Source: Candidatus Omnitrophota bacterium
Lineage (GTDB): Bacteria > Omnitrophota > Gorgyraeia > Gygaellales > Profunditerraquicolaceae
Length of the DNA stretch: 64,000 nt
Direction of reading: 5' to 3'
Assembly: GCA_041662125.1 (NCBI GenBank)
Contig: JBAZTA010000002.1
Location: 76,154 to 140,153, forward strand
In this document: piece by piece, positions 1-64,000 of the stretch
Numbering within the stretch: the first letter of the stretch is position 1
How the letters are laid out: each line of letters opens with the position of its first letter
Notes under the pieces: generated by a model
Told to the model about the DNA's origin: nothing
Databases searched by the model: none
What the model saw: only the letters and a program-made list of their open reading frames with translations
Made by a program: the position numbers and the translations under genes

Positions 1-1
1 C

Positions 2-3000
2 AAGCAAGTTTTGAGTATGGATAGTCAGTATGGTGATTGGGGTTTGTTTTCTTCCCGCATCAAACCGGCAACGCAGAAAATAGAACAATTCTTCGCGTCA
101 TCGCCGCTGGTATCATTAAAAGTCAGAGTTTTTGGTTTAACTGCCGCATTGCTCTGTCTTCCCGCGTTCGTGTTTGCCAGGACTTTTGAAGATGACTATT
201 ATTACCTTGAGGCTTTCCGTAATGTATTCCCTGTGATCTTGGGATTCGTTCAACAGCATTATTTCTTTATCGTCCTTGCCTCAGGGATTGCCTACGCGTA
301 TTTTGTCATATATAAACGCTGGGCAAAAAGCAGAAATAAAGAATTTACCGGGAAAGAACTTGAAGCGATGGCGGATACCGGCCTTAAAGCGGAAAATAGG
401 ACAATACAAGAAACTCTCGCTCCTTTATTGCGCAATTGTGAAAACGTTTTAAATTCCCAACGTATGACCGATGAAAGCGATCTTGATGGTATCTTAAATC
501 CGGCATTTCAAATCAATCAAATAACGCCCTTCTTTGTGAATATGGACAGGCCAGCCAGAGAAGCAACGGCAAAAATCCACGGTTCAATGGGAGAGTCATC
601 CAGGAAAGTCGCGCATAAAATTTACCGCATGCTGCGAAAAGGAATGGTTTCTCCTGATTTAAGGAGGAGCGTTTTTGTTAAATGCGATGAGATAATCCGT
701 ATTGCCCGGCATTCTTTAATATACAGTTACGGTATGCACGAGGGTAGTAATTGCCAGAAAGTGTCAGGATATATCCGTCCGCCGAATAGTTTTTGGGAAA
801 TAACCGCGATCCTTTCAGCGCCGCGCACGCTCTTTGGCCTTACCAGGGAAGGCTGGGTCAGTAGAAAGAAATATAATAAATTGGTCGTTGAGAAGCTCCT
901 GCCTTTGGGGAACACATTGGTTCCTGGTTTATACGATGAGAGCTTGATCAAGGAAAAATTAGAGCGGTACCTTAAATATATTTTCTCAGGGTGGAAGAAA
1001 TCAGAACTTGGCATTGAGATATGGTGGGGGCTTTTTAGCATGTTGCGCAGGTTGTCTACTACCATGTCATTTGCCTGGCTTGTGTATTTAATGATGCAGT
1101 CTCACCCCGCGCAGCTTGATTTATTCAGTTTTTGGAAACCGATCATGATCGCGTTATCGCCTATTTTATTGACTTGGGCAGTCTATCTCATTGCTATTAA
1201 ACTTGATATTTATTACCTATCACGATTGAAACGGTTAGATATATTAGAGCGGAAATTAAAGTCGCTTTCTGGTCAGGAATTCTTGTCCGAAGATCTGCTT
1301 CAAGGAGAGATGCTTTGTGAAGGTTATCGCCGGCTGAATAATGCCTTAGATATTGAGATCAATGGGGTAGAGCCGTCAGCGGACATTCTTTTTATTATGA
1401 CGGGAGATAATCAGGCAAATGCGCAGCGCTTGAGCCGTCATCTTGATGGATCAAAAGGAGTTCTGTGGAGAAAAGACGTTCCGGTCTTTATCGTCTCAAA
1501 TAAAGGCAGGGGCAACGGAATGTGTTTCTTAAAAACGCTGGAGCATCTTGATTTACATGCTCCCGCAGAACAATTCCTGGAAGCGTTGATGCAGGATGAA
1601 GATGCAGTATTATTGAATCCAGATTCTGGAGAGCACGGTTACCGTCATTTACGCGGAAAGAAAACCGGGGATTTAGGTGTATTCGCGTTGATCGCCGACA
1701 ATAAAGACCAGGAGTCAATGCTCAAAGAGCTTCCTTTAAAGGCTTTTGGAGGATTAACCGGCAGTATTAAAACTTTTGAATTACAGTTTTTAAATGGCTA
1801 TATTGCCTTGCGCGGGCTCAAAGAGGCAAAGAAAGAAAACCCTGGTGACAAGGATGTTTTTAACGGCGGCCTGGCGGTTTTTTGCGCGGATAGGATATAT
1901 ATCGGCCCCTTGGATTACTCAGGAGAAATTACCTTAGGCGGGGCGCTAACTTCTTATATCCAAATGAAAGTCCAGGAATTAGGCTTGTTTTTAGTTCACG
2001 GCGTTGGGGATATTGTTAAATACTTCGTGAAATTCTCTCACGATAAATTAGGCAACTACGTTGTGCGTGAAGCGGTGGGGTATATGTATGAGCTGGAGAA
2101 CCTTAAGAAACAGCAGATGCTTGCTTTTACGGGGAGCATTCTTATCGGTTTTAGAAACCCTGAAAAGATAAATACGTTGGTCAGGCTGCAGCGTGAATTA
2201 CAGAAATTTGTGATCATCCCGTATCTGCAGAAAAAACGTGTTATTCCGGAAATCAGGCTGCAGCAGGATATTTTAGTGCCGTTGATAATGACGTATCATG
2301 AGGAAGATATTTTTACCTATTTGTCCGCCCGAAAGAACCGTTTCCTGCCAATGAAACATAGAAAGTTTTACGAAAAGTGGTTTACTCATATCGAATTATA
2401 CTTTAAAACAAAGGCTCCGCTTGCTTTCCAGGTAAGCGCTCCTTATCCGAAGACTTCGGTGTACATTAAGAATACTCCTGATGAAATAAAGAATACTATT
2501 TTAAAAGATCTGCTTTTAGAGGAACAATCGTTGTATTTTCGCCAGGAAGCAGCCTCATATGAACAATTGCGGCGTTTGAATGATTGTGCCCTCGATAAAG
2601 CAGCAGCGGCAAGCCCGATGGATGTAAAAGAAATTTCTTTGGATGCCCGCAACCAAAAGATGCTTAATAAGCTCTGTGATGTCTGGATAACAGCAGTGAG
2701 AGGTTTTAAAGAAGGCCTGGAATCCAAGGCCTTAGTGGATCAATCTGAATATGATGATTTCTCCGCTTATATGAAATCAAGCGCTCAGACGATCAGTTCG
2801 TTCAGGTATGAGAATCCTAATATTGCCATGAGGGTTATCTTTCATACATTTTCCTGCGGTGATCCCTATCCGGAAGTTGATTTAGGGACGGCGTTTCAAA
2901 GCTTATCCCTTATCATTAAATTCGGCGTGAAAGAATCTCGCGATTTAGTTAAACCTTTGGAAGACCTGATAGGGATCATCGAAATCTTAAGGGGTACTAT

Positions 3001-6000
3001 TTATCAAACTAAAATACCGGTAGTTGCGCTTGCTCTTGATGGGATCCCGTCCTTATTTATACGTAAAGATGCTTTATTTAAGAATAAATCATCGTCAGCA
3101 ATATCGGTTCTTTACGCGCAAAAAGATATTTATGATTTAGTAGGTTCGTTTAAATGTTTAAATAGTATCATTGCCGGGGGCGGCGGTGATACCAAAGGGG
3201 TGATTGGCAATGTCTTTCCTTTAAAGGCGGCTTTTTCGATCCCTCAAGCTGCCGATTCCTATATATATTTCCCTAATGTGAAATATATGCTTGAGCATAT
3301 CTTCTTTGGGCCTGCTCCGACAAAATATTTCAAGTCTTTAATTGACGGTAAATTACAGTTGTTGAGCAACTGGAGAGATTCGAAATTTATTTTTGAGATC
3401 GGCCCTGAACTTACTCTTTCAGTGCCTTTGAAGAAGCGCAGGAATAAACCGGGTTATGTTGAGGTCAAGGGCCAGCCTGTTTTCGTAAACAGCCAATGGG
3501 GCGAAGGAAAAGTCGTGCGTACGTTGTCAAAAGACAATATACAGCTTTTACTGATGGATATATTGCCGGATTGGTATACGCTTGCTGACGATGCATCGAG
3601 AGTGTTTGATAAAGATTCATTAATTATTATAGGCGATATGGGGGGCGATATCCTTGCCCGTTACCCCGGCCCTATAGAGGATCATAAACATGCAGAGCGG
3701 TTTATGATCTCTGGGGTCACTGACCTCTGCCGCCTTCTCTTGGGCGCTGAATTGCAGCGGCGAGGATATACCGTTTTTGTCGCGATCTCTGCATTAGGCG
3801 GTGATTGTGAACTCAAGCGGACCGTTTCGATCTATCTTACTGAGCTTATGGAACTGGGATTTGTCAGGGCGTTGATCGATAATGTCGCGTATTACCGTAA
3901 CCATGACAGCCTTTTGCAGCGGATCAGAAAATTAGCTATTCCGGGTGAGGTCTCTCCGAATTTCTTCGAACGTATTTCAGCTTTCGCTAAAGGAGAACAG
4001 CCCTATTATGCCAAAGGTATTTCTCCGGAGAATTTATGTTTATGCGAGCCAGACCGCAGGATCAGATGTAAACCGATGCGGGGAGGATTAGATATGGAAG
4101 AAGCCCTTCCGGGCCTCTATCCTTATACGATCCTAATATATCCTTTAGATCTCATAAGTTTTATTGAAGATAAAGAATTAACCGGAAAAAGGTTAGGTTG
4201 GTGGGCTATCAATGATTACCTTGCGAACACCTTAGGATATGTGACGGAAGTGTATGGTTCAAAGATCAACGTTGAGACCGGTTCTTTGCATCGTATATTC
4301 GAAATTTATACTGCAAAGGGTAAAATAAAAGATAATGGGCAGGAGCTTCTGGCAATGGTGCTCAGCCAGGATTTCGGGATTAAGATCAGGCTTGCCGTTG
4401 CCATGGCGTTAGGCAGGAAGTTTAATAAAGTTACCGGCCCGGAGATAATAAAATTGCTTTATACCGAAGAATCAAATCCCTATGTCGTCAGTCAGATCGC
4501 TGAAGTCCTTGGAGTTATTCGTTATCGGCCGGCCCTGGCGCTTTTAGAAGCTTTGAAACGAAAGCCTAAGTCGTTCGGCGTTTGGCCATTCTTTCCGGGC
4601 AGTTTTTATCAGCATGCCGTTTCTACGATCAAAGAAAAAGCAAAAGTAGCGCTTGAGCTTATAGAAAAGGACGCCGCTTCTGCCGCATCGCCGGTCGTCT
4701 GCGGTGATTTCGGCAGCGTGTTGACGCAAAAGCAAATAGTGTCTCTTTTAGCGTCAAATGTGTTTGTTAATAAGAATCTTTTGAGAGTTTCAAACGTAAA
4801 AGTGGTTAAAATATATTCTCAAGCAAAAACTGCTCCCGAAGAGTTGGAATCCCAGTGCCCTGTTTTGGTCAACAGCGTGGCAAATGTTGTTTTATCGGTT
4901 TTGCCGTATCTATCTAAAAACCAGTTTGATCTCAATCAAATAAGAGCAAATGAGCATGCGGCCTTCCTCATGTTTGATGCTTTAGAGCAGTTTTTCCAGC
5001 AACACCTTCATTATTCAGGGATAGTTACTATTGGGGAAAAGCAGCGTTACGGCGTTCCGGGTTTAGTAGCCGCGGGTAAAAAGTTCGGAAGAGGGCCGGT
5101 AAAGGTCGAAATTGCTACGGATGTGATTGAAAGTTCTCAAAATATCACTGAACATAGCAAGAAAAACGCCTCTAATATGGCGACAGTTTTGGGAATAGGG
5201 GCAAAAGGCGATTTTATCGGCCTACCGGATGAATTGTATCTCAATAAAATAGCCGTTGGCAGCGCGGCGGCAGGGAAAGGTTTTTCGCCTCATTTAAACC
5301 AATCGGTTCGGGAAACGCTTGAAGCGTTATCTGCTGCTTTAGGAAAAAGCATTCATGAATTACGTGTCGCTCTTTTATTGCGGGACAGGCATGAAGAGTT
5401 AATCCATGAATTGATCGACGCAGGTATCAGTGTGGAGACAGAGGATCTGGCGGTTATGAAACAGGAAATTGCGCAAAAAGGAATATATAAAAACGGGAAT
5501 ATATATTTACTCACCCGAGGTGATTTTCTGCCTTTTGTCGGCCTTTACGCGGATACGTTAGATTGTATTTTAGGTGTTGGAAAGCCGACGGAAGGAGAGA
5601 TTACCTTTCATGTTACGCAGATGCTGGGCGGTCAGATGTGCTACCGCTTGGCCAGTTATGATGCTTTAAAGAATGGGGAGAATGATATTGTGCTCATCCG
5701 GGATGAGAATAATTTTAGTGAAAGAGAGATCGGTGTATTGCGCAATAGCGCTTTAACGGGCATGAGCAAGGATGCATTAAAGAAAAAGGCATACAGTGAG
5801 ATTTCTACCCATCCGCGGCTTCGTGATGCCGGGATCGCTATAGCATTCGTAAAAGATAATTATTGGGATAGAGATATTAAGGGCATTAAGGTCGATCTTG
5901 AAACGGGGGAGGTAACGGTCGATGTTTTTTGGGCAGGAGTTTCAGGGGATGCCAAGATCTTTAGGATAACATATGAATCTATGATTTCAGGAATTAAGGA

Positions 6001-9000
6001 TAAATTATTGTTTGAGCAAGATATTCAACAGAAGGCAAAATTGTATGCCGAGCTTGCCGGCTGTTATGCGGGATTCGGGCTTTTTAGAAAAGCCAAAGAC
6101 GCGATGATGGAATCTCTCAGTTTGACTCCTGAACAAAAAATGAGGAGCAGGTATCTTTCGGAGTATGCTCATTTCGAAGTACATCGCAGCCTCGTAGAAG
6201 AGCAAAAGAAATTTGCCGTCGCTAATGGGATCATGCATCTTTTACAGGCGATCACTTCCTGGGAGAACAACCTGGGGGCGCGCAGTCTTTTGAGAAGGCT
6301 TTGTAACTTCCTCGCTGATTCATATAGGATCAAAGCAGAGGCTCTTGAGAAGGTGCAGCAGCAAGATGGCGTTGAGAGGGCCAAGATGATCAGGGAAAAG
6401 TATGTTCTTGCGGAAACAAGCTATCGGGGAAGCATAAAATATTTCCCTCCCCAGGTAAAAATAGACGATGAATCTTTTAAACGCTCTGTGTCCCGGTTAA
6501 AAACAAGGTCAGAAGCTTTGGAATTAGAACGTCAGAGGCTGGAGTTTCAACTGGTAAGCTTGCAATTAAAGATCACGCAGTTGAAGCTGCATCAAGAGCA
6601 TACGCAGGGTTATTATGTGACGATAGGAGGCTTGTATGAAGAGATAGCTAAATTGTATAGCGCGTATGGGTTTCATCATCGGGCAGAAGTTTATTTAAGA
6701 AGGGCATTGAGATCGTATGAGGCCGTAAGCCAGCATTTTGGCGGGATACTGCCTACTGAAACCGTCAGAAGTATGGCTGATATCTATGTGGTGGAATATA
6801 TGTTTGAAGCCGCGCTTAAGATATACGCGCGTTTGCTGGATCCGAAGTCGGCATTTGCGGTTTTTTCTCCCAGACACGATGATTTACAGATAAGAGAAGA
6901 TTTCTATAAAGGGAAATATCTCCATGATTTTGAATCGGTCTTGCCGCACTATATTCAATGTTCGATGTTGCTTGCCAATGAGCCTGCCGAGGCGATAGCA
7001 GCGATGGAAGCAAAGACTAATGCGTGGTTGTTGTTTGCCGGTGAAGATATAAAAAGATGGGCAAAAGAAAGCCGCCTCTACGCGGATACTGAGGGCGTCT
7101 TATGGGTTAAAGAAGCGGATGCGGCAGCGCGGTTACTGGATGTTATCGTGCGTTATCAAAAAACGGGCAGTTCGTCTTCTGCGTTAGGCTTGTCTCAGGA
7201 AGTAAATAGTGTTGACGCTTTTTCTGGCCTTGCTCGAGGAAAGAAAGATGATCTGCGCCTGGGGCCTGAAGAACGCTGGTTGCTGCGCTGGATGAGTTCC
7301 TTTGATAAAGATGTTCTTGTTTCGCTTGTTGCAGAAGCTTCCCGGCAGGATATCCTGACCGCAGGGCAGCAAAAAGTTTTATTATGCGCTCTTGAAAAAG
7401 AGGCCGTATCTCCGCGCGCATTAGCTGTAGTGCTGGGGAAAGACCCATCTTCGGTCTCCCGGGGCTTAGTCGGCAGAAAAGATGCTGCTTTTGAAAAAGA
7501 AGGGGCGTATACAGGGATATGGGATCGTATCCCTGAACAGGATAAGGAGCACATTCTCGCAAATTTGTATGAAAAAATTGCGTTTCAGCCTTTGGTTTAT
7601 GCTTTAACCCCTTTTGCATTTGTCGAACCAAGGATTATCAGCGTTATAGAATATTTCATTTTTCTGGCGTTATCGCAAGGGGAATTTGAGGAACTTGCGG
7701 CTAACCTGACAGGATACCTGTATGTTTTTGAGAAGAATGGTCGATTTACTCTATCCGCTGTGGCGCAGGAATTGAAAATGAGCCGGGGTAATCTTCAGAA
7801 ATTTTTGCGGCGTCCAGTAAGAATTGAAGAATTACGGACTGTTCTTGATAAATCTCTCTATAATGCGTGGCTCCAAGCTTTGACGAACCACTATGCTCCT
7901 GTGAGCCTGAAAGTTTTATGCGGGCAGTTCTCGGATGAGCAGATAACAGGTATTGTTGTCAGGGCGGGAAAAGAATTCTTAAACGAATTGCTTGCAAAGA
8001 GAGAGCAAGAATACATTGCCAAAAAAGGAGAGGCTCGAGAAATGAAGGATATGTCAGCTGAGGACTTGAAATGTCTTATTACGGCAAGGCTGCTTGAAAA
8101 TACTGCATATAAAAAACTAGCGCAACGTTTTGGCGTGGCAGAAATAACTATTTTGAGATTTTTTGAAGGGCGTATTGAAGATCCCCGTAGCATTGAAGGG
8201 GCGATACCGCGGTTACATGCCTGGTTAATACAGAGGGAAGAAGTTACTGATGGTAAGAATAACGATCGGGTATTGCCTTCGCAAGATGATATCCCTCAAA
8301 CAAAGGTTGTTTTAGGCGAACTAACGGTTTTAGATGATGATACAAGGCAGGAAAATGACTTGCCTGTGGCGAGCGAAGAAGAGAGCGTTCGGCAAAACGA
8401 AAATGAGGGAGATCCATTGAAGCATATTCAGGACATACTTGAGCGGCTTGTATGGCTGCGGCAGCCGATGTTCCTCTCGTATCGTGAAAAGAGAGGATTT
8501 ATTGACCAGGAATTGGCAGGTATTGGGCGTTCAATACTGTGGATAATCCAAAATTTTCCGCAAACAACTCAAGAAGCTTCGTTTAAGCCTTTATGGAAAA
8601 AGGTCATCCAGGAGTTATACATTTTTAAAGATAAAGGGCTTGGTTACTCTTTACCTAATCTGGTCGCGCCTATTTTAAGCAGGAACAATAATAAGGCGAG
8701 CAGTTCTGTTTTGACGGTTTCTTCTGTGGGGCAGTTTCAGGAGAATAACGGCGCGCATAAAGCGCTTGCCGAATCTCTGCAAATCACTAAGAGATTTTAT
8801 GAATATGCTGGTTATTCCCTCTGGCACAAAACCGAGCAGCGTTTTGAAGATCGTCTTGTTGTAAATGTGGCTTATGGTTCGTCTCGCAACAGCCTTCTGC
8901 CGTCAAATAATTGCGATTTCCGTAAGCCAATCGCCGAAGATGTTATTTTGACCACAACTCGATGCGCGAACTGTATGGGAATAATAGGAGCAGGCTGGGG

Positions 9001-12000
9001 CAATAATAGGCTTTGTGGTTTTATACGCCACCAGCATCTTTATTCTCCGTTAGAGAAATCTTACCTGCCCCCTGAGGATGACAGCGTGTATGCTTTGAGC
9101 AAATTAGAAAGAATAAAAATATATTTATCTAAAATGGCCTCGAATGGAAAGATGCGTTTAGTGTTTTCATACCGCCAGGATGTGCAGAAGTATGTGGCAA
9201 TGATCCGCGATAGTTTGCTTGCGGCATATCATAACTTTGATTTACGGTTATTATTGATCGATCGTCAAATAGGCTGGGATATGGATTCCAATATCATTGC
9301 AACGGTTGATGGTATAGGGGTGCGCAGCTGGAGCATGCAAGGCCAGGAGCGCGGCCTGGTGGTCCCGTGGGATGAAATGGATTTATTGCTTGATCAATAT
9401 GCGTATGCCGTGGTCGATATGCGAGGGCAAGTGCTTGCTGCTAAAAAAGTATCGTCACCTCTTCTTGATTCGAAAGTTGAAACTAAGATGCAGAAGAGCA
9501 AGAAGTCATGGCATGATGCTGTTTTTGGCAGGAAAAAGCTTTACGTTTTCTTATCTGCTATTTTATCCCTCGCCGTTATTACGGCATATTTTCAACCTAT
9601 TATTCGCAGTAAATCATTCCAGGAAAAAACCCAAATACAGAATACAAAAACCTACCAAGGCTTCGATGTATATCAGTGGATTGAAAAATTAGCCAATGGC
9701 AATTCACAGGAAAAAGAATGGGCGCCGTACGCCATCAGTAAGACCTATGGACAAGAGTCTTTGGGGTTGCTGGTGAAAATGCTGCGGCAGAAAGATCTGT
9801 CTGATGATACTCTTGAGCGGGTTTCGCGCGTATTCTTCCTGGTCGGGCCTGATTCTATTCATATTCTGCTTAAAGAAGCTGCAAAGAAAGATCCGCGTAT
9901 GCGCGCATATGCTTATCGCATTATTGGGGCTATCGGTAAATACGGGTATCCTGAATTATTCCGGCATCTACAGGATTACCGATTAAAACCCCATGCTCTC
10001 CGAATGCTCTTGTTGATTGGCCAGCAAGAAGGGTTTACGCGTCAAGAGCTCAAGAAAGCAATTAAGGTGATCACGCATATACAAAAGAAGAATGTTTATC
10101 CGCAAGCAGTAGTTCTTTGTCTTATTAAATCCTATACGGATGATCCATCGATGATTCCGGTTATTGATAAAATTCTTAAGAAAGACATTGTTTTCCTTTC
10201 TGCGCTTCGATTAGCCTTCACTCAGCAGGATAGGGGCGCTTTTGAGTATTTGTTAAGATCCTGGAACCGTACGAATAGTGCCCGTAATCACTTTATATTT
10301 GTTGTTTTAGAAGAAAAACGCGCATTTTCAGTCCCATTCTTGGAAGCCAAACTCAACGAATATTTGCTGAACAAGCCAATTGATGCCCAGAAAGAAGAAT
10401 ATATGCTGCTTTTAGAAAAACTCGATCCGGGCGCGCATTTTAATTTTGAGCTTAAGGAAAAAGCCAAATTAACAGAAGATACGATAAAGAGGTTCTTGCG
10501 GAATATTTTCGCGCCTTCTTCCTCGCCTGTTCAGGCGGCTGAAGAAAATTCATTGAAAAAAGATTTGGGAGGAACAAGAGATTTCGCAACTGCCGTTGGG
10601 ATGATCAAGCATGAGGACAATCATCGCGCTGAAGAGTATTTGCATAAATTGCTGGAGATGGTGAGAATAAACAAATGTTTAACCTCGGAAGAACAGGCTC
10701 TCGTCAAAGATATTATTGAGAGTCCGCATGTCTTGAAAATGCTGCTTGATAGTAATAATGCCCGCTGGCTTGAGAAAAGTGCGATCAGAGGGAAACCGGA
10801 AAGTAAAGCGATCGTAGGGCTGCTCGACCGGCAAGATAACAGAGTCATCATTGCTTTAGATAAAATGTTAAGGCCGCAGAAGGATGGAGGCATCCAAGAG
10901 GGCTCTGTGCTTTTACGCAAAAGCATTTTTAAATTCATTCTTGCTGTTGCTTTTGACGGCAGTCAGCATATCCGTTACGTTGAAAGGAAAGCTTTGCCGC
11001 TGTATTATAAACAAATTAAAGCGCTCGGGCATATTGTCATTCTTGGACAGGTGCCGCAAAGCGGGGAATTAAAGATAGGCAGGAAATGGGCAAGGCTTGA
11101 TGCGTCCCTGTATGGGTTATCGAACTATTTATTAGAAATGAATAACGGTATCCCGGTAAGAATGTTTTTCTTTAAGACCCATACCGCTCTTGAATTTCTC
11201 CCGGCCGTCAATAATAAAACCGGTGGTATTGAAGTAGTTCATATGGGGCAGATATTCCGGGAAGTATTTAAAAAATTATCTGATGTTACCCTGCTGACAT
11301 ATTTAGGAAGCCTGGGAGACTTAAGTATAGGGGGCGGACGCCCGCACAGCGATGGGACGGGGTATGAACCTTCCTGGTCGCGATTTTATTATCATCCTTA
11401 TGAAAAAGTAGAAGTATTGGTAAAAGACGGTTTAGTCTGGAGGCTTACTTCTTTGGAGAGTGATCTGGACCGCGCGTATCTGAGGATCATGCATGTGCCG
11501 ACGAAGCGCATTACAACAACGGCCATAAAATTAAGCCATAAAGATGTATCCCGCCTCAGTGATGAGTATCAGATCCATAATTATCCTTTGGATCAAGCGG
11601 GAAAATTAAATATTGATTCCCAGACGGTAATGAATTTCGGGAAAAGCCGCGCTTTCCATCGGCTTACGATATATGACATCCGCAAGAATAAAAACGGAAA
11701 AGTCTTTGCGGTGGCGGCAAAGACTTTGTCAGGTGTTGATAAAAGGCTTTATATCATTTACGCGCTGCCGGATTATCCTTTCAGGTTCAATAGTGAGCAG
11801 ATCTTAGCTGTCTTTAAGATGCACCTTGCTGGAGTCCTTGAGGCGTTGCCGTTCAATGCTTTTGTCCTGGAAACGATAATCCACAAAGATCAACGTTTGA
11901 GCGTGGGAGAGTATCTGTGGCGTTTAAAACATATTGCGAACAGTATTCCCGTAAACTTAGCCCATGCAGTTGCCAGGATGATGTATGTGGCAGGAAAACC

Positions 12001-15000
12001 TGCTTTTGTGTTTCTCTGCGGCAAAGAAGGCCGGGATATTACTGATAGAAAAGGTGCCCAGGTGATCCTGGATGTACGAGCAGGATTGGGCAAAGAAGTG
12101 CAGGCTGTTGCCTTGCCCGAGGTAAGCAGATTTCTGGAAACCAGTAATGAGTTGGCTGTTCCTTTTAAGGGAGAACGGGCGAATGCCTTCGCTGAATTTG
12201 AAGAATTTATACAGGAAGAAACAGAAATTTTAAAAGAAAAGATTAAAACGTTTATCTGGGGTAAAAAAACAAACAAGATCAACAAAGAGGTCGTTTGGTT
12301 TCAGCATCGGATGTATAAGATCGCGACGATGCTTATTAATCATTTTGATAAATCAGGGTCGGTACTGGTTCAGTTGTTCCTGGACCAGTATGTCCCGGCG
12401 GATAAAGAGCAGGGCGGGTTAGAAGAAGCTATGCGGCAGTTTGGTTTAACCCATTGGATAATTAGATTTGATAATGGTTCTCAGAGGCCAACGTATGTTA
12501 CCCATGCGTTACGGCATCAGGTGAAGGAGTATAGCGAAGAAATAATAAGTTTTTGCAGGAGGAATTTGAAAGCGTATATGCCGCCTATTGGTGTTCCGCA
12601 GGCCCGCAATAATATTCTAACTTCAGAGGATCAAGCGTTCTTAAAGCATTTAGGGGTGGTTAATAATCAATCCAGGGGAAGTAATCCACCCGCAGCTGCT
12701 CGCGCGTCTTCGGCTGTTTCCGTTACTGCCGTGAACTTTCCATTATGCGGATACGTTGAGGAAGGCAGGATTTTGGCGGAAAAACGCCGTAGGGATATCG
12801 TCAACCCCCTGACTGCCGCACTTGACCTCTTAGAAAAAAGAAAAGTCTGGGGTAATCTTTTGCCGGCAGGGGCTAAGTTTAATTTTACCTACGCGTTTTC
12901 CAGAGAAAGCGATATTTTTGCCTTAAGCGCGCAATTCAAGAATGTGATAGTTTTGCCTTTAGAGGAACGCCATAATGCCAGCTTACTTTCATTTATTATT
13001 CGTCATTTTATTCACGGGAAATTCATCCGTGAGGAAATCTCTCTTGATGATAAAAAATCAAAAGTATATCGAGGAGACTTGATTTTTCTGTTGAAACTTC
13101 CTGATCAGGAGCGCGAAAATATCATGGCTTCTTTGCGGCGCTATGATTACCCGAATATGGATAGCTTTTTAGAATTAAAGGATGCTTTGGAACAAGAAGA
13201 CCTTTTACGGTTATTCGCGCTTGTATATAACGGGGGAGATATAAAGAATGGATGTGCTTTATCTATTGGTAGGAAGTTTCAGGCGCGTATATTTCAGTCG
13301 GTCATCCCGAAACTGACCAAACTTGGTGTTTCAAGGGGGAGGGTGTTGAGCCTTATCCTGGGCCTGGCGCGTGTGGCTCAGACAACTGAAGAATTCTGGA
13401 TGCTTTTAGAAGGGTTAGCCTCGATCCCCGATTGGGTAATATGTATCCCTGAAGGGAAAAAAGCTGACTTGGGTGTCTTTGTTACAAAAATGGACCAGCT
13501 GCTTTCAGAAGGAATATGGGCAATTCATTATAATCAAGCGGTATGTTGTAAAACACTCGTTGATTCGGTAAAGGAAACCCTCGAACATTTTTGGGAATTC
13601 AAAGATTTTCAGGATGAAGCGCCTAATTATCATGCAAAGAGCCGGGAGAACTATTACGCAGACCACCTGTGTATGTTAAAAGGGTTCTTGGGCCAGATTT
13701 CCGGGGTGCATAAGTTTACTTTTGTATTTAAGGATACCATTGATGTGCTTTATTTTAAGGACCATCCTTTAGGCTTGGAAGCAGTGAACCCTGTGTATAT
13801 CGCCTGCGGCGATAAAAAAGAATGCGACGGACAGGGATGCGGCTGTAAAACGATATTTGAATTTAAATATTCAGCCCGTATGGAACATCTTGCCCGGCAA
13901 ATAACCGGTTATAAGACGAGAGTTTCAGTTTTTGGGCTGATCAGCAGCGCGCAGGAAAAGTTTATGAGACAGGAGAAATTAACCAGGGATGAAGAGATAT
14001 TAAGGCAGATTAAGAATATCGTATTTTTTGCTGAGTATGACGGAGGCGGGTTGATTGCAAAACTTAATCATTTTGTTAGGCAGTATTATCACAAACGAGA
14101 CCCGTTCAAAGATAATAAGCGCTTGTGCGAGCGTAAATCCTGGAATGAGGGCGGCTTTACCGTCCGTTTCACCTTGGGAGAATTTAAGATGTTCCTTAAA
14201 GAAAATGAAGTGCCTGCTTCTCATTTGAACTGGGCTTTTGACCGGCTCGGACAGCATTATCGTAATAAAGGATTTGATGTTTATATCAGTATCAGTAACC
14301 CCAAAGGGAATGAAGAAGAGAATGCTTCTTGCAAGGAAAATATCTCTCGGCGCAGGACAAGCTCGCCAATAAGTAACCAGGGGACTAACGAGCAATCAGT
14401 TTCGCTGAAAAAGGAGCCAATAACCGTTAAGTACGGAGAAAGGATATTAGTAGGACGCATGTGGCGAAGGGTGGTTACGCTGCGTTTTGGCCATGGCCGC
14501 GTAGGGCTCTTGGATGATATCTTGCAGGCTATCGGTGATAAAACTTTTGTGGGGTGGTTAGAATATTTGCATAATAAGCGGCCGAAAGAATTAAGTGTTT
14601 CATTGGAGACGGTAGAAAAAGATACTATGCGCGCGATCATTAAGGAGTTAAAGCGCGTTGAAGATTGGCAGGACGCCCAGCAAGACAGCCTGCCGCGGCA
14701 AAACTGGCTGATGAGGTTTACTATCCCGCATCAACCCGCGCAATTGTTGCGGATCACCCGGTTGCTTCGGGAGAGGGGCATTAATATCCAATCATTTATG
14801 ACGCCCACCTTTTCCCAATATCACCAGAATATGCGTTTTATTATGCAGTTAGGGATCCCTGGAAACTGCCCTTCTGACGTAGAGTCTGTTGTCCAAGAAC
14901 TCAAGAAACATCTTAGTGATATCCCCGATTTATCGATGCATCAGGCTGAACTGGTCGACTGGCTGGTGGAATATTTAACTAAAAAAATACCGGTTAATTT

Positions 15001-18000
15001 TAAAGAGGAAACTGTGCGCCGTTTCCGTGAGGCATTAAAGATCATAACCAGGCGTCACCTGGGTGAATCGAGAAAGAACAAAAAAGATTCATATATGATG
15101 CATCCGCTTGATGTGGCGATAATCGCGGCAAACCAATTTGGTATTCGCGACGAGGGTTTATTAGAGATGATTATTTTGGCGGCGCTGCTGCATGACACTA
15201 TCGAAGACGGCGATATCAGTGACGCAGAATTGCGCAAGAGATTTGGTGATGATATTTATGCGATTGTCAACTTGCTCACCAAACGCAAAGTTAACGGTAA
15301 AGCTGACGAAATCGCGTATCTGCGTCAACTCTGTGCTGCTGTTGGAGAATTAGGCTTTATTGCCAGGTTGATCAAGATCGCCGACCGTATTCATAATCTG
15401 CAAACTCTGGCTGGTGTTGAACATGATAAAGATTTTCATCAGAAAACCATGGTTTCGACACTTGCTGTTTTTATACCCGAGGTAATTGATACGCTTGATT
15501 TTTATGCTCTCGCTGACAAAGAGCATGAGCGCGTATTACGGCAGGCTAGAGGAGTTTTCGCGCAGCAGGTTATTGATACGGCAATAGAATTACATTTCTT
15601 GAATCGAAAAGGCGAAGTGAGCTTTAAGAATTTTAAAGAGTCCAGATTAAACGGCGAAACGGGAAAACGTCCGCGTTTAATCGGGAGGGATTTAAAGAAT
15701 CTGTTTAAACGTATGCAGCAATTGGCCTCTTCAATCAAGGCAAGTTCTAGCATCAGCGCAAATCCTGTTGCCTCCCCCATTACAGTTGAAGAAGTCAGGC
15801 GCCTGGTGCGGGAGCATTTGTTGCCGGTTACCGGCGCGCGGCATACCTTAAGCCATGGAGATGATGTTTCTGACCTTGCCGGGTATTTAGCTCAGCATTT
15901 AGGGTTAGCGGAGTGGGAATCGATGATACGGATTGCCAGCCAGCTGCATGATGTCGAGAAGATACATAATAGAGAAGTATTGATGCTGGTTAATTTCCCT
16001 GGCGATTTATCCATGAATCAGCGGTTATTTGTACAGAAATATCATACTACCCCTCCGTTTATGGGAGTTAAGGCAATGGGAATAGAATTAGCGCCTTTTG
16101 TAGAAACTCTGATCGAGTTTCATCACCGCCCTCAGATGTGTAATGGGAATAATGCTATAAATACGGCTGCGCTTTGCCTTTCGTTGGCAGATCTGATCTC
16201 AGCGATGAGCGCTCCCCGGCCTTATTTTTATGTGGGAGGCAATATTGAAGATAGTAACAGTATTCCTGCTTGGCTGCGTGGTTTCTTATCCGCCAAAAAT
16301 ATTGTATTGGAAGCGCGCGTCTGGGAAGCGATCGAAGATATGGTAGTTGATAAAAGAGCCCGGATCCAGCAGATCAACGGGCTGAAGGCTGATGCGGTCG
16401 CTGATACCGCTAAGAGTTGGTTTGTTTGCGGGCAGACCCAAGAGTGCCTTGACGCCCTTGCTGAACAGATCCAAGAGTCTCGTAATCAGCAGAGAATAAA
16501 CCGTTTGTTGACTATACTTGTTGATCCAGTTGTGTCTGCGGTTTTAAGTGATGGAGAAATGAGGGCGCTCTTTGCGAAAGTTTTGTCAGCAGCACATTCA
16601 AAAGGGGAGTTAGTAGTAAATCATATGAGTGTTTTAGCTGCAATCCCCGCAATTCCCCGCCAATTTAAACAAATCTATTCAGAGATCATTTCTCGTAGCT
16701 CCTCCTCACCGCTGGCGTATTTAACAGCGGCAAAAAAATTATTTACTATACCACTTACTATTTTATTTGTAATTCCTTTGACGCTGATTTTTATAATAGC
16801 GAGTATTTTACACGAGTATGTTCACCTTTTAATGGCTAAGATATTTGGCCTGGAGACAGGAAAGGTGAGATTATTTGTGGAAGATTCGAGTTCCAATGTA
16901 GAAGTCATGGTGCAGGGAGCAGAAAACTGGAAACTTGTTTTTATATATTTGGCTGGTCCAGCTATGGATTTATTTTTAGGGGCAGTCTTTTTATTCTTGA
17001 TCTACTTGAACGGTTTTTCCTGGGGATGGCTAAAGATTTATGTTAATGTTGCACTTTTATCAGCAGCGGGGCTTCAAATACAGTCAGTAATTAATAGTCT
17101 TAACCCCAAATATAGCACAGATGAAGGCCTCAAGAGCGACGGTTATTTAGCTTTGGAGTGTATAAGAAATATTAAGGCAGGCAATAAATTTTACGATGGT
17201 GATAATTTTGATAGCTCCTCGCCGCTGACTCATTTCAATTTATCTGAGTTTGCGGATAAGCTATTAAGAAGAATGCGTGGGAAATATATACGAGGGTATA
17301 GGTATTTCTATGAGATTGCAGAAGATAGCCGTAAATGCGGTGCTTTGTGGGTCAATGATTGTAGGGTGGATGCGAATATTGGTAAGGGTGTATATGATTT
17401 TGTTTTTCCCCACCCCTTTGACCAAAATCTTGTAGTAAGGATAAGCAAATCAATTGATCTCTGGCGCCCAGTTTCAAGGAAAAAAGAATTCCAGAGGTTC
17501 CAGCAGTTGGCACGGCTCGGCATCGGGCCGCAAGCCTTCGCCTGGTGGATGCGTGATCAATACTCTTTTATGCTTGTAGAAAGAGTACAGGGCAATTCGC
17601 TGGATAAAATTGTTCAGAAACGGCTTCTTACTCAAGGAGAAATTAACTTTCTTAAGAGACTTTTGGATGTTTTGATTGAAAATAGGATTTATATAAGCGA
17701 CTTTAAACCTGCTAACATTATGTTTACTTCAGAGAAGGCTGTTATCTGTGACGCAATGTGCGCTGAAAACGCCCTTGCAGATGATCGCGCTGCACTCGCA
17801 GAGCGCTATGTTCGTATGATGCGTCCGGATCCATGGATTGACGTTGATCCTGATTTCGAATTAGAGAGGTATTTGCTTTCTTCTTCGCCGCTGGGTGAAG
17901 AAAATAGAACCATCCCCTTTTCTAAAATTGCCTCTTTGAGAGAAAAGGGTTATATCAAGAGAGAAGAAGAAGTCAGATTTCTTGCGGCACAATTAAATTC

Positions 18001-21000
18001 TAAAGATATGGCCACAAGAGAATCTGCAGGCCGCGCCATAATAGATGAGGTACTTGGAGAAGAACATAGCAATTTGCGCCTCAGGGCTTTTAAGATATTA
18101 CTCCCCATTATTGTTCCAAGAGTAATGAAAGCAGGCGCGAGGCTGCCTTGCTGGGAACAGGTCGATCTGCATACTCACACGGTAGAGTCTGACGGTTATT
18201 CTAATCCGGCAGCGGCTATCCTGGAGGCATTTGAGCGCGGTATGAGCGGATTGGCCATTACCGACCATAATACCTTCCCCGAAAACAATGAAGCTTGCAG
18301 GGCGGTTAAAATGCTTAACGATCATCTGCGTTCGTTCGGAAAAATCTTTAACCTTATTCCAGGCTTAGAGATAACCACTTATTTTGAAGGGGTAGTGGTG
18401 CATCTTTTAGTTTATCTGCCAGGGTATTACCGACGCCGTAAAGAATTATTGAAGTTTGCCTCGGCGAAGGCGCTTTTTGATAAGTTTTTACTTCACGATA
18501 GAGAACAAGTAAAGCAAACCAGGAATTTAATGGAAGCGATAAATGAGGCGTATCCTGATTTACAGATGCAGTGGCAGGATGTAGTGGCGGGTAGCCGCGG
18601 GAAAATCTACAAAATTGAGGCTACCAACGCGTTGTTTCGGAAATATCCTGATAAATTTAAAGAATACGGTAAAGCCAAAGATCTCTGGCATAAATGGCTG
18701 CCGTCAGAATTAAGGAAGAAAACAAAGGTAAACGTGGACTATTACGCCTCTTTTGAAGAAGTGATCGCATTCGTCGCGCACACCGGCTCAAAGCTTGCTA
18801 TTGCCCATCCGAATGAAATTCTAAGCGAAGAAAACAAGCTAAACAAAAAGAAAACATTTCCAAGGCTGCTTGAGCATTTGGCCGAATTAGCTAAACGGGA
18901 GATTATCAATCCGAAATCTTTGTTAGGCGTTGCCTATTACAGCGAGAAACTCACGCTTAAGAATTCGTTGCCTGATAAGCAGGTGCGTGGATATGTGTAC
19001 TATCACTACAAAAAAATAGTAAGCCGTTATCCATTCCTCAAGGGCCTATTTTTGCTTTTGCCGGAATCAGACAGCCATGGAAAGCTTTCTACTCCTGCCG
19101 GCAGGGGCAGAGATTATCCGCGTAACAGGCAGGTATACACAGGCAAGGTAATGCAGAGGGTATACCTGCCTGTTCCGACGCGGCTTGCATCTTCAGCGTT
19201 GAAAATTAAAGATATGTTTTTCTCTTTGAAGGGCGCAATACAGTTGACAGAATGGGATGATAATAGAACCGGCCTAGAAAATTATTTAGGCAAGGTTGTA
19301 TTTCCAACCGGCAGATTACATGAGGTGCGTAGTTTAATAGAAGAAAATGTTCCGCTGATTAAGATTGCGGTGGAAGGCACACATTCTCAAGAGCCGATTC
19401 CCTGGCAGGTATTTAACACCTCATTTAGAAAAATTGGAAAGAGCTTCAGCCGTGCGCTCGGATGGCCTCTGCGCCGTAAGATTAATCAATTAGCTCATTC
19501 TAAGATCAACCAGCCGTTATATGTGCTTGATTGGGGAGCCGGCAATCTAAGGGCTGCTGTAAGATTAGGGAAAATGCTCAAAGCAAGAAATGCCTATATC
19601 ATCGGCTTTGGGCAAGATTATGACACGCGACTGATTAAATGTCCTTATGATAACGTAGTGTATATTATTGATTCTGCGCCGAATTTGTTTAGCCGCATAG
19701 AAAAACTTCTGCCCGCAGGCCATACGCTTGATGTAGTTTACAGCTATCTCGGTCTGGGGCATCTGTTATGGAACGATAGAGCCGGTTTCATAGATTATCT
19801 TGAGAAATTAGCAGGATTGCTTTCACCCCATGGAGTGATTGTATTTGATGTATATGGTCAAGAACGAGATGTTTTTCTACCCTGGCGAACCCGCTTGGAG
19901 AAAACGTTTAGGCATTTTGAAGTTTCTGGTGAAGTAAAAAGAATTGTTAATGGGAAGGAATCTGAATATCGAGTGGCATTTTTTGAAAAGGATAGTGCCG
20001 CCGCTGCGCTGGATACAATAGGTCATAATACTGTTAAAGAATCAACAAGCCTTAAGATGTTAAGGTCTCAAGTAAAAGATTCCTTGCCTGTTGGAATACA
20101 AGTAATAGAAAAAAAATACAATGGCGCGAGTTTCCTTGTATCAACATTGAAAGTATTCTTTTCGGCTTTGCGAGGCGGGCACGTAAAGTATATTGTGAGC
20201 ATTTTCGCATTAATGTTAATCTTGCAGGTAAAATGCCCTTCCATTCTGCCTCAAGTGAACAAAAGAGGCGAATTAAGAGAGATAGTGATAAGGCAAGGTG
20301 GCTGGAATTTTGATTTGGCTATTTTTATAACTGGGGTAATTCTTACCTTGCTAAATTTTATGTCAGGTTTAGGGGCGAATATTCTGCCTTTTACTTCCCC
20401 TTATTTGCTGGTGTGGGTACTTAATAAATATTTCAATAAAAAACAAAGAGATAGGCTTCTTATACATGAGTGGTTGCACGCGTATCAAATAATCTTGATA
20501 TATCATGCGGGACGTAATGTGAAAAGATTCATTACTACACATATGGCTGCACTTGAAAACAACACAGCACAATTCGAGTCTGCATTGTTAAGAGACGGTG
20601 TATATATTCCTGAAGTATTACAAAAGTTTGAGAAAGAAATGAAGTCTCTGATTAGGATTTTAAGCGGTCCTGAATATAATCTTGCGACTTCTAAAACCCG
20701 TGCCCCTCATTCCGATAATACAAACCCTGTTTCCTCGCCGCTGACAGTAACAGACGGTTTTGAGGAAATCATTATCCCAGCAGACAGACAAATTCGGGCG
20801 CATATACGCCGGCAGAGAGCAGATGATACAAATGCCGACAAGCCAGTGGTAATTTCTGTCCATGGTTTAGGCTGCGTTATTGACCCAAGAAAGCTTCTTC
20901 GGTATTCTTTTCAGGAATGGCTGGGCTGGAGGCGTCCGTATTACTGGCAGAACCTTACTCATGAACAAGGTTTATTGAAGCGTGCGGCAGAAGAGTTTCA

Positions 21001-24000
21001 CGTTATTGCCTTTGAACATTTTGTGCCTACTTGGGAAAATGCCTTGTTAACGTTTGAAGAAAGGGCTGCGTATCTTACAGATGTCCATCAATACGTTTTA
21101 GATGAATTTAGCATAAAGGGGAAAAGTCTACCGCAGATATGGATGGTTGAGAGTTACGGCGCTGCTGTATTTGTTGAGTGGCTGTTGAAGAATGAGGCTG
21201 TATTAGGCCATAGCGATGGATTGGGCATCGCTCAGATATGTTACATTAATCCTGTTTTTGCTTTGCAAGAGAAAAAACAAAAGTCATTGCGTATAGTGTA
21301 TCCTTTGCATCGTTATATGGCTTGGTTACACGACAAAAAAACTTTTATGCTGGAACAGGTCTATCAAAGGTCTGCCGGGATAAAACCTTATCATGTTATT
21401 TTATCCGAGCGTCTGGAAAACGTAAGCAAGCAAATTACCCTTCCTGAGTCACGAGTGATCGCGCTCTCAGAAGATACTGTCGCTGATTTCAACGCATTAC
21501 CTGATTACTTAGCGCGAAATATCGAATACGTTACCGGAGGAGATCATTACGCTGCCATGACTAATCCTGCGGTGGTAAAAATGGCGCTTAGACATATCGG
21601 CTCTGCCGCCTCGCCGCTGGCGCTTCAGGATAAGCTACCTCTTAAGTCTAGTTATAGCAGTTCGTCAGGAATAAATGGTGGGAATAATATGCAAAATCTT
21701 CCTGAAAAGATTCTTTTAGGAAGACGAGAAGAAATTTTACGCGACATTAGGAGCACACCACTTAAAAAATATATTGGCCATCTTTGGGAGGCCGCCCTAA
21801 GAACCTGGCATGTAAGAATAGAATTTCTCCTTCGTGGAACGAAAGGTTATATATGTCCTTTTAGAATCCTACAACATGCTTTTTACTGGGATGATGGAGC
21901 TGAGATGGTTCTGAGAAGAATGGAAACTTTGGCAACTTTACTTTGTTTATCTGGAGAAGATGCTGAAAAATATATCGAATTTAGAAGATATTATGGTTTT
22001 AACCACGATCTTTTGACTTTGGAAACTACACTCGAAGATTCTTTGGTAGAAATAAAGGGGCTGCAGGATGTATACAAAATGCAGATAAAAGACAAGGATG
22101 GGGTTCAGACTTTATTGTTAGTGGGGATAAATTGCGAGCTTAAAAAAGATAGATATTTTTATTTCACTTGCGCTGATATTGGGTTGAGTGAAGAAAAGAT
22201 ATATCATTTATTCGATTTTTGGAAAGGAAAATATTTAGGAAAAATAGATGGGAAGCAAGGTCAAGCAAACGTTTTAGTAAAGCCATCAGGGTCTTTCTAC
22301 CTTCTCATCAAAGAAGCGATAGAAGATGCTCCGCAGGTGATAGCCAGTTCCAGGGAATTAACCGGGGGAATTCAGGATATTGAAAGCATCCATTGTGACA
22401 AAAACCAACGAGTTCTAAATATACGCTTTAAACAAATAAGAAATCAGAACGGGAGGATTTATTTATATCTACCTGTTGGAATAGAGGTGGCACATTTAGA
22501 GTTTAAAAATATTAAAGGGTGCTATCAGGAATGGAAACAAGGAGAGATACTGCCGATTGTTGTCATTGGGGTAGGAAAGAGAGCGAGAATAACATTACGC
22601 TATACGAATGAGCCAGATTTGGGGGCTATTATTCAACAAAAAATTATGGATATTAATAGTAGATTTGGTGATTTTATAAGAATAAAACAATTTTCAGGGT
22701 TTGATTTCAACCTGAAAAGAGATTGTATGTTTATCAAGAAGTGGCCGCAGGGGCTGCTTGGTGAAGTTCTCGAGCTTTTATCGAGCAGACATACAGATAT
22801 AGACAATATCGCAAAGCAAATCGTGTGGGGATATATTGATCGAATGCTTTCAGGGGAGGACTTATCTGATTTTGAAAAACAGGTGTACGATTCTCAGGTT
22901 TTCGAACATAAGCTAAATAAACAAGCGCGCATTTGGTTAATTACTCACATCAATGCGAAGAGGGCATTAATCGGAATTAAAGAAATATATCCTTGTTCAG
23001 GAGAGATAGCCATGGTTGACGATTTTGGGGGATTTTCAATTCATAGCAGAAGAGAACATTACACTCATTTTTCAATTTGCAGCGCCTATATTCATACTGA
23101 TTTGAATACTAAGCCGGAATGGGATGATATCGAAATGGAGAAATTGATTCCCTGGGACCAAGAGGATGACCGGTATGTGGGGTATGTATTAGTAACTGAT
23201 CACAATAAAGAAGAACAAGGCAAGGCTACAGTTAAATTTGTGTTTAAAACTTCTGACTGCAGAAGATACAATTGGGATATTCATAATGTCAAAATAGACT
23301 TTTATGAATATGTAGAATGGGCGAGTATTCCAAACGGCGATTTAATCCTTGATGTAATACCTAAAAAAATCAGTAGAAACTTGAAGAATCATGAAGCGGA
23401 TCCTCCATTAGATTTGGTACAAACCAGCAGCGAGAAGCGAGCACCGAAAGGCGAACATGCCTCCTCGCCGCTAGAAAAAGTTGAAGCAAGAAATGCAAAA
23501 ATTCCTTCAGTGCATATTGACTTTGAACATAGGACTTGGCGCGTATTTCTAAGAGAGCGGGTACCTCCTGGCCTTGTATGGTTGTGTGTCCAGAACGCTG
23601 ATTTTGGAGGATATGATCTAAGGAATTGCGATTTGTGGAGGGTATATATTAATCCCGTTCTTGAGATAAGAAATTGGCCGAAAATTATCTCAATGGCCCG
23701 TAAAGCCGCTATAGCAGCGGGGGTGCCTTTTGCGTACAAATATCCTTGTTCAATAGAAACTGTGTCAGCCGAAGAAGATGTGTTAGTGAGAGAATTTCTT
23801 AGTGACCAGAGACAAACAAAGATAGTTTTCTATTTTGTGTCTGAAGAGGATGCTTTGAAGTTTATTCAGCGTTTGCAGAAGCAGGATGGCTACAGCGAGA
23901 ATGAGGCCCGGGGGCAGGGTCCTGTCTATAATACCCCGGCGTTAGACCGGCTAGTTTCTTACGGTAAAGGATTTAAAGAAGAGAGATGGAGATTTGAAAA

Positions 24001-27000
24001 GATTATTGCTTGGCGCACAATAGAAAATGCATTTAATGCGATATATAACAGGAAGGACTTGAAGATTGCATCGTTGTGGACTGCCGTAAAAGTAGCCGTT
24101 AATAGATTAACAGGCAGAACAGAGGGGGCGCTGGCAAAACATCTTCCTACTGCAGCAAAGACAATAGATGAAGGCGCCTTGGAAGCATTGTTTGCTTTGA
24201 AAAAGCCCGCTGATATAAATTCTCTTCCTGAGCAATTCGGCCCTGTAAAAGCAGCACTTGAGTTTTTAAGAAATAACCTGCCGCAGGATGTTGAGATTAT
24301 AATCGCCGGCGGTCCGGTGCGCGATTTATTGCTGGGGTTACGTTTTAACAGAGGCGATAACGAAGCGGGGATTAAGGACGTGGATGTAATTTTAAGAAGC
24401 CCTTTAAGGAACGATCGGGAGTTAAGAGCGCTTAAGAGAGAACTTAGCAGAAAAATAGAAAGTGGGCAAGTCAGCGGCGCAGAATTAGTAAATTCCCACA
24501 TCAAGTTTAACGGCTTATATATAGATATACTTAACGTAACTATGGATAAGAAGCATGTTATCGCGTACCAAGGAAAGCCGATGGATGCGCGTATTTCTAT
24601 AAATATATTAGGCATATCTTCGCGCGGAAGATTTATTTATACCCCGCAGGCATTGCGCGATTTGCAGGAGGGGGTAATCAGGTTTGTAGGCCCAGACGGA
24701 CGGGAGATTACCGGCACAAAGGCGCTTTCTGTGCTGATGATTATCCGCGGGTTGATACTGAGGCATCAGTTTGGTTTTGCATTTACTCCATATGCGGCAA
24801 GGATTGCCGCGCGCTATGCTTATGGCAAGGTTTTAGTAAAAGATATGGAATTTAGGGAGGCTACTGATATTTTGCGTGAAATCAAACTCTTCGAACTCGT
24901 CCGCTATACCCGCAGGGTTTATTATTTGAATGGATTACTGCATTCCTTATACAAGAAGGCGTTGGATCCGCTATCGGTTACGAGGGACTTGGAGGCGATG
25001 GGCTTAGTTGGAATATTGCGGCGGTACGTTGATTTCTCCGGCCTTGAAATTCAGAGGATGTCTGGAGTTTCCAGCTCCGCCGCCTCGCCGCTGGTTTTAC
25101 GCATCAATCTTCTCGATGCGTTCAGGAAACAAGCATTTGGGCCGCAAGGCGGTATGGTTGGTATCGCTTCTTGGTTTGGAGATACATTTCATGTGGTAAC
25201 TAATGAAATTTTACATCCTCTGGCTGCTCAAATTGCGTATGAGATAGGCACGCGCGCGCATTCCGATAGACAGTTAGTATATTATGTTAACGCCGGGCAG
25301 GAAAAAGATATAGAGTTTTTGATAAACACTATCGCAAAATACATGGGGATTCATAAATATAATGGATTTGAAATTCACGTCGTAGTTACTAATGTTGATC
25401 CTCGTGGCATAGATAAAGCGAATGCAACATTGCAAAGGCTCAAAGAATGCCATCGTAATCTATTTACATTGGATTATATTGTTTTACCGTTGAATAACAC
25501 ATGTGATAAAAACGTAAATAAGTTCACTACAACCGTAAGAAGTATAGGTGGCTTTAATGGGATTATGTGTAATGTCGGTGGTGATATATGGGCACATGGC
25601 ATTGTTGCTCAGCTGCCTGGCATGCTTAGGCCTGGAGGATGGCTTCAGGTAGATGCCGACCAAAGATTTCTCGCCAAGATGCTTTGGTATTCTGGAAACA
25701 AAGGTGATTTCAGAAAGACGATTATATCCAAAGGGAATACGTTGTATTTAAGGTACCGTGACAATAACGATATTCTTAGCGAGTCTGAGAAAATCGGCGC
25801 TTCGCCGCTGGCGCAAAGACGCGTTGAGAACATTTTACCGGTCAGACGACAAGGGAAAGAGTCCGTATTAATTATCATCCTTGACGACTTTGTAATAGAC
25901 AGAGAAAGGCCTTATCATGTCCCTCACGGCATATTAATAGAAAATTTGTTAATTAGATATTGCGGCAATAATAAGCGTATACAGCTGAAACGGGTGAACT
26001 CCGAGATCTCATTGAATAAAACCATTTCTGTTTCGACATTGCAGCAAATAGAAAATATTGTAAGTGGTAATTCTTACAAATATATACTGGTGAATATATC
26101 CGACTATATGACTTTTGATAATAGCGTTTATTATGATATCCATAAAATAAATGGAATATTGCCTTTTGAATTTGTATTTGAACTGGGAAAAAAAGGCGTG
26201 TTTTTTGTAATGTGCGCGGGAAACGGGAGGCAGAATAGTCCGGGCGGCTATAGATATTACAAGCATGACAGATTGGAAAATGTGATACCCGTGGCTGCTG
26301 CAGAAATAAGCAAGACTGGATATACGAAGGCTTATTACAGTTGCTTTGGTCCTGATGTTATGTTTTGCGCAGATGGCAGCGATAGCCAGAATGCGCAAGG
26401 TACTTGTATCGCGGCGGCAAGAATATCCTTAAAGCTGTCTTCGATATTCACCCGTTGGTCTGTTAGCGAAAAAGAGGGACTGGGAATTATTGAAAGAGAA
26501 TGTATCGCCATGCCAAATGATTTTTATTTTAGACATGGCTTATTAGGCGTCGGATATGTAGAAGCCGCCTCATCGCTGGCGCCAGAAGAACGGATAAATC
26601 AACTACTCTATAGCAAGGGTATAGAAACTATTTTCGAGAAGCATAAATCAAAAAGCCCAGCATTAAATATCGAAGAATGGAAGCGAAATTTAGCAAACTT
26701 CTTGACACTTGGTTTTAAGCCGATGACTGAAATGTTTGATGGCATAGATCAGCGCAGTGATAAGGAGAAGATAACGTTCCTGCGGCAGATGATACAAGAA
26801 ATGAAAGAAGGACAATGCCGCTGCAGGCAGTTAGACGGTTTAGAATTAGAACATCTTTTTTTGCTGGAGCAACCAATTGATATAGACGCGGTATTGAGCG
26901 TACATGGTTATCTCTTAGGTAAAAGAATAATGTTTTTAACAGATCATGAGTATTTCGAGAAATATCGCAAGTTTTATGAGGAAGATGAATATATGCGTGA

Positions 27001-30000
27001 AGTTTCGCTTTATGCCGCGAAAACCGCATATTTGTTTCTCTGGGTGGCCGAGATATTGTTTCGGAATCATACTTCAACCTCCCGCATTTCTATATTCAGA
27101 GATCATGTTTTTGTCAGGAGAAGCATAAGAGACGATAATGATTTTCCTCAGGAAGAAACATTTACCGGCATACCACAAGAAGAGCTGAGTTTGATAGCTA
27201 ATTTTATTAGAGAAGATATCGATATTAGTTTTAATGGTGACAAACGGCTCTTTTATTATATTAACGCTGGGCATCAACCGGAAATCACATTCCTTATAGA
27301 GAGCATCGCCGACTATATGAAGCGTAAAGGGTATAGAGGATTTAAGGTACATGTTGTAGTAACAAATATAGTGCCACGGCGCGTAGAAAAGGCTGCAGAA
27401 ATACTCAATAATCTCGCCGCTGAGTATTCCTCTTTATTCGCGTTAGATTACATTACTTTTCAGTTGGATAATACGTTTGATGAAGGAGTGAAGCGATTTA
27501 TTCAATGTGCAAAGAATTTCGGAGGTTTTAACGGTATCTTGTGCAATGTCGGTGGAGCTACCGGCGCGTATGAGGTTTTGGCTCTTATACCTCAGGCATT
27601 GCGTAATGATGGCTGGTTGCAAGTGGATGCAAAGAAGTATACCTTGGATTGTCTCAGAAAGGCTCCAGAAGAACGAGTATTTAAATATATAGATAAAAGC
27701 TCAACTTATTTGACGATTTTTTACGGATTTATCAGCTCTTCGCCGCTGGAGTTAGGTGCATCCTCTAATTCTTCTGCGGTGGCTGCTCAATCTGGCGTTT
27801 ATTCTTTGGCGCAATTAACACAGCGATTAATAGAGGGAAGGTTTTACAAGTCGTTAATTCCTGCTAAGTCCGGGGCTGGATTGTATATTGATGATATGCT
27901 GGAAAATCATATGTATCCGCAGCCGTTGGCGCCGGAGAAAAGGAGTTCTGAAATAGATATCTTGGGCAAAAGAGGCATACTTAATTACTGTAAATTTCTT
28001 TGCTCAAGGTTCCCCGGGTTATTTATGAAATTTGGAGAATACGGAATTCTTGATAATGCATGGCGGCCAAAGCTATTATCTAAAGAGCAGGAGCGCGTAA
28101 TTTTTCTAACAGAAGTATCAGGACAGTATGCCAATCCCAGCCTTCTCTGGCATTCAGTAACCCATCTTGCGCAGATGTCAGTTGCTGCAGAACGGTTCCG
28201 GGGAGCGCGTGTTTTAGATTTGGGATGCGGAAGGGGAATCTCTTCGCTCTTTGCCGCCTTGCTTGGCGCAAAGACGGTAGTTGGAGTTGATAATGATCCT
28301 TCAGTAAAAAAGATTTTTGAAACACAAAGAGAACTAAATCAAAGCTACTCCGGAAGATCTGTATTTATTGAGGGTAGTTTTGCCGAAGCCGCTGTGACTC
28401 ATGAACTGGAGAAGTATCTGCCTTTTGATATTGTTATGGCAAATATCGGCCCGCAGCAATACGGCGATGCAAATAAGGAGGCGATCGAACTGATTGTTCG
28501 GCTAAGGCAAAAAAGATGGTCAAATGATTTTGTAGTGATAGGGAGCGGTTCTGGTATGGGGCTAACCGCATATGAGCATTGTGCAGTGCCTGGATATGAA
28601 TATAACTATCAAGAAGAGCTTGATTTTCTTCGGCTTTACTTTGCAATAAGTGAACCTCATATTATTGTCGGGCGTAGCCGTCCGTCTTTATTGTTCCCGG
28701 AACAATGGTTTCTTACTACAAGTTATTTACTCGAGGCTGCGCAGTTAAACAAATGCGCTTCTCAGCTCCCCAAAATAACATTAGAAGCTGTTATTGCAGA
28801 AATAAATAATATATCGCCTATTTATGCTTGTGCAGTAATATTGATTAACGCAAGAATTGTAGCTGGTAAGAATATTATGCGCTGTTGGATGCCTTCCTAT
28901 TATCAATATCAGATAGAGGCATCGGAAGATACAGATCCTTTTGAATTATTGAAGTTTGCTGAGCGTGTTTTACGGATTGATCATCATTCCGGTTTTGCTC
29001 CGAAAGTCAGTGAGCTGTTAAGAAAGTTTGAGAAGATATCTGCTGCCTCGCCGTTGGCGTCCTCTATAGAGCTTCTTATATTTGATTTGACTCAAACACT
29101 TTGCGAATATGGAGAATTTGGAAGAGTAAGAAAACAAATATCCTATGCATGGGCTATCCAGGAGTTATCCTGCCGAAACAAAAATTTAACAACAGCTGGA
29201 TTAGAGGAGATTATCGTAAAGCTTGATAGCCTTACCGGGGCGCTTGCATCACTGGGGCTGTCTCTTGATAAATATTTTGATTATTTAGGCCTCAATCTTC
29301 CTGTCACAGCTTATCCCGAGAGTGATCCGGAATTGCGTCAGGTTTTACTACAGGAACAAAAGAAAGGTTATCGTTTGGCTCTTGCTACTAATAATGGAAA
29401 TCTGGTTACTCAAAATATACTTCATAGCCTTGGGGTAGAGGATTTATTCTTATCTGTTATGACACAACAAAGTATGGGCAAGGGTAAGCCCGATCCAGGT
29501 ATATTTTATGAATTGTGTAAGCTGCAAGGTGTTAGTCCTGAACGGGCGGTTTCAATCGGCAATAGTAGGCAACATGACCTGGAAGCCGCAGCTCAAATTG
29601 GTATGTGGGGGTTACACGTAAATGGGCCACGAGAACTTAAGGATACTCTGCCTGGCCGGCTCGTTGAATTAAAAGAATTGAGAAATAAAATCCTGAGAGG
29701 GCGCAAGGTGATAGTGCCTGATTATTTGGTTGTACCTGTAAATTTGCGCAGCGCCTCGCCGCTAACACAAAATAAGGATGGTCTTAATTCTTTTCACAAA
29801 GCCGGCAGCTCAGCTGTCACGGCGAATTTAAAAACAAAAGAATTCTGGACAAAAGCAAAATGCGAAGAAATGCTAAAGAATCCTCCATCCAATGTTAAAG
29901 ACCCTAAAAACTCGTCTCATTGGGTCAGTGCTGGATATAGCGGTATGATAACGTTCGTATGCAGGGAATATGGAGGTTGGCCTAAGTTTATCGAGAGCAT

Positions 30001-33000
30001 GGGATATGAGCCTATTATAAGGTCCAAAGAGGTTTGGAAGCAAAAATATGAAAATTGGGGAATAGTTCAATCAATCGTTCCTGATTTAATCAAACATAAT
30101 GCTATTATCGGATACGGGAGGGTTTTAGAAGATGATGAAGTAAAAGCATTGGCTGAAGAAGTGCAGAATGGCAATAAGGCTGCCAGAGAAGTATTAATAG
30201 TTACAAATGTTCCTATGGTCATATATCGAGTGATACGACAATACCCCAGTTTCATTAACGAAAGAGATGATTTAATTCAGGTAGGTATTTATGGCCGCGG
30301 TGATAGAGTAGGCGGTCTTGCTCGCGCAGTAGAACGTTTTGAGCCTGAGAGAGGAATTCGGTTTATCTCTTTTGCATTACAATGGATTGACGCGGTTTTA
30401 TTACAAGCGGTACGAGAAATATTAAATTTACAGAAAAAAGAATTACTATGTAATTATAGCTCTCGTGAATCTTCCCAAAAAGACCCAATCAATTTAATAC
30501 CCGATAAAGCAGATGTATTTAAAATAATATCAGGCGACGCCGATTTACGCGCAAGACTATTCGAGGCTATTGAATATTTGCAATTGGAGATTTCTGAAAG
30601 GGATAAGGATATTTTGTCGCGGTTGCTTGATGCTGAAAAACAGTCATATATAGCCAACCATTATAGGATAAAACCTCAACGCGTACAGCAAATTTTTAAA
30701 AGATTGACCAAAATGTTAAAAGAAATAATTGATTCAGATGAAATTAAATATCGGTCACGCAGTGCCTCCCCGCTAGAAAGCGCAGAGCGGTTCACGCACG
30801 GACCGTATCCTTTCCAGGCTTATTGTTTCGAATATGGATCGGTAAGCGTCAGTGGATACAATAGCCAAGACAATATGATTGAAATTGAGTTTCCCTATGC
30901 GCGAAAAAAGCCGGCGTTGAAAGCGTATTATAACTCTCATAAATTTGCCTTATTAGGTTCAGAATCACATAGGCGCTTAATCGAGGAGAGATACATAAGA
31001 ATATTTAATAAAAGCGGGATAATTGACCAGCTGATTATCTATAATTATGTTAGAACGTTTTTTTCTCAAATATATAAGGAAACCCGGCTCTATTCATCAA
31101 TGCCGTCTTTCTATCAGGACGATACTGATATTTATAGGTTGAGCAAAATGCCTCAAGGTCTTAAGATTGCTTTCGAAAAAGTATTTCAGATGATAAACAG
31201 TGAGTTTAAAATTTCACCGCGAAACTTAGAAATGGCAGCGCGTATGACATTTCTTTTAGGAGATGTGCACTATTTCCAGAGCGGGAAAACTCGTTATTTT
31301 CTGCCTAACGATATTAAAGATTATCTTTTAGAAAAGATTTATCACGAGGCAGAGAAATGCATCTTCACTTTGCAGGCTGATGCAACAAAGTTGCGCGATA
31401 GAGATATGATCGGTTCATTGGCTCGGCAAATAGCAGATTTATTACAGAGTAGAAATGACGCCTTTGATATTATTAGTGTTGTGCCGTATCTAAACGAAAG
31501 AGAAAATAGCGGGATTGTTCCGCTTACTCGGGAGGTAGCTGGTAATACGCAGTCTACGTACCAGGAAGTCTTGAAAGCAATAGAATTTGAGAAGAAAGAA
31601 GAGGTGGAGAATGGAGGCGTAAGCAATAGGGTTCCTGAATATGAGGTTACGGATGTGGATTTGCGAGGCAAGAGTGTGCTTCTGCTTGATGATGCAGCCG
31701 CAGAAAGAAACGTGCATCTGGCTTGTATGGAAAGAATTCTGAGGGCAGGAGCTACTCAGGTGTTTGTAGTAAGGATCGGTAATGATTTTCAGGAAGTTTC
31801 TGATCAAAAACAATCAACCTCGCCGCTAAGATTGTCACAAGATGATAATAAAGAAGTTACCCGTCAAATTAATCTCAAACTAGAAAGCTGCGGTTTTAAT
31901 ACCTATAGGACACTTAAAACTTTTAAATTCTGGCCATGTTTATATGAAAGAGAATGGGTAATGGTTAAGGAGAAATCCGGCACAGACTATTATTATGGTT
32001 TTATCAGGTTTGGCAACCTGATATTTATTGATGAGCATATTTACTCTGATTTTTTAGGCCCTGATCTTAGAGACGTTTTGAAAACCAATTCCATACGATT
32101 AGTAAATAGCAGCGCTCATAAGATGTTTTATTATTTCCCTACGTATACGTCTCTGGCGCTTTTTGCCATGATTCATACTGTTGGTGATATGCATGTAATT
32201 GATTGTGGTTCTGGCCGCGCTGAATTATCCTTGGCGGCTCTTCGATTAAATTCCAGCGTTGATTCAATTGAGATTGATAGTACTTTGCTAGAGATCGCAA
32301 AGCTGCAAATGAAAAACAACAATTTTAAAGAGGGGATTGATTACCGTTTACTTAACGGCGACTTGAAAGATCCCTCTTTGATTGTCAAATCCCTTCAACC
32401 CCGTGGAATGAACCGGGAAATCGCTATCGTCTCAAATATTGGTTCATGGGGGATGTATTCGGTAACGAATGCCGATAGTATGAAGCTTATTCCCTATCTC
32501 CCGAATGTAAGGTTATTTATCGGCTCTGGATATAAGATTAACGAGGATGACAAATATAGAAGCATGTGTAGTCATATGGCTCTTATTGAGCAAAAGTACG
32601 GTTTTCATGTTGAGTTAGAAGTTGGTTCTTATAATTGTGCTGCCTGGGTGGCTCGTAAACCTCGCAGCAGTTCGCCGATAGATAGGCGGTTTCTTGTCCG
32701 CGAATTAGAAAAATGCCTGTATCAAATGCCCTATGGCTTACAGGACAAAATATATCCTTCTGCATTCAATGCCCGGCAAGAAAAACAAACATACGGCAAC
32801 TTCATTAAAAATCAGCTCTCCCGCATCGAAAAACAATTGCCTATTGATACGATGACGGATATTTCTAATCAAGATCTGGGTTTAGTCGTTGATCAGGCAA
32901 AGCGCCTGCATCATCAAGGGAAAATGAAGAGCCTGGCGTTTCTGTTAGCCAATATAGACAGGATACATGAAGCATTCGAAGTCTGCCTGCTTGATCAAGT

Positions 33001-36000
33001 TGTTTGGGTTAGTAAAAATGTTAGTTCTCAGGAGCAACTGTGTTTTGATAATTTTCTTAATGAAATATTTGAATACGGATTATGCCGAGGCACGACAACT
33101 AGCCTTATTGACTATGCGTTGCGCTGCAATAAGGGGCTGTTGTTTAATCCTCGTCGTAGTGACCGTACCTTATTTACCCTTGTAGAAACCACTGAAAACT
33201 ATTATTGGAGTGATGTTGCTTGCAAGAAAAATGATGTGATTTTTTCCAGCCTTGACTTCAAGAGATACAAGAGTCTTCCCGGAGCGATCAGAAAACCGAA
33301 ACCAGTAATACTTTTTTTCGATATTGAGAAACTGCCTATGTTGATAGTGAGGGCAGGCGAGAAATTGGAAATTGTCAACGGCATGCCGCGGGATATTGCC
33401 GAAGTATTCACTGCAAAATTATCACGCAGGATCGATATCGTGCGGTCGCTCATGTTTGGTTCTAAAGTCAGCATTCTTGAGGCGCTGGCAGAAGCTGGGG
33501 TGCCCGACAAAGAATATTCTTGGCTCTTTAGCCATACGGGCTGGAATGAAGCGTTATTAGCCATTTCAGGAAAATCTTTACATTCCTCTTCCCCGTCTGA
33601 GGATGATAAGAGCTCCAATAATTATCTAAAAACTTCTTTGGAGGGTGTCCCCTTGGGTATGCCGCGCAATATTTATGAAGAGCCGGATTTAGTGTATCCT
33701 TTTGATGAAAGAGGATTGATACGTCTTAAGCCAGCAGAGAATACTTTGGATCATTTAAGGATAAAATGTGCAGATGGATTGTGTTGTTTCCTGGATCCTT
33801 TTCTTGGTTCTTATCCGGATATTGAAGATGTGTTGGCAGATAAAATTCGTTCTGACTGTGAACCCCTGGGAGAAAAAATATTCTTAGCTTATTCCCCTGA
33901 AGCGATCAATGTGAAGGATATTCCTCATAAAGGTATTAGTATAAAGTGTGCGTGCGGGGGGTTAAGGACAGTATTTGACTATCGCTCTGAACATGGATTT
34001 AGTTTGTTCACCGAGTGCGCTATTTATAAAGACAGGCCTGATGAGCCTTGCCGGGCATTTCCGTATTATGACTATTGTATGTATAGCAAATATCTGCAAA
34101 AGGAAAATATGGTTTTTTATCTGCTCAGGGAATCCGCATTATCTGCAGGCAAAATTATTGCAGATTTGAGCGCTCAGCAACAGACGAAAGAGGGTGTATT
34201 TTATACGGCTCAAGGTTATGCAAAGTTAAAGCAGATGTTTTTATCAAATGGCAGATTGTCTCATATAATTCGTCTGGCAATACGAGATAAGTTTCTTGCT
34301 TTTAGCCCTCAGAAAGACGATCGCATTAGTTTTTTCAGCGAGCAAAATGATATAAGGGGAACGTCTCCGATCGCTAGTTCTTCTCCGCTGGAGGGGACTG
34401 CGGATTTATCGCGGCCTAAAATAATAAGAGACCGCACTTCAGCCCGCCTGTGTAATCTAGAGGAATATGCGGTAGTAAATGGGGAGAAGACAATAGGTAT
34501 CGGCAGTTCTGAACAGGTGATTCTTTATTTCGGCACCAAAGACAGGCCTGTTTTTGACAGGGATGGCAAGGAAATATTTAATATTTTAAGTTCCTGGTTC
34601 ATTCAATCTTCAGATGAAGTCAATTGTTCTTTTATAAAGAGCCCCTACGGCATAAACGCAAAGTTAAGGCATCAGAGGTTAAGTTTGGCCCGCGGCAACT
34701 TTAGGATGAGAGAAAATGATTCCTTGATCGTCACGCTTGATAACGTGAGAGAAAAAGCAGGGATAGAAATTACTCTTGAGAAAATAGAAAGGAATTCTGA
34801 TAGGATCTATTTTAAGGCCAAAACTGTTGGGAGTGTGTCCGTATTCACTCTTGAAGATGTGCAGGAAGCTTTTGAATGCAGGGAATTAGTTCCTTTAGGC
34901 AAGCAAAACAGGAATATGGCACGGGCGAACCAATGGTTCATCTATAATAATCCGCAGTTAAGCGAAATAGTCCCTGTCCCAGTGCGAAACCTCGCAGAAG
35001 GGCATTCTTTGGATACTACGAGCGGTTTTTGGCGCGACCTTACTAACGCCGAGCTTGAGCCTATGAAGCAAATGCATAAAAAAATTATGAATATTGCAGT
35101 TCCTGAAGAGATAAGCCGCTATTCAGATATTCCCCTGTTGGGAGATAAATTTGACAGCAGGCGCCAGGAGATCGCCAGAGAAATATCCGGATTTATCGAA
35201 GGATTGAGAGACCAATTAATTGAAAGAATATATTTGGCGAATGCCCGCATAACGAGAAAAGAAGTTGTGAGGGGAGTGACAGGAGAATGGATGGATTACG
35301 TGCTTGTTCATAAACTGGCAGAATTATCACATGAAGGAAGGCAGCAGTTCGAGAAGTTCCTACAGGAATATGTGCCAGCCAGAGACTGGGTTGTTAATAG
35401 GATCGGGGATGTTTTAAAAGAGTTAAAGTTGTCCTGCCGTAATAATGAAGAAAGAACGACTGAATTGCCGCGTATTTATGAAAGTATTGAGATGGGAAAA
35501 TATAAATTAGCGCTCGCCTTATTGCCCGATATGGATCATAAGGACGCGCGTGTTATTTTTCCGGGGTCTGCTGCTGCGCGGGAAGGGATGCCTTGGATCA
35601 TTAAAAGCTGGGATCCCCGGCACATGATTAATTATAGTAATTTTTACCGTCTCAAGACTTTTGGCAAAAAGATGATGGTTGCATCTGATTCCGCGCGCAC
35701 AGTTCTTAAAGCGCTTATGAAATGGCAGATTTATGAGCAATCTGTGGCAAGAGATAGCGAAGGGGCTTTGTTTACGCAAATTTCAATCCAGCTTAATTCT
35801 TCCGAAGAATTGGTGAAATTGATCGAGGGATTATTCTTCAGTAAAGAATATTTCAGGTATTATCAATTAGAGTCCGTTATTGCCTCTCCCGCGCCGAATT
35901 TTGAGCTTTCAATATTAGCCGAAGATAAGCCTGGCCTCATAGCCCTGGTAATTTCGGCATTATCAGATTCCGGTATCAGTATGTTCAGGTTGGCTCCGCC

Positions 36001-39000
36001 GCAGAAGGAGTCAGGATTGTTGTCTTATGAATTTATTTTTCAGCCTTCTAATACACGGCAGAGTACGCAGGAATATGAAGCCGATATAAGTAAAGCTCTG
36101 TCAGAAATAGAAGGAATAACATATGAAGTACGTTTAGTCCCGGCCATAGATATGAGTTTAAGGATAGAGGAAACCCCTGCGCATAAGCCGCAGATCGCCA
36201 GGGAAGCCCTAAAACGGCCTCTCAAAGATGCAGATTCCATAAGGCCGGGATATTATTCCATTGGCATATACGGAGGCTTAACTTTAGATGAATGCGTGGA
36301 AATAATGAAACAGGTCAAAGAAGAAAAATTTACCGCTCTTGATAGTTTTGATGAGCTTATGCCTCTGTATGAAGGCTGCGGGGTGCATTTTGTGGTGCCG
36401 AATACCTTACCAGAGAAAGCCGTTCCCACATTTATCTTTTCTGCTATGTTCGAAGGAAACACCCTGGTTATTGTATTTTCTTCTCACGAATTGGCAGATG
36501 CGCTGGCAGATAAATTTAAAGATCATCTTAGTCAGGTTTTAGAAGTAATAGCTTTTAATGAATACAGGCAGCTGCTTTATAATTGCCGCGACCATAAATC
36601 CTGGGCAGATGCGCAACGGATGACCTGGCAAGAGATTAAAGAGGGATATCCGGGTATCACCGCGCAACTGGAAGAATTATTTATTGATCATTTCTGCGCG
36701 GTCGCAGAAAGAATTATTCATAACCGTATGAGCCCATTATCAGGAGACCGAAAATCAAGAGTAATAGAAAAAATAACTAAGCTTGCCGATAAAGGCAATC
36801 AGGTTGCCTTAGATACCCTTATTTGCCTTATCCCTGAACTCTTTAGCTTGTCTGTCGAAGATAAGCTGTGTTTAGGAGACAACGCCAGGAGCGCGCTGCG
36901 TACGTTGTTGAACCTCGGTAATCCAGAAGTCGTTGAAATGCTTGAGGGATTCATTGATGACGAATCTCCCCGGCAGTATTTTATGTACGATTCGACTTTA
37001 GACAAAAGTATCGGCCTATTGATATATGCCGCAGGGTGCGGTAATAAGACGGCACTCGATGCGTTGGAGAAGAGGCTTAAGTTTTTTATAGATAGGATAA
37101 CCGGAGAAAGCAAACGAGAGTTTCGAACGGCTACGGCATATTACGCGCTCGCCGCTACTGTATCAATAAAGAATCATCTTCAGATCACACCGTATTTCCT
37201 GGTGTATTTTGACGGTAAAGAGGATTATTACTGGCATGATACTTCAGAGAGAGAATATACGATGCAAAGGCTTGCTGCGCGGGCAACAGAAGGAGATTCT
37301 TTTGTAATGAAGTATTTAGAAGAACAAATACTGATTAATCCCGCGCTTTCTTTTAAGATTAAGAAAGCCGCGATAAAGTATTGGCAGATGCAGTCTTGTA
37401 TGGTTATTTCCGGCAGCGAGCAGGAGAGAAAAAATGCTTTTCTGCTCTTAGAACGGATTAAGCAGGATCAATCTTACCCTATTCAGGTACGAAAGGCAGC
37501 AGAAGAGGCGCTTGTTAGAGTTGCGAAATTCCAAGAGAGGAAAAGCTCATCGCCTGTTTCATTGAAAGAACCAATCGATTATATAAAGGGCCTCTATGTT
37601 AAACATTTGTTGAGGGCACTCAAAAAGTCTGTGCGTAAATATTTACCTGATGAGTATGAATCGTTTTTGGAAGAAGAGAAGTTTTCGAAGCTACTCTTAA
37701 GGATATATATACTCTCTGGAAATTTTACAGAATCCGGTCATAGGTCTTTTAGCTATATGAATTGTATCGATATATTTAACTTCGCGATAGAAATAACCAA
37801 AGAGAGGATCAATCCTTTTGATGCGGTTATGGTAATACAAGCAATAAAGGGCGATCTTTATGAGGCCTTAGGGATATATAAGCAGGTTATTTTAGCCACT
37901 CGAGAAGGGAGAGTTCTCTTAACGAGGGCTGTTTTTAGTAAATTATGGGAAATATCCTCTCCACAGGATAATTTAGGTGATTCTTCGCCTCCGGGAGAAG
38001 TTTTACCGAAGGCGGTTAAAAATGGCGGCTCTTCCCCGATGGCAATAGAAACCAAGAGGGTGCTCCATGACTTAAGAAATCAAAGCAATATTAAGGATGA
38101 AAAACTCATTGAGTTCTTGGCGAGGCTACTTCGTTCGCCGAATATTCAATTTAGAAAATCAGCGGCGCGCGCCATCATTGAAGAAGTCTTAGGCGCGCAA
38201 TACAAACAACTGCGTTTATTCTCATTGGAAACTATACTCCCACTTATCGGTTTGCCCCGTTTTAGCGCTCCTTCACTCGGACAAATAGACCTCCATACCC
38301 ATACTTTGTTATCCGACGCATACGCGACTCCTTCGGCAATGGTCCTTAAGGCTTATGAAGAAGGGCTTGCGGGAATAGCCATTACCGACCACGATATGTT
38401 CCCTGACGATGATGAGGCTGAATTGGCCGTCACGAAAGTAAACCAATTTCTCATCCGCTCCGGGCAGGAATTTGTTTATATTCCCGGATTAGAAATAACT
38501 ACTCTTTTTGAAGGAGTTGAAGTTCATCTGTTGGTATATCTTCCCGGTTACCGGAAACAGCGTTTAGAAATTATGGGGCTTCCATCGGCAAGGGGCTTAC
38601 TTGATAAATTTGAGAAACTGACAGAAGTAAGAGAACAAGACGCGTTTAATTTGATGCAGGAGATCAAAAGAAGGCATCCGGAGTTGATGGTCAGCGAAGC
38701 GGCTATATGGGAGCATACGCGCAGTAAGATCTTCGATTCCTCTCCCGGCGATGCGCTTTTTGCCCTCAACCCGGGATTTTTCAAGCAAAGAGGCATTTAT
38801 AATCCGAAGGATGTCTGGTATCAATGGATATCGCCGGATAATGAATTAAAGAGGATCGCCAGCGCAGGAGAAAGGAAATATCTTGCCACTATTGAAGAAA
38901 CGATCGCGTTTGTAGCGCAGGCTGGAGCTAAACTTGCCATTGCTCATCCTAGTGAGATCATTGAAAATGAGCGTGCGAGAGGCAAAAGAGATATATTACC

Positions 39001-42000
39001 GAATCTCTTGCGTTACTTGGCTGAAAAGGTAGAGGTTGGTAAGTTACAACCAGGATCACTTTTCGGTCTTTCATATTATAGCCGCAAACTAACTGATCAG
39101 GCTGGAAGGAAATTCGTGAAGGATTGTTATTCGTGGGTTCTGGCAGAGTATCCGTTTTTGACATCGGAAACTTTCTTCCTCTTACCTGAGTCAGACAGCC
39201 ACTGGAGGCTCACCCCTGCTCCGGGAAGAGGAAATGATTACCCGGCTTATGTGCAAGAATATACCTCTACATTACTCAGGGCACTATTTACTCCTGTCTG
39301 GAGGATAGCCGCCTCTGCGCTGGTTTATGAAGGTGCTTGCACTGAGCAAGACTCTCGTCTAATATCCGGGTCGCGTCGAAGTGCGTCGCCGATGGTAGAA
39401 CAAAGGAAAATTATGATTGAAGGCCGGGAATTATTCCCTTTAATCGCTCCTACGGCCATTACACATTCTTTTGATGAATCGTGTATCGTTGTACTCTCAC
39501 CTGAAGTAGCCAGCGAATTGACCGTAAGATCAAAAACTCAATTTCTAATCTTTCTTCCGGGTGGCCTGGAATTTCTGAGGAAAGCCGCTACGTTAGATAA
39601 TGCACGGAGAATGTTGCATGATGCCGTTTTTGTTGAAAATAGCGGATTTGCAACATTGGGCCAAGCAGGAAGTTTGCAGACTCTCCCTGAAGCACTGCGA
39701 ATTCCTTTTGTTACCTTGACCCACGAGAAACTATCCGTTCGAGGACAGACAAGAAAATTTCTTATCGTGGTTAATACCAGTAAAGCTCAGGCAAAAGAAG
39801 ACGCGATAATGCTGGCGGGCGTTGGAATTCATTTCGCAAAAACCCCTTTCTTAAAGCTCGAAATAAGAAATAAAGATATGATGACCAATAATGAGGAAAT
39901 ATTTAATACCGTCAAGACATTGGTTGAGCTTAACAGGGGCATTAGGATTATTCCTCTTATTGGAAAAGAAATCCCCCGGGATATGCTGGAGGAATTGTTG
40001 GATATCGTCCAAGTTATTGCTTTGCGTATTGAATTGACAAAACCGGGTTCCCGCAGAGGTTTAGGGCTTTCTGAAGAAGAAGATAAAGTGAGGGCGGTTA
40101 TCGCCTTAGCAAGAACAATAAGGCCGGGCATTCAATTGATCGGTGAATGTGGTATTGGTGAACCTGAACATGTGCGTCAAGTATTGAAAATGGGATGTAA
40201 TGGTGTTTTAGTCAATAATGCTATTACTCAATCCGCAGACCCTATAGCGGCAGCCGTTGCTTTTAGAGATGCGGTTAGTATTGGCACCAATAAACGTGAC
40301 GGTTTTATTGCTTCCGCTTCTGCGCTGGTGGTTTGGCCGGAAGTATTCATCAGCCGCAATGAGATACTCTCAAAACCGATAATTTTCTGCAATCAGTACA
40401 CTCTTGATACGGTTAATCCGGATTCTAAAGAATTTGTCGTAGCTTCAGGTTATGCCGGAACGGATATTATTAATCTTTGGTCAGCGACTCATTTTACCCG
40501 GGCATATTTAATCAATGATTTTGAAGTCAGAATAAAGAAGTTGATCGCCCATCGCGAAAATTGGAGCAGACTCGATAAAAATTCGCTGTATTTCTGGAAT
40601 AAATATCGCCTCGGGTATAATCCTACCTCAGATTTCTATGAAGAACGGGAATTCTTTATTATCCAGGAACTTCAAGCTATGGGGTTGGCAAAAGATAATA
40701 TACGTGATATTTATTTGGATGAAAAAGGAAGGGTTGTATTGTCTTTTACGTTATTTGAGGGTGATCACGAAAGAAAGATCGTCTTTGTTAAAGATAATAT
40801 TGTTTCTCCAAGCGATAAGTTGGATAAGGAGCTGTTTGGTAAGCTAGATGCGTATTATCAAAAAGCCTGCGAAGATTCTGGCAGGGATTATCAACGATAT
40901 CTGCCGATTGTTACGCAGTGGATCAAGCCGCTGGGCTTCTTGATCATTAACCCTTATCGTCAAATAGGCGGCCATATAAATCTCTTGGCTCTTTTAGAGG
41001 TCGATTTTATGAAGAAAACCGATGCAATGGGGAAATTTCTTTCATTGCTGGAAAGCAAGATAGGAATAGATATAGGTATGTTATTAAATGAATCTCCCGG
41101 GCATGGGTGGGCTACAGAGGCGTGGCAAAAACATCCCGCTTTTTTCCCACTTTTGAAGAAAGGCAAAAGTTTAAAGCGGACAGAAATTGCCTTTGATGAA
41201 GATATCCTTTTTCCTGTAGATTATATAGCCCGGAAATCTTTGTTTGGCCATAAAAATAACAGGTTATTGGCGACTGTTAATGGAGAGGTCGTGGTTGTTT
41301 ATTCGGAACCAAATGATGACGGTTATTCTGGCAGCGATAATTATGCGGTTACGCGTAATTATGAAGAATATTCCACAGTCAAGCAGATATCAGAGGGCTT
41401 GAATTTAGTTGAAAAGAGTTTAAAAATAGCGGAAGACGCGGTTAATGCTTCTGATTATGCGGTCATTAATTCCGCAGGTATACGCATGCAACATAGTTTT
41501 TATGTGTTCTCGGGTTTAAGATTAGATGACGAGCGTTTAGAGAAACAATTTATTAAAGTCCGCCAACATTTTCTTCAGAACGATAGGGTATATGAGATCT
41601 TTGTGGCTGAAGGAGTAAGCGGGAAAGATCTGCTGGGGAGCCTGCTTTTTATGGAGCGCCTTTGGGATAGGGACACCAGAATTGCAAAGAACCGATTCTT
41701 TGATGAACGCTCAAGGATTGTAGTAAGGAAAAAACTGCAGGATCTGTTCGTCGTGCTTTACAGAAATGAGATTTCCTCTGACAAGTTCTTTTCTTCTTCT
41801 TCGATTACTTCTCACTTTAACAGGAATGATAACGAAGCTTCACTTAAGACATGGAAAATAGAGCAAATACCATTCTCTCTATGGCAGGTTATAAAGCATC
41901 AAAGAGGAGGAATAAGTACTTGTTTGTTGATGTTCGGGTTATTCTTATCGATTTTTTATGCCGTGGCTGCATATTTTGAAAGTTATAATGTTCTCTTTGT

Positions 42001-45000
42001 CCCTCTTTTTATAGTATGGGCGTGTCGTTTCTATTGGAAAAAGTTACCTGTTCTCGTTAAGAGCTTCCACGAAAAATATATTACGCCATTTAATCCGCAA
42101 ACGGATATATTTTTGTGCGACAGGAAACAAAAGATGATCTTCCGGTATCAAGGCCCGGCGTATTTTATTCACGGGTTTACTATAGAAGGCAACCATACAC
42201 TCCAAAATGGATCATTAAAAGGACTGATCTTAGACTTGGTGCGGGAACACACGTTACCTAATATACTTGTCATTTCATGCAATCCGCAGGGAGGTTTGCT
42301 GGGAGAGGTGGTAATTCCTGCTATTCATGCGCGGTCTCAGATGTCTGTTCTTTTTGATATCTGGAGTTTACTGGATCATAAAGGTTGGAGAAAAGGCACA
42401 ATTTTTTATTCAAACGACGGGTTTTCGTTCGTGAATACGCGGGGAGAAGAAATGCCGTTAGAGGATGCTTTGGAAAAAGGGGTTTTAGGCAGTGCATCTT
42501 CAGCTCTTTCCCGGCCGGGTGGCTATCCGGATCAAAGGCTGGCTTTAGTGAAAGAGTATTTGCAGGAACATGGGTTTATTACGGTACTTATTTATACGAA
42601 GCTGTTGCGGGAGAATCTTGGAATTCCAAAGGTAAACGCGAATCAAAGGCGTTTGGATTTAAAGCAGTTAGCACGGGGAAACAAAAACATCGTTGTTGAA
42701 AAGGGTCAAGACGGTAGAAAAGTTTACCGGTTGCTTCCTGAAAGCGCAGCTTCTGCGTTAGTCTCTTGGGGACAGGTGCCCGATTGGCTTTGCAGACGCT
42801 ACAGCTTTGGACTAGTACCTGGTGTGAAGGCAAGTTCCCCTGTTGAATATTCGCAGGTTAAGGCGTTAGCAGAGACAATATGGGAAGCAAAGATAGCGTA
42901 TGGAGAATATACGGCCATGGCGACTTGTCGTGATACCGGAGTCGGATCTCAAGATTCTTCAACCTGGCCAGTTAATTTCCGGGACGAGGTAATTCTGGAT
43001 AAATGCAAGAAGGAATTTATCAGCAGTATTTTTCTTTTAGCCAACGCATATAAAGATCTTTCCATTGAACAGTTATTTGATTATGTGATGAAAGTTATTG
43101 AGACGGATGAGGTAATAATCAGTTACGGTTTTATTAGAGATGAATCAGAAGGAGATGTTCAAATATATTGCCAGGATAGGCAGACAGCCAAAGTCCCGTA
43201 TATAAATCCGTTGATATTGACTGCAGAGATCGGGAAAAGCCAAGAAGTTTCTCAAAAACCAGAAAGATTACGTTGTGCAAGACCAAACTGGTATGATATT
43301 TCAGAAATGGAAAAGGCCTTGGTATTGATACAAGGCAAATACAAATTATGGTTAATCCTTAATCCTCATGCGTTACGTTGCGAAAAAGATAATGCAGTTT
43401 TAGGTTTTTATAATGATTTCCTGGAAGAATCAGCATCAGTAAGGTCTTTCGCGAGCTTTTGGCCCAGGCTTTATGGTGCTTTATTTATCCCTTCTGCTGA
43501 CCCGAAAACACATGAGGTAAACCGGGTGTCGTTAGCGTTAAATGCTGCTGTTAAACTAATAGATGCAGGCCTTGTTTTAAATAATGATAAGATTTTGGTT
43601 TTGGCTGAGTCTTTAAGTACAGAGTATGCGTTAGGAAAATTAAGTATTCTTTTGCAAAAAGCTTTGATCGTTCCAGGCCCGGAAGGAGTTATCCAGGAGT
43701 TAATTTTTAAATACCGCACCGCAAGAATAATAAAACAATTCAGTGATTGGCAAAAGGTTTGTAGTGAGCAAGAGATTCCCCTTGAACAAAAGATCGCCTG
43801 GCTCACCGTTAACATGAGAGACGCGATAATAGTAGGGTACGATTTTACGGCTCTGGATATACATGAAATTTACGAGAAAACATTATTTAAAGAAACAAGC
43901 ACTGATTTTATAGAAAGAGCGCAGGTGGAGGCTGAAATTTTTGAAGAAATTTACCGGGTAAGTTCTTCTACTCTTTCTGCGCAGAAAAAGATAATCAAAA
44001 ATATTTATAGAAGTTCTCGTTCGCTTATGACGAGCATAGCTGATCATATAAAGCTTCAGTATTATTCCGGCGTAAAGCCGTTATACATTGTTTCTGTCGG
44101 CGGTGGAGCGGGTGTGGGAAAGACTACATTCGTTGACCGGTTAAAGAGGGCATTAAACCGAAGAGGACTAAAAGTAGCAATTATACGGGAAGACTCTTTT
44201 ATTAAGACGAAAGCAGCTAGAAAGATCATTGGCACAGAATGGGATGCGTATCATATCCGGTTAGCTTCATTAAATACAGCAATGTTTCAGATTGTTAATG
44301 GTAAAACCAAAATATTCATAGAATGTTACGTGCGTAGATATCCGGATAAGTATATTCAGAGAGAGCTTGATCTGCGTGGTGTCCAAGTCATTATTTTAGA
44401 TGGCTTGCATGTGGTATCAGATGAAAACCGGTTAGGGAACCTTGCCGTATACGCGGATGTGCCTATTTTTATGGATACAGCAGTGGACGTTTTGAAAGCT
44501 TGGAGATTTCAGCAGGAGTGGGCAAAACCATATCCTCGGACATTAGAAGAAATGGAGCGGCATTGGAATGAAGGTATTCTACCTGACCTCTATGGTAATA
44601 TTTTACCTTCAATGAAAAATGCAAGATTGATTATTCATGTTAATGAAATGCGACTGATGAGGCTTGAAGCGCAAGCTGGAATTGTCACTCCCGCTTCCTC
44701 GTCACCGGCGCAGGCTTTGTTAGGGCCGGATTATACCTGGGTGGAGCGTCAAAGAAATATAGCTGATCTAGCGGCCGGTTCAGTAGGAACCATTCGCCTC
44801 AAGAATTCGGCGGTCGAGAACATTAGTATAGCGATAGAAGAGATCCAAAGGATAGGGTCACTCTCTGCGTACTATAAACTCGTGTTTCTTAACGCGGCTG
44901 ATGAGAGCGAGATCGGATTCTTGTATTTTGTAGATTTCCTTGCAGACTGTAAGTTAAGGATCTTAAGATTCTATTTAAATCAATCCATGAGAAGCAACAA

Positions 45001-48000
45001 CCTTATTTATCTTATGGTCAATGTTTTGATGGGTGAACTTATTGCGCGAAGGAATAGTTTTGAAGTGATCCCTTGCGCCTTAAAAGCGATCCCTGTTTTA
45101 ACTGAGGTTTTCCGTAAATTCGGGCTTGAATATCGTGAGTCTGAAGATAGGGTTGTATTAGATAGCGATGTTGGAGACTGGAAGCTTTATTTCAGGCGGA
45201 TCAGCCCCGTGGTTACAAAGTTAGAAGATTATTATAAAAGCGCAATACATGAGCCTGCAGGTAAAGCTTCTGGCCCTCAAGGTTCTTCTCCTCTCCAGTC
45301 AGATAATCTTACCTCTGGACCAAGTGTATTTATAGATATTGCGTCGTTAGAGATCCGCACTGAGAAATATTTGCTGACGTTTAAACTCGATTATGGTGAA
45401 AGATACCGTATTTATAAAGACGGCCGGGCCGCGGGAAGTTTTACTTTGGAATTTACCCGCGAATCGCTGAATATTTATAATATTGATATATTCCCGAATA
45501 TGCAGCGAGAGGGGATAGCTAAGGTTATATTACTTAAATTGTTTGCTTCTTGCATTGAGGCAGAGAGGCATCTTACTATTTATGATGCCGGCTGCGCGGA
45601 CAGGATCTATAACCTGGTAAAATATTATTTTTCCGAGTATCCCAAACAGATCAAGATCAAAGGCAAAACTTCTGATTACCGGGAAGTAGCATTTGATGAG
45701 GCTAAAGAACTTATAACGCCGGTATCGTCTATTATCATCAGTATCTTCCCGCGCGCCAAAGAATCAGCTTCCGCAATTACGGCCCAGAGTTTTCTCGATA
45801 GCTATCCTTTGGCTGGAAATCCTGTTCATACGTATCCGTTGTTCGTGCCTCATCAGGATGGATTGAGGTATTCTTATAACCTTAATCGGGAGGCACATGT
45901 TAGTTTAGAAAGCAATAAATATATGCTGCGGGGTTGTCTTGATGGGGCCGCGCAGGCGGTATTAGCAGGCCTTTTTAACGATTACCTTATCTCCATTAGG
46001 TCATACCTGCAAAATGCTCCTCCGGAGAAATTAATAGTAGCCGTTACCAATAGAGAATCAAACCTGCAGTTCCTTTCTTCGCGCCTGTTCGTCTCTATCG
46101 CCTCAATATATGGCAGCTCTCTCGTGTATGTCCATCCCTCTCTTTTTAGCCTTGCTTCGATCATCCAGGAAGATATTATCCGCCATATGGCCGGCTACGC
46201 GCGCGGTTTAAGTGTCCGGGAGGTTATCGGATCAACAGTCGCTTACTTTACGATACGTCCACAAAAAGCAAAACTTTTCTTAGAAACGGTTAAAAAAGAA
46301 GGGCTATTATTAGATGAATCTTATGGAAAATTAATAAAACAGGCAGGGGATATTGACAATCGACGGGCATCTTCATCTCTGGTTAGGCAAGATTCTTTCA
46401 TTCATCAACTCAACATAGATAGTACTGATGTGCCGTTTGTAAAAGAGGCGTTGGTTCATTTAATCAGGGATTACGGGCACAAAGCATCTACCCTGAGTGT
46501 TTTGGCAAAAGCGATAAGGAGCATTAAAGAAGGAAGAGGGGGTATCCCTTTTAGAATAAAGGATGCCTATTATGTGGCGAAAATGATCTTGAACTTTCAA
46601 GATGCGCTTTTTAATCCTTCTTATACGTGTAATATTTATAATCCTTTTAAGGGGTTTGCCGCAATTATTCCGTCATTGCCATTTTCTGATGAAGATAGCT
46701 TGGTATTTGCCGTATTTCCTCAAGAACAGCTTGCTTTCAGGAATAATACCGAACCAGAGAAACAGCATGTGCCAGCTGCCCTCTATTACATTGGATATCA
46801 AAATAACGCCAATAACCTCATCGTGCATACTATGCAGAGTGACCTTTTTGGCAGTTTGAAAGACGGCTGGAGAAAACGGTGTAAATTCTGGCCTGAAATG
46901 GGGATTTCATTATTGGAAAGCTATGCGCAAGAAAGAAAAATGCATGGTATTTTTATTGCGCCTGCCGCGTATCAAAAGGAAAAATGGCTCAATATTCCTG
47001 AGCATTTGGCCAAGAGGATTTATGATGAAGCTCCGTATAAGCAGGGATACGTTCCCGTCTCTCTTTATCCACAGTGTATCATAGAAACGGTTGTTTTGCG
47101 TCAGGCATGGTATAAGACAATCCTCTCGGGTTTGAGTTCTTCTCCTTTAAATAATGGTATTCATGAGACATCTGAATTAAAACACTTGAGGGTGCTCCTT
47201 GGGGGAACGTTCTCTGATAAGCGAGTAATTGATGATGCAATACGGCTTATGGGAGACAACGGCTTACGTGAACAAGGGATACTTTTGCTTCAGAAAAAGT
47301 TATGGCAGCAGAAGGGCCGTGGTTTTGAGGAAAGTGATCCTGAGTTACGTAAGTATATCTGGGAAAAGCTTATGACGGTTTCTTTCAGAGAAGGAGGTTT
47401 TATTAAGATCGTCAAGAGAAGTAGTTTGCCTTTTACCATAACCCGGCAATTGTTTAAAGAGCTGGGCCACGCGGTTATAGCCGGAACAATGCCTCAAGGA
47501 GGTTCTCTTTCTTTGGGCGGATACCTTTTTAAATTTACGCAGTATGGCGGCGTGGATTATGAATTAGAAGTGGAAGCGGGACTTTTGAAGCGCATATTCT
47601 TCATGAATGATTATTCTCTGGTAGAGTTCCTTTCGGTTCTTGACCGCTGCACAGGGGAAATTATTGATCTGCATTGCGGGAAGATCCCCCAAGGGCGTTT
47701 CAGCGGCTATCAAGATGCGGTTATAGAGGGATATTTGGGAAGAGATGGAATATTGGATTTGGCCGGCAGGCGTTGGGCTAAATTCGGCAGTGAATTCGCC
47801 TATGAAAAGGCCAGGCTTTATGTTAAAGGCGGTTTAGTGAGTCGCTGTCAATCAATGGAGTCAGAGTTTGATGAAACGTTTTCATTGATCTGGGATGACA
47901 GGAAGGATGTTTATATTGATTGCTTTTGGGCTCGATTACCTCAGCAGAAATTGAACGTTTTGCAATCGTATCACCAGATACATCTTTTTAGGTTAAGTAA

Positions 48001-51000
48001 GGATGGTTCGTTGTTATTAGGAGGAGAGGAATGGATTAATTTTGGCGAGGAATATTCTTACCGCTACGCGGATATCTTTGATATACGTAATCCAAGCGGG
48101 GAAAAAGCGTTTATATTCGGGGCTCGGGTTTGGGAAGGTGCTGATATGAAAGTTTCTAAAAGCCTCTCCGGAGTTTACGCGCTTCAAGAAGGCAGCCGTC
48201 CGCAAGATTTTATCAAAGGAGAATTATTGGCTGTTTTTGAGAAATGGAGCGATAAAAAGATGGCTCAACTGCCTACGCAGAATTACATCATTTCTCCAAG
48301 GACATTAACTGTTAACGCAGCGTTGGAATTGCAGGGGTTCGTTGCATCTTTCTCAGATGAATTTTTCTCTTGTGCTGAAGTTGAGGTTATGGTTATGGGA
48401 GGAGAAAAACGGCTGGTAAGGTTCATACGTGACAATCGTGGCGTACCGGTATTTGATAGTGAAAATAAACCGCTCGTGATAGATCTGTCTTTAGGCATTA
48501 AGGCACAGTGTTTTGAAAAAGCCAAGGCATATCAGGATAAAAGGCGCAGCACGGTACAGTCGCGTTTTAATGAGGCGGTTGGGTATTATAATAATGGAGA
48601 TGTGGAAAATACACGACAACTGCTTTCTCAAATAAATAGATCTTTTAGTCAGAGAAGAATTCTGATCGATGGAGAACGATCTCTTGTTAGGCAATCAAAG
48701 GCGTTTATTCATTGGCTGGAAACTATCCGTCTTCTGCGCCAAAAACTTTCTTGTTTGAAAGGTGAAGGCGTAACTGTTTTAAGGGAATTATTGCCTATTC
48801 TTGAACTGCGGTATTTTGAGCCGCACGCCGCGGAATATTTACAGGAAATAGAGCGTAGGATCATGGATATGGTTCAGGAGAAAGCAATGGAGGGCCTTTA
48901 TTACCGGCAGGCAATAAAGGATATCCGTCATGCCGTTACCGTAGAAGCATTGCATGCCTTGTTTTTGGATAATCTGAAAGCCTCAGGCCGGGAAGAAATT
49001 GAATTGTTACGGAGTGAAAGGCGAAAAGAGATAATCGAGCAAGAGGTTGAAGGAAAGAGCATGGTTGATTTACAGCGGATGCTTTGGAAGGAAGACGAGC
49101 TGCATCAGGATTTTGCCTTGCCTCAGGATGATCATGAATCGCGCCTCTACGTGTGGAGAAAGCTTTTAGCTCTGTCATTTGGCAAAGATACGCCCGTTCA
49201 ATATCTTAACCGGCAGGATTCCTCGAGAGCGGTTAATCGCGGAGCGTTACGCTCATTAGGCCATGTGGTGATCCGCGGAGTCTTGAAAGGCAACTTTGCA
49301 CTGCGTATTGGTGAATATAGCTTTGGCTTCCGGGGATACGCAGATTCCGCCTATGAGCTTGAAGTGGATAATGGCATCCTGCGGCAGATATTTTTCTTTA
49401 AAGACCATACGCTGTTTGAATTTTTTCCTATTATAGACAACCATACGGGTGAGGTCATTGATGTTCACCGAGGTACGATCGTTACCAATAAATTTATGCG
49501 CTACAACGATATTACGACCTTAACGTATCTGGGAGTCAATGGGCAGCTTCGTATCGGAGGCAGGCGGCCGAATATCCTGGGTGATCGTAAAAAAGGGATT
49601 TGGACTTGGGCATCTTTTGGAGAAGAATACAAATATCAAAAAGTGAAGCTCGTGATCAAAGACGGATTAATATCATGGTGTACTTCGATGGAGTCCGGCC
49701 TGGATGAACCGTTTATTTTGATCAAAGATAAACGCCAGGGGAAGTTTATTTCCTGCATCTGGGGCCGTTTCCTTGAAGAGCATTTAAATCAGTTGCGGCC
49801 ATGGCATGAGATCCATCAGAAACGCTTGACTAAAAGAGGGTTGTTGATCATGGCCAATAAGGTATGGATGGATTTTGGCGCGGATTGCGGATATGGGTTT
49901 GCCTGTGTGGATGGTATTTTAAATCCCTCTCACAAGAAAGCTTTTTTAGTGAGAGCTTACGCGAATAAAAAAGACGGGTCTTTGGTGCATAAGAAATTGA
50001 ATAAGCTTTATGCCCTCGATAATGGATTTAGTCCGGATGATTTCAAACCGGGTGAATTAATTGAAGTATTTGAGCGATGGAGTGAGAATTTAGAGGCATT
50101 AGTGTCTGTCTTTCTTCAGGGTAACTTTATTATTCAGGGCCTTACGACTGATGCCAAGGGCCGTTTTTGGTTCCGCGATTTTGATATTACCGCAGAGCGC
50201 CTTCCCGAAGTAGCAGTCGAAATTTTGGCTTTAGATAACCAGGTCGCACTTATCCGTTACCGTAATGATTCATGCGGTAGGCCTGTTTACGGTATTGATG
50301 GCAGGCTTTTTGTCGAGATTGACCTGCGGGAAGGTAGTCTCAGGTCGCAGCTCTGGCAAAAATCCCAAGCATATCAGTCGGTTCATATGCAGCGCTTAGC
50401 TGCTCGATACCGCCAGGCAGTTGCGTTGGTAAGGCAAAATGACTATCCCGGCGCGCTTCATTATTTGCATGTTTTAAAGAGCAGGCTTGAAACTGAGAAG
50501 ATCCGTGTTTCAGGTGAAAAGACTATTGCCCGCAGGGCTGATACGATCCGTGCTTTGATAGTCGAAGTTAATTCGCTGAGGCAAAAAATCAGGCGAATGG
50601 ATGAGAAAACGGCAAAGTTACTCGAAGAAGATCTTGCGGGAGTCATTCCGCAATACCTGGACGGCGGCCGCGCTGCCATAGGGGATTTACTTTCACGGTT
50701 GCGCAGGATAGAGAGAGGCTTGCGTCAGGAAAGGTTTGCACTGATGAAGCGGGTAAGAACGGCCTGTATAGAGTTGCTGCATGCGCAATCTTTAGAAGAA
50801 TTGGAAAATATAACGCTCAGCGGTTTTGATGGATCGGCGCTGGAAAAAATATCGCGGGTGAAAGAAATTAGACGTAAACGACTTCTCTCTTCCCGAGAAA
50901 AAGAACTTGTTCGAAACTTGAGGGAAGATCTGCGCCAGGCAAATGCGCTTGCGTCACTGGAGCAGCTGAGTATTGACAATGCTATTGGAGAGCCCCGTCG

Positions 51001-54000
51001 AGAGAAATTGAGCCGTCTTATTGAAGCAAAAAGGCGTGAGCTTCTGCTGAAAGGTTTAAAGCAGAAGATATTTGGCGCCCGCAGTGAATCTGAACTGGAA
51101 GATATCATTGATGACATTAATAAAGAAACGTATCCGGAGGCTATCCTGTATCAGCAGAAGCAATCCTTACGGATTAAACAATGGAGGCAGCGGCGTAAAT
51201 ATCCTGATTTAGAATCTACGAAAGCGGCATATTATAGCCGCGAGCCCGAAGAACGGACTCCTGAAGCGCTTAAGCGAAAGCTTTCTGAAGGAGGAGACTG
51301 GTGCCTTTATGATGCTGCTTGTAGGTATGGGATCCTTGAGAGGCAGTCCCAACAGGATAAAGAGCCAATCGAATTAACCGGCCATCAAAAGTTCATGCTC
51401 AAGATTTGGGAGTATTCACAAGAGAATACCTTGGATAGACAGGAAACTGATGTGTATGGTGTGAGTAACGTTGAGCTTTGGTATATGATGGTTGAAGATA
51501 ATGACGCACTGGCTCAGGAAAAGCTTCTTCAGGCATTTATGCCGAAGGCGTTTAGCTTGATGAAGAAGTTTGGCGGTGTTGATCCGCTTAACCGGATCAC
51601 ATCGGCTGAACAGGCTTTTTACAGTGATGACCTTATGGGTACGGCAATTAATACAATATTAGAGGCCCTGAGAAAATGGAACCCTGATCTATGCGTTAAT
51701 TTGGAGGATTATGTTGAACAGGAAATGCTCGTTGCCGTGCGGCAGGAAAGGAACCATCCGTTAACCAATACGCATATGACCATGTCTTTGTCTAATCCGT
51801 ATGGCAATAAGTGCGATCCAGGTGATAGGGGAGGTACTAACTTTTCTGGCAGCCGATACAAGCAATTGGAAGACAACCTTTCTGAAAATAGTGTTCCAGA
51901 TCCGGCAGAGCGTTTTGTGCGCATGAAAGAATTTCTTGAAGCGGTTGTTGCACGCGATTATCCGATTCCTGAAACTTGGGAACGAGATGAATTGTTAGAG
52001 CTTTTGTTCAGCAGGCGGGAGAAAGAAACCTTTAAAGATGATCTGCGGGATTATATAACAAGGGAAAAGCTTATGCTTTCTTCTTTGGAGCCGTTTTCAG
52101 TCTGGATGGTAGGAAGTATGGGATACCTCGGCCTGGCGCGTAAAGGAATAAGTGATGTCAATCTCTTGGTATTGACAGAAGCATCTGGGGATAAGATTTA
52201 CAAAGCTGCTCAGTATATGCAGTATGCGCTGGGAGGAACGCTTGAGGTTCGTGAAGGTCAAGACGTGACGTTATCTGTCGGCAAAAACGGTGATTTCAGT
52301 AATTTACTTTTTGAGGCTCCTGGTTTTGTTGATTTTATGCAGAGCCATTGCCTTGGCAGCGAGTTTCGCGGGTATCTTTCGGTAGATATAGTGGGAGTTA
52401 ATGGTTTTGATCAGCCGCTAAAACGTTCTTTGCAGCGGTCTTATTTACATATCGCGGAGAACCTTTATAAGCTTGGTATTAACGCTGTAGGGGTTATGGA
52501 GTCTCCTGTGGGCTACAGCCATAAAGTAGTTAAGAAAATACTTTCGGCAGTCTCGCATGATGCTCAAGAGTATGCCTATTTCGTCCATGAATTCCAGATG
52601 CGTTTCTTTGCCAAGCAGGTAAGAAAAGTATTGCGAGAACTTAATGACCAGGGGATGACTTGCCTACGGGCAAGTTCTCCTGTTTCTGCTGAACATCCCA
52701 CATCCGTATTTTACCAAAAGATCCGTCAATTCAATAAAAATCTGCGTTTGATCGTTGAGCGTGAGTTTTATACGCGTGATGATATTGAAAGGATTTTTAA
52801 TGATTCGTTTGCCGGCTGCTCAATGAGCGAGATGGCAGCTGTTGTATATTTAGTCAAAGCATTGATACTGCGATTAAGGAGTGGCAAGAGGGGCGGGCCA
52901 ATGGATCTTCAATTTATTTTATCAATGGACCAGTTTGTGGCTGAAGGCGTATTGACGCGCGAGGAGCGTTGGCAATTAAGGAATATGCGTGATTATGGGT
53001 TCATTGATAACATTTTTACGCGTTTACAGCGGCGTATACTTATTGAAGCTGAATTTATCCAACTGCCCCGTCATTCGGATGTTATGCGTTTCTCCCGGCT
53101 TGATAGAAAAAGAGCGCTCGATATTGAAAAATCTCTTAAAGCTGATTTAGCCGGTTCTCGCATCCTTTGGGTAGATGATCTGCCGCTTATCTGGGAGATC
53201 ACTGAAGCGCGCACGCAGCCGTATTTTGCGGTGATAATCAAGCCAAACGGCATAATTTCTCGTATCGTCATAAAATCACGGTTTTGTGAGATTGAAGAGC
53301 ACCATATTTCAGGAATAGTGGGGAATCAGTTGCTTGAAACAATTCAGGCGCCGAGTGTCTGGATGCAAGAGGGGGCGCGCTATGCTTATATTCGAGAGGT
53401 TGTCGGTGTAGATATTCTGGAATTCATTTGGGACTTAACGAGGCTGGATGAAGAAATACAGCGAAGATTTTTCTATGGGTTAGGATTGGCTATGGCTGAA
53501 GCGCATATTTTAGGCATGCACGACCGCCGGCACAACTTAGTGATCAATGTAGACAAATTGCGCAAATACCCGACAGAAGAATTAATCATTCTTGAAAAAA
53601 GGCCGGTTATTAATATTGACAGGGAAAGTATGCTCCATCCTGATTATCTCAAGAGAAATCCTCAGGATGATCATTATGAAGCCGCGCATGTGTATTCGTC
53701 GCTTGCTCATCCTGCGCCGCAGGTGTTCCGTAAGCATTTTGAGTGCTATCTTCAGGGTTTTGGCGATGCTTATAAGAACCATACGGAATATTTTAGGTTA
53801 GGGCAGACAGATAATCAAAAGCGCATTATTGATTTAGCGGGTACCCATGCATTGCCTGTTATTGAGCGCTTGAGGCAGGATACCAGCGGTATTGAATCAT
53901 TGGTTGATACTATACGCACGCAAATCATAAAGTTGTTAAACATTAAGCCAGGCTCTAGTTCTCCGATTCAGGGTGCTCTGTCTGTGAACGATCAGCTTTT

Positions 54001-57000
54001 GTCGAAATACCGCAGATCGCTTATACGCGTGATTGATAAAGAAATAAGCTTGAAAGATTTTCGCGCTCAGGAACGGCTTGATGGAATCGGCTCTGAAAGA
54101 AAATATATCGGGCCCATCGTAAATCAGTGGTTGGGCGTATCCGGAATGCTCTATAGCTTGCGCGATAATGTTGTTCCTGTATATGTAGATAAAATTGCTT
54201 CAGAGCGGGATGTATTGACTCCGGATGAGGCGCAATCGATCATTGTCAAAAAGATCCGGCAGCAGGCAGCTCAAAGAAAGCCAGCCATCATCAGGATAAC
54301 CAGCAGGCCCGGGGCAGATGAGGCGGAAATTATTGCCGACTTAAAGGATATTTTTTCCGGGGAGCGTGTGTTGTGGTATCAACCTCAGGAGAGGATTTTT
54401 ACGCGTCTTCAGGAAGAACTCCGCATCCCGGATGAGTTTAAATTTGAAGTCGCCGCGGTAGAGAGAGTAATAGCGCGGGCAAAAGATGATTTTGATATTA
54501 TTTTTATCCATCATCCTTATGCCTCAAGAGGCTACTATGGCTCGTTATACGATATGACTACGCCATTGCAGGCGGATATAAAGATTTTTCTGGAGTGCGA
54601 TGAGATCGAACGCCTTCAGCGTATTAAGGATTATCATCTTGAAATCGGGGAGATAGGTTTGTTAAATAAATTCTATCGCTATACGGTTGATCAGGACCGC
54701 CGGGATGCTGATTATGTAGTAGACACCTCACTCTATCCAATATCGTTAAGCGATATGTACACCTGTGAGAGACAATGGCAGATTGTTCATGAATTAAAGA
54801 GGGGAGATATTATCGAAAGGTTAGGCCGTGCGGAAATGTTCCAGCAGGATGATTTTGCTTTTATATTTGAGAATATTCGTCAGATTGCCGCTGAGTTTGG
54901 ATTGTTGCATGCATTTAATTCCGCGGTCAAAGATGAAGCGGCGATGCGTTTAAGCGAAGATGAAATAAAACAAGTCCGGTTGGGGTTAGCAAGAGAAGAA
55001 AAGCAAAGGTTCATGACGCAAAAGGAAAAGAAAATAATCGCCGAAGGAATTAAAAATTGGCTGGAAAAGTTAAATATTCATACCGTGCTCTTAGAATATG
55101 GCGTTATGGATTACTATTTTTCTCTGATCAGCACTCTTGGTGTCCGGGGCAAAGCTGTTACCTGTTATAGCGACGCCGATATTCGGCTTGTCGTTAAACT
55201 GCCCGTAACAGCGAAAGCTTGCCTGAAGGATAAAATTTCTGAGAAACTATTACATGATGACCCCGAAGCGCATTTCGCGGCATACCTTGCAGAGAGGCTC
55301 TATGGATTATCGCACCCGGGCAGCAGGTTCGGCTATTATGTTTACTTCCCTCTTAAACAAACAGGCCTTTTACATGCTTTGGCAATCACTGATTTGGAAA
55401 TTCATATTGTCCCGTTACAATTGCCTTTAGAAAGGAACCCGCAAGAAAAACAGTTAGAGCGTATTTTTGCATTGCTTTTTGGGTTGGAATACCACGGCCT
55501 GGAAATATTCGCTTCCGGTAAGAATACCTCCAGAGAAATGGTTGAAGAAATCCGCACCTGCCTGTCTGCGCAGGGCCTTGAAGAAAGGTTTATCGATTTT
55601 ATATTTACTGAAATCGATGTATTAAAAGAAAAATTTGTGAAGCATTCAAGATTATTAGAAATGTCTGGTTCGCCTGTTAGATCCCGATGTGAATTAAACG
55701 AAGCAAATATCCATTATGCCCGCGCTTTAGGCGCTCAAAGCGACAATGGCTTGAGCGTGCTTACCAAGGGCCAAGTCAATAGGAAACAACGCAGGTACTC
55801 AAACCTTTTTACCCGGGCGGCGTTAGACGATTATTATGCTGAACGCGAAGATGAAGATTTTGACTGGGATAAGATATTTGGTGAAGGTTTAGCCGCAACA
55901 GAGGATGCTTGCGCTGCTTCTCTTAAAAAGCTTTACGCGCGGTGGGAAGAGATCAGCGACCCTCCTGACCTGGATGATTGGGAAGAGTCGGATACTGATA
56001 AGATAGGCCTTCTGCGTGACCACATAAGAAAGAAAACAGGCAAAGAAGTTATCAGGTTAGATTTTAGCAGTTATCCGGATTTTTCTTACGATACTATGGA
56101 AGCGGTCAATCAGGCCATTCCCGCTGTTAAGCAGGGGCATGCTCTTGAGATCCTCTGTAACACAGTGAGCCAGTTTGATACTTTTGCTCAGTTAGTTGAT
56201 GCACAGTTCGCGCAGCAATTGAATTTTACTCCTACCGGCCAATCAAAGAATATGTCCTGCTACGGCGATGGGTTTAACTACGGGGAAATACATTTTGCTT
56301 TGCGAGACCTTTTACATAATGCCTTGGTGCATGGGAATCATTTTAAGCTTTCTTTGCCTGTTTTTTTCTTGTTCGATCTGCAGGAGCCGGAACTATCCGT
56401 ATTTGACCTGGCTTTAGGGGAAACTCCTGTTGATGTTAAACAAAGAGCAGAACGCGCGCAAATAAGCGGGCAAGGCAGGTTTATCGATTCTATCCTCGAT
56501 TTCTATAATTTTGGTTTTTACGGCTCTCTTATCAGGGATAGCCGTACAGAAAAAACCATCGGCAGACAGGTGTCGGTTTTAATGCGTAAAGATAAGCATT
56601 TAGACCCGGCGTTGCGTTCTGTGCAATTCGAATTACAGCAAGCTTCGCAGGGATTACAGGTATGGGTGATCAATGGTAAAGAGCGTCAAGAGTTAGTTGT
56701 CAATAACAGGGTTGTTGATGCCGGTGCCCAGACGGTTAAATTGATGCAATATTTGCTGGTAAGCCCTGCGTTTGATTCCCGGACGCAAGAAGGCCTGACA
56801 GGCAGGCAGCGGATCGACTGGTGGAGCTGGTTCTTTGAGAAATATTGCCGTGGTAACTCTGCCCCCTGGAAAATAGAACAAGTCCATAAAGATGCCTCTG
56901 ATGAACTGGTGAAGTTTTGCTTAACTGACCCGCAGACTATGATCCGCCTTTATTTGAGTTCTTGCACGATCGATTATGGTAAAGATTGTATCGAATGGGA

Positions 57001-60000
57001 GTATGTAATTAAGGACCGGATCTTTACGCGCACAAACCTTGAATATTACTTCCTGCTTTATACATTTATGGGGGACCTTTCTTATGCGCAAGCCACTTTC
57101 ATTACGTCCCGCGTTGAGGAGAATATTCAGGATAATGATGACGTGATCGCGTTATACAACCTTCAGGAACAAGGCAAGGCTGTTTTCTTGCGGCAGGATA
57201 AGTTGTTTAACTATTTTGCGTTTAAAACTCATGAAACCGTAGAGGTCAAGGAAATAGATCTGGGGGATAAAAGAGTCATTTTGGTCAAAGATCCCCAGGG
57301 AAGGCTTTATGGACAGTTGGGCATTGATGCCCATATCAAATTGGCCCTTCAGCAAAGCCGGGTTACCTGGGATGTTACGGAGGAAGAATCCCGGTTTTTG
57401 GCAGAGGCGATACAAGGCGTATACCCGCCAGCGGTGCTAGTACCTTTGGAATTAGGCGTTGGGAAAAATGATTATATCAGGTACATAAAGAAAGATATGG
57501 AGAGTTTTATCGAGCAAGGCAAGGGGACCTGGTGTTTCCCCGATCATCTTTTGGATATCGCGCAGCGGTTCGGCTTGTATCCATCTGACCTGATAAAAGA
57601 CGCCTTCGTGAATAAGAATTTAAGCGAGCACACGCAAATAAGATATTATACAAAACTCATCGAGAATATATTTAGAAAGCAATTCCCTATCTACAACAGT
57701 TGTTCTATTTTATATGATGAGTCTCTGGCAGGATTATTCAAACTCAAAAGCGCGGCTGATTTTGAGCAGTTAGCGAAAGATATGTGGGATAAAACCGATT
57801 GTATGCAGGTCTATTTGAACGCAGTGATGATGCCTCATGGAGCATCTTTTGAGATCGGCTCTTTGCATCAGTTCATGAGCCGGGTCATCCTTCCTGAGCT
57901 AAGCCGTATACGCCCGCAGGGTGAGCCGTTGCGCATGCTCTGTTTGGGCTGCGAAGAAGGTGCTGATGCGTATATGCTAGCCATGGAATTATTAGAAAGC
58001 GGATGGGATACAAAAGCGCGGCCTGTTGAGATCACGGGCGTTGGCATTAACCGTTTTGCGATTGAAATTGCGCAAGCCGGGCATTTTAGGCGAAATAATA
58101 TCGATAAGCTTTCCGAGGAAACAGTGAATAAGTATTTTGCTTTGGACGCAGAAACCGGATTGTATGTAATAAATAGCCGTTTGAAAGCAATGGTGAGTTT
58201 TCAAACGGCAAACTTCTTAGAAGCGCAAATCCGCAAACTCTTGGGGGGCTTTGATTTTATTCTGCTTAATCAAATGATCGATTGCTTTTCGCATGAGGCC
58301 CATATGCCAGTGGAGCGGGATATTTTAAGAGAAATGCTTTCCCCGGGAGGATTTTATACCACTCACTATTCGCCCTCGCGTGTTGTCCCGGAAGTTGAGG
58401 TTAGTATGTATCATTTAACAGATAATCCTTTCAGGGAAAGTGTTGTTCAGAAAATTTGTTCTGAGTCAAGAATTTATAACGAATATATAAAAAGTTCTTC
58501 TCCTTTGACGAGTGATTTAAAAGGCCTGACTATTCTTGTGACTGCCGGGCCAAATCAGGAGCGTATCCCTGGAAGGCCGGAGTATATTACAAATTTCTCG
58601 TCAGGCAAACAAGGATTTGCCATCGCTGCTGCCGCAAAGGCGCGAGGCGCGCGCGTTATCCTTATCGCTGGGCCTACGTATTTAGAAACTCCTGATAACG
58701 TTATAAGGGTCGATGTGGTCACTGCCCTGGAAATGAAAGAAGCGGTAGCAAAATACCTGCGCTTTGCCGATGTTTACATTTCAGCCGCGGCAGTCGCCGA
58801 TTACCGCCCGGTAAAGCTCGAGAAAGAAGGCAGGCGCGATTTTACCGTAACACTCCACAATAATCCCGATATTTTAAAATGGGTCGGCAGCCTTAAGAAA
58901 GAAAAAAGTGAGTTTTCATCTCTGGTGGTGGTTGGTTTTGCCGCAGAGACTGTGGAGCCGGGAGAAATGGTGGAAGAGGCGCGCCGTAAATTTATCGCCA
59001 AGAACATGGATTTTATTTGCGCCAATAGAGTTGGGCAGGAGGGAAGCGGATTTCGCAGTGAAAACAATAAAGTAGTAATAATCAGGGAGAATAAAGACGA
59101 TGATCATTGTTTGGAAGCGTCAAAATCCGATGTCGCCAATAAGATATTAGATGCAGTTTTAGATGTCCGTGAAAGGCGTTCGCTTGGATCTGTTATCAGG
59201 GCTGTGGAGTTGGAAGGAGAGCTTCAGGAACAAAGCCAAGCGCTGCGGTCTACCCAGCAGGCGCGGTATCCGCCGTTTGCGGGCATCGCGGGAAAAACGA
59301 TTTTGATTTCTGCCGGATCGACAGAAGAATCCATTGACGGGGTCAGGATCGTCAGCCGTGCGGTAAAGTTCGATTTACCGTACGCGATCGCTGCAATAGC
59401 TCGTATAAGTGGGGCTAAGGTGGTCCTGATAAGCGGACCAACTCATACGCCTCCTCCCGAAGGTGTCAGATTTATTCAAGTAGCTACTGCCCAAGAGATG
59501 GCAAGACAGATAAGAAAATACCTCAAGCAAGCGGATATTTTCATCAATTTAGCCCGCCCGCCTTTTATCAAACCACGGCAGCAGCAATCCCAAAAGATCA
59601 AGAAACAAGGCAAGGAACTGACACAATGGTATTTTACCTTAAACGATGGGATCTCTCGTTTAGGTGAACGAAGCAGGCATTTAAATAGGATTTTGGTTGA
59701 AGACGGATATGAGTCAGTTGATTTAAGCGAAGCGCTCTTTTTTATCAGGGCTGCGATAGCAAAAGTGCTATTTCTCGCCCAGCCTCTTTCTTTATGCGCC
59801 GCGGAAGCTCCGCAAAGGAGTTTTGAGGAATATCGGGCTATCGGAGTTTTTGTGGTGAACAGCCATGGCTTGAGAATAAACTTTTCGCCTATCGAACAGG
59901 CTTTGAGTAAAGTAAATGATTATCTTTGTGAAAAGGGCCGCTTGGCATTAGTCAGGAATGCGTTGCGTGCGCAGGGTATCCAGGCGGAAAAAATAGATGA

Positions 60001-63000
60001 GGTAGTAACGCTGGCTCAAGATTATCTTAAGAATAGAAAAATAGAACTGGAACAGCTCAAAGAGATCCAGTTTTCTTATGCCCTTTTAGATTGGTTTAAG
60101 GCTGCGCAAATCCTATCTCTTCGCAAAGGTGAGTTTGTTTCTCTGGCAGAGCGGGGGGATCTGGCGCTGGTTCTGCACCAGGTAAAGGTGCGCGTTATAG
60201 CTGCCTCATTACCGCGGCATCCGTGCGCATCATCCGCGCTTAAACAAAAGATAACTCCTGCGAAAGTATCTACGTTGTTTATTGTTGCTATCCTGCTTAC
60301 CGTAGTTAATGCCGTTGCAGTTGTCGTTGCCGCTCTCTTTGGAAGCGAGATGACCATTTATCTGGCATCATTGGTATCGAACATCATTATTGCTCCTTTT
60401 GCGGAAGAGATTTTATTCAGAAGAGTTATATTTAAAGGTTTATTGGTTGATCGGTATAAGGTCAGTACCGGGAAAAGCATTTTTATAAGCGCGGCTCTTT
60501 TCGCGGCGTATCATTTAATTATCCCGTTTTTTGCCGGAATCAGGTTTATACCTATTAAGCAATTTTTGTCCGGGGTCGTATATGCGTCTGTGTATGTTAG
60601 GACACGATCGTTACTGGCTATTATTATTCTTCATGCTGTCAGTAATATAGTTACCGAGACAGCTGTTTTGTTCGGATTTATCAATCAAATGCCTTTTTAT
60701 GCTACTGCCGTAATGTTGATCGCAAGCCTGATTTTATTCCCCCGTAGGCCTGTTAGAAAAGCTTTTTCGAGCGGTGATGAAAAAGAGAAACTCAAAGAAA
60801 AGAAAGGCAAAGTTCTTCAGGAGAAAAAAGGCGCCGCGGCAGAAGGCCGCAAAAAAGGTAAAAAGAATGCTGCTTCTCAGAAAAAATCCAGCTCAAGCGC
60901 GCTTGGGGAAACGAATAACGAAAATCTGACTTTTGAATGGGGCAAAGACCGAATAGGGCAGTATTATTGGGACGCAGGATGTATCTCTATTTATGCTACG
61001 GAACAATTATTTGTGCTTAAACTTTTTGAGAATCCTTTGACACTGCGTTTTACGTTATTGATCGATAAAGCCAAAAAAGAGACTTTGATCTTATACGGCC
61101 CGCAAATTCCATTATTCTTCTGGGAAAGAGATAGTGAGGAGCGCCAGCAGCGTTATCAGCATAGGGATGAACCGTCTCTGGCAGTTAAATTCTTTCCAAA
61201 ATACCGGGAATTGCAGATCAGGGTTAATGAAGAGGTTTTCCAAGATTTATTGAGTCAGAATTTCCCGCTTTCAGGAACCTTTCCGGTAACTATGGAGAAC
61301 GGACTGCATTGGAGATTTGTGGAACACTTTACCCCGCTATTTTCTGTCCCTCCCGGGCATAGTAATAGGATCCATATTACTGTTGCGGGTATTGTAAGGG
61401 TATATTTGGAACAAAATGCCGATACCCAAGCAATTAAAAATATCCCGGAAGTATTGCGGCAACAATATATGTATAATTTTAATAGCTTGATAGAGCTGCT
61501 TGGTTTGCTGGTGGGGTATCCTGTTAAATACCTCAAGCGATACTCGGGGCTTTCAGCTTGCGGCGCATTGCATGAGTCTGGCGATTCCTTTGTTGAAGTT
61601 CTCGAAGGTCTTTTTGACGATTTTTTAAGGATTATTCCGGTAACCTATGATGAACATAAGAAGCGGCTTGTTTACAATGTTGCCTATCCTTTAGAGGGGA
61701 ATATTCTTCTTACTAAAACTCAAATTACGGACAGTATGATGAATTATCCTGTACCTTACGGAAAAAAGGTCGCGGTTTTTGAGATGTCAGATGGCGATCA
61801 TTTAGCTTTTGCGGGAAACTTTGTCAGCTCCCTTCAGGAAGAAAATGAGGTTAGGATTTTTACCAGTGGACAGCTTCCTTTAGAGCAGGTGACAGGAGAT
61901 TATGAACCTGATGTTATTCTGGTTCCGTATTGCCCGGATGCCAGAAGGCTGGTACGTCAGTATTCCTCTGTTAGGCCGCGTGAGTTGATGGCGTTCTATT
62001 ATGCTTCCCTGGAATTACCTCTTGAGTTTAATCTCGTCTTTTCTTTTGGTGAAGAAACCGCAGGAAAAGTTGTGGAAGCTGTTGGCGCGCATAAGTCACA
62101 GCAGGAACGCAGAGATTACAAAAGTTTTACCCGGTTTATCATGCAATATACGGGCGCTTTAGCCGGTTACTACGGTTTCACGCAGAAAAAAGATGCTTAT
62201 GCTCACGCCTTTAGTGTTACTCGCATAGAAAAAGGAAAAGTTTTGCCGGTTGATCTTTCAAAACGGTATGCGCTGGCATTTGAAAAAGAAAAACCGCATG
62301 CTGGGTTTACTCCTGTTAGGATAAATAATAATACTTATGTAAGAGCTTCTCCTCCTCATCCTGATGATATAGAAATCGCCGTAGGGGGTTTGATGGCGCA
62401 GCTTGCTCAAAAAGGGATAGAGGTCACAAACTTGATCTTTAGCAGCGGTGAGCGCGGCGTAGTCTTGAGTGAGGCGCAGGAGAAAAAAGGTTTAACCGGT
62501 GCCGAGATCCGCCGTGAAGAATTATGTAATGCCACAAAAATCTTAGCTCCCGGCGGAATGGTGAAGAACATTCATTTGGATTATGACTATACCTACGCAC
62601 GAGATCCGGAGGGGACACAAGAACAGTTGTATGCACTGGAAAAGGAATTATTAAAACAGCGTTCTTCCGGTAGAAATATCCCAGAAGTGGTTTTATTTAT
62701 TCCTCATCCTCGTGACGATAATAAAACCCATAGAATATTTGCCCGGCTTTTAGAGCAGGTGTGGGGCCGGTTATCTCAAGAGCATACTATTACTGTTACG
62801 GTCATTTATTACTTGGCGCCATCAGCCGGGAAGTATAACACTTTTTTCCCGACGACATATAATGTTTTGCCGCAGAGCGCTGATAATGTTCAGATGTTGA
62901 AAAAGGTTAAGTCCGTTGAGCCGTTTAAGCGGGCAATTTCTATTATTATCCCCTCGCGGACAGGCCTTTCAGCCCAGCAAGGCCCGCACCAGATGGAATT

Positions 63001-64000
63001 CGGCGAGTTTGGGGAGAGATTTTTCCGGGAGAGTTATAAAGACGGGAAATTAGTAGTTCAGAGCATAGCGCAGCCCAAGAGAAGCGCCTCTCCGCGGGGG
63101 GACGTACTGACCCTTCCCCTGTTAGCTGGATTAATCGCTCCTTTCGATTATAAACAATTTTACCTTTACAATGAGGCATTAAATAATCATCTGTCTTCTT
63201 TCTTTTTTACCTATGAGTGGCTTATTAAAGCAGGGGTATTTTCCTTAATTTTTATTCCTGCGGGATACGTTATTTATAGGTACATTTCGTATATAAAGAA
63301 AATATCATTGAAAAAACTTCCGCCGTATTTTTATCAGTCTTTAAAGACAGCAATCTTAAATAAATTCATGCTCTGTAATCTTGCCGTGTATGGCATTGGT
63401 TTGTACCTTGCTGATCAAATTGTGGGAGCCCCAGAGTATGTTATAAAAATCTGCCCTCTCAGCAATGCTTTATTATTCATATACATAGCAATGTCAATAT
63501 TAATTTACAAAATATCTTTGGAGTCAATTTTTAGTATAGATGCAAAGATTAATCAGTATTTAATTGAATTAAAGAGAATCAGGAAAACAAAAGATAATGA
63601 TAGAAGAAATAAAAATGTCCCCATTTCTCCTTCTGTTTCAAGTTCTCCTATAGAAGAGATACCTGCGGTATTGCGCAATGTAGCGAAAATATTGCAACCG
63701 CTCTTAAAACCTGATGAAGATTTCTATTTTAACGGAGGCATCGTCAGGGATTTGCTGTTAGGGAAGTTGTTGGATATTCGCGATATAGATATTATTATTG
63801 TTACCCAGGCCAATAGCCGCGTACAAGAGATAATAGATGAATTAAAGGCTCAGGGGTTGGAGAGAGACGGTTGTATCATGATGGATGGGGTTATTTTAGA
63901 TATAGGCAGTAATGAAGATGGTAAAGGTAATATTCACAGGCATGGTGATGGGGTTATCGCTTGTTTTACCCGTATGCTCGGTAGGCCCGTGTTGGTTAAA
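2..64000 (+). CDS. Internal fragment of a giant multi-domain ORF, at least 21,333 codons, 5' and 3' ends outside the window. Mosaic of enzyme-like, regulator-like and transmembrane modules.
   Basis: Codon phase starting at nt 2 shows no stop in any of about 30 regions I translated by hand (e.g. 2-1900, 9002-9060, 15062-15240, 17222-17760, 26162-26440, 28982-29090, 29702-30780, 39782-40324, 42002-42060, 46202-46320, 57902-58300, 58502-59100, 62342-62460, 63962-64000). The ORF track lists + strand ORFs only in the other two phases and none in this phase, although an in-frame ATG sits at nt 17. That is expected only if no in-frame stop exists in the window. Codon-like composition is uniform, and diverged paralogous modules stay in the same frame. 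Confidence 0.85.
95..109 (+). repeat. First copy of the recurring inter-module linker A-S-S-P-L (gcg tca tcg ccg ctg).
   Basis: The same [S/A]SP[LIMV] peptide, frequently encoded by the identical nucleotide string tcgccgctg, recurs in frame at about 25 further positions (listed in findings). Confidence 0.6.
110..331 (+). other. Cluster of hydrophobic, transmembrane-like helices.
   Basis: Translation VRVFGLTAALLCLPAFVFA and VFPVILGFVQQHYFFIVLASGIAYAYFVIY has the length and hydrophobicity of TM helices. More TM-like helices lie at about 1030-1220 (MSFAWLVYLMMQ, IMIALSPILLTWAVYLIAI). Confidence 0.4.
4322..4570 (+). other. HEAT/PBS-lyase-like repeat block.
   Basis: GIKIRLAVAMALGRKFNKVTGPEIIKLLYTEESNPYVVSQIAEVLGVIRYRPALALLEALK fits the V-R-x-A-A-x-x-A-L-G consensus spacing of HEAT-like repeats. 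Confidence 0.3.
7682..7813 (+). other. Helix-turn-helix-like motif, one of about three in 7400-8170.
   Basis: TLSAVAQELKMSRGNLQKFLRR resembles a Fis/XRE-type HTH. Nearby are LAVVLGKDPSSVSRGL and KKLAQRFGVAEITILRFF. Confidence 0.3.
9692..10300 (+). other. HEAT/ARM-like alpha-solenoid repeats.
   Basis: Repeating units such as DPRMRAYAYRIIGAIG, LRMLLLIGQQEG and PQAVVLCLIKSYTDDPSMIPVIDKIL recur with a 30-40 aa period. Confidence 0.35.
11027..11515 (+). repeat. Copy 1 of a conserved domain of unknown function (signature GH-x-VI-x-G ... FFFK ... EF ... TGE-x-I-x-VH ... IGG-x-RP ... MES-x-LDE).
   Basis: GHIVILGQVPQSGELKIGRKWARLDASLYGLSNYLLEMNNGIPVRMFFFKTHTALEFLPAVNNKTGGIEVVHMGQIF...LGDLSIGGGRPHSD...GLVWRLTSLESDLDRAYLRIM aligns with copies at 47465 and 49259. 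Confidence 0.5.
14696..14902 (+). other. ACT-like small regulatory domain upstream of the HD domain.
   Basis: LMRFTIPHQPAQLLRITRLLRERGINIQSFMTPTFSQYHQNMRFIMQLGIP has a beta-alpha-beta ACT-like pattern. Sequence-weak. Confidence 0.25.
15062..15469 (+). other. RelA/SpoT-type HD domain, like a (p)ppGpp hydrolase or Mesh1-type small alarmone hydrolase.
   Basis: MMHPLDVAIIAANQFGIRDEGLLEMIILAALLHDTIEDGDIS...FGDDIYAIVNLLTK...IAYLRQL...IARLIKIADRIHNLQTLAG matches the SpoT HD signatures HP-x-x-VA, AALLHD-x-IEDT and LIKLADRLHNMRTL. Confidence 0.75.
15842..16162 (+). other. Second HD-type metal-dependent phosphohydrolase domain.
   Basis: HTLSHGDDVSDLAGYLAQHLGL...RIASQLHDVEKIHNREV...IEFHHRPQM has the H...HD...H...D spacing typical of HD domains. 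Confidence 0.4.
16742..17182 (+). other. Site-2 protease, peptidase M50B (SpoIVFB-like) intramembrane zinc-metalloprotease module.
   Basis: Hydrophobic helix FTIPLTILFVIPLTLIFIIASILHEYVHLLMAKIFGLETGKVRLF carries HExxH in a TM segment followed by G-x-x-V. Downstream FIYLAGPAMDLFLGAVFLF matches the AGP-x-x-N-x-x-L motif, and NSLNPKYSTDEGLKSDGY matches N-x-x-P-x-x-x-x-DG. Confidence 0.55.
17213..17227 (+). repeat. Linker S-S-S-P-L (agc tcc tcg ccg ctg).
   Basis: In-frame copy of the recurring linker, with the octamer tcgccgct conserved. Confidence 0.6.
17228..17878 (+). other. Minimal protein-kinase-like fold module (eukaryotic-like, RIO or Kdo-kinase-like).
   Basis: NLVVRISK matches the beta-3 Lys. 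EFQRFQQLARLG matches the alpha-C Glu. MLVERVQGNSL is a hinge. YISDFKPANIMF matches the catalytic loop HRDLKPANIL. VICDAM sits in the DFG position. The module is delimited by SSSPL linkers at both ends (17213-17227, 17879-17893). Confidence 0.5.
17981..19228 (+). repeat. PHP (polymerase and histidinol phosphatase) phosphoesterase module, paralog copy 1.
   Basis: VDLHTHTVESDGYSNPAAAILEAFERGMSGLAITDHNTF...IPGLEITTYFEGVVVHLLVYLPGYY...VAHTGSKLAIAHPNE carries the PHP His/Asp motifs. It aligns along its full length with 38111-39385 (about 40-50% identity by eye). Confidence 0.7.
19502..19900 (+). other. Class-I SAM-methyltransferase-like fold (weak).
   Basis: PLYVLDWGAGNLRAAVRLGKML...IIDSAPNLF...LLSPHGVIVFDVYG resembles motif I hh-D-x-G-x-G and a post-motif-II strand. 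Confidence 0.3.
20171..20500 (+). other. TM helix cluster with a second HExxH motif (HEWLH), a possible membrane metalloprotease-like module.
   Basis: IVSIFALMLILQV, LAIFITGVILTLLNFMSGLGANILPF and YLLVWVLNKYF are TM-like. LLIHEWLHAYQIILIYHAG holds an HExxH at 20466-20480. Confidence 0.3.
20732..20743 (+). repeat. Linker S-S-P-L (tcc tcg ccg ctg).
   Basis: In-frame recurring linker. Translation is TNPVSSPLTVTDGF. Confidence 0.6.
20744..21601 (+). other. Alpha/beta-hydrolase-fold-like module (weak).
   Basis: VVISVHGLGCV (HG-x-G start), MVESYGAAVFVEW (nucleophile-elbow-like) and YVTGGDHYAAMTNPAVV (C-terminal His region) appear in the order expected for an alpha/beta hydrolase. Confidence 0.3.
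21611..21619 (+). repeat. Linker (A)-S-P-L (tcg ccg ctg).
   Basis: Translation is SAASPLALQD. Confidence 0.6.
23462..23473 (+). repeat. Linker S-S-P-L (tcc tcg ccg cta).
   Basis: Translation is EHASSPLEKV. Confidence 0.6.
24200..24799 (+). other. Nucleotidyltransferase head domain of the poly(A) polymerase or tRNA CCA-adding type, copy 1.
   Basis: EIIIAGGPVRDLLLGLRFNRGDNEAGIKDVDVIL matches the PolyA_pol head signature GG-x-VRD-x-LLG ... D-x-D. Confidence 0.65.
25085..25093 (+). repeat. Linker (SSSAA)-S-P-L (tcg ccg ctg).
   Basis: Translation is VSSSAASPLVLR. Confidence 0.6.
25196..25798 (+). repeat. Unknown-function module A (YYVNAG ... F-x-IHVVVTN ... GGFNGIMCNVGG ... GGWLQVDA).
   Basis: Aligns with module A-prime at 27173-27733: YYVNAGQEKDIEFLINTIAKYMG versus YYINAGHQPEITFLIESIADYMK, FEIHVVVTNVDPRG versus FKVHVVVTNIVPRR, GGFNGIMCNVGGD versus GGFNGILCNVGGA, GGWLQVDA versus DGWLQVDA. 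Both end in an [S/A]SPL linker. Confidence 0.55.
25802..25810 (+). repeat. Linker (A)-S-P-L (tcg ccg ctg).
   Basis: Translation is IGASPLAQRR. Confidence 0.6.
25811..26566 (+). other. Subtilase (peptidase S8)-like module with the catalytic Ser replaced by Cys.
   Basis: IIILDDFVID is an Asp-box-like stretch and VPHGILIEN is a His-box-like stretch. FVMCAGNGRQNSPGGY matches the Asn/oxyanion region AAGN. NVIPVAAAEISKTGYTKAYYSCFGPDVMFCADGSDSQNAQGTCIAAARISL parallels subtilisin SVIAVGA...SFSS-G-x-x-DV-x-APG...GTSMAAPHVAG, with GTC in place of GTS. Confidence 0.45.
27173..27733 (+). repeat. Module A-prime, paralog of 25196-25798.
   Basis: See module A. About 45% identity by eye. Followed by the SSSPL linker at 27734-27748. 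Confidence 0.55.
27749..29044 (+). other. Class-I SAM-dependent methyltransferase module, PrmA-like (ribosomal protein L11 MTase type).
   Basis: AERFRGARVLDLGCGRGISSLFAALLGAKTVVGVDNDP matches motif I plus the acidic post-I residue. LPFDIVMANIG matches the PrmA F-D-h-h-h-A-N-I motif. Core at 28190-28500. Confidence 0.7.
29045..29056 (+). repeat. Linker A-S-P-L (gcc tcg ccg ttg).
   Basis: Translation is KISAASPLASSIELLIFDLT. Confidence 0.6.
29057..29755 (+). other. HAD-superfamily hydrolase-like module (beta-phosphoglucomutase or phosphatase subfamily).
   Basis: IELLIFDLTQTL is a motif-I position reading D-L-T rather than D-x-D. YRLALATNNG matches motif II (S/T). KGKPDPGIFYELCKLQGVSPERAVSIGNSRQHDLEAAAQIGM matches motifs III-IV (K ... 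G-D-S-x-x-D, here GNS-x-x-D). Confidence 0.55.
29750..29764 (+). repeat. Linker S-A-S-P-L.
   Basis: agc gcc tcg ccg cta, in frame. Confidence 0.6.
30062..30745 (+). other. Sigma-70-family module (regions 2.1-2.4 and region 4) embedded in the giant ORF.
   Basis: AAREVLIVTNVPMVIYRVIRQY...DDLIQVGIYGRGDRVGGLARAVERFEPERGIRFISFALQWIDAVLLQAVRE parallels RpoD region 2 (LVEANLRLVVSIAKKY...[41 protein letters not shown]). LQLEISERDKDILSRLLDAEKQSYIANHYRIKPQRVQQIFKRLTKMLKE parallels region 4 (...[20 protein letters not shown]). Confidence 0.6.
30761..30775 (+). repeat. Linker S-A-S-P-L.
   Basis: agt gcc tcc ccg cta, in frame. Confidence 0.55.
31622..31792 (+). other. Phosphoribosyltransferase (type I PRTase, ComF/GntX-like) module with an atypical PRPP-binding loop.
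   Basis: VTDVDLRGKSVLLLDDAAAERNVHLACMERILRAGATQVFVVRIG follows the PRT pattern (hydrophobic strand, DD, loop, helix, GA..V) but reads DDAAAERN where the canonical motif is DD-x-x-TGGT. Confidence 0.35.
32195..32455 (+). other. Class-I methyltransferase-like module (PrmA-like core).
   Basis: MHVIDCGSGRAELSLAALRLNSSVDSIEIDS is motif I. REIAIVSNIGSWG matches the PrmA-like x-h-h-V-S/A-N-I motif. Bounded by TSPL (31817-31828) and SSPI (about 32672). Confidence 0.45.
35882..36136 (+). other. ACT domain-like module.
   Basis: FELSILAEDKPGLIALVISALSDSGISMFRLAPPQKESGLLSYEFIFQP...EADISKALSEIEGITYEVRLVP matches the ACT pattern (strand, G-x-h helix, strand; D/E-D-x-P-G-h-h). Confidence 0.45.
38111..39385 (+). 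repeat. PHP phosphoesterase module, paralog copy 2.
   Basis: GQIDLHTHTLLSDAYATPSAMVLKAYEEGLAGIAITDHDMF...IPGLEITTLFEGVEVHLLVYLPGY...VAQAGAKLAIAHPSE. Co-linear with copy 1 from the N-terminal SAARAIIEEVLG helix to the C-terminal tail. Ends at the ASPM linker. Confidence 0.7.
39782..40324 (+). other. TIM-barrel phosphate-binding module, ThiG (thiazole synthase)-like or IGPS-like.
   Basis: IQLIGECGIGEPEHVRQVLKMGCNGVLVNNAITQSADPIAAAVAFRDAV resembles the ThiG C-terminus (VDAGVGT-x-SDAA-x-AMELGCDAVLMNTAIA-x-A-x-DPV-x-MA-x-AF). Confidence 0.35.
41882..42040 (+). other. Transmembrane helix cluster.
   Basis: GGISTCLLMFGLFLSIFYAVAAYFESYNVLFVPLFIVWACRFYW. Two hydrophobic helices. Confidence 0.4.
44072..44596 (+). 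other. Phosphoribulokinase/uridine-kinase family P-loop kinase module (intact Walker A).
   Basis: PLYIVSVGGGAGVGKTTFVDRLKRAL is a Walker A of PRK/URK type. VQVIILDGLHV parallels the IIIEGLH motif. PIFMDTAVDVLKAWRFQQEW parallels FVDTD-x-DVRL-x-RRI-x-RD. Confidence 0.65.
45350..45700 (+). other. Possible GNAT acetyltransferase-like fold (weak).
   Basis: IYNIDIFPNMQREGIAKVILLKLFASCIEAERHLTIYDAGCADRIYNLVKYYF resembles GNAT motif A (Q/R-x-x-G-x-A ... h-x-h-x-V ... N ... A). Confidence 0.25.
47465..49258 (+). repeat. Tandem repeat unit 1 (about 1.79 kb, 598 aa): unknown domain copy 2 plus a charged helical tail.
   Basis: GHAVIAGTMPQGGSLSLGGYLFKFTQYGGVDYELEVEAGLLKRIFFMNDYSLVEFLSVLDRCTGEIIDLHCGKI...CQSMESEFDETFSLI...WINFGEEYSYRY...GELLAVFEKWSDK aligns residue-for-residue with unit 2, which begins 1794 nt downstream. 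Confidence 0.6.
49259..51100 (+). repeat. Tandem repeat unit 2: unknown domain copy 3 plus a coiled-coil-like tail.
   Basis: GHVVIRGVLKGNFALRIGEYSFGFRGYADSAYELEVDNGILRQIFFFKDHTLFEFFPIIDNHTGEVIDVHRGTI...CTSMESGLDEPFILI...WMDFGADCGYGF...GELIEVFERWSEN. About 35% identity to unit 1 by eye. Confidence 0.6.
50402..51250 (+). other. Charged coiled-coil-like segment.
   Basis: Runs such as LETEKIRVSGEKTIARRADTIRALIVEVNSLRQKIRRMDEKTAKLLEEDL and KEIRRKRLLSSREKELVRNLREDLRQANALASLEQL show heptad-like R/E/K/L periodicity. The - strand ORF 50725-51117 is its antisense shadow. Confidence 0.4.
52082..52399 (+). other. Pol-beta-superfamily nucleotidyltransferase module of GlnD/GlnE type.
   Basis: PFSVWMVGSMGYLGLARKGISDVNLLVLTE matches the h-G-S-x-G-R-G-E-L ... 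S-D-h-D-L-h-h-L catalytic motif of GlnD/GlnE-type NTases. Confidence 0.45.
54260..54730 (+). other. Uridine-kinase/PRK-like module with a degenerate P-loop (candidate pseudokinase).
   Basis: ADIKIFLECDEIERLQRIKDY and DADYVVDT parallel the uridine kinase C-terminal motifs. The Walker-A position reads AIIRITSRPGADEAEII, with no G-K-T/S. Confidence 0.3.
56228..56401 (+). other. Possible GHKL-ATPase N-box-like segment (weak).
   Basis: NYGEIHFALRDLLHNALVHGNHFKLSLPVFF resembles the E-x-x-x-N-A-x-x-H-G N-box of RsbW/SpoIIAB/histidine-kinase ATPases. Confidence 0.2.
57854..58330 (+). other. CheR-type protein-glutamate O-methyltransferase-like module.
   Basis: GEPLRMLCLGCEEGADAYMLAMELLESGW...VEITGVGINRFAIEIAQAGHF...LSEETVNKYF...YVINSRLKAMVSFQTANFLE...GGFDFILLNQMIDCF parallels CheR (LRIWSAACSTGEEPYSLAI-x-L ... 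I-x-ATDID ... A-x-x-G-x-Y ... YF ... V-x-F ... N-L-L ... FD-x-I-F-C-R-N-V-h-I-Y-F). Confidence 0.75.
58502..59134 (+). other. CoaB (phosphopantothenate-cysteine ligase; C-terminal Dfp/CoaBC domain) module, motifs intact.
   Basis: [54 protein letters not shown]...VIRVDVVTALEMKEAV...ISAAAVADYRP...LHNNPDIL...VVGFAAET...KNMDFICANRV...GFRSENNKVVII is co-linear with E. coli Dfp CoaB ([47 protein letters not shown] ... CAAVADYR ... KNPDIV ... VVGFAAET ... KNLDLICAND ... GFNSDNN). Confidence 0.85.
59282..59662 (+). repeat. Degenerate second CoaB-like half-domain, tandem to the intact one.
   Basis: KTILISAGSTEESIDGVRIVSRAVKFDLPYAIAAIARISGAKVVLISGPTHTPPPEGVRFIQVATAQEM keeps the CoaB fold signature, but the SSGK and AAVADY motifs are lost (SRAVKFDL, INLARPPF). 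Confidence 0.5.
60266..60760 (+). other. CPBP-family (CAAX protease/bacteriocin-processing, Abi) intramembrane metalloprotease module.
   Basis: Four hydrophobic helices carry the three CPBP motifs in order: APFAEEILFRRVIF (EExxxR), ISAALFAAYH (FxxxH) and IIILHAVSNIV (HxxxN). Confidence 0.8.
60761..60907 (+). repeat. Lys/Gly/Ala-rich low-complexity basic segment.
   Basis: SGDEKEKLKEKKGKVLQEKKGAAAEGRKKGKKNAASQKKSSSSALGE, immediately after the last CPBP helix. Confidence 0.5.
62342..62800 (+). other. PIG-L/LmbE-family deacetylase module (GlcNAc-deacetylase fold, like BshB/MshB).
   Basis: RASPPHPDDIEIAVGGLMAQLAQKGIEVTNLIFSSGERG matches the A-H-P-D-D-E-x-x-G-x-G-G-T-h-A ... H-x-V signature. Downstream IPHPRDDNKTHRI supplies the H-x-x-D-H-like metal ligands. 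Confidence 0.75.
63200..63499 (+). other. Transmembrane helix cluster.
   Basis: AGVFSLIFIPAGYVIYRYI, MLCNLAVYGIGLYLADQIV and NALLFIYIAMSILIYKI are TM-like. Confidence 0.35.
63701..64000 (+). other. Nucleotidyltransferase head domain (poly(A) polymerase or CCA type), copy 2, truncated by the window end.
   Basis: DEDFYFNGGIVRDLLLGKLLDIRDIDIIIVT matches GG-x-VRDLLLG ... D-I-D. Paralogous to 24272-24430. Confidence 0.6.

Follow-up and report, generated by a model that had tools for sequence, protein, structure and literature searches.

A stop-free 64-kb window is an internal piece of a giant multi-enzyme gene, very probably of the published Omnitrophota class

The window, by which we mean the whole stretch of 64,000 nucleotides that was analysed, carries a single open reading frame on its forward strand, along which diverse enzyme and regulatory domains alternate with long unannotated stretches and with occasional hydrophobic helix clusters, of which two belong to intramembrane proteases (Table 1). 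A six-frame scan found no TAA, TAG or TGA in the 21,333 codons of the frame starting at nt 2, whereas each of the other five frames holds 848-1,855 stops and its longest open stretch does not exceed 678 nt. From the base composition of the window, a random codon would be a stop with p = 0.064, and a stop-free run of this length would have a probability of about 10^-613. The initial annotation had read one stop-free frame from nt 2 to 64000 (at least 21,333 codons), with an in-frame ATG at nt 17 and both gene ends beyond the window, and had proposed the six-frame scan as a check; the scan bears this reading out, the ATG is present, and the frame is open at both ends.

When the window is divided into 21 bins of 3 kb, codon-position GC (GC1/GC2/GC3 = 0.51/0.36/0.42) is the same throughout, and purine bias is likewise uniform. 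Searches with Rfam (gathering thresholds), ARAGORN and Tandem Repeats Finder gave no match in the window, and counts of promoter-like and terminator-like motifs over nt 1-60000 equal the shuffle expectation, in agreement with the earlier statement that the window has no terminator or RNA gene. Shine-Dalgarno-like motifs precede an in-frame start codon at 44 sites across the ORF, a raw count that lends no positive support to internal initiation. Comparison with synonymous shuffles (z = +1.2 and -1.9) shows no "ambush" excess of out-of-frame stops, a feature that might protect against frameshifts. The remaining ORFs of at least 110 aa are all antisense and at most 218 aa long; they look like antisense noise and were dismissed.

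Table 1. Features of the giant open reading frame, with positions in the window (nt), strand, residues of the translated frame and evidence.
Feature	Position	Strand	Residues (aa)	Evidence
Internal fragment of giant gene, 21,333 stop-free codons	2..64000	+		Six-frame scan, codon-position GC, dN/dS
Hydrophobic cluster A, 2-3 candidate transmembrane helices	122..313	+	41-104	Kyte-Doolittle, hydropathy only
Hydrophobic segment B, candidate transmembrane helix	1115..1198	+	372-399	Hydropathy
Window-only cassette 1, with HEAT-like and GlpX-like domains	3107..8488	+	1036-2829	tblastn, blastp against relative
GlpX-like class II fructose-1,6-bisphosphatase domain	4973..5656	+	1658-1885	Pfam PF03320, 83 bits
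Recurring beta-rich ~390-aa domain, copy 1	10829..12001	+	3610-4000	Internal paralogy, alignments
RelA/SpoT-type HD hydrolase (small-alarmone-hydrolase-like)	15032..15472	+	5011-5157	Pfam HD_4, 46 bits
M50 (site-2 protease)-like segment, 3 hydrophobic helices	16754..17098	+	5585-5699	Pfam below cutoffs
Window-only cassette 3, 4,988 aa	16805..31768	+	5602-10589	Comparison with relative
PHP module copy 1, RNase RNM / pAp-phosphatase type	18017..19201	+	6006-6400	Pfam PHP
Hydrophobic cluster E, ~2 candidate transmembrane helices	20168..20392	+	6723-6797	Hydropathy
PrmA-like SAM-dependent methyltransferase	28151..28447	+	9384-9482	Pfam PrmA, 54 bits
HAD-superfamily hydrolase domain	29069..29623	+	9690-9874	Pfam HAD_2, Hydrolase; NCBIfam
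Sigma-70-family-like domain (regions 2-4)	30116..30763	+	10039-10254	NCBIfam RpoH, 45.6 bits
PHP module copy 2	38153..39322	+	12718-13107	Pfam, NCBIfam, PDB, internal paralogy
ThiG-like (thiazole or thiosugar synthase) TIM-barrel	39737..40291	+	13246-13430	Pfam ThiG, 60 bits
Hydrophobic cluster F	41921..42016	+	13974-14005	Hydropathy
Uridine kinase / PRK-family P-loop kinase	44081..44647	+	14694-14882	Pfam PRK, 41 bits
Recurring ~390-aa domain, copy 2	47264..48466	+	15755-16155	Internal paralogy, alignments
Recurring ~390-aa domain, copy 3	49034..50203	+	16345-16734	Internal paralogy, alignments
CheR-like SAM-dependent methyltransferase	57866..58351	+	19289-19450	Pfam CheR 69 bits, NCBIfam CheR 35 bits
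Phosphopantothenate-cysteine ligase (CoaB), no CoaC half	58472..59158	+	19491-19719	Pfam DFP, 261 bits
CPBP/Rce1-like glutamic intramembrane protease, 5-6 hydrophobic helices	60236..60736	+	20079-20245	Pfam Rce1-like, 58 bits
PIG-L/LmbE-type N-deacetylase	62354..62761	+	20785-20920	Pfam PIG-L, 49.5 bits
Last 289 codons, GC 0.35, hydrophobic cluster H, weak PolyA_pol head nucleotidyltransferase match	63134..64000	+		

About 12% of the protein matches known domains, and about 82% of its residues have no assigned function. The matches, which were confirmed against PDB sequences, fall into about 15 distinct Pfam/NCBIfam families with at most two copies each (PHP), and the polypeptide is non-repetitive, with no tandem repeats and six internal paralogous matches. 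Catalytic motifs are intact in the HD, PHP, M50, methyltransferase, P-loop kinase, CoaB, CPBP and PIG-L domains, while the M50, HEAT, sigma and GlpX (NCBIfam) scores lie below curated cutoffs.

The CoaB domain is a phosphopantothenate-cysteine ligase. It passes the equivalog-level cutoff of NCBIfam coaBC (246 bits against 219.7), covering only model positions 170-391, matches E. coli CoaB (1U7U, E 9e-42) and keeps the motifs ITNFSSGKQG, AAAVADYRP and GFAAET. It lies between the CheR-like methyltransferase and the CPBP/Rce1-like protease, which matches NCBIfam CPBP families and retains EEILFR, FAAYH and HAVSN; the PIG-L deacetylase further downstream carries a PHPDD motif and a weak NCBIfam BshB match. 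The other protease candidate, the M50-like segment, scores 21 bits with PF02163 and 19 bits with PF13398, each under its cutoff, and has HEYVH inside a hydrophobic helix.

Further domains are found upstream. The SpoT-type HD domain matches NCBIfam spoT_relA (61 bits) and Rel, Mesh1 and SAH chains in the PDB (E 5e-11), with its H...HDxxED...ADRIHN motifs intact. PHP copy 1 matches NCBIfam RNaseRnm and PDB 7ug9, possesses intact DLHTHT..SDG and ITDH motifs, and is 44% identical to copy 2. The sigma-like domain scores 38.3 bits with TIGR02937 (cutoff 42.9) and weakly with Pfam Sigma70_r2, and matches RpoH and RpoS chains in the PDB at E 3e-8. The uridine kinase-like domain (NCBIfam udk, 50 bits) carries the P-loop GGAGVGKT, and the PrmA-like methyltransferase (NCBIfam, 62 bits; PDB 1ufk) has VLDLGCGRG as motif I. 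The ThiG-like domain matches PDB 4n6e and 2htm at E 1e-7 with its KLE lysine motif present. The catalytic motifs of the HAD domain are altered, motifs I (DLTQT) and IV (GNSRQHD) being non-canonical. The GlpX-like domain, supported by PDB GlpX chains (E 2e-12) and by NCBIfam glpX at 59 bits, under cutoff, has a partly divergent metal-site motif; a borderline HEAT_2 match lies in the same cassette.

A recurring domain of about 390 aa, present in three copies, has no Pfam match and no PDB sequence match. It is carried by 69 of 1.84e9 representative proteins, and the named carriers are Candidatus Omnitrophota. AF2 modelled it with a pLDDT of 89 from 17 sequences (53 from 3 sequences), and the model has no fold match among solved structures. 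In other carriers the domain is followed by a sigma-70 region; this arrangement was not seen beside the three copies in the window, where the one weak match is the known sigma-like domain at aa ~10200. Being rare, confidently modelled and without a match among solved structures, the domain is a concrete structural target.

Hydropathy places hydrophobic clusters in the M50 and CPBP membrane-protease domains and at about five further sites. The count of hydrophobic 19-mers (Kyte-Doolittle) is not above that of shuffled sequence and is in fact lower; credibility is therefore limited to the clusters within the M50 and CPBP domains and to a handful elsewhere, and those used here either lie in membrane-protein domains or are very hydrophobic.

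Among 185,579 species genomes (GTDB), the only relative is JBAZKL010000001.1 (Ga0265297_10000008), a contig of 838,345 nt from the MAG Candidatus Omnitrophota SO_2017_LW4_142, which was also recovered independently from JGI metagenomes. To judge from its isolate name, its probable source is the landfill-leachate dataset that had yielded giant genes to West-Roberts et al. 2023 (bioRxiv 10.1101/2023.11.21.568195). The window carries no marker genes, and its link to Omnitrophota, a lineage that the initial annotation had named as an example, has strong but indirect support from this MAG and from the named carriers of the recurring domain. Searched against a database of 5.8 billion proteins, aa 1-5000 gave no match at E<=1e-10, and giant proteins seem to be absent from that database. 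The embedded domains also appear to be too divergent for its word filter.

The relative is collinear with the window in 12 blocks of 48-77% amino-acid identity (~75%), which cover at least 9,300 window residues. The two stretches of it that were read (39.7 and 39.2 kb, 78.8 kb in total, spanning 91 kb) are stop-free, and its ORF extends at least 19 kb upstream of its match to window aa 32 and amounts to at least 91.3 kb, provided that the 12.5 kb between the two stretches, at 749,159-761,636 of the contig, is open too. Since the ORF of the relative would thus span 91 kb or more, a length of at least 30,000 aa is probable for the full gene here. An orthologue at about 75% identity also allows a direct test of selection. 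NG86 dN/dS is 0.08-0.24 (dS 0.65-1.4) in the 12 shared blocks, some 10,000 codons that are mostly unannotated, which indicates purifying selection in every shared block, unannotated sequence included. The earlier proposal of one real giant gene is upheld by these values together with the uniform coding periodicity and the collinear, stop-free relative. We conclude that the window is real coding sequence and an uninterrupted piece of a giant multi-enzyme gene.

Five cassettes lack an equivalent in the relative. Together they amount to 7,946 aa, or 37% of the window, and include the GlpX, PHP-1, PrmA, HAD and sigma-like domains; their borders lie at nt 3107, 8488, 9482, 10411, 16805, 31768, 53975, 55669 and 63134. 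At the site of cassette 1 the relative has 17 codons instead, and this cassette found nothing at E<=1e-5 in the 5.8-billion-protein database; at the site of cassette 3 it has an unrelated segment of 2,419 aa, and the last 289 codons have no counterpart either. The cassettes found only in the relative carry iPGM, YcaO, YkuD, NusG-N, CoaE, HATPase_c, NAD(P)HX dehydratase, GT2 and others, the GT2 lying downstream of the region common with the window. There is no clear signal of foreign composition in the window-only cassettes (GC3 0.38-0.44, against 0.36-0.45 in shared blocks). Because so much of the window lies in segments without a counterpart in a relative of 75% identity, the gene may evolve via in-frame gain, loss and replacement of entire cassettes, and the locus would show such genes diverging through in-frame replacement of multi-kilobase cassettes.

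Taken together, the window is very probably an internal 21,333-codon fragment of a real Omnitrophota giant gene of the published multi-enzyme (Archaeovorin-like) class. The gene would be translated as one single chain, and, with topology judged by hydropathy, the sparse transmembrane clusters would anchor this chain in the cell membrane. Most soluble domains would face the cytoplasm, given their dependence on CTP, ATP, SAM or nucleotide substrates, and the protein would serve as an array of metabolic and regulatory functions tethered to the membrane.

Metagenome assemblies are sometimes chimeric, the contig of the window itself was recovered from neither of the two collections scanned (species genomes and JGI metagenomes), and the frame might in principle be a product of chimeric assembly, repeat collapse or consensus polishing, or a non-coding open frame. 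Against this stand the vanishing chance probability, the absence of tandem repeats and near absence of internal repeats, the uniform coding signal, and a collinear stop-free orthologue with dN/dS of about 0.15 in a second assembly, made independently from a different sample. Chimeric assembly, collapsed repeats and recoding are thus effectively excluded, and the artefact reading, to which we give hardly any weight, is effectively refuted. The commonest very long bacterial genes, by general knowledge and the account of non-Omnitrophota giants in West-Roberts et al. 2023, are NRPS/PKS megasynthases and repeat-built adhesins or RTX-like surface proteins (Chlorobium, Planctomycetota, Firmicutes). 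In the window, however, Pfam and NCBIfam detect no condensation, adenylation, KS, AT or carrier-protein domains, there are no Ig-like, cadherin, haemagglutinin or RTX repeats and no tandem repeats, and the closest relative is an Omnitrophota; domain content rules out both types, and we give them practically no probability.

Two further alternatives concern the fate of the protein. The chain could be a polyprotein that is made in one piece and then cut into many enzymes by the embedded M50/CPBP or by an N-terminal C39/S8 peptidase, in which case the giant gene would serve the co-expression of a fixed set of small proteins; gene identity would be the same, the difference being post-translational only. 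The two protease domains within the ORF have intact catalytic motifs, the domains are discrete with long linkers between them, and they resemble normal stand-alone enzymes (e.g., CoaB at equivalog level). M50 and CPBP proteases, however, cleave within or beside membranes rather than in soluble linkers. Neither cleavage sites nor repeated linker motifs were found in the window, and purifying selection acts on the unannotated linkers just as it does on the domains, which would be unexpected if the linkers were disposable spacers. We regard a polyprotein as unlikely, even with the possible C39/S8 cleavage raised by West-Roberts et al. 2023. It is still less probable that most of the chain is exported as a secreted or surface effector for prey or host attachment and cell-wall digestion, as proposed for Archaeovorins. 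CoaB uses CTP and phosphopantothenate, Udk ATP, the methyltransferases SAM and SpoT-type HD (p)ppGpp, and a sigma factor acts with RNA polymerase, so that the recognised domains require intracellular substrates. The window is also without any glycoside hydrolase, lytic transglycosylase, lectin/CBM, dockerin, TSP3 or SecA_DEAD domain (Pfam). On the other side, the relative's own cassettes carry YkuD (L,D-transpeptidase) and GT2, and GlcNAc-containing polymers are possible substrates of the PIG-L/LmbE deacetylase. Export is also the published hypothesis for the class, most detected Archaeovorin domains being predicted extracellular (West-Roberts et al. 2023). A multi-enzyme giant of 147 kaa was predicted with a signal peptide and transmembrane helices, and DeepTMHMM put its multi-enzyme content outside the cell, which speaks against a cytoplasmic reading in general (Nielsen & Lui 2026, bioRxiv 10.64898/2026.06.07.730766).

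A bolder reading can be formulated, which we hold to be improbable. The giant ORF would be an evolvable in-frame cassette array that is the organism's sole source of certain core functions (CoaB-type ligase, uridine kinase, ThiG-like, GlpX-like, SpoT-type hydrolase, even a sigma-like factor) or delivers such activities into a host cell. Entire cassettes would be swapped between strains with the frame never broken, and the rare 390-aa domain, which matches no known fold, would be the structural signature of the system.

Few polypeptides predicted anywhere in biology are as long as the giant proteins of Omnitrophota, and this locus provides a clean, well-supported example. Since its domains mostly need cytoplasmic substrates and keep their motifs intact, it bears on two views of such proteins, as tools of predation outside the cell or as enzyme arrays tethered to the membrane inside it. 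West-Roberts et al. 2023 reported 46 Omnitrophota genes longer than 90 kb. Nielsen & Lui 2026 counted 3,650 proteins that reach or exceed 10 kaa, the longest having 147,155 aa, with transmembrane helices and/or a signal peptide in 94% of their catalogue. A gene of at least 21 kaa in Omnitrophota is thus an expected member of an already catalogued class. Nielsen & Lui 2026 also defined a multi-enzyme class and assigned a TM-only, cytoplasmic-face topology to 46% of long proteins. With their Class 1, the "multi-enzyme metabolic cluster" of at least 10,000 aa in a single ORF, the window's 21,333 codons share many Pfam families with none dominating by copy number, the Module 1 content (methyltransferase, HAD and HD domains), sparse candidate transmembrane segments, mostly Pfam-dark sequence, the lack of nucleotide tandem repeats and, by indirect evidence, the phylum Omnitrophota. 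However, the window, itself a fragment, has no sugar-metabolism Module 2 (starch synthase, GT1, PGM), and CoaB, ThiG, Udk, the SpoT-type HD, sigma-70-like, M50 and CPBP domains are not among the families highlighted for the class.

The dockerin and tandem-repeat scaffolds differ from the window, in which Pfam detects no dockerin, TSP3, WD, NHL or TPR repeats. The Archaeovorin type, represented by the Velamenicoccus archaeovorus giant protein, comprises genes longer than 90,000 bp, for proteins of 30,000 aa or more, with an N-terminal C39 or S8 peptidase close to a signal peptide, a domain set of glycosyltransferases, glycoside hydrolases, methyltransferases, peptidases, NUDIX and HEAT, and, in most, a divergent SecA DEAD / preprotein-binding domain (West-Roberts et al. 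2023). These authors, who applied structure prediction and fold searches to such proteins, also describe an Rhs-like antiparallel beta-helix. The window lacks glycosyltransferase (GT5/GT1 among them), glycoside hydrolase, NUDIX, TPR and SLT domains, and SecA_DEAD had no match either in the window (E<=0.01) or in the scanned relative-only segments (E<=0.001). Both are giant ORFs, that of the window being linked to Omnitrophota by indirect evidence, with transmembrane segments (candidates here) and long unannotated stretches, and both possess methyltransferases (PrmA-like and CheR-like here), peptidases (M50 and CPBP here), a HEAT-like repeat (a borderline HEAT_2 match here) and an FBPase-type domain. 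The ORF of JBAZKL010000001.1, finally, shares with the window the recurring 390-aa domain and the CheR-CoaB-CPBP-PIG-L stretch.

The initial annotation had proposed that one stop-free reading frame crosses the whole window and belongs to a giant gene, and the frame was borne out exactly by a programmatic six-frame scan, in which the forward frame from nt 2 contained no TAA, TAG, or TGA in 21,333 codons and the remaining five frames held 848-1,855 stops each, with a longest open run of 678 nt. At the base composition of the window, a random codon has a stop probability of 0.064, which puts the likelihood of an open run this long at about 10^-613. The in-frame ATG reported at nt 17 was found, and the proposed lack of RNA genes and terminators also held, as Rfam (gathering thresholds), ARAGORN, and Tandem Repeats Finder gave no match in the 64 kb and promoter- or terminator-like motifs showed no excess over shuffled sequence (nt 1-60000). 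Further ORFs of at least 110 aa were antisense only, reaching at most 218 aa and rich in Ser, Leu, and Phe. Compared with synonymous-codon shuffles, out-of-frame stops showed no excess (z = +1.2 and -1.9; window 2-64000), and no 'ambush' signature that would guard against frameshifting is seen in this very long gene.

Coding phase and style run without a break along the window, with uniform composition over all 21 consecutive 3-kb bins (GC1 0.51, GC2 0.36, and GC3 0.42, with small standard deviations; codon position 1 is 60% purine, alike in all bins). Searching 185,579 species-representative genomes in one scan returned a single relative, the 838,345-nt contig JBAZKL010000001.1 of a Candidatus Omnitrophota MAG, which was recovered independently under its JGI name, Ga0265297_10000008, in a JGI metagenome scan whose query was the opposite window end. 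Each of its two fetched pieces (39,662 and 39,185 nt, separated by 12.5 kb) is one stop-free frame end to end, and the window matches them in 12 strictly collinear blocks of 48-77% amino-acid identity. Across these blocks (~10,000 codons, most of them without a recognisable domain), Nei-Gojobori dN/dS was 0.08-0.24 at dS 0.65-1.4. Composition, the collinear open relative, and dN/dS, three lines of evidence independent of one another, together indicate that purifying selection on the protein maintains the frame in two independently assembled lineages, supporting the real giant gene of the initial annotation and effectively excluding chimeric assembly, repeat collapse, or a non-coding open frame as the source of the ORF. 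As the frame has no stop codons that could be reassigned, recoding does not bear on the result. Upstream of the position that matches window aa 32, the ORF of the relative reaches back 19 kb or more, and past the last shared block it goes on for 10 kb or more. Its span is 91.3 kb, provided that the unseen 12.5 kb is open as well; therefore, the gene sampled by the window is probably at least 30,000 aa long.

The encoded protein has an ordinary amino-acid composition and is non-repetitive, with only six internal matches by self-BLAST. Library-recognised domains, each different in kind, cover ~12% of residues, and the ORF of the relative holds further housekeeping-type domains at high scores.

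Features of the window and of the relative (window domains in chain order; locations in nt of the window unless marked aa or assigned to L001 or L002, the two pieces of the relative)
Feature	Location	Remark
HEAT repeat		borderline
GlpX-type fructose-bisphosphatase domain	in cassette aa 1036-2829
RelA/SpoT-type HD hydrolase
M50 site-2-protease-like segment
PHP domain, RNase RNM / pAp-phosphatase type		two copies
PrmA-like methyltransferase
HAD hydrolase	29069-29623
Sigma-70-family-like domain, regions 2-4	30116-30763	best matches RpoH, RpoS
ThiG-like barrel
Uridine-kinase-type P-loop kinase
CheR-like methyltransferase
CoaB phosphopantothenate-cysteine ligase domain	58472-59158	246 bits
CPBP/Rce1 intramembrane protease
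PIG-L/LmbE deacetylase
Nucleotidyltransferase head		weak match
Duplicated PHP-containing module, ~390 aa	18017-19201; 38153-39322	copies 44% identical
Duplicated unannotated segment, 161 aa	25181-25663; 27155-27637	copies 45% identical
Hydrophobic helix clusters (hydropathy)	aa 41-104; 372-399; 5585-5697 (M50); 6723-6797; 13974-14005; 20092-20245 (CPBP); 21067-21173
Window-only cassettes	3107-8488; 9482-10411; 16805-31768; 53975-55669; 63134-64000
Housekeeping-type domains of the relative	L001 2-19054, 29663-36919; L002 29186-39184	iPGM (cofactor-independent phosphoglycerate mutase), 233 bits; YcaO, 169 bits; NAD(P)HX dehydratase, 152 bits; YkuD L,D-transpeptidase; NusG N-terminal domain

On reading the sequence, signature motifs proved intact in most recognised domains, including the HD domain (H..HDxxED..ADRIHN), both PHP copies (DLHTHT..SDG and ITDH), the M50 segment (HEYVH within a hydrophobic helix), the methyltransferase (motif I), the kinase (P-loop), CoaB (ITNFSSGKQG, AAAVADYRP, and GFAAET), CPBP (EEILFR, FAAYH, and HAVSN), and the deacetylase (PHPDD). 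The exception is the HAD domain, which has DLTQT instead of DxDxT as motif I and GNSRQHD as motif IV, so that the canonical aspartates are replaced; it may be inactive or have altered chemistry. With its score, the CoaB domain passes the equivalog cutoff of the NCBIfam CoaBC model, yet only the CoaB half is covered, and there is no CoaC (flavoprotein) half. It aligns to E. coli CoaB (1U7U) with an E value of 9e-42; what we take to be the Asn210 position is retained, and the presumed Arg206 position is aligned with Glu.

The sigma-70-family-like domain sits deep within the giant ORF. Distinct from the PHP module, a rare domain of ~390 aa occurs in three copies in the window, and its confidently predicted structure model has no match among solved structures. 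Other carriers of this domain bear the annotation 'sigma-70 family', and in them it is followed by a sigma-like region, an arrangement not repeated in the window, where no sigma-like region was found next to the three copies.

Compared with the relative, blocks of 60% identity or more account for 9,337 aa of the window, a weaker syntenic zone for 1,076 aa, the part opposite the unseen gap for 2,943 aa, and the five cassettes without counterpart for 7,946 aa (37%). The cassette carrying the GlpX domain stands where the relative has 17 codons, while that of aa 5602-10589, which holds PHP-1, PrmA, HAD, and the sigma-like domain, lies opposite an unrelated 2,419-aa segment with a different methyltransferase; at some of the same places, the relative has different enzyme cassettes. 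Its own cassettes hold iPGM, YcaO, YkuD, the NusG N-terminal domain, and NAD(P)HX dehydratase, together with CoaE, HATPase_c, a cytidylyltransferase, APH, and GT2. No foreign composition marks the window-only cassettes, and a database of 5.8 billion proteins contained no relative of the largest-scoring one. The last 289 codons (63134-64000), which lack a counterpart in the relative, with a markedly lower GC of 0.35 versus 0.43 for the whole window, a hydrophobic cluster, and the weak nucleotidyltransferase match, may be the beginning of another cassette. In a more distant sediment-metagenome fragment, ADZX01000494.1, the modules come in the order CPBP then CoaB, the reverse of that in the window. 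The cassettes and this reversal therefore point to divergence in which modules of several kilobases are inserted, lost, replaced, and shuffled in frame, and the frame was preserved in every cassette replacement, never broken through module exchange. As well, positions 1-16714 of ADZX01000494.1 contain three long ORFs in three frames, overlapping by ~50-100 nt and with giant-protein-type content (M50, Response_reg, DFP, NUDIX, and AAA), which probably represent one giant gene that an old assembly split through frameshift errors.

One selected ORF encodes many catalytically plausible predicted domains and sparse membrane segments. The chain would be synthesised as one polypeptide and, at the bacterial elongation rate of ~15 aa/s, the window portion alone would take more than 20 min to translate. 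Hydrophobic clusters would hold it in the membrane, with most soluble domains presumably on the cytoplasmic side; the topology is tentative, since hydropathy is its sole basis and the hydrophobic helix count overall shows no excess over shuffled sequence. The cytoplasmic orientation is suggested by what the domain families depend on, because CoaB requires CTP and phosphopantothenate, the kinase ATP, the methyltransferases SAM, and the sigma-like domain RNA polymerase, while SpoT-type HD acts on (p)ppGpp. That the window belongs to a real Omnitrophota-type multi-enzyme giant gene is very likely; given that identity, a cytoplasmic-face array is a possibility approaching an even chance.

Alternatively, the chain might be cut after translation into separate enzymes, which is plausible because two proteases are embedded in it, although the linkers are conserved as strongly as the domains. 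Export as a surface effector, the Archaeovorin hypothesis, has literature support for other giants, including a multi-enzyme one (10.1101/2023.11.21.568195; 10.64898/2026.06.07.730766), but is weakened here by the absence of CAZyme, lectin, dockerin, and SecA domains in 21,333 aa. The cytoplasmic-array model agrees with hypothesis (iii) of Nielsen & Lui 2026 (10.64898/2026.06.07.730766), inner-membrane-anchored proteins with cytoplasmic domains, which was offered for the TM-only 46% of their catalogue.

In 1,873 Omnitrophota genomes, West-Roberts et al. 2023 (10.1101/2023.11.21.568195) counted 46 non-redundant genes above 90 kb, encoding up to 85,804 aa, and defined Archaeovorin- and Dockerin-type giants. 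Nielsen & Lui 2026 catalogued 3,650 proteins that reach 10 kaa or more, 348 of them 30 kaa or more and the largest 147,155 aa, with singletons making up 80% of sequence clusters. As the phenomenon is already published and catalogued at scale, the locus would be no surprise to a specialist; the sequence itself is new, as neither of the two scanned collections contained its source contig and its nearest relative is ~75% identical across only about half of its length. A dockerin or repeat-scaffold type, NRPS/PKS, and repeat adhesins were ruled out by domain content. SecA_DEAD, GT, GH, and NUDIX domains were not found in the window, a 64-kb fragment, and we therefore prefer 'Archaeovorin-like' to Archaeovorin in the strict sense. 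The Omnitrophota affiliation of the gene is indirectly but strongly supported. The value of the locus lies in clear evidence of selection on unannotated sequence, in cassette mosaicism, and in the rare 390-aa domain. In length, domain tiling, and lack of tandem repeats, the window fits the 'multi-enzyme metabolic cluster' class of Nielsen & Lui, whose members are tiled by many Pfams of which none is dominant, and its intact cofactor-dependent enzyme domains bear on the inside-versus-outside question for that class.

What the first reader, a model, noticed from the sequence alone, without database searches (positions are those of the whole stretch)
95..63660. A recurring [S/A]-S-P-[L/I/M/V] linker, often the identical octamer tcgccgct, punctuates the megaprotein into about 25 modules.
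In-frame SSPL-type linkers occur at about 95, 17213, 17879, 20732, 21611, 23462, 25085, 25802, 26567 (ASSL variant), 27734, 29045, 29750, 30761, 31817, 32672 (SSPI), 34382, 37547 (SSPV), 38032 (SSPM), 39385 (ASPM), 44699, 45287, 47143, 53960 (SSPI), 58499 and 63640. Modules between consecutive linkers are 200-600 aa and each looks like a self-contained folded protein. Between 17 and 32 kb the linker is conserved at the DNA level: tcgccgct occurs at least 11 times, against roughly 1 expected by chance in 64 kb. This happens even though Ser, Pro and Leu codons vary freely elsewhere in the ORF. That suggests one of three things. The linker could be a processing site, like those of a viral polyprotein. 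It could be a recombination junction used to shuffle modules. Or the linkers could have been recently homogenised. Linkers in the 3' half (tct tct cct ...) have drifted at synonymous sites.
Basis: seen in the sequence. Interest (0 to 1): 0.85.

Follow-up and report, generated by a model that had tools for sequence, protein, structure and literature searches.

The report
Junction motif punctuating a giant gene
A short Ser-Ser-Pro-Leu-type motif really does divide this giant bacterial gene into about 50 protein-sized modules; a related genome carries the same modules in a different order with the breaks exactly at the motif, which also makes it the first concrete candidate for where such giant proteins might be cut.

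Summary
Observation confirmed. The whole window is one open reading frame (+ strand, nt 2-64000, 21,333 aa, open at both ends). [SA]SP[LIMV] occurs 31 times against about 2 expected, and TCGCCGCT 13 times against 0.6-1.0.

The full motif is [SAG]-[SA]-S-P-[LIVM]. P->A/S variants add 17 sites, giving about 50 junctions. None falls inside a Pfam domain, and several sit 7-27 aa before a domain start.

The key new result comes from a relative, L001 (CAZPNW010000152.1). It has the same modules at 72-85% identity in a different order. Nucleotide identity drops from 82-93% to about 25% exactly at the 12-nt junction. 13 of 17 block ends lie at a junction (P=4e-10).

The motif also punctuates distant giant genes: L083 21 vs 0.6 expected, L084/P0021 17 vs 0.8, and L085 as SSSL. 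L083 often uses the same codons (GCC TCG CCG CTG).

The gene type matches the published Omnitrophota 'multi-enzyme' giant proteins, but I found no description of the junction motif.

Best reading: it is a conserved in-frame junction between autonomous modules. Its use as a shuffling breakpoint is shown. It is also selected at peptide level. Proteolytic processing there is plausible but untested.

The parts
2..64000 (+). Single giant ORF (21,333 codons), open at both window ends; multi-enzyme giant protein
   Evidence: No stop in frame +2; 848-1855 stops in the other frames. Pfam domains of unrelated enzyme families along its length.
98..109 (+). Junction SSPL (TCATCGCCGCTG), followed by a hydrophobic TM-like segment
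2609..2620 (+). Junction ASPM
3092..3103 (+). Variant junction SSAI
4685..4696 (+). Junction ASPV; GlpX-type FBPase domain lies in the following module (aa 1658-1885)
7175..7186 (+). Variant junction SSAL
8699..8710 (+). Variant junction SSSV
9452..9463 (+). Junction SSPL, TM-like segment 29 aa downstream
10520..10531 (+). Junction SSPV; starts a module with two paralogues further on (aa 15760-16034, 16276-16700)
12707..12718 (+). Variant junction SSAV
14360..14371 (+). Junction SSPI; HD_4 domain in the following module (aa 5013-5149)
15743..15781 (+). Tandem junction SSSI + ASPI (9 aa apart); homology with L001 starts at ASPI
16703..16714 (+). Junction SSPL; M50 (site-2-protease-like) membrane module starts 17-26 aa downstream; block boundary versus L001
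17216..17227 (+). Junction SSPL (TCCTCGCCGCTG); shared with L001 aa 1546
17882..17893 (+). Junction SSPL; breakpoint versus L001 (93% nt identity upstream, 28% downstream); start of PHP module, paralogue of aa 12677-13104; homology with stand-alone P0005 ends here
19190..19201 (+). Variant junction SSAL at the end of PHP module 1 (aligned with AASPL in L001)
20732..20743 (+). Junction SSPL (TCCTCGCCGCTG)
21608..21619 (+). Junction ASPL (GCCTCGCCGCTG)
23462..23473 (+). Junction SSPL
25082..25093 (+). Junction ASPL (GCCTCGCCGCTG)
25799..25810 (+). Junction ASPL
26567..26578 (+). Variant junction ASSL
27737..27748 (+). Junction SSPL; PrmA-like methyltransferase in the following module
29045..29056 (+). 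Junction ASPL; HAD domain starts 8 aa downstream; upstream side matches L001 aa 2162, downstream side matches L001 aa 3762
29753..29764 (+). Junction ASPL at the end of the HAD module; breakpoint versus L001 (85% upstream, 27% downstream)
29807..29818 (+). Variant junction SSAV (tandem with 29753)
30764..30775 (+). Junction ASPL
31817..31828 (+). Variant junction TSPL carrying the octamer TCGCCGCT
32669..32680 (+). Junction SSPI; homology with L001 aa 2174 starts exactly here
33587..33598 (+). Variant junction SSPS; block boundary versus L001 (L001 has ASPV)
34379..34390 (+). Junction SSPL
37547..37558 (+). Junction SSPV, identical 12 nt in L001 aa 2978
37982..37993 (+). Variant SSPP aligned with SSSPL of L001 aa 3124 (block end)
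38030..38041 (+). Junction SSPM; start of PHP module 2; breakpoint versus L001 (22% upstream, 72% downstream)
39311..39394 (+). Tandem junction ASAL + 20-aa spacer + ASPM; L001 carries the HAD module and a 335-aa module at this site; the ThiG-like module follows
40316..40327 (+). Variant junction ASAL, 9 aa after the end of the ThiG domain
41795..41806 (+). Variant junction SSSI, TM-like segment 42 aa downstream
42497..42508 (+). Variant junction SSAL
42749..42844 (+). Tandem junction ASAL + SSPV (28 aa apart)
44699..44710 (+). Variant junction SSPA, 19 aa after the end of the PRK/uridine-kinase domain
45284..45295 (+). Junction SSPL (TCTTCTCCTCTC); preceding 30 aa paralogous to aa 6-34 before the junction at nt 98
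45767..45778 (+). Variant junction ASAI
46370..46381 (+). Variant junction SSSL
47138..47149 (+). Junction SSPL (TCTTCTCCTTTA); followed by a 1845-aa junction-free unit with internal repeats
52673..52684 (+). Junction SSPV (AGTTCTCCTGTT)
53957..53968 (+). Junction SSPI (AGTTCTCCGATT)
58496..58507 (+). Junction SSPL; CheR domain ends 49 aa upstream, CoaB (DFP) fold starts 7 aa downstream; modelled as coil
60230..60241 (+). Variant junction SSAL; start of the Rce1-like/CPBP membrane protease module; homology block with L085 starts here
60893..60904 (+). Variant junction SSAL; end of the CPBP module (221 aa)
63641..63652 (+). Junction SSPI; PolyA_pol/CCA-type nucleotidyltransferase head starts 27 aa downstream

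Best explanation
The motif [S/A/G]-[S/A]-S-P-[L/I/V/M] (with P->A/S variants) is the conserved in-frame junction between autonomous, protein-sized modules. These modules are concatenated into a giant multi-enzyme ORF of the kind described for Omnitrophota.

SHOWN:
- The motif is about 16- to 70-fold over-represented.
- It lies between folded domains, never inside them.
- Module ends coincide with the ends of stand-alone homologues.
- In related giant genes the same modules occur in different orders and combinations, and both nucleotide and protein homology switch exactly at the 12-nt junction. So the junction is where modules are gained, lost and moved in frame.
- The junction is conserved at two levels. 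At peptide level it is kept across serine codon families and across lineages that share almost no other sequence. At nucleotide level it exists in discrete versions, such as xCC-TCG-CCG-CTG, which recur within a gene and even between distant genes.

INFERRED:
- The shared 12-15 nt give the microhomology, or a recognised site, that makes junction-to-junction recombination keep the frame. Each event copies a junction, which explains the nucleotide classes.
- Because the peptide is maintained independently of the nucleotides, it also has a function in the protein. The most likely function is a recognition site for endoproteolytic release of modules (polyprotein logic). The alternative is a neutral, fold-insulating boundary.

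Rough odds: junction and shuffling breakpoint about 0.85; processing site about 0.35-0.4.
For: Enrichment:
- 31 observed vs 1.95 expected for the 4-mer; 27 vs 0.37 for the 5-mer.
- Position -1, which was not searched for, is S/A/G in 41 of 46 junctions.
- Variants occur 12 vs 0.64 and 5 vs 0.73.

Position relative to domains:
- 0 of 48 junctions lie inside 16 Pfam envelopes (P=0.008).
- HAD, CoaB, M50 and the nucleotidyltransferase head start 8, 7, 26 and 27 aa after a junction. ThiG ends 9 aa before one.
- In the AF2 model of aa 19440-19900, SSPLTSDLKG is coil between a helix and strand 1 of CoaB, and pLDDT rises 56->80->96.
- Polarity and disorder propensity are raised only within about 8 aa of the motif.

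Autonomy of modules:
- The PHP module occurs as stand-alone proteins of 433-571 aa whose ends map within about 10 aa of junctions 5961 and 6397.
- The module at aa 5804-5964 is 77% identical to the start of a 550-aa protein among ordinary genes, and homology ends at the junction.

Shuffling:
- L001 has nine blocks at 48-85% identity in rearranged order.
- Nucleotide identity is 82-93% on the shared side and 18-32% on the other side of the 12-mer.
- 13 of 17 block ends lie within 8 aa of a junction (chance 0.108 per end, P=4e-10).
- Most remaining ends coincide with variant junctions.
- L085 has the CPBP and CoaB modules in reversed order.
- Internal paralogues start at junctions.

Generality:
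- P0032/L083 has 21 vs 0.6 expected; P0021/L084 17 vs 0.82; P0034 4 vs 0.24.

Nucleotide level:
- TCG encodes the junction Ser in 53-71% of cases, against 12% of all Ser.
- GCCTCGCCGCTG makes up 11 of 25 junctions in L083.
- The 9-mer is absent from 18 kb of ordinary flanking genes.
Against: - Only one close relative (L001, 16 kb) and a few distant ones were available. Rearrangement rate, direction and mechanism are therefore not established.
- W and L001 could be paralogous giant genes rather than orthologues.
- Twelve nucleotides is below the usual length for RecA-dependent recombination, and no recombinase was seen (the window has no flanks).
- Some deletions seem to end inside a module tail rather than at a junction (the spacer at aa 13104-13128).
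- Some internal duplications have no junction between the copies.
- For processing: no cleavage data were available. No Pfam protease with fitting specificity was found; M50 and CPBP are intramembrane enzymes. Pro next to the scissile bond is unfavourable for many proteases.
- The upstream side of the AF2 model had no alignment depth, so its low confidence there says little.
Confidence: 0.65

Rival explanations
1. Polyprotein cleavage site as the primary function. A dedicated endopeptidase recognises x-[SA]-S-P-[LIVM] and releases about 50 separate enzymes and membrane proteins. The shuffling at junctions is then a by-product, because only junction-to-junction joins give processable products.
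For: - Peptide-level conservation is independent of codons and lineage.
- Other large multi-enzyme proteins carry private punctuation motifs at similar spacing (EGASPE[WF], R[SA]E[VS]R, GLEE). This is what protease and site co-evolution would predict.
- Modules equal full-length stand-alone proteins.
- Cytoplasm-type enzymes are separated by single hydrophobic TM-like segments: FBPase | TM at aa 3180 | HD, and ThiG | TM at aa 13974 | PRK. They would end up on opposite membrane sides if uncut.
- West-Roberts et al. (10.1101/2023.11.21.568195) propose cleavage of such giants but state that cleavage points are unknown.
Against: - No cleavage evidence exists here.
- No candidate protease with matching specificity was found in 21,333 aa. 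Only M50 and Rce1-like/CPBP were found, and both are intramembrane.
- The TM prediction is a crude hydropathy scan.
- It does not by itself explain why identical nucleotides are used in distant lineages.
Confidence: 0.35
2. A passive flexible linker with no specific function. A Ser/Pro-rich hinge was copied along with modules and kept similar by gene conversion or repeated duplication.
For: - Discrete nucleotide classes within each gene look like copies of founder junctions.
- The DNA-identical junctions cluster at 17-32 kb, where modules are short and rearrangements versus L001 are concentrated.
Against: - The same peptide is kept with unrelated codons (TCN vs AGY serine) within one gene.
- It is also kept in lineages with less than 30% identity in the only shared module.
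- The motif is sharply defined (S and P invariant, position -1 small, position +3 aliphatic), unlike generic PT/ST-rich linkers.
- The same nucleotide version in L083 cannot be recent homogenisation inside this gene.
Confidence: 0.12
3. Translational punctuation. The Pro plus G-ending, locally rare codons (TCG-CCG-CTG) slow the ribosome at module boundaries, so each module folds before the next emerges.
For: - TCG and CTG are minor codons (12% and 15%) yet dominate the junctions in four giant genes.
- The junctions sit exactly at domain starts.
Against: - About a third to a half of the junctions use the commonest codons (TCT-CCT-TTA).
- There is no RNA structure beyond the GC effect (P=0.9 against GC-matched controls).
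- It does not explain breakpoints at the junction.
Confidence: 0.08
4. Target of a dedicated site-specific recombinase (integron- or shufflon-like), or a genome-wide signal (Chi, uptake sequence, KOPS) that happens to be translated as SSPL.
For: - A 12-15-nt core is conserved across lineages.
- The organisation is cassette-like, with 'empty' tandem junctions where the other genome has modules.
Against: - There is no inverted-repeat or secondary structure, and conservation is limited to about 15 nt.
- No recombinase lies within 8-10 kb downstream of the giant genes in L083 and L084.
- The 9-mer is absent from 18 kb of non-giant flanks and from L082, so it is not genome-wide.
- Many junctions lack the nucleotide core but keep the peptide.
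Confidence: 0.1
5. Chance or compositional artefact of a Ser/Leu-rich 21,333-aa protein.
For: Ser and Leu are abundant.
Against: - 31 observed against 1.95 expected (maximum 7 in 300 shuffles).
- The octamer occurs 13 times against about 1 expected.
- Position -1 is independently biased.
- The sites coincide with domain boundaries and with homology breakpoints.
Confidence: 0.01

Closest known systems
Omnitrophota giant genes: 'multi-enzyme metabolic cluster' class (Nielsen & Lui 2026, 10.64898/2026.06.07.730766) and Archaeovorins (West-Roberts et al. 2023, 10.1101/2023.11.21.568195)
   Same: - A >64-kb ORF with many unrelated enzyme Pfams tiled along it: GlpX FBPase, HD, HAD, methyltransferases, PHP, kinases.
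- HEAT scaffolding and scattered TM segments.
- Relatives labelled Omnitrophota (L002, P0034).
- Sequence-unique proteins with a conserved architectural logic.
   Different: - Neither paper mentions a recurrent junction motif, module shuffling at junctions, or candidate cleavage points: 0 hits for linker, junction, shuffl or mosaic. West-Roberts state that cleavage points are unknown.
- No dockerin, C39 or S8 domains were found in this window.
MARTX toxins of Vibrio (from my own knowledge, not tested here)
   Same: - A very large protein carrying a mosaic of unrelated effector modules.
- The repertoire differs between strains through recombination.
- Modules are released by cleavage after Leu in unstructured inter-effector linkers.
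   Different: - No C80 cysteine protease domain and no glycine-rich MARTX repeats appeared in the Pfam scans of the window.
- The modules here are housekeeping-type enzymes.
- The junction is a defined S-S-P-[LIVM] motif that is also conserved at nucleotide level.
- The scale is about 10 times larger.
Viral polyproteins, and the polyproteins of dinoflagellates and Euglena (LHC, with short conserved linkers such as the SPLR-ending units; from my own knowledge)
   Same: One ORF holds many mature proteins, separated by a short recurrent motif with lineage-specific sequence.
   Different: - Cleavage is not demonstrated here, and no cognate protease was identified.
- The setting is bacterial.
- The modules are heterogeneous enzymes rather than repeats of one protein or a replication set.
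Demarcation motifs of polymorphic toxins (VENN in CdiA, PxxxxDPxGL in Rhs), and module swapping in PKS/NRPS (from my own knowledge)
   Same: A short conserved motif marks the point where variable cassettes are exchanged by recombination. In Rhs the motif is also a cleavage site.
   Different: - Those systems have one junction per protein, followed by a toxin and an immunity gene.
- Here there are about 50 junctions in series, with no toxin/immunity logic and no carrier-protein chemistry.

Membership tests
Omnitrophota-type giant multi-enzyme protein (class 1 of Nielsen & Lui 2026) | Predicted protein of at least 10,000 aa | tested here: met
   At least 21,333 aa with no stop, open at both ends.
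Omnitrophota-type giant multi-enzyme protein (class 1 of Nielsen & Lui 2026) | Many distinct Pfam families tile the polypeptide, none dominating by copy number | tested here: met
   About 16 distinct families (FBPase_glpX, HD_4, M50, PHP x2, PrmA/MTase, HAD, Sigma70_r2, ThiG, PRK, CheR, DFP, Rce1-like, PIG-L, PolyA_pol, HEAT_2).
Omnitrophota-type giant multi-enzyme protein (class 1 of Nielsen & Lui 2026) | Encoded by a member of phylum Omnitrophota | tested here: inconclusive
   The source contig was not found. Relatives L002 and P0034 are labelled Candidatus Omnitrophota, but the closest relative L001 is labelled 'uncultured Planctomycetales'. No marker genes lie in the window.
Archaeovorin / dockerin-type giant protein (West-Roberts 2023) | Dockerin, TSP3, C39 or S8 domains, SecA-related C-terminal region | tested here: not met
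   None appeared in Pfam scans of the 21,333 aa at E<=0.01. The gene ends lie outside the window.
Polyprotein (virus-like processing) | Recurrent short motif at the boundaries of mature units | tested here: met
   About 50 junctions, none inside a Pfam envelope, and unit ends that match stand-alone homologues.
Polyprotein (virus-like processing) | Cognate protease encoded in or next to the polyprotein | tested here: inconclusive
   Only M50 and Rce1-like/CPBP intramembrane protease modules were found. Their known specificities do not fit, and the flanks of the gene are not in the window.
Polyprotein (virus-like processing) | Cleavage at the motif observed | not testable with these tools
   This needs proteomics or N-terminomics.
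MARTX-like autoprocessing toxin | C80 cysteine protease domain and glycine-rich repeat regions | tested here: not met
   Absent from the Pfam results for the window. No tandem repeats were found.
Integron- or shufflon-type site-specific cassette system | Recombination sites with inverted-repeat or structured architecture | tested here: not met
   Conservation is limited to about 15 nt without symmetry. Folding energy equals that of GC-matched controls.
Integron- or shufflon-type site-specific cassette system | Adjacent recombinase gene | tested here: inconclusive
   The window has no flanks. None lies within 8-10 kb downstream of the giant genes in L083 and L084. The upstream sides were not seen.
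Integron- or shufflon-type site-specific cassette system | Cassettes in different order or content between relatives, with breakpoints at the sites | tested here: met
   Window versus L001 and L085.
Genome-wide oligonucleotide signal (Chi, uptake sequence, KOPS) | Over-represented throughout the genome, not only in one gene | tested here: not met
   TCGCCGCTG occurs 0 times in 10 kb (L083) plus 8 kb (L084) of ordinary flanking genes, against 8.5 per 10 kb in the L083 giant gene. The sample is small.

The most novel reading that the evidence does not exclude
The junction may be a dual-purpose element of a programmed system. At DNA level, the 12-15-nt core (xCC-TCG-CCG-CTG-GCG and its lineage-specific equivalents) would be the site at which modules are inserted, excised and reshuffled in frame inside a single ORF. 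That would be an integron- or CRISPR-array-like 'repeat-cassette' logic operating within coding sequence. At protein level, the same motif would be the cleavage signal that releases each module. Each lineage of giant-gene bacteria would then have its own co-evolving junction, recombination and protease specificity (SSP[LV], EGASPEW, RSEVR, GLEE).
Probability: 0.12. Interest if true: 0.95.

Novelty: new variant of a known kind. Interest (0 to 1): 0.78.

Why it matters
Giant genes of 30-440 kb in Omnitrophota are a recent and unexplained discovery. The published work asks whether their products act as one polypeptide or are cut, and states that the lack of known cleavage points blocks both structure prediction and interpretation.

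A conserved junction motif helps in three ways:
- It gives an objective way to cut these proteins into protein-sized units for annotation and folding.
- It gives precise sites to look for neo-termini in existing proteomes.
- It offers an evolutionary mechanism, in-frame cassette shuffling at a short conserved junction, for how such genes are built and why they are 'sequence-unique but architecturally similar'.

If other lineages really use private junction motifs, this would be a general grammar of bacterial megaproteins.

Tried and rejected
Searches that led nowhere:
- A 4,180-aa query to the protein database timed out.
- aa 7821-9249 found no homologue among 5.8 billion proteins.
- The PHP-module profile found only generic PHP proteins there.
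- Megablast of 24 kb against plasmids and phages found nothing.
- An exact 47-mer from the window is absent from genome contigs and metagenome contigs, so the source and the gene ends could not be recovered.
- The metagenome scan with the PHP C-terminal profile gave one distant locus only.
- A whole-protein self-BLAST returned nothing useful, so I used overlapping chunks instead.

Ideas rejected:
- Chance or composition.
- An RNA hairpin at CGCC-GCT-GGCG: folding energy equals that of GC-matched controls.
- Known RNA families, tRNAs and tandem repeats: none found.
- A genome-wide Chi- or uptake-type signal: absent from ordinary flanking genes.
- Internal start codons after the junction: position 4 is L/I/V/M, but many of its codons (GTT, CTA, CTT, TTA) are not start codons, and no upstream purine-rich signal appears in the logo.
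- Long disordered linkers: the polarity effect extends only about 8 aa.

Not done:
- I did not use the second structure job. Only window sequences and CoaBC hits were allowed as alignment rows, so other modules would have been folded without depth.


Full report
**1. What the window is**

All 64,000 bases belong to one open reading frame on the + strand (nt 2-64000). It has 21,333 codons without a stop and is open at both ends. The other five frames hold 848-1855 stops. G+C is 40-45%, and GC skew is positive throughout. There are no tRNAs, Rfam families or tandem repeats.

Pfam finds a string of unrelated enzyme and membrane-protein domains:

| Domain | Position (aa) |
|---|---|
| HEAT | about 1453 |
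| GlpX-type fructose-1,6-bisphosphatase | 1658-1885 |
| HD_4 | 5013-5149 |
| M50 site-2-protease-like | 5594-5698 |
| PHP | 6055 and 12763 |
| PrmA-like methyltransferase | 9389-9482 |
| HAD | 9690-9867 |
| Sigma-70 region 2 (weak) | 10075-10138 |
| ThiG | 13246-13430 |
| PRK/uridine kinase | 14696-14881 |
| CheR methyltransferase | 19289-19450 |
| CoaB/DFP (E=2e-77; N-terminal half duplicated) | 19506-19694 |
| Rce1-like/CPBP protease | 20121-20217 |
| PIG-L | 20785-20920 |
| PolyA_pol/CCA-type head | from 21241 |

A hydropathy scan finds 17 TM-like segments. This is the architecture published for Omnitrophota giant genes. It matches the 'multi-enzyme metabolic cluster' class of Nielsen & Lui 2026 and overlaps the domain lists of West-Roberts et al. 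2023.

**2.

- [SA]SP[LIMV] occurs 31 times in frame, against 1.95 expected (maximum 7 in 300 codon shuffles).
- TCGCCGCT occurs 13 times. Codon shuffles give 0.62, and synonymous shuffles that keep the protein give 1.04.
- Eleven octamers are in frame at junctions: nt 101 and ten between 17.2 and 31.8 kb. Two are off-frame chance hits.
Nine canonical sites were missed.
- SSSP is the most enriched 4-mer of the protein (63-fold).
- Position -1 was not part of the pattern, yet it is S/A/G in 41 of 46 junctions. Position +4 favours A/E/V/T.
- The 5-mer [SAG][SA]SP[LIVM] occurs 27 times against 0.37 expected. The P->A form occurs 12 times against 0.64, and the P->S form 5 times against 0.73.
- Adding TSPL, SSPA, SSPS and SSPP gives about 50 junctions. 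Spacing is 9-1845 aa, with a median of about 390.
- Nucleotide conservation is confined to about 15 nt, (gcc)-[GT]CC-TCG-CCG-CTG-(gcg). There are no extended flanks and no symmetry.

**3. Junctions lie between folded units that equal whole proteins**

- None of the 48 junctions lies inside any of 16 Pfam envelopes (2016 aa; P=0.008).
- HAD starts 8 aa after a junction, CoaB 7 aa, M50 26 aa, the nucleotidyltransferase head 27 aa and CPBP 44 aa. ThiG ends 9 aa before one, and PRK ends 19 aa before SSPA.
- I modelled aa 19440-19900 with AlphaFold2 and 45 CoaBC homologues (mean pLDDT 77). SSPLTSDLKG is coil between an upstream helix and strand 1 of the CoaB fold, and confidence jumps there. The upstream side had no alignment depth.
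- Averaged over all junctions, polarity and disorder propensity are raised only within about 8 residues. These are short boundaries, not long disordered linkers.
- An exhaustive HMMER search with aa 5739-6914 found stand-alone PHP-module proteins of 433-571 aa. They include a Margulisbacteria protein and the Omnitrophota protein of L002. Their ends map within about 10 aa of the junctions at aa 5961 and 6397.
- The preceding module (aa 5804-5964) is 77% identical to the first part of a 550-aa protein encoded among ordinary genes in L082. Homology stops at the junction, where that protein has VSSSL.
- Five TM-like segments start 2-42 aa after a junction, like N-terminal anchors of once independent membrane proteins.

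**4. Modules are rearranged at the junction (the main new result)**

A scan of one genome per species with the two PHP paralogues found L001 (CAZPNW010000152.1). Its 16.2 kb are again one open frame of 5406 aa, with 15 canonical junctions.

- BLASTP against the window gives nine blocks of 48-85% identity in a different order. The HAD module, for example, sits between the PHP module and the ThiG module in L001, whereas in the window it follows aa 9586-9686.
- At nucleotide level, identity is 82-93% on the shared side of a junction and 18-32% on the other. The switch falls within the 12-nt motif at ten junctions. The junction at nt 29045 has its upstream partner at L001 aa 2162 and its downstream partner at L001 aa 3762.
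- 13 of 17 informative block ends lie within 8 aa of a canonical or variant junction. The chance per end is 0.108, giving a binomial P of 4e-10. Most of the remaining ends coincide with further variants: SSAL/SSSL in L001 and SSPS/SSPP in the window.
- 'Tandem junctions' with 8-24-aa spacers sit where the other genome carries whole modules. Examples are window aa 13104-13128 and L001 aa 2162-2174.
- Inside the window, the two PHP paralogues (44% identity) both begin at a junction. Both end at ASSAL/AASAL, which aligns with AASPL in L001.
- In L085 (ADZX01000494.1) the CPBP module (51% identity; the block starts at the window's SSAL junction) lies upstream of the CoaB module (48%). That is the reverse of the window's order.
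- Not every duplication involves a junction. The repeats within aa 15713-17558 have none between them.

**5. The motif is general, and conserved at two levels**

| Giant ORF | Junction motif | Count | Source |
|---|---|---|---|
| P0032/L083 (5093 aa, C-terminal part) | mainly ASPL | 21 vs 0.6 expected | |
| P0021/P0154/L084 (6538 aa) | SSSPV | 17 vs 0.82 expected | |
| P0034 (labelled Omnitrophota) | [SA]SP[LIMV] | 4 vs 0.24 expected | |
| L085 | SSSL/SSAL | 11 motif-like sites listed, canonical and variant | |

- The Ser before Pro is TCG in 56% (window), 53% (L001), 67% (L083) and 71% (L084) of junctions. TCG makes up 12% of all Ser codons and about 20-25% of other Ser-Pro pairs.
- In L083, 11 of 25 junctions are exactly GCCTCGCCGCTG, the same 12-mer as in the window. 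Yet the only shared module is 26-29% identical.
- Each gene also has a second, discrete nucleotide class. The window has TCT/AGT-TCT-CCT-NTN from 45 kb onward, and L083 has TCA-AGC-CCA-TTG.
- Keeping S-S-P across TCN and AGY codons shows selection on the peptide. The discrete classes show copying. The cross-lineage identity of one class is unexplained.
- The 9-mer is absent from 18 kb of ordinary genes flanking the giant genes of L083 and L084, so it is not a genome-wide signal.
- The junctions have no RNA structure beyond their GC content.

**6. Mechanism**

Shown: the motif is the in-frame boundary of autonomous modules, and it is the place where module content and order change between related genes.

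Inferred: recombination between junction copies keeps the frame and copies the junction. This could work by microhomology or through an unknown site-specific activity. It would explain the nucleotide classes and the clustering of DNA-identical junctions in the most rearranged part of the gene (17-32 kb).

Because the peptide is conserved independently of the DNA, it should also act in the protein. Proteolytic release of modules is the most economical idea. It would resolve the topological conflict of cytoplasm-type enzymes separated by single TM-like segments. It also matches the cleavage hypothesis of West-Roberts et al., who lacked cleavage points.

It remains untested. No fitting protease was found; M50 and CPBP are intramembrane enzymes. 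Pro beside the scissile bond is unusual.

I give the junction and shuffling reading about 0.85, and processing about 0.35-0.4.

**7. Comparison and novelty**

The gene class is known. Membership of the 'multi-enzyme' class is met on length and domain tiling. The phylum could not be confirmed from the window. The dockerin/Archaeovorin features are absent.

The closest functional analogues, from my own knowledge, are:
- MARTX toxins, which have mosaic effector modules, strain-to-strain recombination and cleavage after Leu in linkers.
- Viral and dinoflagellate polyproteins.
- The VENN and DPxGL demarcation motifs of polymorphic toxins.

None of these has about 50 serial junctions with a motif conserved at both peptide and nucleotide level.

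Neither Omnitrophota paper mentions linkers, junctions, mosaicism or shuffling. No paper in the library combines Omnitrophota with polyprotein. I therefore rate this a new variant of a known kind.

**8. Limits**

- Only one close relative and a handful of distant ones were available.
- The source genome and the gene ends were not found.
- The homologue databases lack close relatives.
- The TM prediction is crude.
- The structure model tests a single junction.

Noticed in passing
P0039 / L086 nt 6001-14901; P0029; P0060 / L087 nt 5398-14226: Other large multi-enzyme proteins recovered by the module search carry their own private punctuation motifs at 200-1000-aa spacing. P0039 has (p)EGASPE[WF]xG seven times, with the nucleotides AGCCCTGAGTGG conserved in 5 of 7. 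P0029 has R[SA]E[VS]R ten times. P0060 has (a)GLEE eight times, with variable codons. This suggests a general, lineage-specific 'grammar' of junctions.
   Followed up: partly
L087 nt 3650-20226: Four consecutive large ORFs (582, 2942, 1005 and >966 aa) each begin with a Sec-type signal peptide (...PAFALR...), followed 37-52 aa from the start by the same GLEE motif that punctuates their interiors. So the junction motif also follows the export signal.
   Followed up: partly
L083 nt 15307-19359; L084 nt 29633-34801: In two unrelated contigs the giant gene is followed directly by PilZ-domain genes and then ABC-transporter permease or ATPase genes. This may be conserved synteny.
   Followed up: no
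L085 nt 3-16713: The giant coding region runs through three long open frames that overlap by about 100 and about 45 nt (frame 2 nt 3-4571, frame 1 nt 4469-12106, frame 0 nt 12061-16713). These could be sequencing errors in an old assembly, pseudogenisation or real frameshifts.
   Followed up: no
window aa 3180 and 13974 (nt about 9539 and 41921): Single TM-like segments separate cytoplasm-type enzyme domains: FBPase versus HD, and ThiG versus PRK. In an uncut chain these enzymes would lie on opposite sides of the membrane. The basis is a Kyte-Doolittle scan only.
   Followed up: partly
window nt 58496-59560 (aa 19499-19851): The N-terminal half of the CoaB domain is duplicated (aa 19501-19596 and 19757-19851, 38% identity). 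The model shows a long helix (model residues 269-316) between the two copies.
   Followed up: no
window nt 7143-7631 and 23959-24615, minus strand: These are the only other ORFs of at least 150 aa (162 and 218 aa). They lie antisense inside the giant gene and are probably spurious.
   Followed up: no
window nt 47138-52672 (aa 15713-17558) and nt 10520-11850: A module family without any Pfam match occurs three times (aa 3543-3949, 15760-16200 and 16276-16814; 28-35% identity). Two copies lie in tandem inside the longest junction-free unit.
   Followed up: partly
window, whole length: GC skew is uniformly positive (0.10-0.20) over 64 kb. This is consistent with the coding strand being the leading strand, or with a strong transcription-associated bias.
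   Followed up: no

Follow-up and report, generated by a model that had tools for sequence, protein, structure and literature searches.

Dispersed hydrophobic clusters and protease-like modules point to a giant membrane-anchored multi-enzyme protein in Candidatus Omnitrophota

The 64,000-nucleotide stretch of DNA analysed here (the window) lies wholly within one giant gene, which must exceed 21,333 codons. We put at roughly two in three the probability that this gene encodes a giant, polytopic multi-enzyme protein of the Omnitrophota type, anchored in the membrane at seven or eight sites. Bacterial proteins of 20,000-150,000 residues have been recognised as a class only recently; the membrane side of their enzyme modules is a central question, for which the fragment provides a compact and checkable case. 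The chain would be stitched to the cytoplasmic membrane by two kinds of anchor: short helical hairpins (clusters 1, 2, 4, 5 and probably 7), each exposing 4-24 residues outside, and putative membrane-protease modules, namely a three-helix core of the S2P/M50 kind, a CPBP/Rce1-like module of about six helices and the hairpin of cluster 4 with its HExxH motif. The original prediction had already proposed a giant polytopic membrane protein, and with two protease modules and two conserved hairpins this stands as the best reading, although membrane insertion itself is something that we infer.

A single giant reading frame

Frame +2 runs from nucleotide 2 to 64000 with zero stops in 21,333 codons and is open at both ends, against 848-1855 stops in each of the other frames; all coordinates given here are on the + strand. 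Every Pfam match lies in this frame. The opposite strand of the window showed no credible feature, and its open reading frames gave no Pfam match; tRNA and Rfam searches of the window returned no match either. Thirteen robust and distinct Pfam families occur in one or two copies each, none dominating, and comparison of the reading frame with itself revealed only a few modules in two or three copies, one of which (aa 3531-3950) gave nothing usable in a PDB sequence search. The enzyme content of the soluble stretches includes FBPase, SAM methyltransferases, HAD, ThiG, a uridine-kinase-like P-loop, CheR, CoaB and PIG-L. A subtilase, which had also been proposed, was found neither by regular-expression nor by Pfam searches of the window.

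Membrane-protease-like modules

A Kyte-Doolittle scan with a 19-residue window (KD19) over the whole frame +2 translation peaks in each of the seven intervals in which hydrophobic clusters had been predicted. The clusters themselves are real, and their transmembrane status is that of candidates. The claim of at least seven transmembrane clusters fares less evenly, since four of the seven have support beyond hydropathy (the two protease modules and the two hairpins conserved in distant homologues), while clusters 1 (in part), 5 and 7, together with a lone helix at aa 3180-3201, are suggested by hydropathy and flanking charge, and hydropathy fails the chance controls described below.

The case is strong for cluster 6 (60272..60742, aa 20091-20247; about six helices) as a CPBP/Rce1-like membrane-protease module of putative activity. 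It matches PF02517 at 58-61 bits (cut-off 22.4) across profile positions 5-93 of 93, and the EExxxR, FxxxH and HxxxN motifs (EEILFRR, FAAYH and HAVSN) are intact and set in hydrophobic helices, in agreement with the label first given to it. These three motifs are invariant between the window and its relative L003 at 51% identity, are also kept in relative L002 (77%), and the dN/dS of the cluster is 0.18. The full-length Pfam match, the three motif blocks and the multi-helix hydrophobic core are shared with type II CAAX prenyl endopeptidases of the CPBP/Rce1 kind; unlike stand-alone CPBP proteins of ~250 aa, cluster 6 sits inside a giant reading frame. A PDB sequence search with it gave nothing usable, and a pattern search with the CPBP alignment found no match in GTDB genomes or IMG/VR.

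Cluster 3 (16742..17101, aa 5581-5700; three helices) is a borderline S2P/M50-like membrane-protease module, which leaves the earlier S2P label standing at that strength. Its helices and motifs comprise aa 5581-5603 followed by HEYVH, aa 5645-5669 with AGPxxD, and aa 5679-5700 followed by NP...DEG/SDG. The HEYVH (aa 5604-5608) comes directly after a 23-residue helix of KD 2.56, placing an HExxH in or at the end of a candidate transmembrane helix as is expected of S2P. When a 400-aa segment is searched, the Peptidase_M50 profile reaches 29.6 bits (cut-off 27.2), and within a 5,000-aa piece it reaches 22.1 bits; the alignment covers profile positions 3-106 of 221, that is, the first half only. 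The third-ligand motif, NxxPxxxLDG, appears in a degenerate form, 'INSLNPKYSTDEGLKSDG', outside the Pfam alignment. A single-sequence AF2 model (pLDDT 55) shows a helix, a beta-hairpin and two further helices, and Foldseek of this model against the PDB returned nothing below E = 5, only generic helical bundles. No match came from a PDB sequence search of the cluster or from a word-indexed protein search with aa 5400-7000 and with the S2P module, the aa 5400-7000 search having probably been saturated by random words. As in the Site-2 protease family (Peptidase M50; RseP, SpoIVFB, MjS2P), the HExxH is found at the C-terminus of a strongly hydrophobic helix, and a predicted beta-hairpin, an AGPxx(N/D) helix and a helix with NP...D(E)G at its end come after it in that order; unlike that family, cluster 3 lies mid-chain in a giant protein, has a degenerate LDG motif and is without a PDB match in sequence or fold.

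Cluster 4 (20186..20479; helices at aa 6729-6747 and 6772-6797, KD19 2.11 and 2.08) is a hydrophobic hairpin, spanning aa 6729-6797 (nt 20186-20392) on its own, that is followed by HEWLH at aa 6822-6826. Over 169 aa it shares 32% identity with the C-terminal portion of the homologous module P0136, in which both hydrophobic segments and HE(L/W)xHAYQ are kept. Pfam and PDB sequence searches with cluster 4 were negative, as was a Pfam search with the P0136 module.

Candidate hairpin anchors and a conserved cassette

On comparison of distant homologues, clusters 2 and 4 are both conserved hydrophobic hairpins. In the AF2 model, cluster 2 (1055..1210, aa 352-370 and 381-403; KD19 2.31, Hessa sum -0.7) forms a pair of long helices that run antiparallel (aa 337-367 and 374-426). 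Its columns in 12 homologous modules have a mean KD of 0.8-1.6, compared with -0.1 to -0.95 for the columns upstream, and the N-terminal flank is rich in K/R. Cluster 2 closes an unannotated, predicted all-alpha cassette (224..1291, aa 75-430) that is bounded on the other side by helix 1b. Twelve homologues of the cassette were found among 1.84 billion representatives, in Endomicrobium, Elusimicrobia and Ca. Omnitrophica, and the closest of them (25-29% identity) are split among all three. AF2 with 11 sequences gives an all-helical model (pLDDT 73, pTM 0.69); neither the cassette nor its homologues have a Pfam match, and Foldseek of the model against the PDB found no fold match, only generic helical bundles. 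Cluster 1 (122..313, aa 41-59 and 84-104; KD19 2.04 and 1.73) holds two candidate transmembrane helices with an acidic loop and six K/R in the 15 residues of the C-terminal flank, and a transmembrane helix and K/R cluster like these precede the homologous cassette in P0131, P0132, P0135 and P0137.

Cluster 5 (41912..42037, aa 13971-13992 and 13997-14012; KD19 2.16, Hessa sum -1.35) is a candidate tight hairpin whose four-residue loop is free of K/R and whose outer flanks both carry K/R; the representative search (1.84 billion representatives) found no homologue of it. Cluster 7 (63098..63508; KD19 1.78 and 2.13) contains three candidate helices (aa 21073-21092, 21121-21143 and 21150-21169; together nt 63218-63508) and a 16-residue hydrophobic stretch (aa 21033-21048), without which its helix count is odd. 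Its 28-residue loop has six K/R, and similarity to L002 stops at aa 21044, just upstream of it. The lone candidate helix (9539..9604, aa 3180-3201) consists of 22 uncharged residues of mean KD 1.94, flanked by six K+R on the N-terminal side and four on the C-terminal side. The lone helix constitutes an eighth, isolated site that was absent from the clusters first listed.

Which side of the membrane do the enzyme modules face?

Topologies were scored over 8,192 combinations of helix subset and orientation by flanking K+R charge, a bias that is maximised after the fact. The top-scoring topology starts with the N-terminus inside and uses all 22 candidate helices, which make up 454 of 21,333 residues or 2.1% (based on hydropathy and not on DeepTMHMM). 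In it, the K+R density is 0.20 in the inside flanks and 0.12 in the outside ones, and all outside loops but one have at most 24 residues; with a score of 46 against 44, it is barely separated from the alternatives. Most anchors would thus be in-out-in hairpins. Since hairpins and a six-helix module bring the chain back to the side from which it started, the long soluble stretches would stay cytoplasmic, and the SAM-, ATP- and CTP-dependent modules would be found on that side, after what is probably co-translational insertion by SRP/YidC/Sec. The idea that enzyme domains are displayed on both faces of the membrane finds little support: judged by flanking charge, the preferred anchors are in-out-in hairpins that leave loops of 4-24 residues outside. 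If most anchors are of this kind, no export of large domains would be needed, a giant bound to the membrane could house cofactor-dependent enzymes, and the implausible outside calls made by parity-based predictors would be accounted for.

The sole segment that might lie outside is aa 3202-5580, between the lone helix and the S2P helix, and here a different arrangement deserves attention. The chain could alternate sides and so place one or more multi-kilobase segments with enzymes outside the cytoplasm, the main candidate being aa 3202-5580 and a second one everything after cluster 7, if that cluster has three helices. With aa 3180-3201 included, the top topology has the S2P HExxH helix running from outside to inside, its canonical orientation, and published DeepTMHMM runs place much of the content of giant proteins outside. 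The same orientation, however, would put the SpoT/RelA-like HD domain within aa 3202-5580 outside, and the cytoplasm is expected for such a hydrolase, whose substrates are cytoplasmic. Moreover, the score margin is 2 of 46, the module at aa 3543-3900 has paralogues inside a segment predicted to be on the cytoplasmic side, a nucleotidyltransferase head sits downstream of cluster 7, and West-Roberts et al. call such outside placements unreliable (bioRxiv 10.1101/2023.11.21.568195). We regard this alternation as unlikely, while giving it more credence than the other alternatives below.

Do the hydrophobic clusters exceed chance?

Counts of hydrophobic windows lie at or below those in composition shuffles of the chain, with 21 observed against 34 +/- 5 at KD >= 1.6 and 9 against 8.2 at KD >= 2.0. 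Enrichment over the shuffles is modest and limited to clustering, with two multi-segment clusters against 0.14 at KD >= 2.0 and five against 2.8 at KD >= 1.6. A stricter criterion of uncharged runs yields 13 segments against 7.4 +/- 2.8 in shuffles, and about 12 segments per 21 kaa when applied to 119 natural soluble CoaBC proteins. As these counts are close to those of shuffled or soluble sequence, each cluster requires separate support as a transmembrane element.

The counts lend some weight to the idea that the S2P-like and CPBP modules are the only membrane-embedded parts, and that the other clusters are buried cores or amphipathic elements of soluble domains, leaving two, perhaps four, attachment sites; that the uncharged-run criterion fires about equally in soluble CoaBC proteins, and that cluster 5, cluster 7 and the helix at aa 3180 have no known homologues, would fit such a protein. 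Against it, the seven clusters account for every one of the nine segments with KD19 >= 2.0, and none occurs in the 2,665 residues of annotated soluble domains. Clusters 2 and 4 stay hydrophobic across homologues of 25-33% identity while their flanks diverge, and paired, uncharged helices of 19-25 residues with loops of 4-24 residues and K/R flanks are typical of transmembrane hairpins. So restricted an attachment thus appears improbable. Isolated peaks at aa 1619, 2539, 3942, 5386, 9597, 19792 and 19908, among others, were rejected as transmembrane helices because they contain charged residues or lie in annotated soluble domains.

A role for the embedded proteases?

The embedded intramembrane-protease modules are candidates for the processing of giant proteins, and they may have such a role in the membrane-anchored chain. 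Another possibility is a membrane-tethered polyprotein in which the S2P-like, CPBP and HExxH proteases cut in or beside the transmembrane clusters to give many smaller mature proteins. Protease catalytic motifs do occur at three of the eight membrane sites, two of the three HExxH motifs in 21,333 residues abut transmembrane clusters, and post-translational cleavage of giant proteins has been proposed, although by other peptidases (West-Roberts et al., 2023, bioRxiv 10.1101/2023.11.21.568195). The S2P motif set is incomplete, however, and enzymes of the CPBP and S2P families usually have other proteins as substrates, which makes a polyprotein a long shot. Similarly speculative is a scheme in which the membrane sites do more than anchor a self-processing chain, whose own intramembrane proteases would cut at or beside the transmembrane hairpins and thereby release or regulate dozens of housekeeping-type enzyme modules, with a segment of ~2,400 residues exported between the lone helix and the S2P module.

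Coding status and relatives

The reading frame is under purifying selection. Compared with L002, which is 77% identical and whose own 20.7-kb locus is likewise a single open frame, dN/dS is 0.20 over 2,485 codons, and this holds for the unannotated linkers too. The close homologues found are one independent 838-kb metagenome contig and one sediment contig. That the long frame is an assembly artefact or non-functional sequence with meaningless clusters might be suspected from the absence of an exact 41-mer of the window from GTDB genomes, JGI metagenomes and IMG/VR, and from the lack of a homologue for most of the frame, but it is very improbable in view of this selection, of an open frame 71-77% identical on the 838-kb contig, and of a 64-kb stop-free frame that is impossible by chance.

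Relation to known giant proteins

Giant repeat adhesins of the RTX/BAP type are very long bacterial reading frames with N- or C-terminal anchors. The window shares the length; unlike them, it has no tandem Ig-like or cadherin-like repeats, nor long tandem repeats in general, its clusters are scattered over the full length of the chain and its modules resemble enzymes, so that the contrast with N-terminally anchored adhesins drawn in the original prediction is upheld.

The likeness is instead to the 'multi-enzyme metabolic cluster' class of Omnitrophota giant proteins, with reading frames of >10,000 aa tiled by many unrelated Pfam enzyme domains, FBPase among them in both cases. Dispersed transmembrane helices occupy ~2% of residues in 916 giant proteins (Nielsen and Lui, 2026, bioRxiv 10.64898/2026.06.07.730766), close to the 2.1% obtained here from hydropathy only. 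The architecture of dispersed transmembrane clusters in a giant reading frame is thus a published pattern for Omnitrophota-type giants and not new; the main texts of West-Roberts et al. (2023) and of Nielsen and Lui (2026) make no mention of M50 and CPBP modules. With at least 10,000 aa, many families of which none dominates, and about 2% of dispersed candidate transmembrane residues (by hydropathy only), the window shows these features of the class. A divergent SecA DEAD-like domain is present in most full-length giants, but the window, a fragment open at both ends, has no SecA match at E <= 0.01. Pfam found no SecA_DEAD, C39, S8 or dockerin domain in these 21,333 residues of a frame that continues in both directions, and the lack of a PF00404 or PF18884 match in the window, and hence of dockerin/TSP3 repeats, separates it from Dockerin-type giant proteins or Archaeovorins. 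The clash between a predicted outside location and cytoplasmic-type enzymes is common to the published multi-enzyme giants and the window. In the ADZX relative, the hydrophobic clusters are dispersed too.

An open frame under purifying selection

Frame +2 of the window (nt 2-64000) contains no stop in 21,333 codons, against 848-1855 stops in each of the other five frames, and it is open at both window ends, making 21,333 codons a lower bound on its length. All Pfam matches of the window fall in this frame; on the antisense strand two ORFs reach 150 aa or more, neither with a Pfam match, and the search of the window for RNA genes returned no tRNA or Rfam match. GC content lies between 0.39 and 0.46, and coding-strand GC skew is above zero in all 2-kb bins of window 1-64000 (0.06-0.24), with AT skew near zero.

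Relatives on two metagenome contigs show that the window sequence is coding and under purifying selection. At locus L002, on the 838-kb contig Ga0265297_10000008, one frame is open across all 20.7 kb examined and aligns to aa 17308-17991 and 18557-21044 (frame +2 translation) at 71-77% amino-acid identity, with a dN/dS of 0.20 (Nei-Gojobori, 2,485 aligned codons); the CPBP cluster alone gives 0.18 and an unannotated linker 0.25. Further, the sediment-metagenome contig ADZX01000494.1 (loci L001 and L003) has CoaB and CPBP modules 48-51% identical to those of the window, within ORFs of 5,046, 2,521 and 1,522+ aa, all on one strand. Here CPBP lies ahead of CoaB, whereas in the window CoaB lies ahead of CPBP. 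In L001 1-16714 / L003, the 2,521-aa ORF, of which the GenBank 'coaBC' protein EFK96411.1 (702 aa) is a portion, shares about 30 nt with the 5,046-aa ORF upstream, and the 1,522+ aa ORF comes next on the same strand; the three are probably a single giant gene broken by frameshifts.

The relationship of window 51923-63133 to L002 2-12907 is a mosaic. Between its equivalents of aa 17569 and of aa 17555-17991, L002 carries an additional 3.3 kb; the window has ~1.7 kb of its own (aa 17991-18557), and the similarity stops abruptly at aa 21044, immediately ahead of cluster 7. This pattern suggests the gain, loss or swap of whole modules.

Enzyme-like modules along the chain

Pfam was run on 5,000-aa pieces, from whose coordinates the module positions were converted. 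All modules lie on the forward strand: HEAT (aa 1453-1519; just under the cut-off, 25.6 vs 27.7 bits), FBPase_glpX (aa 1658-1885), HD_4 (aa ~5013-5149) within a SpoT/RelA-type N-terminal HD region matched by NCBIfam (aa ~4989-5236), Peptidase_M50 (aa ~5594-5704), PHP (aa ~6055 and ~12763), a PrmA-type methyltransferase (aa ~9389-9482), HAD (aa ~9690-9868), a weak Sigma70_r2 (aa ~10075), ThiG (aa ~13246-13430), PRK/uridine kinase (aa ~14696-14881), CheR (aa ~19289-19450), DFP/CoaB in two stretches (aa 19506-19879, window 58517-59638; 262 bits, the 19879 end coming from the L001 tblastn match), Rce1-like (aa 20121-20217), PIG-L (aa ~20785-20920) and a weak PolyA_pol head (aa ~21241). The check suggested with the original prediction had also named a subtilase, and none was found in window 2-64000, where Pfam gives no S8 match (E <= 0.01) and GTSxAxP, HGT and DTG-type motifs are absent.

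The CoaB domain, 41-48% identical to ordinary CoaBC proteins, is very well conserved and lacks the CoaC flavoprotein domain, which all ordinary top CoaBC matches carry. Part of its region is duplicated (window 58502-58810 vs 59270-59575). Likewise, a PHP-containing module occurs twice (window 17879-19201 vs 38027-39322, 43-44% identity), as does a 160-aa module (window 25181-25663 vs 27155-27637, 45%), and an unannotated module occurs three times (window 10628-11701, 47279-48103 and 48827-49894, 27-38%). The hydrophobic clusters lie outside all internal paralogous modules found.

Hydrophobic clusters and the evidence for each

Seven dispersed hydrophobic clusters, at about window 110-331, 1030-1220, 16742-17060, 20171-20430, 41882-42040, 60266-60730 and 63200-63499, had led to the proposal of a giant polytopic membrane protein. 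All seven were reproduced by Kyte-Doolittle (KD) scans in 19-residue windows together with free-energy sums of the Hessa type, and the nine segments with KD >= 2.0 all fall inside them. One extra, isolated candidate helix was found at aa 3180-3201 (LYVFLSAILSLAVITAYFQPII; window 9539-9604), an uncharged run of 22 residues bordered by K/R clusters at both ends. Other isolated hydropathy peaks were rejected, as they contain charged residues or sit in annotated soluble domains.

Hydropathy by itself proves little here. Windows with KD19 >= 1.6 number 21 against 34 +/- 5 in shuffles, and those with KD19 >= 2.0 number 9 against 8.2; multi-segment clusters number 2 against 0.14 at KD >= 2.0 and 5 against 2.8 at KD >= 1.6. 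Stretches of 18 uncharged residues with KD >= 1.6 number 13 against 7.4 +/- 2.8. A set of 119 CoaBC proteins, natural and soluble (50,976 aa in all), holds 30 such stretches, or ~12 per 21 kaa, and 4 of these proteins reach KD >= 2.0. The annotated soluble domains of the ORF (2,665 aa) hold a single peak of KD >= 1.6, and it stays below 2.0. Given these controls, separate support is required for each cluster.

Cluster 6 (aa 20091-20247) is CPBP/Rce1-like at 58-61 bits (cut-off 22.4), with about six hydrophobic helices, and a 51%-identical relative keeps the motifs EEILFRR, FAAYH and HAVSN unchanged. Cluster 3 (aa 5581-5700) scores 29.6 bits for Peptidase_M50 on a 400-aa segment (cut-off 27.2) and 22.1 bits within a 5,000-aa piece, the match covering the first half of the profile only. 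A 23-residue helix (KD 2.56) precedes HEYVH, followed by an AGPxxD helix and one ending in a degenerate NP...DEG/SDG. Its single-sequence AF2 model, a poor one (pLDDT 55), gives helix, beta-hairpin and three helices; neither Foldseek nor a PDB sequence search found a match. Cluster 4 (aa 6729-6797; window 20186-20392) is directly followed by HEWLHAYQ (HExxH at window 20465-20479), and over 169 residues its region shares 32% identity with the C-terminal part of P0136, a 3,884-aa metagenome protein, the match spanning both hydrophobic segments and HELMHAYQ. This hairpin and HExxH module, which is unannotated and has no Pfam or PDB match, could be a membrane metalloprotease. Two of the three HExxH motifs in the ORF adjoin clusters.

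A chimeric query of cluster regions, searched exhaustively against 1.84 billion representatives (E <= 1e-3), matched only 12 proteins. Most matched an unannotated cassette (aa ~75-430, window 224-1291) that cluster 2 (aa 352-403) closes; these homologues lie in long proteins from Endomicrobium, Elusimicrobia and Ca. Omnitrophica, some of which hold two copies, and their conserved residues include GNxIxPxLY and LG(I/M)ExxW. Across 12 homologous modules, the hairpin columns average KD 0.8-1.6 over 46-69 residues, and the soluble part ahead of them -0.1 to -0.95, its final 15 residues being K/R-rich. An AF2 model from 11 aligned sequences (pLDDT 73, pTM 0.69) is all-helical, ends in two long helices that run antiparallel (aa 337-367 and 374-426) and has no PDB fold match. 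Cluster 1 spans aa 41-104; four cassette homologues carry a TM-like helix and K/R run equivalent to its second helix (aa 84-104), after which comes KRWAKSRNKE.

The regions of clusters 5 and 7, both in the query, had no homologue among the 1.84 billion representatives, and L002 has no equivalent of cluster 7 downstream of where similarity ends. These two clusters, and the aa 3180 helix, are indicated by hydropathy and flanking charge only. Overall, a giant polytopic membrane protein is the best reading, with transmembrane status firm for two clusters, backed by conservation for two more and drawn solely from hydropathy for three.

Topology

K+R counts in the N-flank, loop and C-flank are 2, 2 (with 4 acidic) and 6 for cluster 1, 2, 1 and 5 for cluster 2, and 2, 0 and 4 for cluster 5, and agree with in-out-in hairpins under the positive-inside rule. 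The alternation in cluster 6 (3, 0, 5-6, 2, 2, 0, 5) fits a six-helix arrangement that starts and finishes on the inside. Cluster 7 has an even helix count only if a 16-residue stretch (aa 21033-21048) is included.

Topologies were enumerated by keeping 11 helices fixed and including or omitting each of 11 putative ones, for either orientation. The top-scoring one, suggestive only because its scoring was tuned post hoc, takes all 22 helices with the N-side inside (K+R bias +46); K+R make up 64 of 316 residues in inside flanks (0.20) and 18 of 147 outside (0.12), against 0.13 protein-wide. Its outside loops are all 4-24 residues, with the sole exception of aa 3202-5580, from the lone helix to the S2P HExxH helix. 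In RseP-type enzymes the HExxH helix runs outside-to-inside, as the S2P helix does in this topology. The lone helix at aa 3180-3201 would give exactly the parity for this orientation at aa 5581, and ~2,380 residues, including the SpoT-like HD domain, would then lie outside. Two contents of aa 3202-5580 speak against such export: that HD domain, and a module (aa 3543-3900) whose paralogues at aa 15760-16631 are in a segment predicted inside. A topology without the lone helix and without the third S2P helix keeps the whole chain inside at a score of 44, and the two topologies cannot be told apart on this basis. Enzymes displayed on both faces, one of the options originally raised, would involve at most this one segment.

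Proposed architecture and published giant proteins

The chain is probably anchored in the cytoplasmic membrane at seven or eight sites, by hairpins in some cases and by complete membrane-protease modules in others. The hairpins would bring it back to the cytoplasm, so that modules requiring SAM, ATP or CTP would stay beside their cofactors. Moreover, outside loops this short would spare large hydrophilic domains from translocation, which makes it plausible that a product of more than 21,000 residues is inserted co-translationally. Protease motifs occur at three membrane sites of the ORF, and cis processing by the embedded modules is possible.

Cleavage of giant proteins by C39 and S8 peptidases has been proposed, and FBPase-type domains were predicted outside, 'but... 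an overlooked transmembrane' may mislead (West-Roberts et al., 2023, bioRxiv 10.1101/2023.11.21.568195). DeepTMHMM on 916 giant proteins found TM helices or a signal peptide in 94% and a flat TM density of ~2% of residues, and classes defined there include a 'multi-enzyme metabolic cluster' and 'TM-only', read as membrane-anchored with cytoplasmic domains (Nielsen and Lui, 2026, bioRxiv 10.64898/2026.06.07.730766). The main text of neither work mentions M50 or CAAX/CPBP modules. The giant polytopic membrane architecture proposed for the window ORF is an instance of this already published kind: its 22 candidate helices, called here by hydropathy rather than DeepTMHMM, make up 454 residues, or 2.1%, close to the density of those giants.

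Follow-up and report, generated by a model that had tools for sequence, protein, structure and literature searches.

The 64,000-nt stretch analyzed here (the window) raises the question of whether a reading frame of this length can be a single gene and, if so, how the many enzyme-like modules that it encodes are joined to one another. The frame starting at base 2 does not contain a single stop codon in 21,333 codons, and each of the remaining five frames contains 848–1,855 stops. As no stop occurs across the window, the ORF must extend past both of its ends. The window is an internal piece, and the ends of the gene, together with any signal peptide, SecA or C39 domains, lie outside. The preliminary description had rightly reported a giant ORF, but let it begin at position 14696, where there is an in-frame CGG codon and no start codon, and the ORF is thus larger than assumed at that time.

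Only the unusual length speaks for an error of the assembly or for a chimera in which separate genes were fused with their frame preserved, and an artefactual chimera had been among the candidates named earlier. However, contigs of two other MAGs (one of them from Omnitrophota) carry collinear orthologues with the same order and 75–85% amino acid identity, and the orthologous loci (L001 to L003) are fully open. Comparison with the orthologues yielded dN/dS values of 0.13–0.16, which were uniform in annotated and dark parts alike. Codon usage is homogeneous between segments of the ORF, the window was found to be free of tandem and long DNA repeats, which can lead an assembler astray, and even longer ORFs have been published from long-read complete genomes. 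The chimera was therefore rejected, and the probability of an artefact is negligible. In summary, the ORF is genuine and evolves under purifying selection.

The 64 kb of the window come from the interior of a longer single gene in a bacterium of the Omnitrophota type, and this gene is an Archaeovorin-like multi-enzyme giant ORF. Its nearest relative is an Omnitrophota MAG, and the homologues of its dark modules carry Omnitrophota names. Such ORFs of Omnitrophota have been described as Archaeovorins (bioRxiv 10.1101/2023.11.21.568195) and as "multi-enzyme metabolic clusters" of up to 147,155 aa (preprint 10.64898/2026.06.07.730766), and the earlier view that the protein matches no known class of giant proteins is wrong or outdated.

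Next to the question of the class stands that of the content. Modules were assigned by Pfam and NCBIfam profile searches and by searches against PDB sequences (Table 1). About 18 of the roughly 25 modules proposed in the preliminary description, which had itself suggested profile searches, were supported, and the profile and PDB matches confirm a true mosaic of enzymes and regulators of the stand-alone type. The SpoT-type HD, S2P/M50B, HAD, ThiG-like, CheR, CPBP and PIG-L modules were recovered, as were two paralogous copies of PHP (45% identical), both sigma-70 regions 2 and 4, class-I methyltransferases (one PrmA-like, a second one weak), and an intact plus a degenerate CoaB. The second HD domain and the kinase fold gave weak matches but retain characteristic motifs. 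Of the pairs that had been proposed, one CCA/poly(A) polymerase head and one PRK/uridine kinase were found, while the second head was weak and the second kinase was undetected. The ACT claim is also weak (E = 0.025, at a place other than implied), as is that of a subtilase, and the GlnD/GlnE nucleotidyltransferase and the PRTase were undetected in the profile and PDB-sequence searches. The scores of all modules fall far short of the NCBIfam equivalog cut-offs, and the modules are therefore divergent paralogues, so that "ordinary housekeeping" enzymes was an overstatement. The closest relatives of CoaB1 are ordinary CoaBC proteins of about 400 aa, with 43–49% identity. [quoted passage not shown] A GlpX-like fructose-bisphosphatase upstream of position 14696 had been missed earlier.

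The 24 module envelopes that could be delimited cover 22% of the length of the window and leave about 78% outside of them, and the profile searches gave no family match in long stretches. Copy B of the dark beta-repeat module has 55 homologues among 1.84e9 cluster representatives, mostly in proteins of more than 1,000 aa, and its beta part did not match any solved structure.

Another of the earlier candidates was a pseudo-enzyme scaffold, in which decayed relics would serve as binding or structural domains only. This could explain why CoaB2 is degenerate, why the HAD module lacks Asp+2 and the first motif-IV Asp, why the S8-like module has Cys instead of Ser, and why every module is far from equivalog scores. 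In contrast, the suggested check of catalytic residues revealed that the well-detected modules keep their motifs, i.e., SpoT-HD, M50, PHP (first four motifs), PrmA, ThiG (Lys), PRK (P-loop), CheR, CPBP, PIG-L and the PolyA head. CoaB1 has retained 34 of the 34 columns that are invariant among 52 CoaBC homologues. Together with a dN/dS of about 0.15, this makes a pseudo-enzyme scaffold very improbable.

The pieces of the protein are connected by a short recurring motif. The pattern [SA]SP[LIVM] occurs 31 times in the window, compared with 2.0 expected copies, the stricter pattern [SA][SA]SP[LIVM] occurs 24 times (0.3 expected), and control patterns were found at chance level. None of the 31 junctions is located inside the 24 module envelopes (P ~ 5e-4). 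For HAD, CoaB, M50 and PolyA_pol, the junction lies 4–24 aa ahead of profile position 1–3, at the would-be N-terminus of a stand-alone protein, and the alignments of the PHP paralogues begin exactly at junctions. No junctions occur between the neighbors in the series CoaB1-CoaB2-CPBP-PIG-L, and the motif is thus not a separator of every module. Downstream of the junctions, no enrichment of a Shine-Dalgarno motif plus start codon was observed, and therefore, the units are not separately initiated. In summary, the junctions are non-random and confined to positions between modules.

The motif is also enriched in other giant-protein fragments, with 29 sites in the 7,051 aa of P0039, 17 in the 6,528 aa of P0014, and 10 in the 7,085 aa of L001. 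It is nearly absent from genes next to P0014 (1 site in 2,619 aa). A complete mosaic protein of 4,971 aa has another junction, [ST]GARL[AS] (SGARLA), which is present 20 times, and the core of this motif did not occur in 6,244 aa of its neighbor genes. The giant multi-enzyme gene type itself is already in preprints; the short recurring junction between its pieces looks new, and no earlier report of it was found in the literature on these giant proteins.

Table 1. Coordinates of the features in the window (aa, codon position in the open frame; nt, position in the window)
Feature	aa	nt	Strand	Evidence or remark
Continuous ORF, internal part		2..64000	+	21,333 codons; stop counts; L001-L003 open; dN/dS
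Junction SSPL	33	98..109	+	
TM-like	41-60	122..181	+	Kyte-Doolittle; immediately after first junction
TM-like	380-402	1139..1207	+	Kyte-Doolittle
Junction ASPM	870	2609..2620	+	kept in L001, L003
~1,800-aa block incl. GlpX module	1036-2829	3107..8488	+	blastp collinearity breaks
Junction ASPV	1562	4685..4696	+	
GlpX-like class II fructose-bisphosphatase	1659-1890	4976..5671	+	Pfam FBPase_glpX 2e-21; PDB 7js3/1ni9 1.5e-12; TIGR00330 9e-16, far below cut-off
Junction SSPL	3151	9452..9463	+	kept in L001; window-specific cassette directly after
~310-aa cassette	3155-3470	9464..10411	+	missing from L001; starts right behind junction VSSPL
TM-like	3179-3199	9536..9598	+	Kyte-Doolittle
Junction SSPV	3507	10520..10531	+	kept in L001
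Dark beta-repeat module, copy A	3618-4047	10853..12142	+	paralogue of B and C
Junction SSPI	4787	14360..14371	+	kept in L001
SpoT/RelA-type (p)ppGpp-hydrolase HD	5013-5150	15038..15451	+	Pfam HD_4 1e-12; TIGR00691 3e-18; PDB Rel/SpoT/MESH1 down to 4e-11; HD, ED, DRxHN kept
Junction ASPI	5257	15770..15781	+	HD_4/HD boundary; kept in L001 despite diverged flanks
Second HD domain, weak	5288-5402	15863..16207	+	Pfam HD 4e-3; LHD motif
Junction SSPL	5568	16703..16714	+	23 aa ahead of M50 profile start
M50/S2P-type membrane metalloprotease	5594-5700	16781..17101	+	Pfam Peptidase_M50 1e-5, M50B 2e-4; HEYVH (HExxH), two hydrophobic helices
Junction SSPL	5739	17216..17227	+	M50/kinase-like boundary
Kinase-like, weak	5847-5920	17540..17761	+	YrbL 1e-3, Pkinase 7e-3; LanL, LegK1 1-2e-3; catalytic loop SDFKPANI (D-x-K-P-x-N)
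Junction SSPL	5961	17882..17893	+	start of PHP-1 paralogue alignment
PHP-1, RNase RNM/AM-like	6055-6322	18164..18967	+	Pfam PHP 7e-7; NF047791 (RNase RNM) 2e-11; PDB 7ug9 3e-8
Two TM-like	6730-6750, 6770-6789	20189..20368	+	Kyte-Doolittle
Junction SSPL	6911	20732..20743	+	
Junction ASPL	7203	21608..21619	+	
Junction SSPL	7821	23462..23473	+	
Possible second CCA/poly(A) polymerase head, weak	8101-8181	24302..24544	+	GGPVRD; Pfam PolyA_pol E = 0.13
Junction ASPL	8361	25082..25093	+	
Unannotated module	8394-8554	25181..25663	+	45% identity paralogue of aa 9052-9212
Junction ASPL	8600	25799..25810	+	ahead of S8-like unit
Subtilase-like, weak	8620-8810	25859..26431	+	Pfam Peptidase_S8 1.5e-3, below cut-off; candidate D/H/N; Ser position Cys (GTCIAAA)
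Unannotated module	9052-9212	27155..27637	+	45% identity paralogue of aa 8394-8554
Junction SSPL	9246	27737..27748	+	ahead of PrmA-like unit
PrmA-like class-I methyltransferase	9384-9482	28151..28447	+	Pfam PrmA 3e-10; NF001790 2e-14; PDB 1ufk 1.6e-5; motif I VLDLGCGRG
Junction ASPL	9682	29045..29056	+	4-5 aa ahead of HAD profile position 2
HAD hydrolase	9690-9874	29069..29623	+	Pfam HAD_2 1e-13; Hydrolase 5e-13, profile 2-191/191; TIGR02253 7e-20; nucleophile Asp kept, Asp+2 Thr (DxTxT), motif IV GNS..HD
Junction ASPL	9918	29753..29764	+	HAD/sigma boundary
Sigma-70 family, regions 2 + 4	10036-10245	30107..30736	+	TIGR02392 RpoH 4e-13; Pfam r2 2e-4; TIGR02937 1.9e-10 over 2-163 of 165; PDB RpoH/RpoS 2e-8
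Junction ASPL	10255	30764..30775	+	past sigma unit
Second class-I methyltransferase, weak	10711-10788	32132..32365	+	VIDCGSGRA; Pfam 2-3e-3; NCBIfam 2e-4
Junction SSPI	10890	32669..32680	+	
Junction SSPL	11460	34379..34390	+	
Junction SSPV	12516	37547..37558	+	
Junction SSPM	12677	38030..38041	+	start of PHP-2 paralogue alignment
PHP-2	12763-13030	38288..39091	+	Pfam PHP 6e-6; NF047791 5e-12
Junction ASPM	13128	39383..39394	+	PHP-2/ThiG boundary
ThiG-like TIM barrel	13245-13430	39734..40291	+	Pfam ThiG 4e-17; PDB 4n6e, 2htm 1e-7; Lys at Schiff-base motif position (LKLE)
TM-like	13970-13994	41909..41983	+	Kyte-Doolittle
Junction SSPV	14278	42833..42844	+	ahead of PRK unit
PRK/uridine kinase	14694-14882	44081..44647	+	P-loop GGAGVGKT; Pfam PRK 2e-11; TIGR00235 udk 5e-14
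Junction SSPL	15095	45284..45295	+	
Junction SSPL	15713	47138..47149	+	ahead of dark beta modules B and C
Dark beta-repeat module, copy B	15762-16260	47285..48781	+	AF2 pLDDT 89
Dark beta-repeat module, copy C	16356-16873	49067..50620	+	paralogue of A and B
Junction SSPV	17558	52673..52684	+	
Junction SSPI	17986	53957..53968	+	
CheR-type methyltransferase	19289-19450	57866..58351	+	Pfam CheR 7e-20; NF007902 1.5e-9
Junction SSPL	19499	58496..58507	+	4 aa ahead of CoaB profile position 1
CoaB1, intact phosphopantothenate-cysteine ligase domain	19506-19720	58517..59161	+	Pfam DFP 3e-52; PDB 1u7u 6e-40; AF2 pLDDT > 90; CoaC half absent
CoaB2, degenerate partial CoaB	19757-19900	59270..59701	+	39% identity to CoaB1 N-terminal part; NxSSGK and ADY absent; AF2 model confident in N-terminal Rossmann half only
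CPBP (Rce1-like) intramembrane protease	20084-20224	60251..60673	+	Pfam 6e-16; EExxxR, FxxxH, HxxxN
PIG-L family deacetylase	20785-20920	62354..62761	+	HPDD; Pfam 5e-13; PDB 8bgn 3e-3; BshB2 9e-7
TM-like	21150-21170	63449..63511	+	Kyte-Doolittle
Junction SSPI	21214	63641..63652	+	24 aa ahead of PolyA_pol profile position 1
CCA/poly(A) polymerase head	21241-21290	63722..63871	+	GGIVRD...RDIDI (GGxVRD, DxD); Pfam PolyA_pol 2e-3

Of 8 comparisons with orthologues, 7 showed the core of the motif retained between diverging flanks. The block of about 1,800 aa that includes the GlpX module is present in the window and in L003, but is missing in frame from L001, and its left edge lies at a degenerate junction, KSSSAIS. 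At the aa 33 junction, L001 and L002 hold an extra cassette of 280–337 aa in comparison with the window, which is bordered by the complete motif at either end in L001, and by ASSP- and SSSPL in L002. Taken together, cassettes have been gained or lost at junctions, and the junctions are conserved in the orthologues.

The junctions are also biased at the nucleotide level. They favor the CpG-containing codon series TCG CCG CTG, with TCG in 17 of 31 junctions versus a gene-wide fraction of 0.12 (p = 9e-9), CCG in 20 of 31 versus 0.34, and CTG in 10 of 18 versus 0.15. The signal is limited to 4–6 codons, and S-P dipeptides outside of junctions have TCG in only 21% of the cases. Distant giant proteins show a like tendency, P0014 for TCG and P0039 for CCG. 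The bias suggests that the junctions are constrained in part by something other than the peptide. The junction might be mainly a DNA or RNA element, either a recombination or Chi-like site that would mediate cassette shuffling or an ops-like site for a NusG-family processivity factor, which the transcription of so long a gene would require, and SSPL would be its mere in-frame translation. The GC-rich and CpG-rich codon choice, confined to 12–18 nt, recurs in four lineages despite saturated synonymous sites between them, TCGCCGCT is found 15 times instead of the expected 2.6 (13 copies on the coding strand), cassettes are inserted and deleted at junctions, and an orthologue encodes a NusG N-terminal module in its upstream part. 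However, many junctions have other codons, e.g., the last seven of the window read AGT TCT CCT and P0039 mixes AGC, TCA and TCG, and the junction peptide is better conserved than its DNA. In addition, 11 of the 13 plus-strand copies of TCGCCGCT are in the junction frame, and the direct repeats on either side of the L001 cassette are not identical at synonymous sites. A role mainly as nucleic acid element is therefore regarded as unlikely.

We hypothesize instead that the gene encodes a cassette-built polyprotein, which would be translated whole and then be cut at or near the junctions. The ORF consists of at least 32 gene-sized cassettes of 161–1,845 aa (median about 620) with one or a few modules each. 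Every module is either dark and specific to the family, or a paralogue of an ordinary enzyme or regulator that has diverged but is in most cases catalytically intact. The cassettes are linked in frame via [S/A/T]-[S/A]-S-P-[L/V/I/M], and the ORF would in effect be an operon devoid of stop codons. Co- or post-translational cutting would release individual enzymes and regulators of the cytoplasm along with a small number of membrane proteins. A processed polyprotein had been among the earlier candidates, and the recurrence of the motif at module boundaries lends it indirect support; we give the proposal an even chance. The cleavage points in such proteins were stated to be unknown by West-Roberts et al.

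Cleavage at the junctions would also be part of another scenario, in which the protein is exported similarly to MARTX toxins, and cassettes of an episymbiotic or predatory Omnitrophota bacterium enter its host or prey cell and are released there. The sigma factor, ppGpp hydrolase, RNases, kinases and methyltransferases would then reprogram the victim cell. MARTX effectors have small-Leu-small sites between them, which the window linkers with their aliphatic residue resemble (PMC2900308). A mosaic with cassette exchange between strains, modules that are regulatory or nucleotide-directed and do not form one pathway, and the description of Omnitrophota as predatory or host-dependent would fit as well. 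However, RTX repeats, a CPD, a secretion signal and a translocation domain were found neither in the window nor in the 3,333 aa that precede it in the orthologue, and the modules are kin to ordinary cytoplasmic enzymes and not to known toxins. Effector delivery thus has a low probability.

For the preferred cassette-built polyprotein, candidate proteases would be encoded in cis, namely the weak S8-like Cys variant, M50 and CPBP, and the top NCBIfam matches of the latter include sorting proteases of the Mrt/myxosortase type. A convincing dedicated protease was not found in the window, as the S8-like match is sub-threshold, has Cys for Ser, and did not match PDB sequences. This would be expected if the protein stayed whole as a membrane-tethered mega-scaffold or metabolon, with junctions serving as flexible hinges and/or programmed translation-pause sites. 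Proline and the CpG codons would pause the ribosome, and each unit would fold before the next one emerges, a decoding or pausing role that the junction codon bias suits. About 12 TM-like segments are scattered along the chain according to a crude predictor (Kyte-Doolittle, window 19, >= 1.8). In a published DeepTMHMM topology survey, 94% of such giant proteins were predicted to be membrane-associated, and most were read, by prediction only, as intact membrane-anchored proteins. Nevertheless, an uncut scaffold is a possible but rather doubtful reading. A hinge does not need a specific sequence of 4–5 residues that distant lineages have conserved, or an alternative such as SGARLA that is specific to a lineage. 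Not all of the preferred codons are rare: CCG accounts for 34% of the Pro codons of this gene, and GGC, GCG and CGG occur commonly in P0029. Furthermore, if the chain remained intact, the single TM-like segments that start at aa 3179 and aa 13970 would divide enzymes that depend on SAM, ATP and CTP between the two sides of the membrane.

The window is part of a real, selected giant mosaic ORF, in which gene-sized cassettes are bounded by a conserved junction motif and are gained and lost at these junctions. The frame from base 2 is devoid of stop codons over 21,333 codons, in comparison to 848–1,855 stops in each of the other five frames, and thus the ORF exceeds the window at both ends. The giant ORF reported in the preliminary description was thereby confirmed. 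Its proposed start at position 14696 had to be given up, because this position is an in-frame CGG codon, which is neither a start nor a boundary, and a GlpX-like module as well as about 4,900 further residues are encoded upstream. Neither tandem arrays (TRF) nor long DNA repeats were detected in the window, which shows that the gene is not a giant of the repeat type. When the translation was compared with itself by blastp, the only internal similarities were those within five sets of paralogous modules that have diverged.

GTDB genomes were scanned with the first 450 aa of the window translation, and three orthologous loci (L001–L003) were found, each of which is open from end to end in one frame. 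Because L001 is fully open, the orthologous gene extends upstream beyond the window start by 3,333 aa or more. This upstream part (L001 1–10000) encodes a second SpoT-type HD_4, YcaO (1e-50), CoaE, a YkuD L,D-transpeptidase, HAD, an MTase, and the N-terminal domain of NusG (1e-11). Codon alignments with the orthologues yielded dS values of 0.67–0.86 and dN/dS values of 0.13–0.16, uniformly over the annotated parts and the parts without family matches, and the codon usage was homogeneous across the segments of the window. An artefactual chimera, one of the candidates considered previously, can be excluded for practical purposes, because the orthologues at 75–85% identity are open and collinear, dN/dS indicates purifying selection, and codon usage is uniform. 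A recent foreign origin of single cassettes was also rejected based on the homogeneous codon usage and on CoaB1, whose closest relatives share just 43–49% identity with it. The Planctomycetales label of the MAG containing L002 and L003 suggests mis-binning or mislabelling, because the closest long contig is from Omnitrophota. Omnitrophota names are also carried by homologues of the CoaB region and of a beta-rich module without family match, the dark module. A word-index protein search with the first 450 aa yielded no match in a database nearly devoid of giant proteins, and at least two matches were found there with a C-terminal query of 2,134 aa. Scans of metagenome contigs with two queries, the sigma region and the last 450 aa of the window translation, detected no relatives.

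For the identification of modules, the translation was cut into 25 overlapping pieces of 1,000 aa, which were scanned against Pfam and NCBIfam profiles, and the whole translation was compared with PDB sequences. Most of the modules listed in the preliminary description were supported (see table). ACT (E = 0.025) and the second CCA head (E = 0.13) were marginal, and the GlnD/E NTase, the PRTase, and the second PRK were not detected in the profile scans of the window. At least 18 different Pfam families occur along the chain, each in at most two copies. The 24 module envelopes that could be delimited make up 22% of the length, and most of the remainder has no family match; a comparison of 20 such dark segments with Pfam at E ≤ 1 yielded nothing credible. 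All modules scored far below the NCBIfam equivalog cut-offs (e.g., glpX 58 versus 259, udk 52 versus 220, and CheR 38 versus 435). Therefore, they are divergent paralogues and not canonical housekeeping genes, and their earlier likening to ordinary housekeeping enzymes is overstated.

Features of the window and of related loci (nucleotide positions, unless marked aa; aa numbering refers to the frame from base 2)
Feature	Location	Support or description	Residues and motifs
GlpX-like FBPase	aa 1659-1890	clearly supported; upstream of the originally described range (14696-64000)	
SpoT/RelA-type HD hydrolase		clearly supported	HD, ED, DRxHN intact
M50/S2P		clearly supported	HExxH intact
PHP (RNase RNM/AM-like), two modules		clearly supported	HxH, DH, E, H intact
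PrmA-like MTase		clearly supported	motif I intact
HAD		clearly supported	altered: DxTxT, GNS..HD
Sigma-70, regions 2 and 4		RpoH model 4e-13; TIGR02937 covers 2-163 of 165	
ThiG		clearly supported	Lys at Schiff-base position (LKLE)
PRK/uridine kinase		clearly supported	P-loop intact
CheR		clearly supported	
CoaB (CoaB1)		3e-52	
CoaB2		degenerate second copy, partial remnant	
CPBP	60251-60673	clearly supported	EExxxR, FxxxH, HxxxN intact
PIG-L		clearly supported	HPDD intact
Second HD		weak	right motif
Kinase-like fold		weak	D-x-K-P-x-N present
Second class-I MTase		weak	right motif
CCA/poly(A) head		weak	GGIVRD...DID (GGxVRD + DxD) intact
S8-like (subtilase-like) region	25859-26431	profile support below threshold	
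Dark module, three copies	10853-12142, 47285-48781, 49067-50620	about 450-500 aa, beta-rich	
Block with GlpX	3107-8488	about 1,800 aa, absent from L001	
Window-specific cassette	9464-10411	310 aa	
Additional cassette of L001	L001 8993-10015	337 aa	
Antisense ORF	23959-24615 (-)	218 aa, inside the giant gene	
L001	JBAZKL010000001.1	838-kb contig, Candidatus Omnitrophota MAG, 76% aa identity	
L002, L003	CAZPNW010000048.1, CAZPNW010000065.1	short contigs, MAG labelled 'uncultured Planctomycetales', 75-85% identity	
P0029	L004 10001-24916	JGI 3300001199 contig, 233 kb	

The proposal that the protein is a scaffold of pseudo-enzymes was evaluated by inspection of the catalytic residues. They are altered in CoaB2, HAD, and the S8-like region. 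The latter contains candidate Asp, His, and oxyanion Asn residues, together with a Cys at the expected position of the catalytic Ser (GTCIAAA), and had no match among the PDB sequences. In most other modules, the catalytic motifs were read as intact. An alignment of 52 CoaBC homologues has 34 invariant columns, every one of which is retained in CoaB1, and the predicted model of CoaB1 has a pLDDT of above 90. Judged from these motifs, a pure pseudo-enzyme scaffold is unlikely. The top-scoring NCBIfam profiles for the CPBP module include Mrt/myxosortase-type intramembrane proteases (MrtS, MrtJ, Mrt_core), which process C-terminal sorting signals, and not generic CAAX proteases. In addition, the gene unites two steps of the CoA pathway (CoaE in the upstream part of L001 and CoaB) and two transcription factors (the NusG domain upstream in L001 and sigma-70).

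The junction motif [SA]SP[LIVM] is present in 31 copies, whereas 2.0 ± 1.2 copies were expected from shuffled sequences. For the longer version [SA][SA]SP[LIVM], 24 copies were found and 0.3 expected. Two control patterns occurred at chance level, i.e., [^SA]SP[LIVM] with 11 copies versus 11.5 and [SA]SP[^LIVM] with 8 copies versus 5. A sequence logo of 108 sites from the window and related proteins revealed a core of five residues, [S/A/T]-S-S-P-[L/V/I/M], with unconstrained flanks. The 31 sites divide the translation into 32 segments of 161–1,845 aa (median 618). None of the 31 junctions falls within a module envelope (24 envelopes; P ~ 5e-4). From aa 4791 to aa 10893, segments and single modules match nearly one to one (HD_4, HD, M50, kinase-like, PHP, ..., S8-like, PrmA, HAD, sigma, and MTase). 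Four segments lie between PHP and S8-like, one of which has only the marginal match to the second CCA head and three of which have no recognised module. Some neighbouring modules are not separated by a junction.

The junction precedes profile position 1–2 of HAD and CoaB by 4–5 aa and profile position 1–3 of M50 and PolyA_pol by 23–24 aa, and the alignments of both PHP paralogues start exactly at junctions. By these profile alignments, the junction is placed where the N-terminus of a stand-alone HAD, CoaB, M50, or PolyA_pol protein would be expected. Separate translation of the units from an internal Shine-Dalgarno motif plus start codon was rejected, because this combination follows only 5 of the 31 junctions, compared to a background of 7.0 ± 2.3, and without enrichment after junctions the units are not separately initiated. 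A role as a sorting signal, which would require a TM helix after the motif, was also rejected, because this arrangement applies to only 3 of the 31 sites.

The core of the motif is kept in 7 of 8 orthologous comparisons, while the flanks diverge. At the aa 1562 site, L003 has lost the final aliphatic residue; the aa 3507 site was missed by the global alignment, yet it is conserved. Orthologues at 75% identity differ by whole in-frame cassettes, which have lengths of about 1,800, 310, and 337 aa and end at or beside junctions. At aa 33, the window has one junction, whereas L001 and L002 have a junction, a cassette of 280–337 aa, and a second junction. The flanks of this additional cassette are AASPL ... 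AASPL in L001 and ASSP- ... SSSPL in L002. The window-specific cassette starts directly after VSSPL, and the left edge of the block that contains GlpX is a degenerate junction.

The junctions are also distinct at the nucleotide level. TCG encodes the Ser that precedes Pro at 17 of the 31 junctions, in contrast to 12% in the whole gene (p = 9e-9) and 21% at S-P dipeptides outside of junctions. Pro is encoded by CCG in 20/31 cases (34% gene-wide) and Leu by CTG in 10/18 cases (15% gene-wide). The sequence TCGCCGCT occurs in 15 copies versus 2.6 expected; 13 of them are on the coding strand, of which 11 are in the junction frame. Elevated GC3 values are limited to 4–6 codons at the junctions. This bias in codon choice suggests that the junction also, or instead, acts as nucleic acid, e.g., in pausing, in recombination, or with an ops- or Chi-like function. 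Two other sources of the bias were rejected, GC-biased gene conversion, because GC3 is back at background within 1–2 codons, and rare codons alone, because CCG, GGC, GCG, and CGG are not rare. The junction codons have two "dialects", mostly (G/T)CC TCG CCG CTG in the first approximately 13,000 aa (window 95–39394) and mostly AGT TCT CCT in the last approximately 7,000 aa (window 42833–63652), which hints that junctions were copied locally or that the two halves of the gene have had different histories.

A search with the dark module (aa 15762–16960) against 1.84 billion cluster representatives retrieved only 55 homologues, mostly in proteins of more than 1,000 aa. Those with source names are mostly from Omnitrophota, one is labelled Aminicenantes, and one carries the annotation "sigma-70 family protein". 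The predicted model has a pLDDT of 89. Its beta part had no match among solved structures, the Foldseek comparison with the Rhs core was insignificant (E = 0.16, TM 0.09), and the scan of viral contigs with the dark module yielded nothing.

The junction motif recurs in fragments of related giants that were found by homology, with 29 sites in 7,051 aa of P0039, 17 in 6,528 aa of P0014, 7 in 2,060 aa of P0017, and 6 in 1,177 aa of P0054. Where DNA was compared, the codon bias recurs as well, with TCG at 12/17 junctions of P0014 and CCG at 21/29 junctions of P0039, and synonymous sites must be saturated at the distance of these two from the window. P0029, a complete mosaic protein of 4,971 aa (PALP, glucosamine isomerase, and HAD) that is encoded among ordinary chromosomal genes, has a different junction, [ST]GARL[AS], in 20 copies versus 0.3 expected, which is almost invariantly encoded by TCC GGC GCG CGG CTG GCG. 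In neighbouring normal genes, the respective motifs occur 0 times in 6,244 aa (P0029) and once in 2,619 aa (P0014). Compared at the sequence level, the principle of punctuation thus seems to be lineage-specific in sequence and general in kind.

The earlier view of an architecture outside all known classes of giant proteins is outdated, because two preprints describe multi-enzyme giant ORFs of Omnitrophota, and the gene in the window belongs to these. "Archaeovorins", with modules such as MTases, peptidases, NUDIX, FBPase, and HEAT, have lengths of up to 85,804 aa (West-Roberts et al. 2023, bioRxiv 10.1101/2023.11.21.568195), and "multi-enzyme metabolic clusters" reach 147,155 aa, with a Pfam module 1 of MTase, HAD, and HD regulators (Nielsen & Lui 2026, bioRxiv 10.64898/2026.06.07.730766). 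Neither preprint assigns a function to its giant proteins. The published catalogues comprise 916 long proteins and 5,761 proteins of at least 10,000 aa. The size criteria are at least 10,000 aa for the catalogue and more than 30,000 aa for West-Roberts et al. With 21,333 codons in the window and at least 3,333 open codons upstream in L001, and with both ends outside the window, the gene surpasses the threshold of 10,000 aa, and the nearest locus (76% aa identity) is from an Omnitrophota MAG. Like the Omnitrophota giants, it consists of one ORF with tens of thousands of codons, with Omnitrophota relatives and many Pfam families, none of which is dominant (MTase, HAD, HD, FBPase, HEAT, peptidases). 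Further shared features are mostly dark sequence, divergent modules, and the lack of recent nucleotide tandem repeats. TM helices, a signal peptide, or both also characterise the class, and scattered TM helices may be another similarity, with about 12 hydrophobic TM-like segments along the window in a crude Kyte-Doolittle scan. A divergent SecA-DEAD together with an N-terminal C39/S8 peptidase is described for "most", not all, Omnitrophota giants. Apart from the weak S8-like match, none of these was found, neither SecA nor C39 being present in the window or in the 3,333 aa upstream in L001, and neither glycosyltransferases nor dockerins were found in the window; the ends of the gene lie farther out. 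West-Roberts et al. state that the cleavage points of giant proteins are unknown. Nielsen & Lui make no mention of linkers, cleavage, motifs, polyproteins, or sigma factors, and no junction or cleavage motif appears in the examined parts of either preprint, so that, as far as found, the punctuation by junctions is unreported. In summary, the earlier interpretation is supported in part. The mosaic itself is real, the class claim is superseded, a chimera is excluded for practical purposes, and a pure pseudo-enzyme scaffold is unlikely.

Other systems share single aspects with the giant gene. MARTX toxins, which likewise combine enzymatic modules without mutual relationship in a single polypeptide, are the closest working analogy. 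The module composition of MARTX toxins varies between strains by recombination. Unstructured linkers, in which the P1 residue is aliphatic, set their modules apart and are cleaved, and effectors of Vibrio RtxA are released at small-Leu-small sites in these linkers (PMC2900308); in the window, the [SA]SP[LVIM] motif lies between the modules. In contrast to the window, MARTX toxins do not exceed about 5,200 aa and have N- and C-terminal GD-rich RTX repeats, an InsP6-activated CPD, type I secretion, and toxin modules for eukaryotic targets. Pfam scans of the whole window, which does not include the C-terminus, revealed no RTX/hemolysin-type repeats, and Pfam and NCBIfam scans of the window no InsP6-activated cysteine protease (Peptidase_C80). 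The absence of these defining domains makes MARTX an analogy and not a case of membership. Viral polyproteins and processed polyproteins of bacteria, such as gingipains, would be similar in that a single ORF without internal stops gives rise to several independent proteins, whose units are separated by a short recurrent site. The giant gene differs from these systems by at least 32 units, more than 21,000 aa, a cellular genome, and units that are paralogues of cellular enzymes. AROM, CAD, and FAS also fuse stand-alone bacterial-type enzymes in one chain. However, they combine 3–7 consecutive steps of one pathway in a chain that stays intact, whereas the window contains unrelated pathways, regulators, and membrane proteases with a conserved junction between modules. 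No NRPS/PKS domains (adenylation/condensation/thiolation, KS/AT/ACP) were found in Pfam and NCBIfam scans of the window, no RHS matches in the Pfam scans, and neither Ig/cadherin Pfam matches nor tandem repeat arrays typical of giant adhesins in the window.

We hypothesized that the giant ORF is translated as a polyprotein. Co- or post-translational cleavage at the junctions or close to them would then set free enzymes and regulators of the cytoplasmic type together with a few membrane proteins. Cutting is suggested by the sequence specificity of the motif, which goes beyond compositional flexibility, by the lineage-specific alternative motif, and by the coincidence with natural N-termini. It is also favoured by the single TM-like segments (aa 3179 and 13970), because the SAM-, ATP-, and CTP-dependent enzymes of an uncut protein would end up on opposite sides of the membrane. 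Candidate proteases in cis are the weak S8-like module, M50, and CPBP; a convincing dedicated processing protease was not found in the window. This missing protease, the neighbouring modules that no junction separates, and the codon-level bias speak against cutting. Tentatively, and with the balance of our judgement somewhat against it, giant multi-enzyme ORFs may be bacterial polyprotein "super-operons" that encode dozens of independent proteins per stop-free frame, in the window with a sigma factor, alarmone hydrolases, and CoA and nucleotide enzymes among them. The lineage-specific punctuation (SSSP[L/V/I] or SGARLA) would be dual-coded, as a peptide and as a GC-rich element of 12–18 nt, and would be both a processing site and a site for the insertion, deletion, and shuffling of cassettes.

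The junction motif makes it directly testable whether giant Omnitrophota proteins are one chain or many proteins, because concrete cut sites are predicted, and it offers principled points for splitting giant proteins for structure prediction and annotation. If a processing site were confirmed, cellular polyproteins would exist at a scale known, in miniature, only from viruses. The presence of a sigma factor, NusG, ppGpp hydrolases, CoaB/CoaE, and a uridine kinase would then raise the question whether these host-dependent bacteria have some of their housekeeping functions, or a toolkit for host takeover, in one gene.

All 2-kb windows have a positive GC skew (0.06–0.24), and the coding strand is G-rich over all 64 kb. 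The stretch with the antisense ORF is the most purine-skewed (GC skew 0.24, AT skew 0.09) and is depleted of antisense stop codons, and the antisense ORF is probably a chance ORF.

Follow-up and report, generated by a model that had tools for sequence, protein, structure and literature searches.

The segment at nt 16715–17212 (+ strand) of the window, the 64,000-nt stretch of DNA analyzed here, encodes an M50 site-2 protease (S2P) reduced to a minimal core of three helices. The module (aa 5572–5737, 166 aa; numbering follows the window translation, with aa 1 at nt 2–4) lies within a far longer open reading frame and is flanked exactly by two copies of a recurring junction motif, SSSSPL upstream (aa 5566–5571; nt 16697–16714, +) and SSSPL downstream (aa 5738–5742; nt 17213–17227, +). 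The module may help to process the giant multi-enzyme protein of which it is a part, and self-processing of the ORF product is plausible. Cutting at the short junction motif itself is probably the work of a different enzyme.

The window is spanned by a single uninterrupted ORF (nt 2–64000, +; 21,333 codons), open at both ends, with no stop in + frame 2. All the M50 motifs are in this sole open frame, and no competing ORF of at least 40 aa overlaps the M50 stretch on either strand. The protein, of more than 21,333 aa, is tiled by many unrelated enzyme, regulator, and protease domains, comprising about 20 distinct Pfam families along with about 20 hydrophobic segments. Cytoplasmic-type enzyme domains identified by Pfam include GlpX, ThiG, DFP, PRK, and PolyA_pol. 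A sigma-70-family module (aa 9922–10258; nt 29765–30775, +) has junction motifs on both sides; it matches TIGR02937 with 43.4 bits (cutoff 42.9) and Pfam Sigma70_r2 with 23.9 bits, and gives partial matches to RpoH and SigK.

The M50 module opens with transmembrane helix 1 (LFTIPLTILFVIPLTLIFIIASIL; aa 5580–5603; nt 16739–16810, +), a 24-residue segment of mean Kyte–Doolittle hydropathy 2.61 lying within model helix 2–43. HEYVH (aa 5604–5608; nt 16811–16825, +) follows directly, in one continuous model helix. The HExxH reported in the first-pass annotation is indeed intact and closes a transmembrane helix. H5604 and H5608 are predicted zinc ligands and E5605 is the predicted catalytic residue; the H, E, and H of HExxH are invariant in 122 of 122 aligned M50 sequences and in all three modules known from giant proteins. 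Between helices 1 and 2, a β-hairpin (aa 5619–5635; nt 16856–16906, +; AF2 strands at module residues 48–54 and 59–64) occupies the position of the S2P membrane-reentrant or edge-strand region, with EDSS standing for the canonical “GG”. Transmembrane helix 2 (aa 5644–5670; nt 16931–17011, +) carries L-A-G-P-A-M-D. The LAGPAMDL stretch (aa 5650–5657; nt 16949–16972) is not the LDG motif; it is the AGPxxN motif of helix 2 with N replaced by D, and aligns to “laGPlaN” of RseP and M50 with D5656 at the Asn position. That position is Asp in the window and in a near relative, L001, and Glu in a distant one, P0002 (see below). Transmembrane helix 3 (aa 5676–5698; nt 17027–17095, +; model helix 105–129) is weakly hydrophobic, with a mean of 1.07.

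The third motif, N-P-KYSTDEGLK-S-D-G-Y (NPKYSTDEGLKSDGY; aa 5701–5715; nt 17102–17146, +), is divergent. The three signatures had been placed in hydrophobic segments, which is correct for HExxH and AGP, but the third sits in a hydrophilic loop (Kyte–Doolittle about −1.7). It has a six-residue insertion and is left unaligned both by Pfam and by a canonical M50 profile. Candidates for the third zinc ligand are D5713, in SDG at the start of the model’s last helix, and E5708. In module numbering, P131, K132, G138, D142, and G143 are invariant in all three giant modules, and D136, the Asp at canonical spacing, is Lys in L001. As a matter of topology, the chains before and after a three-helix core emerge on opposite faces of the membrane in an uncut protein, an awkward arrangement for the cytoplasmic-type HD and kinase-like neighbors.

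Profile and sequence searches agree on M50 homology, as had been proposed with an M50 profile HMM as the check. Pfam Peptidase_M50 (PF02163) matches a 500-aa piece at 28.7 bits (E = 1e-6; cutoff 27.2); the isolated module just reaches the cutoff (27.2 bits) and a 1000-aa piece falls below it (26.3 bits), which makes the match borderline. A phmmer search of 1.84 billion representatives retrieved canonical small M50 proteins at a library-wide E of about 1e-4. The top match in that search, P0001, was rejected as an artefact of a 17-fold tandem repeat that sums weak NPK...SD matches. A profile of 120 canonical M50 proteins, made without the giants, scores 39.2 bits over aa 5591–5670, and a profile made from the three giant-protein modules alone finds RseP-type PDB entries (E = 1.3e-4 and 5e-4). 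The significant PDB sequence matches and the top structural matches are all S2Ps. The AF2 model, whose input alignment consisted mostly of canonical M50s, predicts the three-helix core fold with a β-hairpin after the HExxH helix; a single-sequence AlphaFold model (pLDDT 53) was discarded.

Protease-type modules in this one chain are the M50 module, a CPBP domain, and a sub-threshold Cys-variant S8-like module; of the three, the M50 module has the strongest combined support from sequence and fold. The CPBP (Rce1-like) intramembrane protease domain (aa 20121–20217; nt 60362–60652, +), which the first-pass annotation had recognized, matches PF02517 at 58.9 bits, gives sub-threshold NCBIfam matches of the MrtS/MrtJ type, and is 55% identical to one module of L002. 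The subtilase-like module that was also reported is present (aa 8604–9249; nt 25811–27748, +), but at 19 bits it falls under the Pfam S8 threshold of 21.8. Aligned locally with subtilisin BPN′, it scores 80.5, where shuffles give 39 ± 6.6; N155 is conserved and S221 is Cys, with GTC replacing GTS. A PDB sequence search with this module, our candidate junction protease, gave no match. Engineered Cys-subtilases are poor proteases. The whole ORF holds three HExxH sequences. A further one of these, HEWLH, had been described as lying in a transmembrane cluster at nt 20466–20480; it exists, at nt 20465–20479, but about 30 aa past the cluster and behind a basic stretch. The HEWLH region has no Pfam or NCBIfam match, nor did two M50 profiles run on the ORF find a second M50 copy there or elsewhere.

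The junction motif, [SAVG][SA]-S-P-[LVIM], divides the ORF into at least 33 units. The strict pattern [SAT][SA]SP[LIVMA] has 26 occurrences where chance would give 0.41, and SSSPL has seven where chance would give 0.02. Conserved linkers had been noted before and are real, but their spacing is not regular, with gaps ranging from 161 to 1,845 aa. No Pfam domain in the ORF straddles any junction motif. Because the codons vary between copies, the signal is at the peptide level; a DNA-level cause, such as a recombination site or a repeat, was excluded on the same ground. The residue after [LVIM] belongs to the bacterial N-degron set in 2 of 50 cases, compared with a background of 34% (p = 4e-7), and N-degron residues are not depleted at the three positions after this would-be P1′. 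Such a depletion would fit a cut after [LVIM], or it may simply mark a sixth position of the motif. The motif resembles small-small-Pro-hydrophobic substrates of subtilases, which are routinely assayed on Ala-Ala-Pro-Leu (PMC1847811). A literature search for “SSSPL” returned nothing relevant. Signal peptidase I was dismissed as the junction protease from general knowledge, in that Pro at +1 blocks this enzyme. A cut between Pro and Leu was judged unlikely because it would leave a Leu N-degron exposed.

A genome scan gave a single relative, L001, a metagenome-assembled genome labelled “uncultured Planctomycetales bacterium”, which is 77–83% identical to the window and likewise open throughout 18.9 kb. 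L001 has a block of about 780 aa inserted exactly at the upstream SSSSPL motif and retains the downstream SSSPL, which reads SSSSL in P0002. Rearrangement breakpoints relative to L001 lie within 25 aa of a motif in 12 of 14 cases, with 1.3 expected, and a coincidence of 12 was reached in none of 5000 randomizations. Assembly chimerism was rejected as the cause of the module shuffling, since no long stretch of identical DNA is common to the junctions. The distant relative, P0002, comes from a “sediment metagenome” contig of about 8,400 aa; its module is 38% identical to that of the window, with motif order and spacing kept. The window, L001 (about 80% identical), and P0002 all keep HEY[VA]H, [AS]GPxx[DE], and xDG. 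Only the M50, CPBP, and DFP modules of that contig are detectable by BLAST in the window. No homologue emerged from word-indexed searches, whether the query was the module or the three-sequence alignment, and a metagenome scan found no contig beyond the one already known for P0002. With one genome relative and one metagenome contig, the subfamily is therefore very rare or poorly assembled.

What, then, would the M50 module do in such a protein? A sigma-70 module and cytoplasmic-type enzymes are fused with about 20 hydrophobic segments, which speaks for a need for processing; the sigma-70 module, in particular, would have to be released before it could function. Known S2Ps such as RseP, SpoIVFB, and MjS2P cut inside or beside hydrophobic helices at the membrane. 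We tentatively favor, at something short of an even chance, the proposal that the module is a predicted zinc S2P performing a second-step cleavage on its own giant product, with the junctions cut by a subtilase-type enzyme. The module would be a zinc-dependent intramembrane protease with H5604, H5608, and D5713 (or E5708) as ligands and E5605 as catalytic base. It would work as a “site-2” enzyme, cutting the giant protein’s products where they are hydrophobic or membrane-associated, and would so free membrane-tethered modules while leaving the hydrophilic junctions to another enzyme. That enzyme would more likely be of the subtilase type, cutting after [LVIM]; the candidate within the ORF is its Cys-variant S8-like module.

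It is tempting to extend this proposal to a cellular polyprotein of dozens of modules, in which the Cys-subtilase-like module cuts the junctions, M50 and CPBP make the second cuts at the membrane in an S1P/S2P-like cascade in cis, and the junctions are shuffling seams; taken as a whole, we think this an unlikely scheme. Its released cargo would include the sigma factor and the CoaBC-, ThiG-, GlpX-, and CCA/poly(A)-polymerase-like units, and the junctions would double as in-frame seams for gain, loss, and shuffling of modules between lineages.

An active S2P could also have its substrates in trans, either a separate membrane protein (an anti-sigma factor, for example) or membrane proteins of prey or host, the M50 module being merely one cassette encoded in a giant ORF. 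We consider this possible, if on the unlikely side. To our knowledge, every characterized S2P acts in trans, often controlling sigma factors, and the closest small relatives of the module are ordinary SpoIVFB/CBS-type M50 proteins. The modules shuffle as independent cassettes, so neighbors need not cooperate, and published readings of giant PVC proteins favor prey-directed or surface functions. Against substrates in trans, the module lacks a separate start codon and can be made only within the giant chain, and it has neither PDZ nor CBS domains for substrate gating. Furthermore, distant giant ORFs share very few modules, and M50 and CPBP are two of these, which points to a function bound up with the giant protein itself.

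Could the module instead be a non-catalytic relic, a pseudoprotease or three-helix membrane anchor descended from an S2P and serving only as a tether? Relative to L001, its dN/dS is 0.48, against 0.10–0.19 for its neighbors and most aligned segments, the third motif has diverged (the insertion, its hydrophilic character, and the Lys of L001 at the canonically spaced Asp), and the canonical GG edge strand is gone. P0003, a protein of 2,027 aa, has two homologous copies without HExxH, and the scaffold can therefore persist without catalysis. However, the high ratio arises because dS is low (0.22) while dN is ordinary (0.106, against 0.10–0.115 elsewhere), which is consistent with a recent module exchange. 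In addition, H, E, H, G-P, the acidic residue of helix 2, and D-G are kept across 38% identity, and drift of a pure anchor is unlikely to have spared them. We regard a relic as unlikely.

The first-pass annotation had the M50 module itself cutting the recurring junctions of an autoprocessing polyprotein. The position of the module between two junctions, with helix 1 beginning 9 aa past one of them, is in keeping with that model, as are the hydrophobic helices that follow directly on junctions at window aa 32–36 and, in two cases, in P0002. SpoIVFB, moreover, cleaves a prosequence that is membrane-associated rather than transmembrane. On the other hand, the junction motif is hydrophilic, most of its 26–33 copies are hundreds of residues from any hydrophobic segment, and it suits subtilase preferences better. 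We know of no sequence-specific recognition by S2Ps of a motif like S-S-P-L. Junction cutting by the M50 module is very unlikely. Lastly, chance motif matches in hydrophobic sequence, with no protease homology, could be suspected from a Pfam score at the cutoff (and below it in the longer piece), from the three HExxH in the ORF, and from the spurious matches common with hydrophobic queries, but this explanation is effectively refuted by four independent searches converging on M50 only, by PDB sequence and top structural matches that are S2Ps, and by motif order and spacing kept in a 38%-identical relative.

Among Omnitrophota and other PVC bacteria, giant genes with 10,000 to 147,000 codons are widespread, and published work leaves it explicitly open whether the products function whole or in cleaved form. 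The present locus offers testable candidates: a junction motif found where modules meet and where evolutionary breakpoints fall, three protease-type modules, and a sigma-factor cargo that is implausible as functional unless released. If processing does occur, this would be the first cellular polyprotein at such a scale, and the motif would provide a rule for where to divide giants before their structures are predicted and annotated. If it does not, no smaller S2P core than this module is known so far as a cassette of a larger protein.

The closest known systems to the module are the M50 S2Ps of the SpoIVFB/MjS2P type (PF02163; PDB 3B4R, 8VJL) and RseP (7W6X-Z, 9J82/3). In common with these, the module has HExxH at the cytoplasmic end of a helix, followed by a β-hairpin, AGPxx(N/D) in helix 2, and, past a third helix, a Pro...Asp-Gly element with a short helix after it. 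Unlike them, it consists of the three-helix core only, without PDZ, CBS, or extra gating helices; it has D or E for N in AGPxxN and no GG strand; and its counterpart of NxxPxxxLDGG is a hydrophilic N-P-x9-S-D-G with an insertion. It also has no start or stop of its own, being internal to the ORF between junctions. The module resembles PF13398 (Peptidase M50B-like) as a short HExxH-bearing membrane segment, and its “SDG” may resemble the third motif of that family. The earlier label “M50B-like” nevertheless fails: PF13398 scores 21.3–25.1 bits where its cutoff asks for 26, with matches confined to the profile’s first half (positions 18–94 of 201), whereas M50 proper, PF02163, scores higher.

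As a whole, the ORF is akin to the giant “multi-enzyme metabolic cluster” proteins of Omnitrophota and PVC bacteria (West-Roberts et al. 2023, bioRxiv 10.1101/2023.11.21.568195; Nielsen & Lui 2026, bioRxiv 10.64898/2026.06.07.730766). Like those giants, it exceeds 10,000 aa and has scattered TM helices and many unrelated Pfam domains, with HAD, HD, methyltransferases, HEAT, kinases, and peptidases common to both. It agrees with class 1 of Nielsen & Lui in its architecture, with at least 10,000 aa, many Pfam families of which none dominates, and TM helices. Both studies propose self-cleavage of giant proteins by built-in peptidases, naming C39 and S8 domains, and state that the cleavage points are unknown; neither mentions M50 or linker motifs, and CPBP is not mentioned in Nielsen & Lui 2026. 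The ORF differs from the Omnitrophota giants in that its nearest relative, L001, bears a Planctomycetales label and that Pfam finds no SecA-like or C39 domain within the 64-kb window. Marker genes by which to assign a phylum are absent from the window.

With viral polyproteins (picornavirus 3C, flavivirus NS3, nidovirus Mpro), the ORF shares the format of one long reading frame, a short recurring border motif, and proteases encoded in cis. It differs in its cellular origin, in being at least 10 times longer, in its housekeeping-type enzyme modules, and in having putative proteases of intramembrane metallo- and glutamic types.

Finally, in eukaryotes, a cascade of S1P (a subtilase) and S2P (M50) releases SREBP and ATF6. 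Here, unlike that cascade, the components would all be in one polypeptide, and the module resembling a subtilase is sub-threshold, with Cys in the Ser position. By analogy, the combination of a subtilase-type module, an M50-type module, and a tethered transcription factor, represented here by the sigma-70 module, would be the same, and of two successive cuts the first would likewise fall at a hydrophilic site, the second in the membrane.

The M50 module (nt 16715-17212, + strand; aa 5572-5737, aa 5572 being module residue 1) is one unit of a giant modular ORF and has a junction at each border. In the window, + frame 2 contains no stop codons from nt 2 to 64000 and forms one ORF of 21,333 codons, numbered from the window translation (aa 1 = nt 2-4). 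The ORF continues past both ends of the window, so the gene must exceed 64 kb. The G+C content of the window is 42.6%. About 20 unrelated Pfam families tile the ORF. Profile searches place in it HEAT, GlpX-like FBPase, HD/HD_4, a kinase-like module, PHP (twice), a PrmA-like methyltransferase, HAD, ThiG, PRK/uridine kinase, CheR, PIG-L, a PolyA_pol head domain and two DFP-matching stretches, one complete and one partial. The CPBP protease reported for this ORF by the first-pass annotation is confirmed as a CPBP/Rce1-like intramembrane protease (58.9 bits). A complete sigma-70-family module, with regions 2 and 4, lies at 29765-30775 (+; TIGR02937, 43.4 bits vs a cutoff of 42.9); among partial matches RpoH and SigK rank best, about 115 aa extend the module at its N-terminus, and junction motifs stand on both sides of it inside the giant ORF. 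The HAD module (29057-29764, +) starts 4 aa after a junction, and its motif I reads F-D-L-T-Q-T, with Thr for the second Asp of DxDxT, as in P-type ATPases. Some of the modules may be something other than conventional enzymes. Some modules are paralogous (aa 5965-6914 and 12681-13131, 44% identity over 431 aa; aa 15717-17561 and 3511-4790, 28% over about 420 aa, twice), so part of the ORF length comes from module duplication. No competing ORF of at least 40 aa overlaps the flagged M50 stretch on either strand.

The modules are separated by a short recurrent peptide. Among short peptides of the ORF, the strongest excess over expectation is seen for SSSP (14 vs 0.22 expected), SSPL (12 vs 0.37) and SSSPL (7 vs 0.02), and the strict pattern [SAT][SA]SP[LIVMA] occurs 26 times vs 0.41 expected. 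The window has 26-33 junction sites, and a logo of 57 sites, those of the relatives included, reads [SAVG][SA]-S-P-[LVIM], with flanks that show no conservation. Since the codons for the motif vary, the signal is at the peptide level. The earlier description of the linkers as conserved and regularly spaced is borne out for the recurrence of the motif but not for its spacing, which ranges irregularly from 161 to 1,845 aa. SSSSPL (nt 16697-16714, +) and SSSPL (nt 17213-17227, +) are the exact upstream and downstream borders of the M50 module; further examples are at nt 17879-17893, 29042-29056 and 58493-58507, and relatives carry the variants SSSAL and SSSSL. No Pfam domain in the window ORF crosses a junction, and the HAD, DFP and PolyA_pol domains begin 3-25 residues past one. 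A literature search for 'SSSPL' returned nothing relevant. The residue right after [LVIM] is one of the bacterial N-degron residues (L, F, W, Y, R, K) in just 2 of 50 cases vs a 34% background (p=4e-7), in a test that, like the breakpoint test below, was designed post hoc with the data already seen; at each of the three positions that come after it, these residues show no depletion. The depletion fits cleavage after [LVIM], or it could simply be a sixth position of the motif.

The closest relative, locus L001, is part of a MAG with the label 'uncultured Planctomycetales bacterium' and forms a single open frame over 18.9 kb, whose modules are 77-83% identical to those of the window, with insertions, deletions and reordering. 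Twelve of the 14 breakpoints between the two are within 25 aa of a junction (median distance 4.5 aa), where 1.3 would be expected at random and none of 5000 randomisations reaches 12. The dN/dS between them is 0.10-0.19 in most segments and 0.48 in the M50 module, the latter because dS is low there (0.22 vs 0.6-1.0). In the next, kinase-like module, dS is also low (0.28), and this two-module block (window 16715-17890, L001 8323-9516; dS 0.22-0.28 vs 0.6-1.0 elsewhere) hints at a more recent exchange between lineages. A distant relative, sediment-metagenome contig ADZX01000494.1 (L002), encoding EFK96408.1, has just three modules that BLAST can match to the window: M50 (37%), CPBP (55%) and DFP (48%). 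The order of DFP (CoaB-like) and CPBP, at 58508-60652 (+) in the window and 15037-22674 in L002, is inverted. In L002 the giant coding region falls into three long ORFs, each in a different frame and overlapping briefly; the breaks may reflect true gene boundaries or, alternatively, frameshift errors.

That the module is a real M50 homologue is nearly certain. The three motifs listed by the first-pass annotation, HEYVH (nt 16811-16825, aa 5604-5608), LAGPAMDL (nt 16949-16972) and NPKYSTDEGLKSDGY (nt 17102-17146), are all present in the window translation (+). Pfam Peptidase_M50 gives 28.7 bits on a 500-aa piece (cutoff 27.2, E=1e-6), 27.2 on the isolated module, equal to the cutoff, and 26.3 on a 1000-aa piece, below it; the alignment is confined to the first half of the Pfam model. 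With 120 canonical M50 proteins as the profile, all giant-protein sequences being excluded, the window scores 39.2 bits; the match, aa 5591-5670, reaches from the HExxH helix to the AGP helix. A profile built from three giant-protein modules alone finds RseP-type PDB structures (E=1.3e-4 and 5e-4). Run exhaustively against 1.84 billion representatives, phmmer found ten proteins. P0002, a large multi-module protein, is 38% identical across the entire module, and six of seven small proteins have the canonical HEYGH...LAGPxxN...NLLPxxPxDGG (library-wide E ~1e-4). P0001 was rejected as a repeat artefact. P0003, a second large multi-module protein (2,027 aa, complete, from a Logan assembly), has two degenerate M50-like copies (residues ~925-1000 and ~1875-1945) that have lost HExxH (EESAHW/EEAVHW) and kept N-P-x-S-D, each preceded by an S-P-A-R-G element. 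In the collections searched, the module's subfamily has three sequences only. The module is homologous to the S2P core, and its putative catalytic motifs are kept across deep divergence. It is an M50 member by profile and fold with a divergent third ligand motif; the M50B-like label is not upheld, the M50B profile scoring 21.3-25.1 bits, under its cutoff of 26.

A single-sequence AlphaFold prediction was poor (pLDDT 53). A model based on an alignment that combined the window module with its P0002 counterpart and 120 canonical M50s has pLDDT 81.9 and pTM 0.75 and comprises helix 2-43, a hairpin (48-64), helices 71-99 and 105-129, a loop and helix 142-155. Foldseek ranks MjS2P first and SpoIVFB second, all others having E>1. 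The model is compatible with an S2P fold; it is not independent proof, because canonical M50s guided it. As proposed, HExxH is at a transmembrane helix: HEYVH directly follows a strongly hydrophobic helix (module residues 9-32, mean hydropathy 2.61), the arrangement of known S2Ps. Helix 2 bears L-A-G-P-A-M-D, an AGPxxN motif that has Asp where Asn is usual (Glu in P0002), residue 85 being acidic in the window, L001 and P0002 (3/3), and helix 3 is weakly hydrophobic. The third motif, which had been placed in a hydrophobic segment, sits in a hydrophilic loop. Invariant across the same three sequences are H, E, H, G-P, P131-K132, G138 and D142-G143. The predicted third zinc ligand is most likely D5713, in the S-D-G where the last model helix begins, because D142-G143 is invariant while D136, which has the canonical spacing from Pro, is Lys in L001; E5708 is an alternative candidate. 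The S-D-G placement mirrors that of LDGG in canonical M50 enzymes. With neither PDZ or CBS domains nor extra helices, the module consists of the S2P core alone (166 aa). The ORF has three HExxH motifs vs about 0.6 expected by chance. HEWLH (nt 20465-20479, +), thought to lie within a transmembrane cluster, is about 30 aa past it, behind a basic stretch and outside a helix, with no match in Pfam or NCBIfam; the third is HEDNH (nt 10610).

We consider it reasonably probable that the module is catalytically active, as a predicted intramembrane zinc protease, and only tentatively suggest that it acts on the giant protein itself. It probably has a role in giant-protein maturation, since few modules are conserved between distant giants and both intramembrane protease types belong to these, and since the chain carries cargo that cannot work while tethered. 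Characterised S2Ps cut in hydrophobic helices at the membrane. Since most junctions are hydrophilic, and distant from hydrophobic segments, it is very improbable that the M50 module cuts the junction motif, as had been proposed for the linkers. A candidate junction protease is the subtilase-like module at 25811-27748 (+; aa 8604-9249). This earlier assignment holds in part: Pfam gives 19 bits, below the cutoff of 21.8, but local alignment to subtilisin BPN' scores 80.5 vs 39 ± 6.6 for shuffles. Asp, His and Asn motifs are seen by eye, the oxyanion Asn is kept, and the catalytic Ser is Cys (GTS to GTC). Over its C-terminal part, the subtilase-like module shares 45% identity with the one just before it (aa 8365-8603). 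Standard subtilase substrates, Suc-Ala-Ala-Pro-Leu/Phe-pNA, have the same pattern as the junction (small residues, Pro, Leu/Val/Ile/Met), and the AAPL substrate has been used with proteinase K (PMC1847811).

Giant multi-enzyme ORFs with scattered transmembrane helices are known from Omnitrophota and other PVC phyla, and for giant proteins C39 or S8 domains have been put forward as agents of self-cleavage, at cleavage points that the authors call unknown (West-Roberts et al. 2023, bioRxiv 10.1101/2023.11.21.568195; Nielsen & Lui 2026, bioRxiv 10.64898/2026.06.07.730766). Both papers are silent on M50 and on linker motifs, and Nielsen & Lui 2026 mentions neither CPBP nor cleavage sites. If true, the wider polyprotein reading would be much more novel than the M50 module itself. 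The hydrophilic junctions, the subtilase-like substrate pattern and the N-degron depletion after [LVIM] lead us to propose two steps, in which a subtilase-type cut at the junctions would be followed by M50 (and CPBP) cuts at membrane-embedded segments. The analogue of such a scheme would be the eukaryotic S1P/S2P pair.
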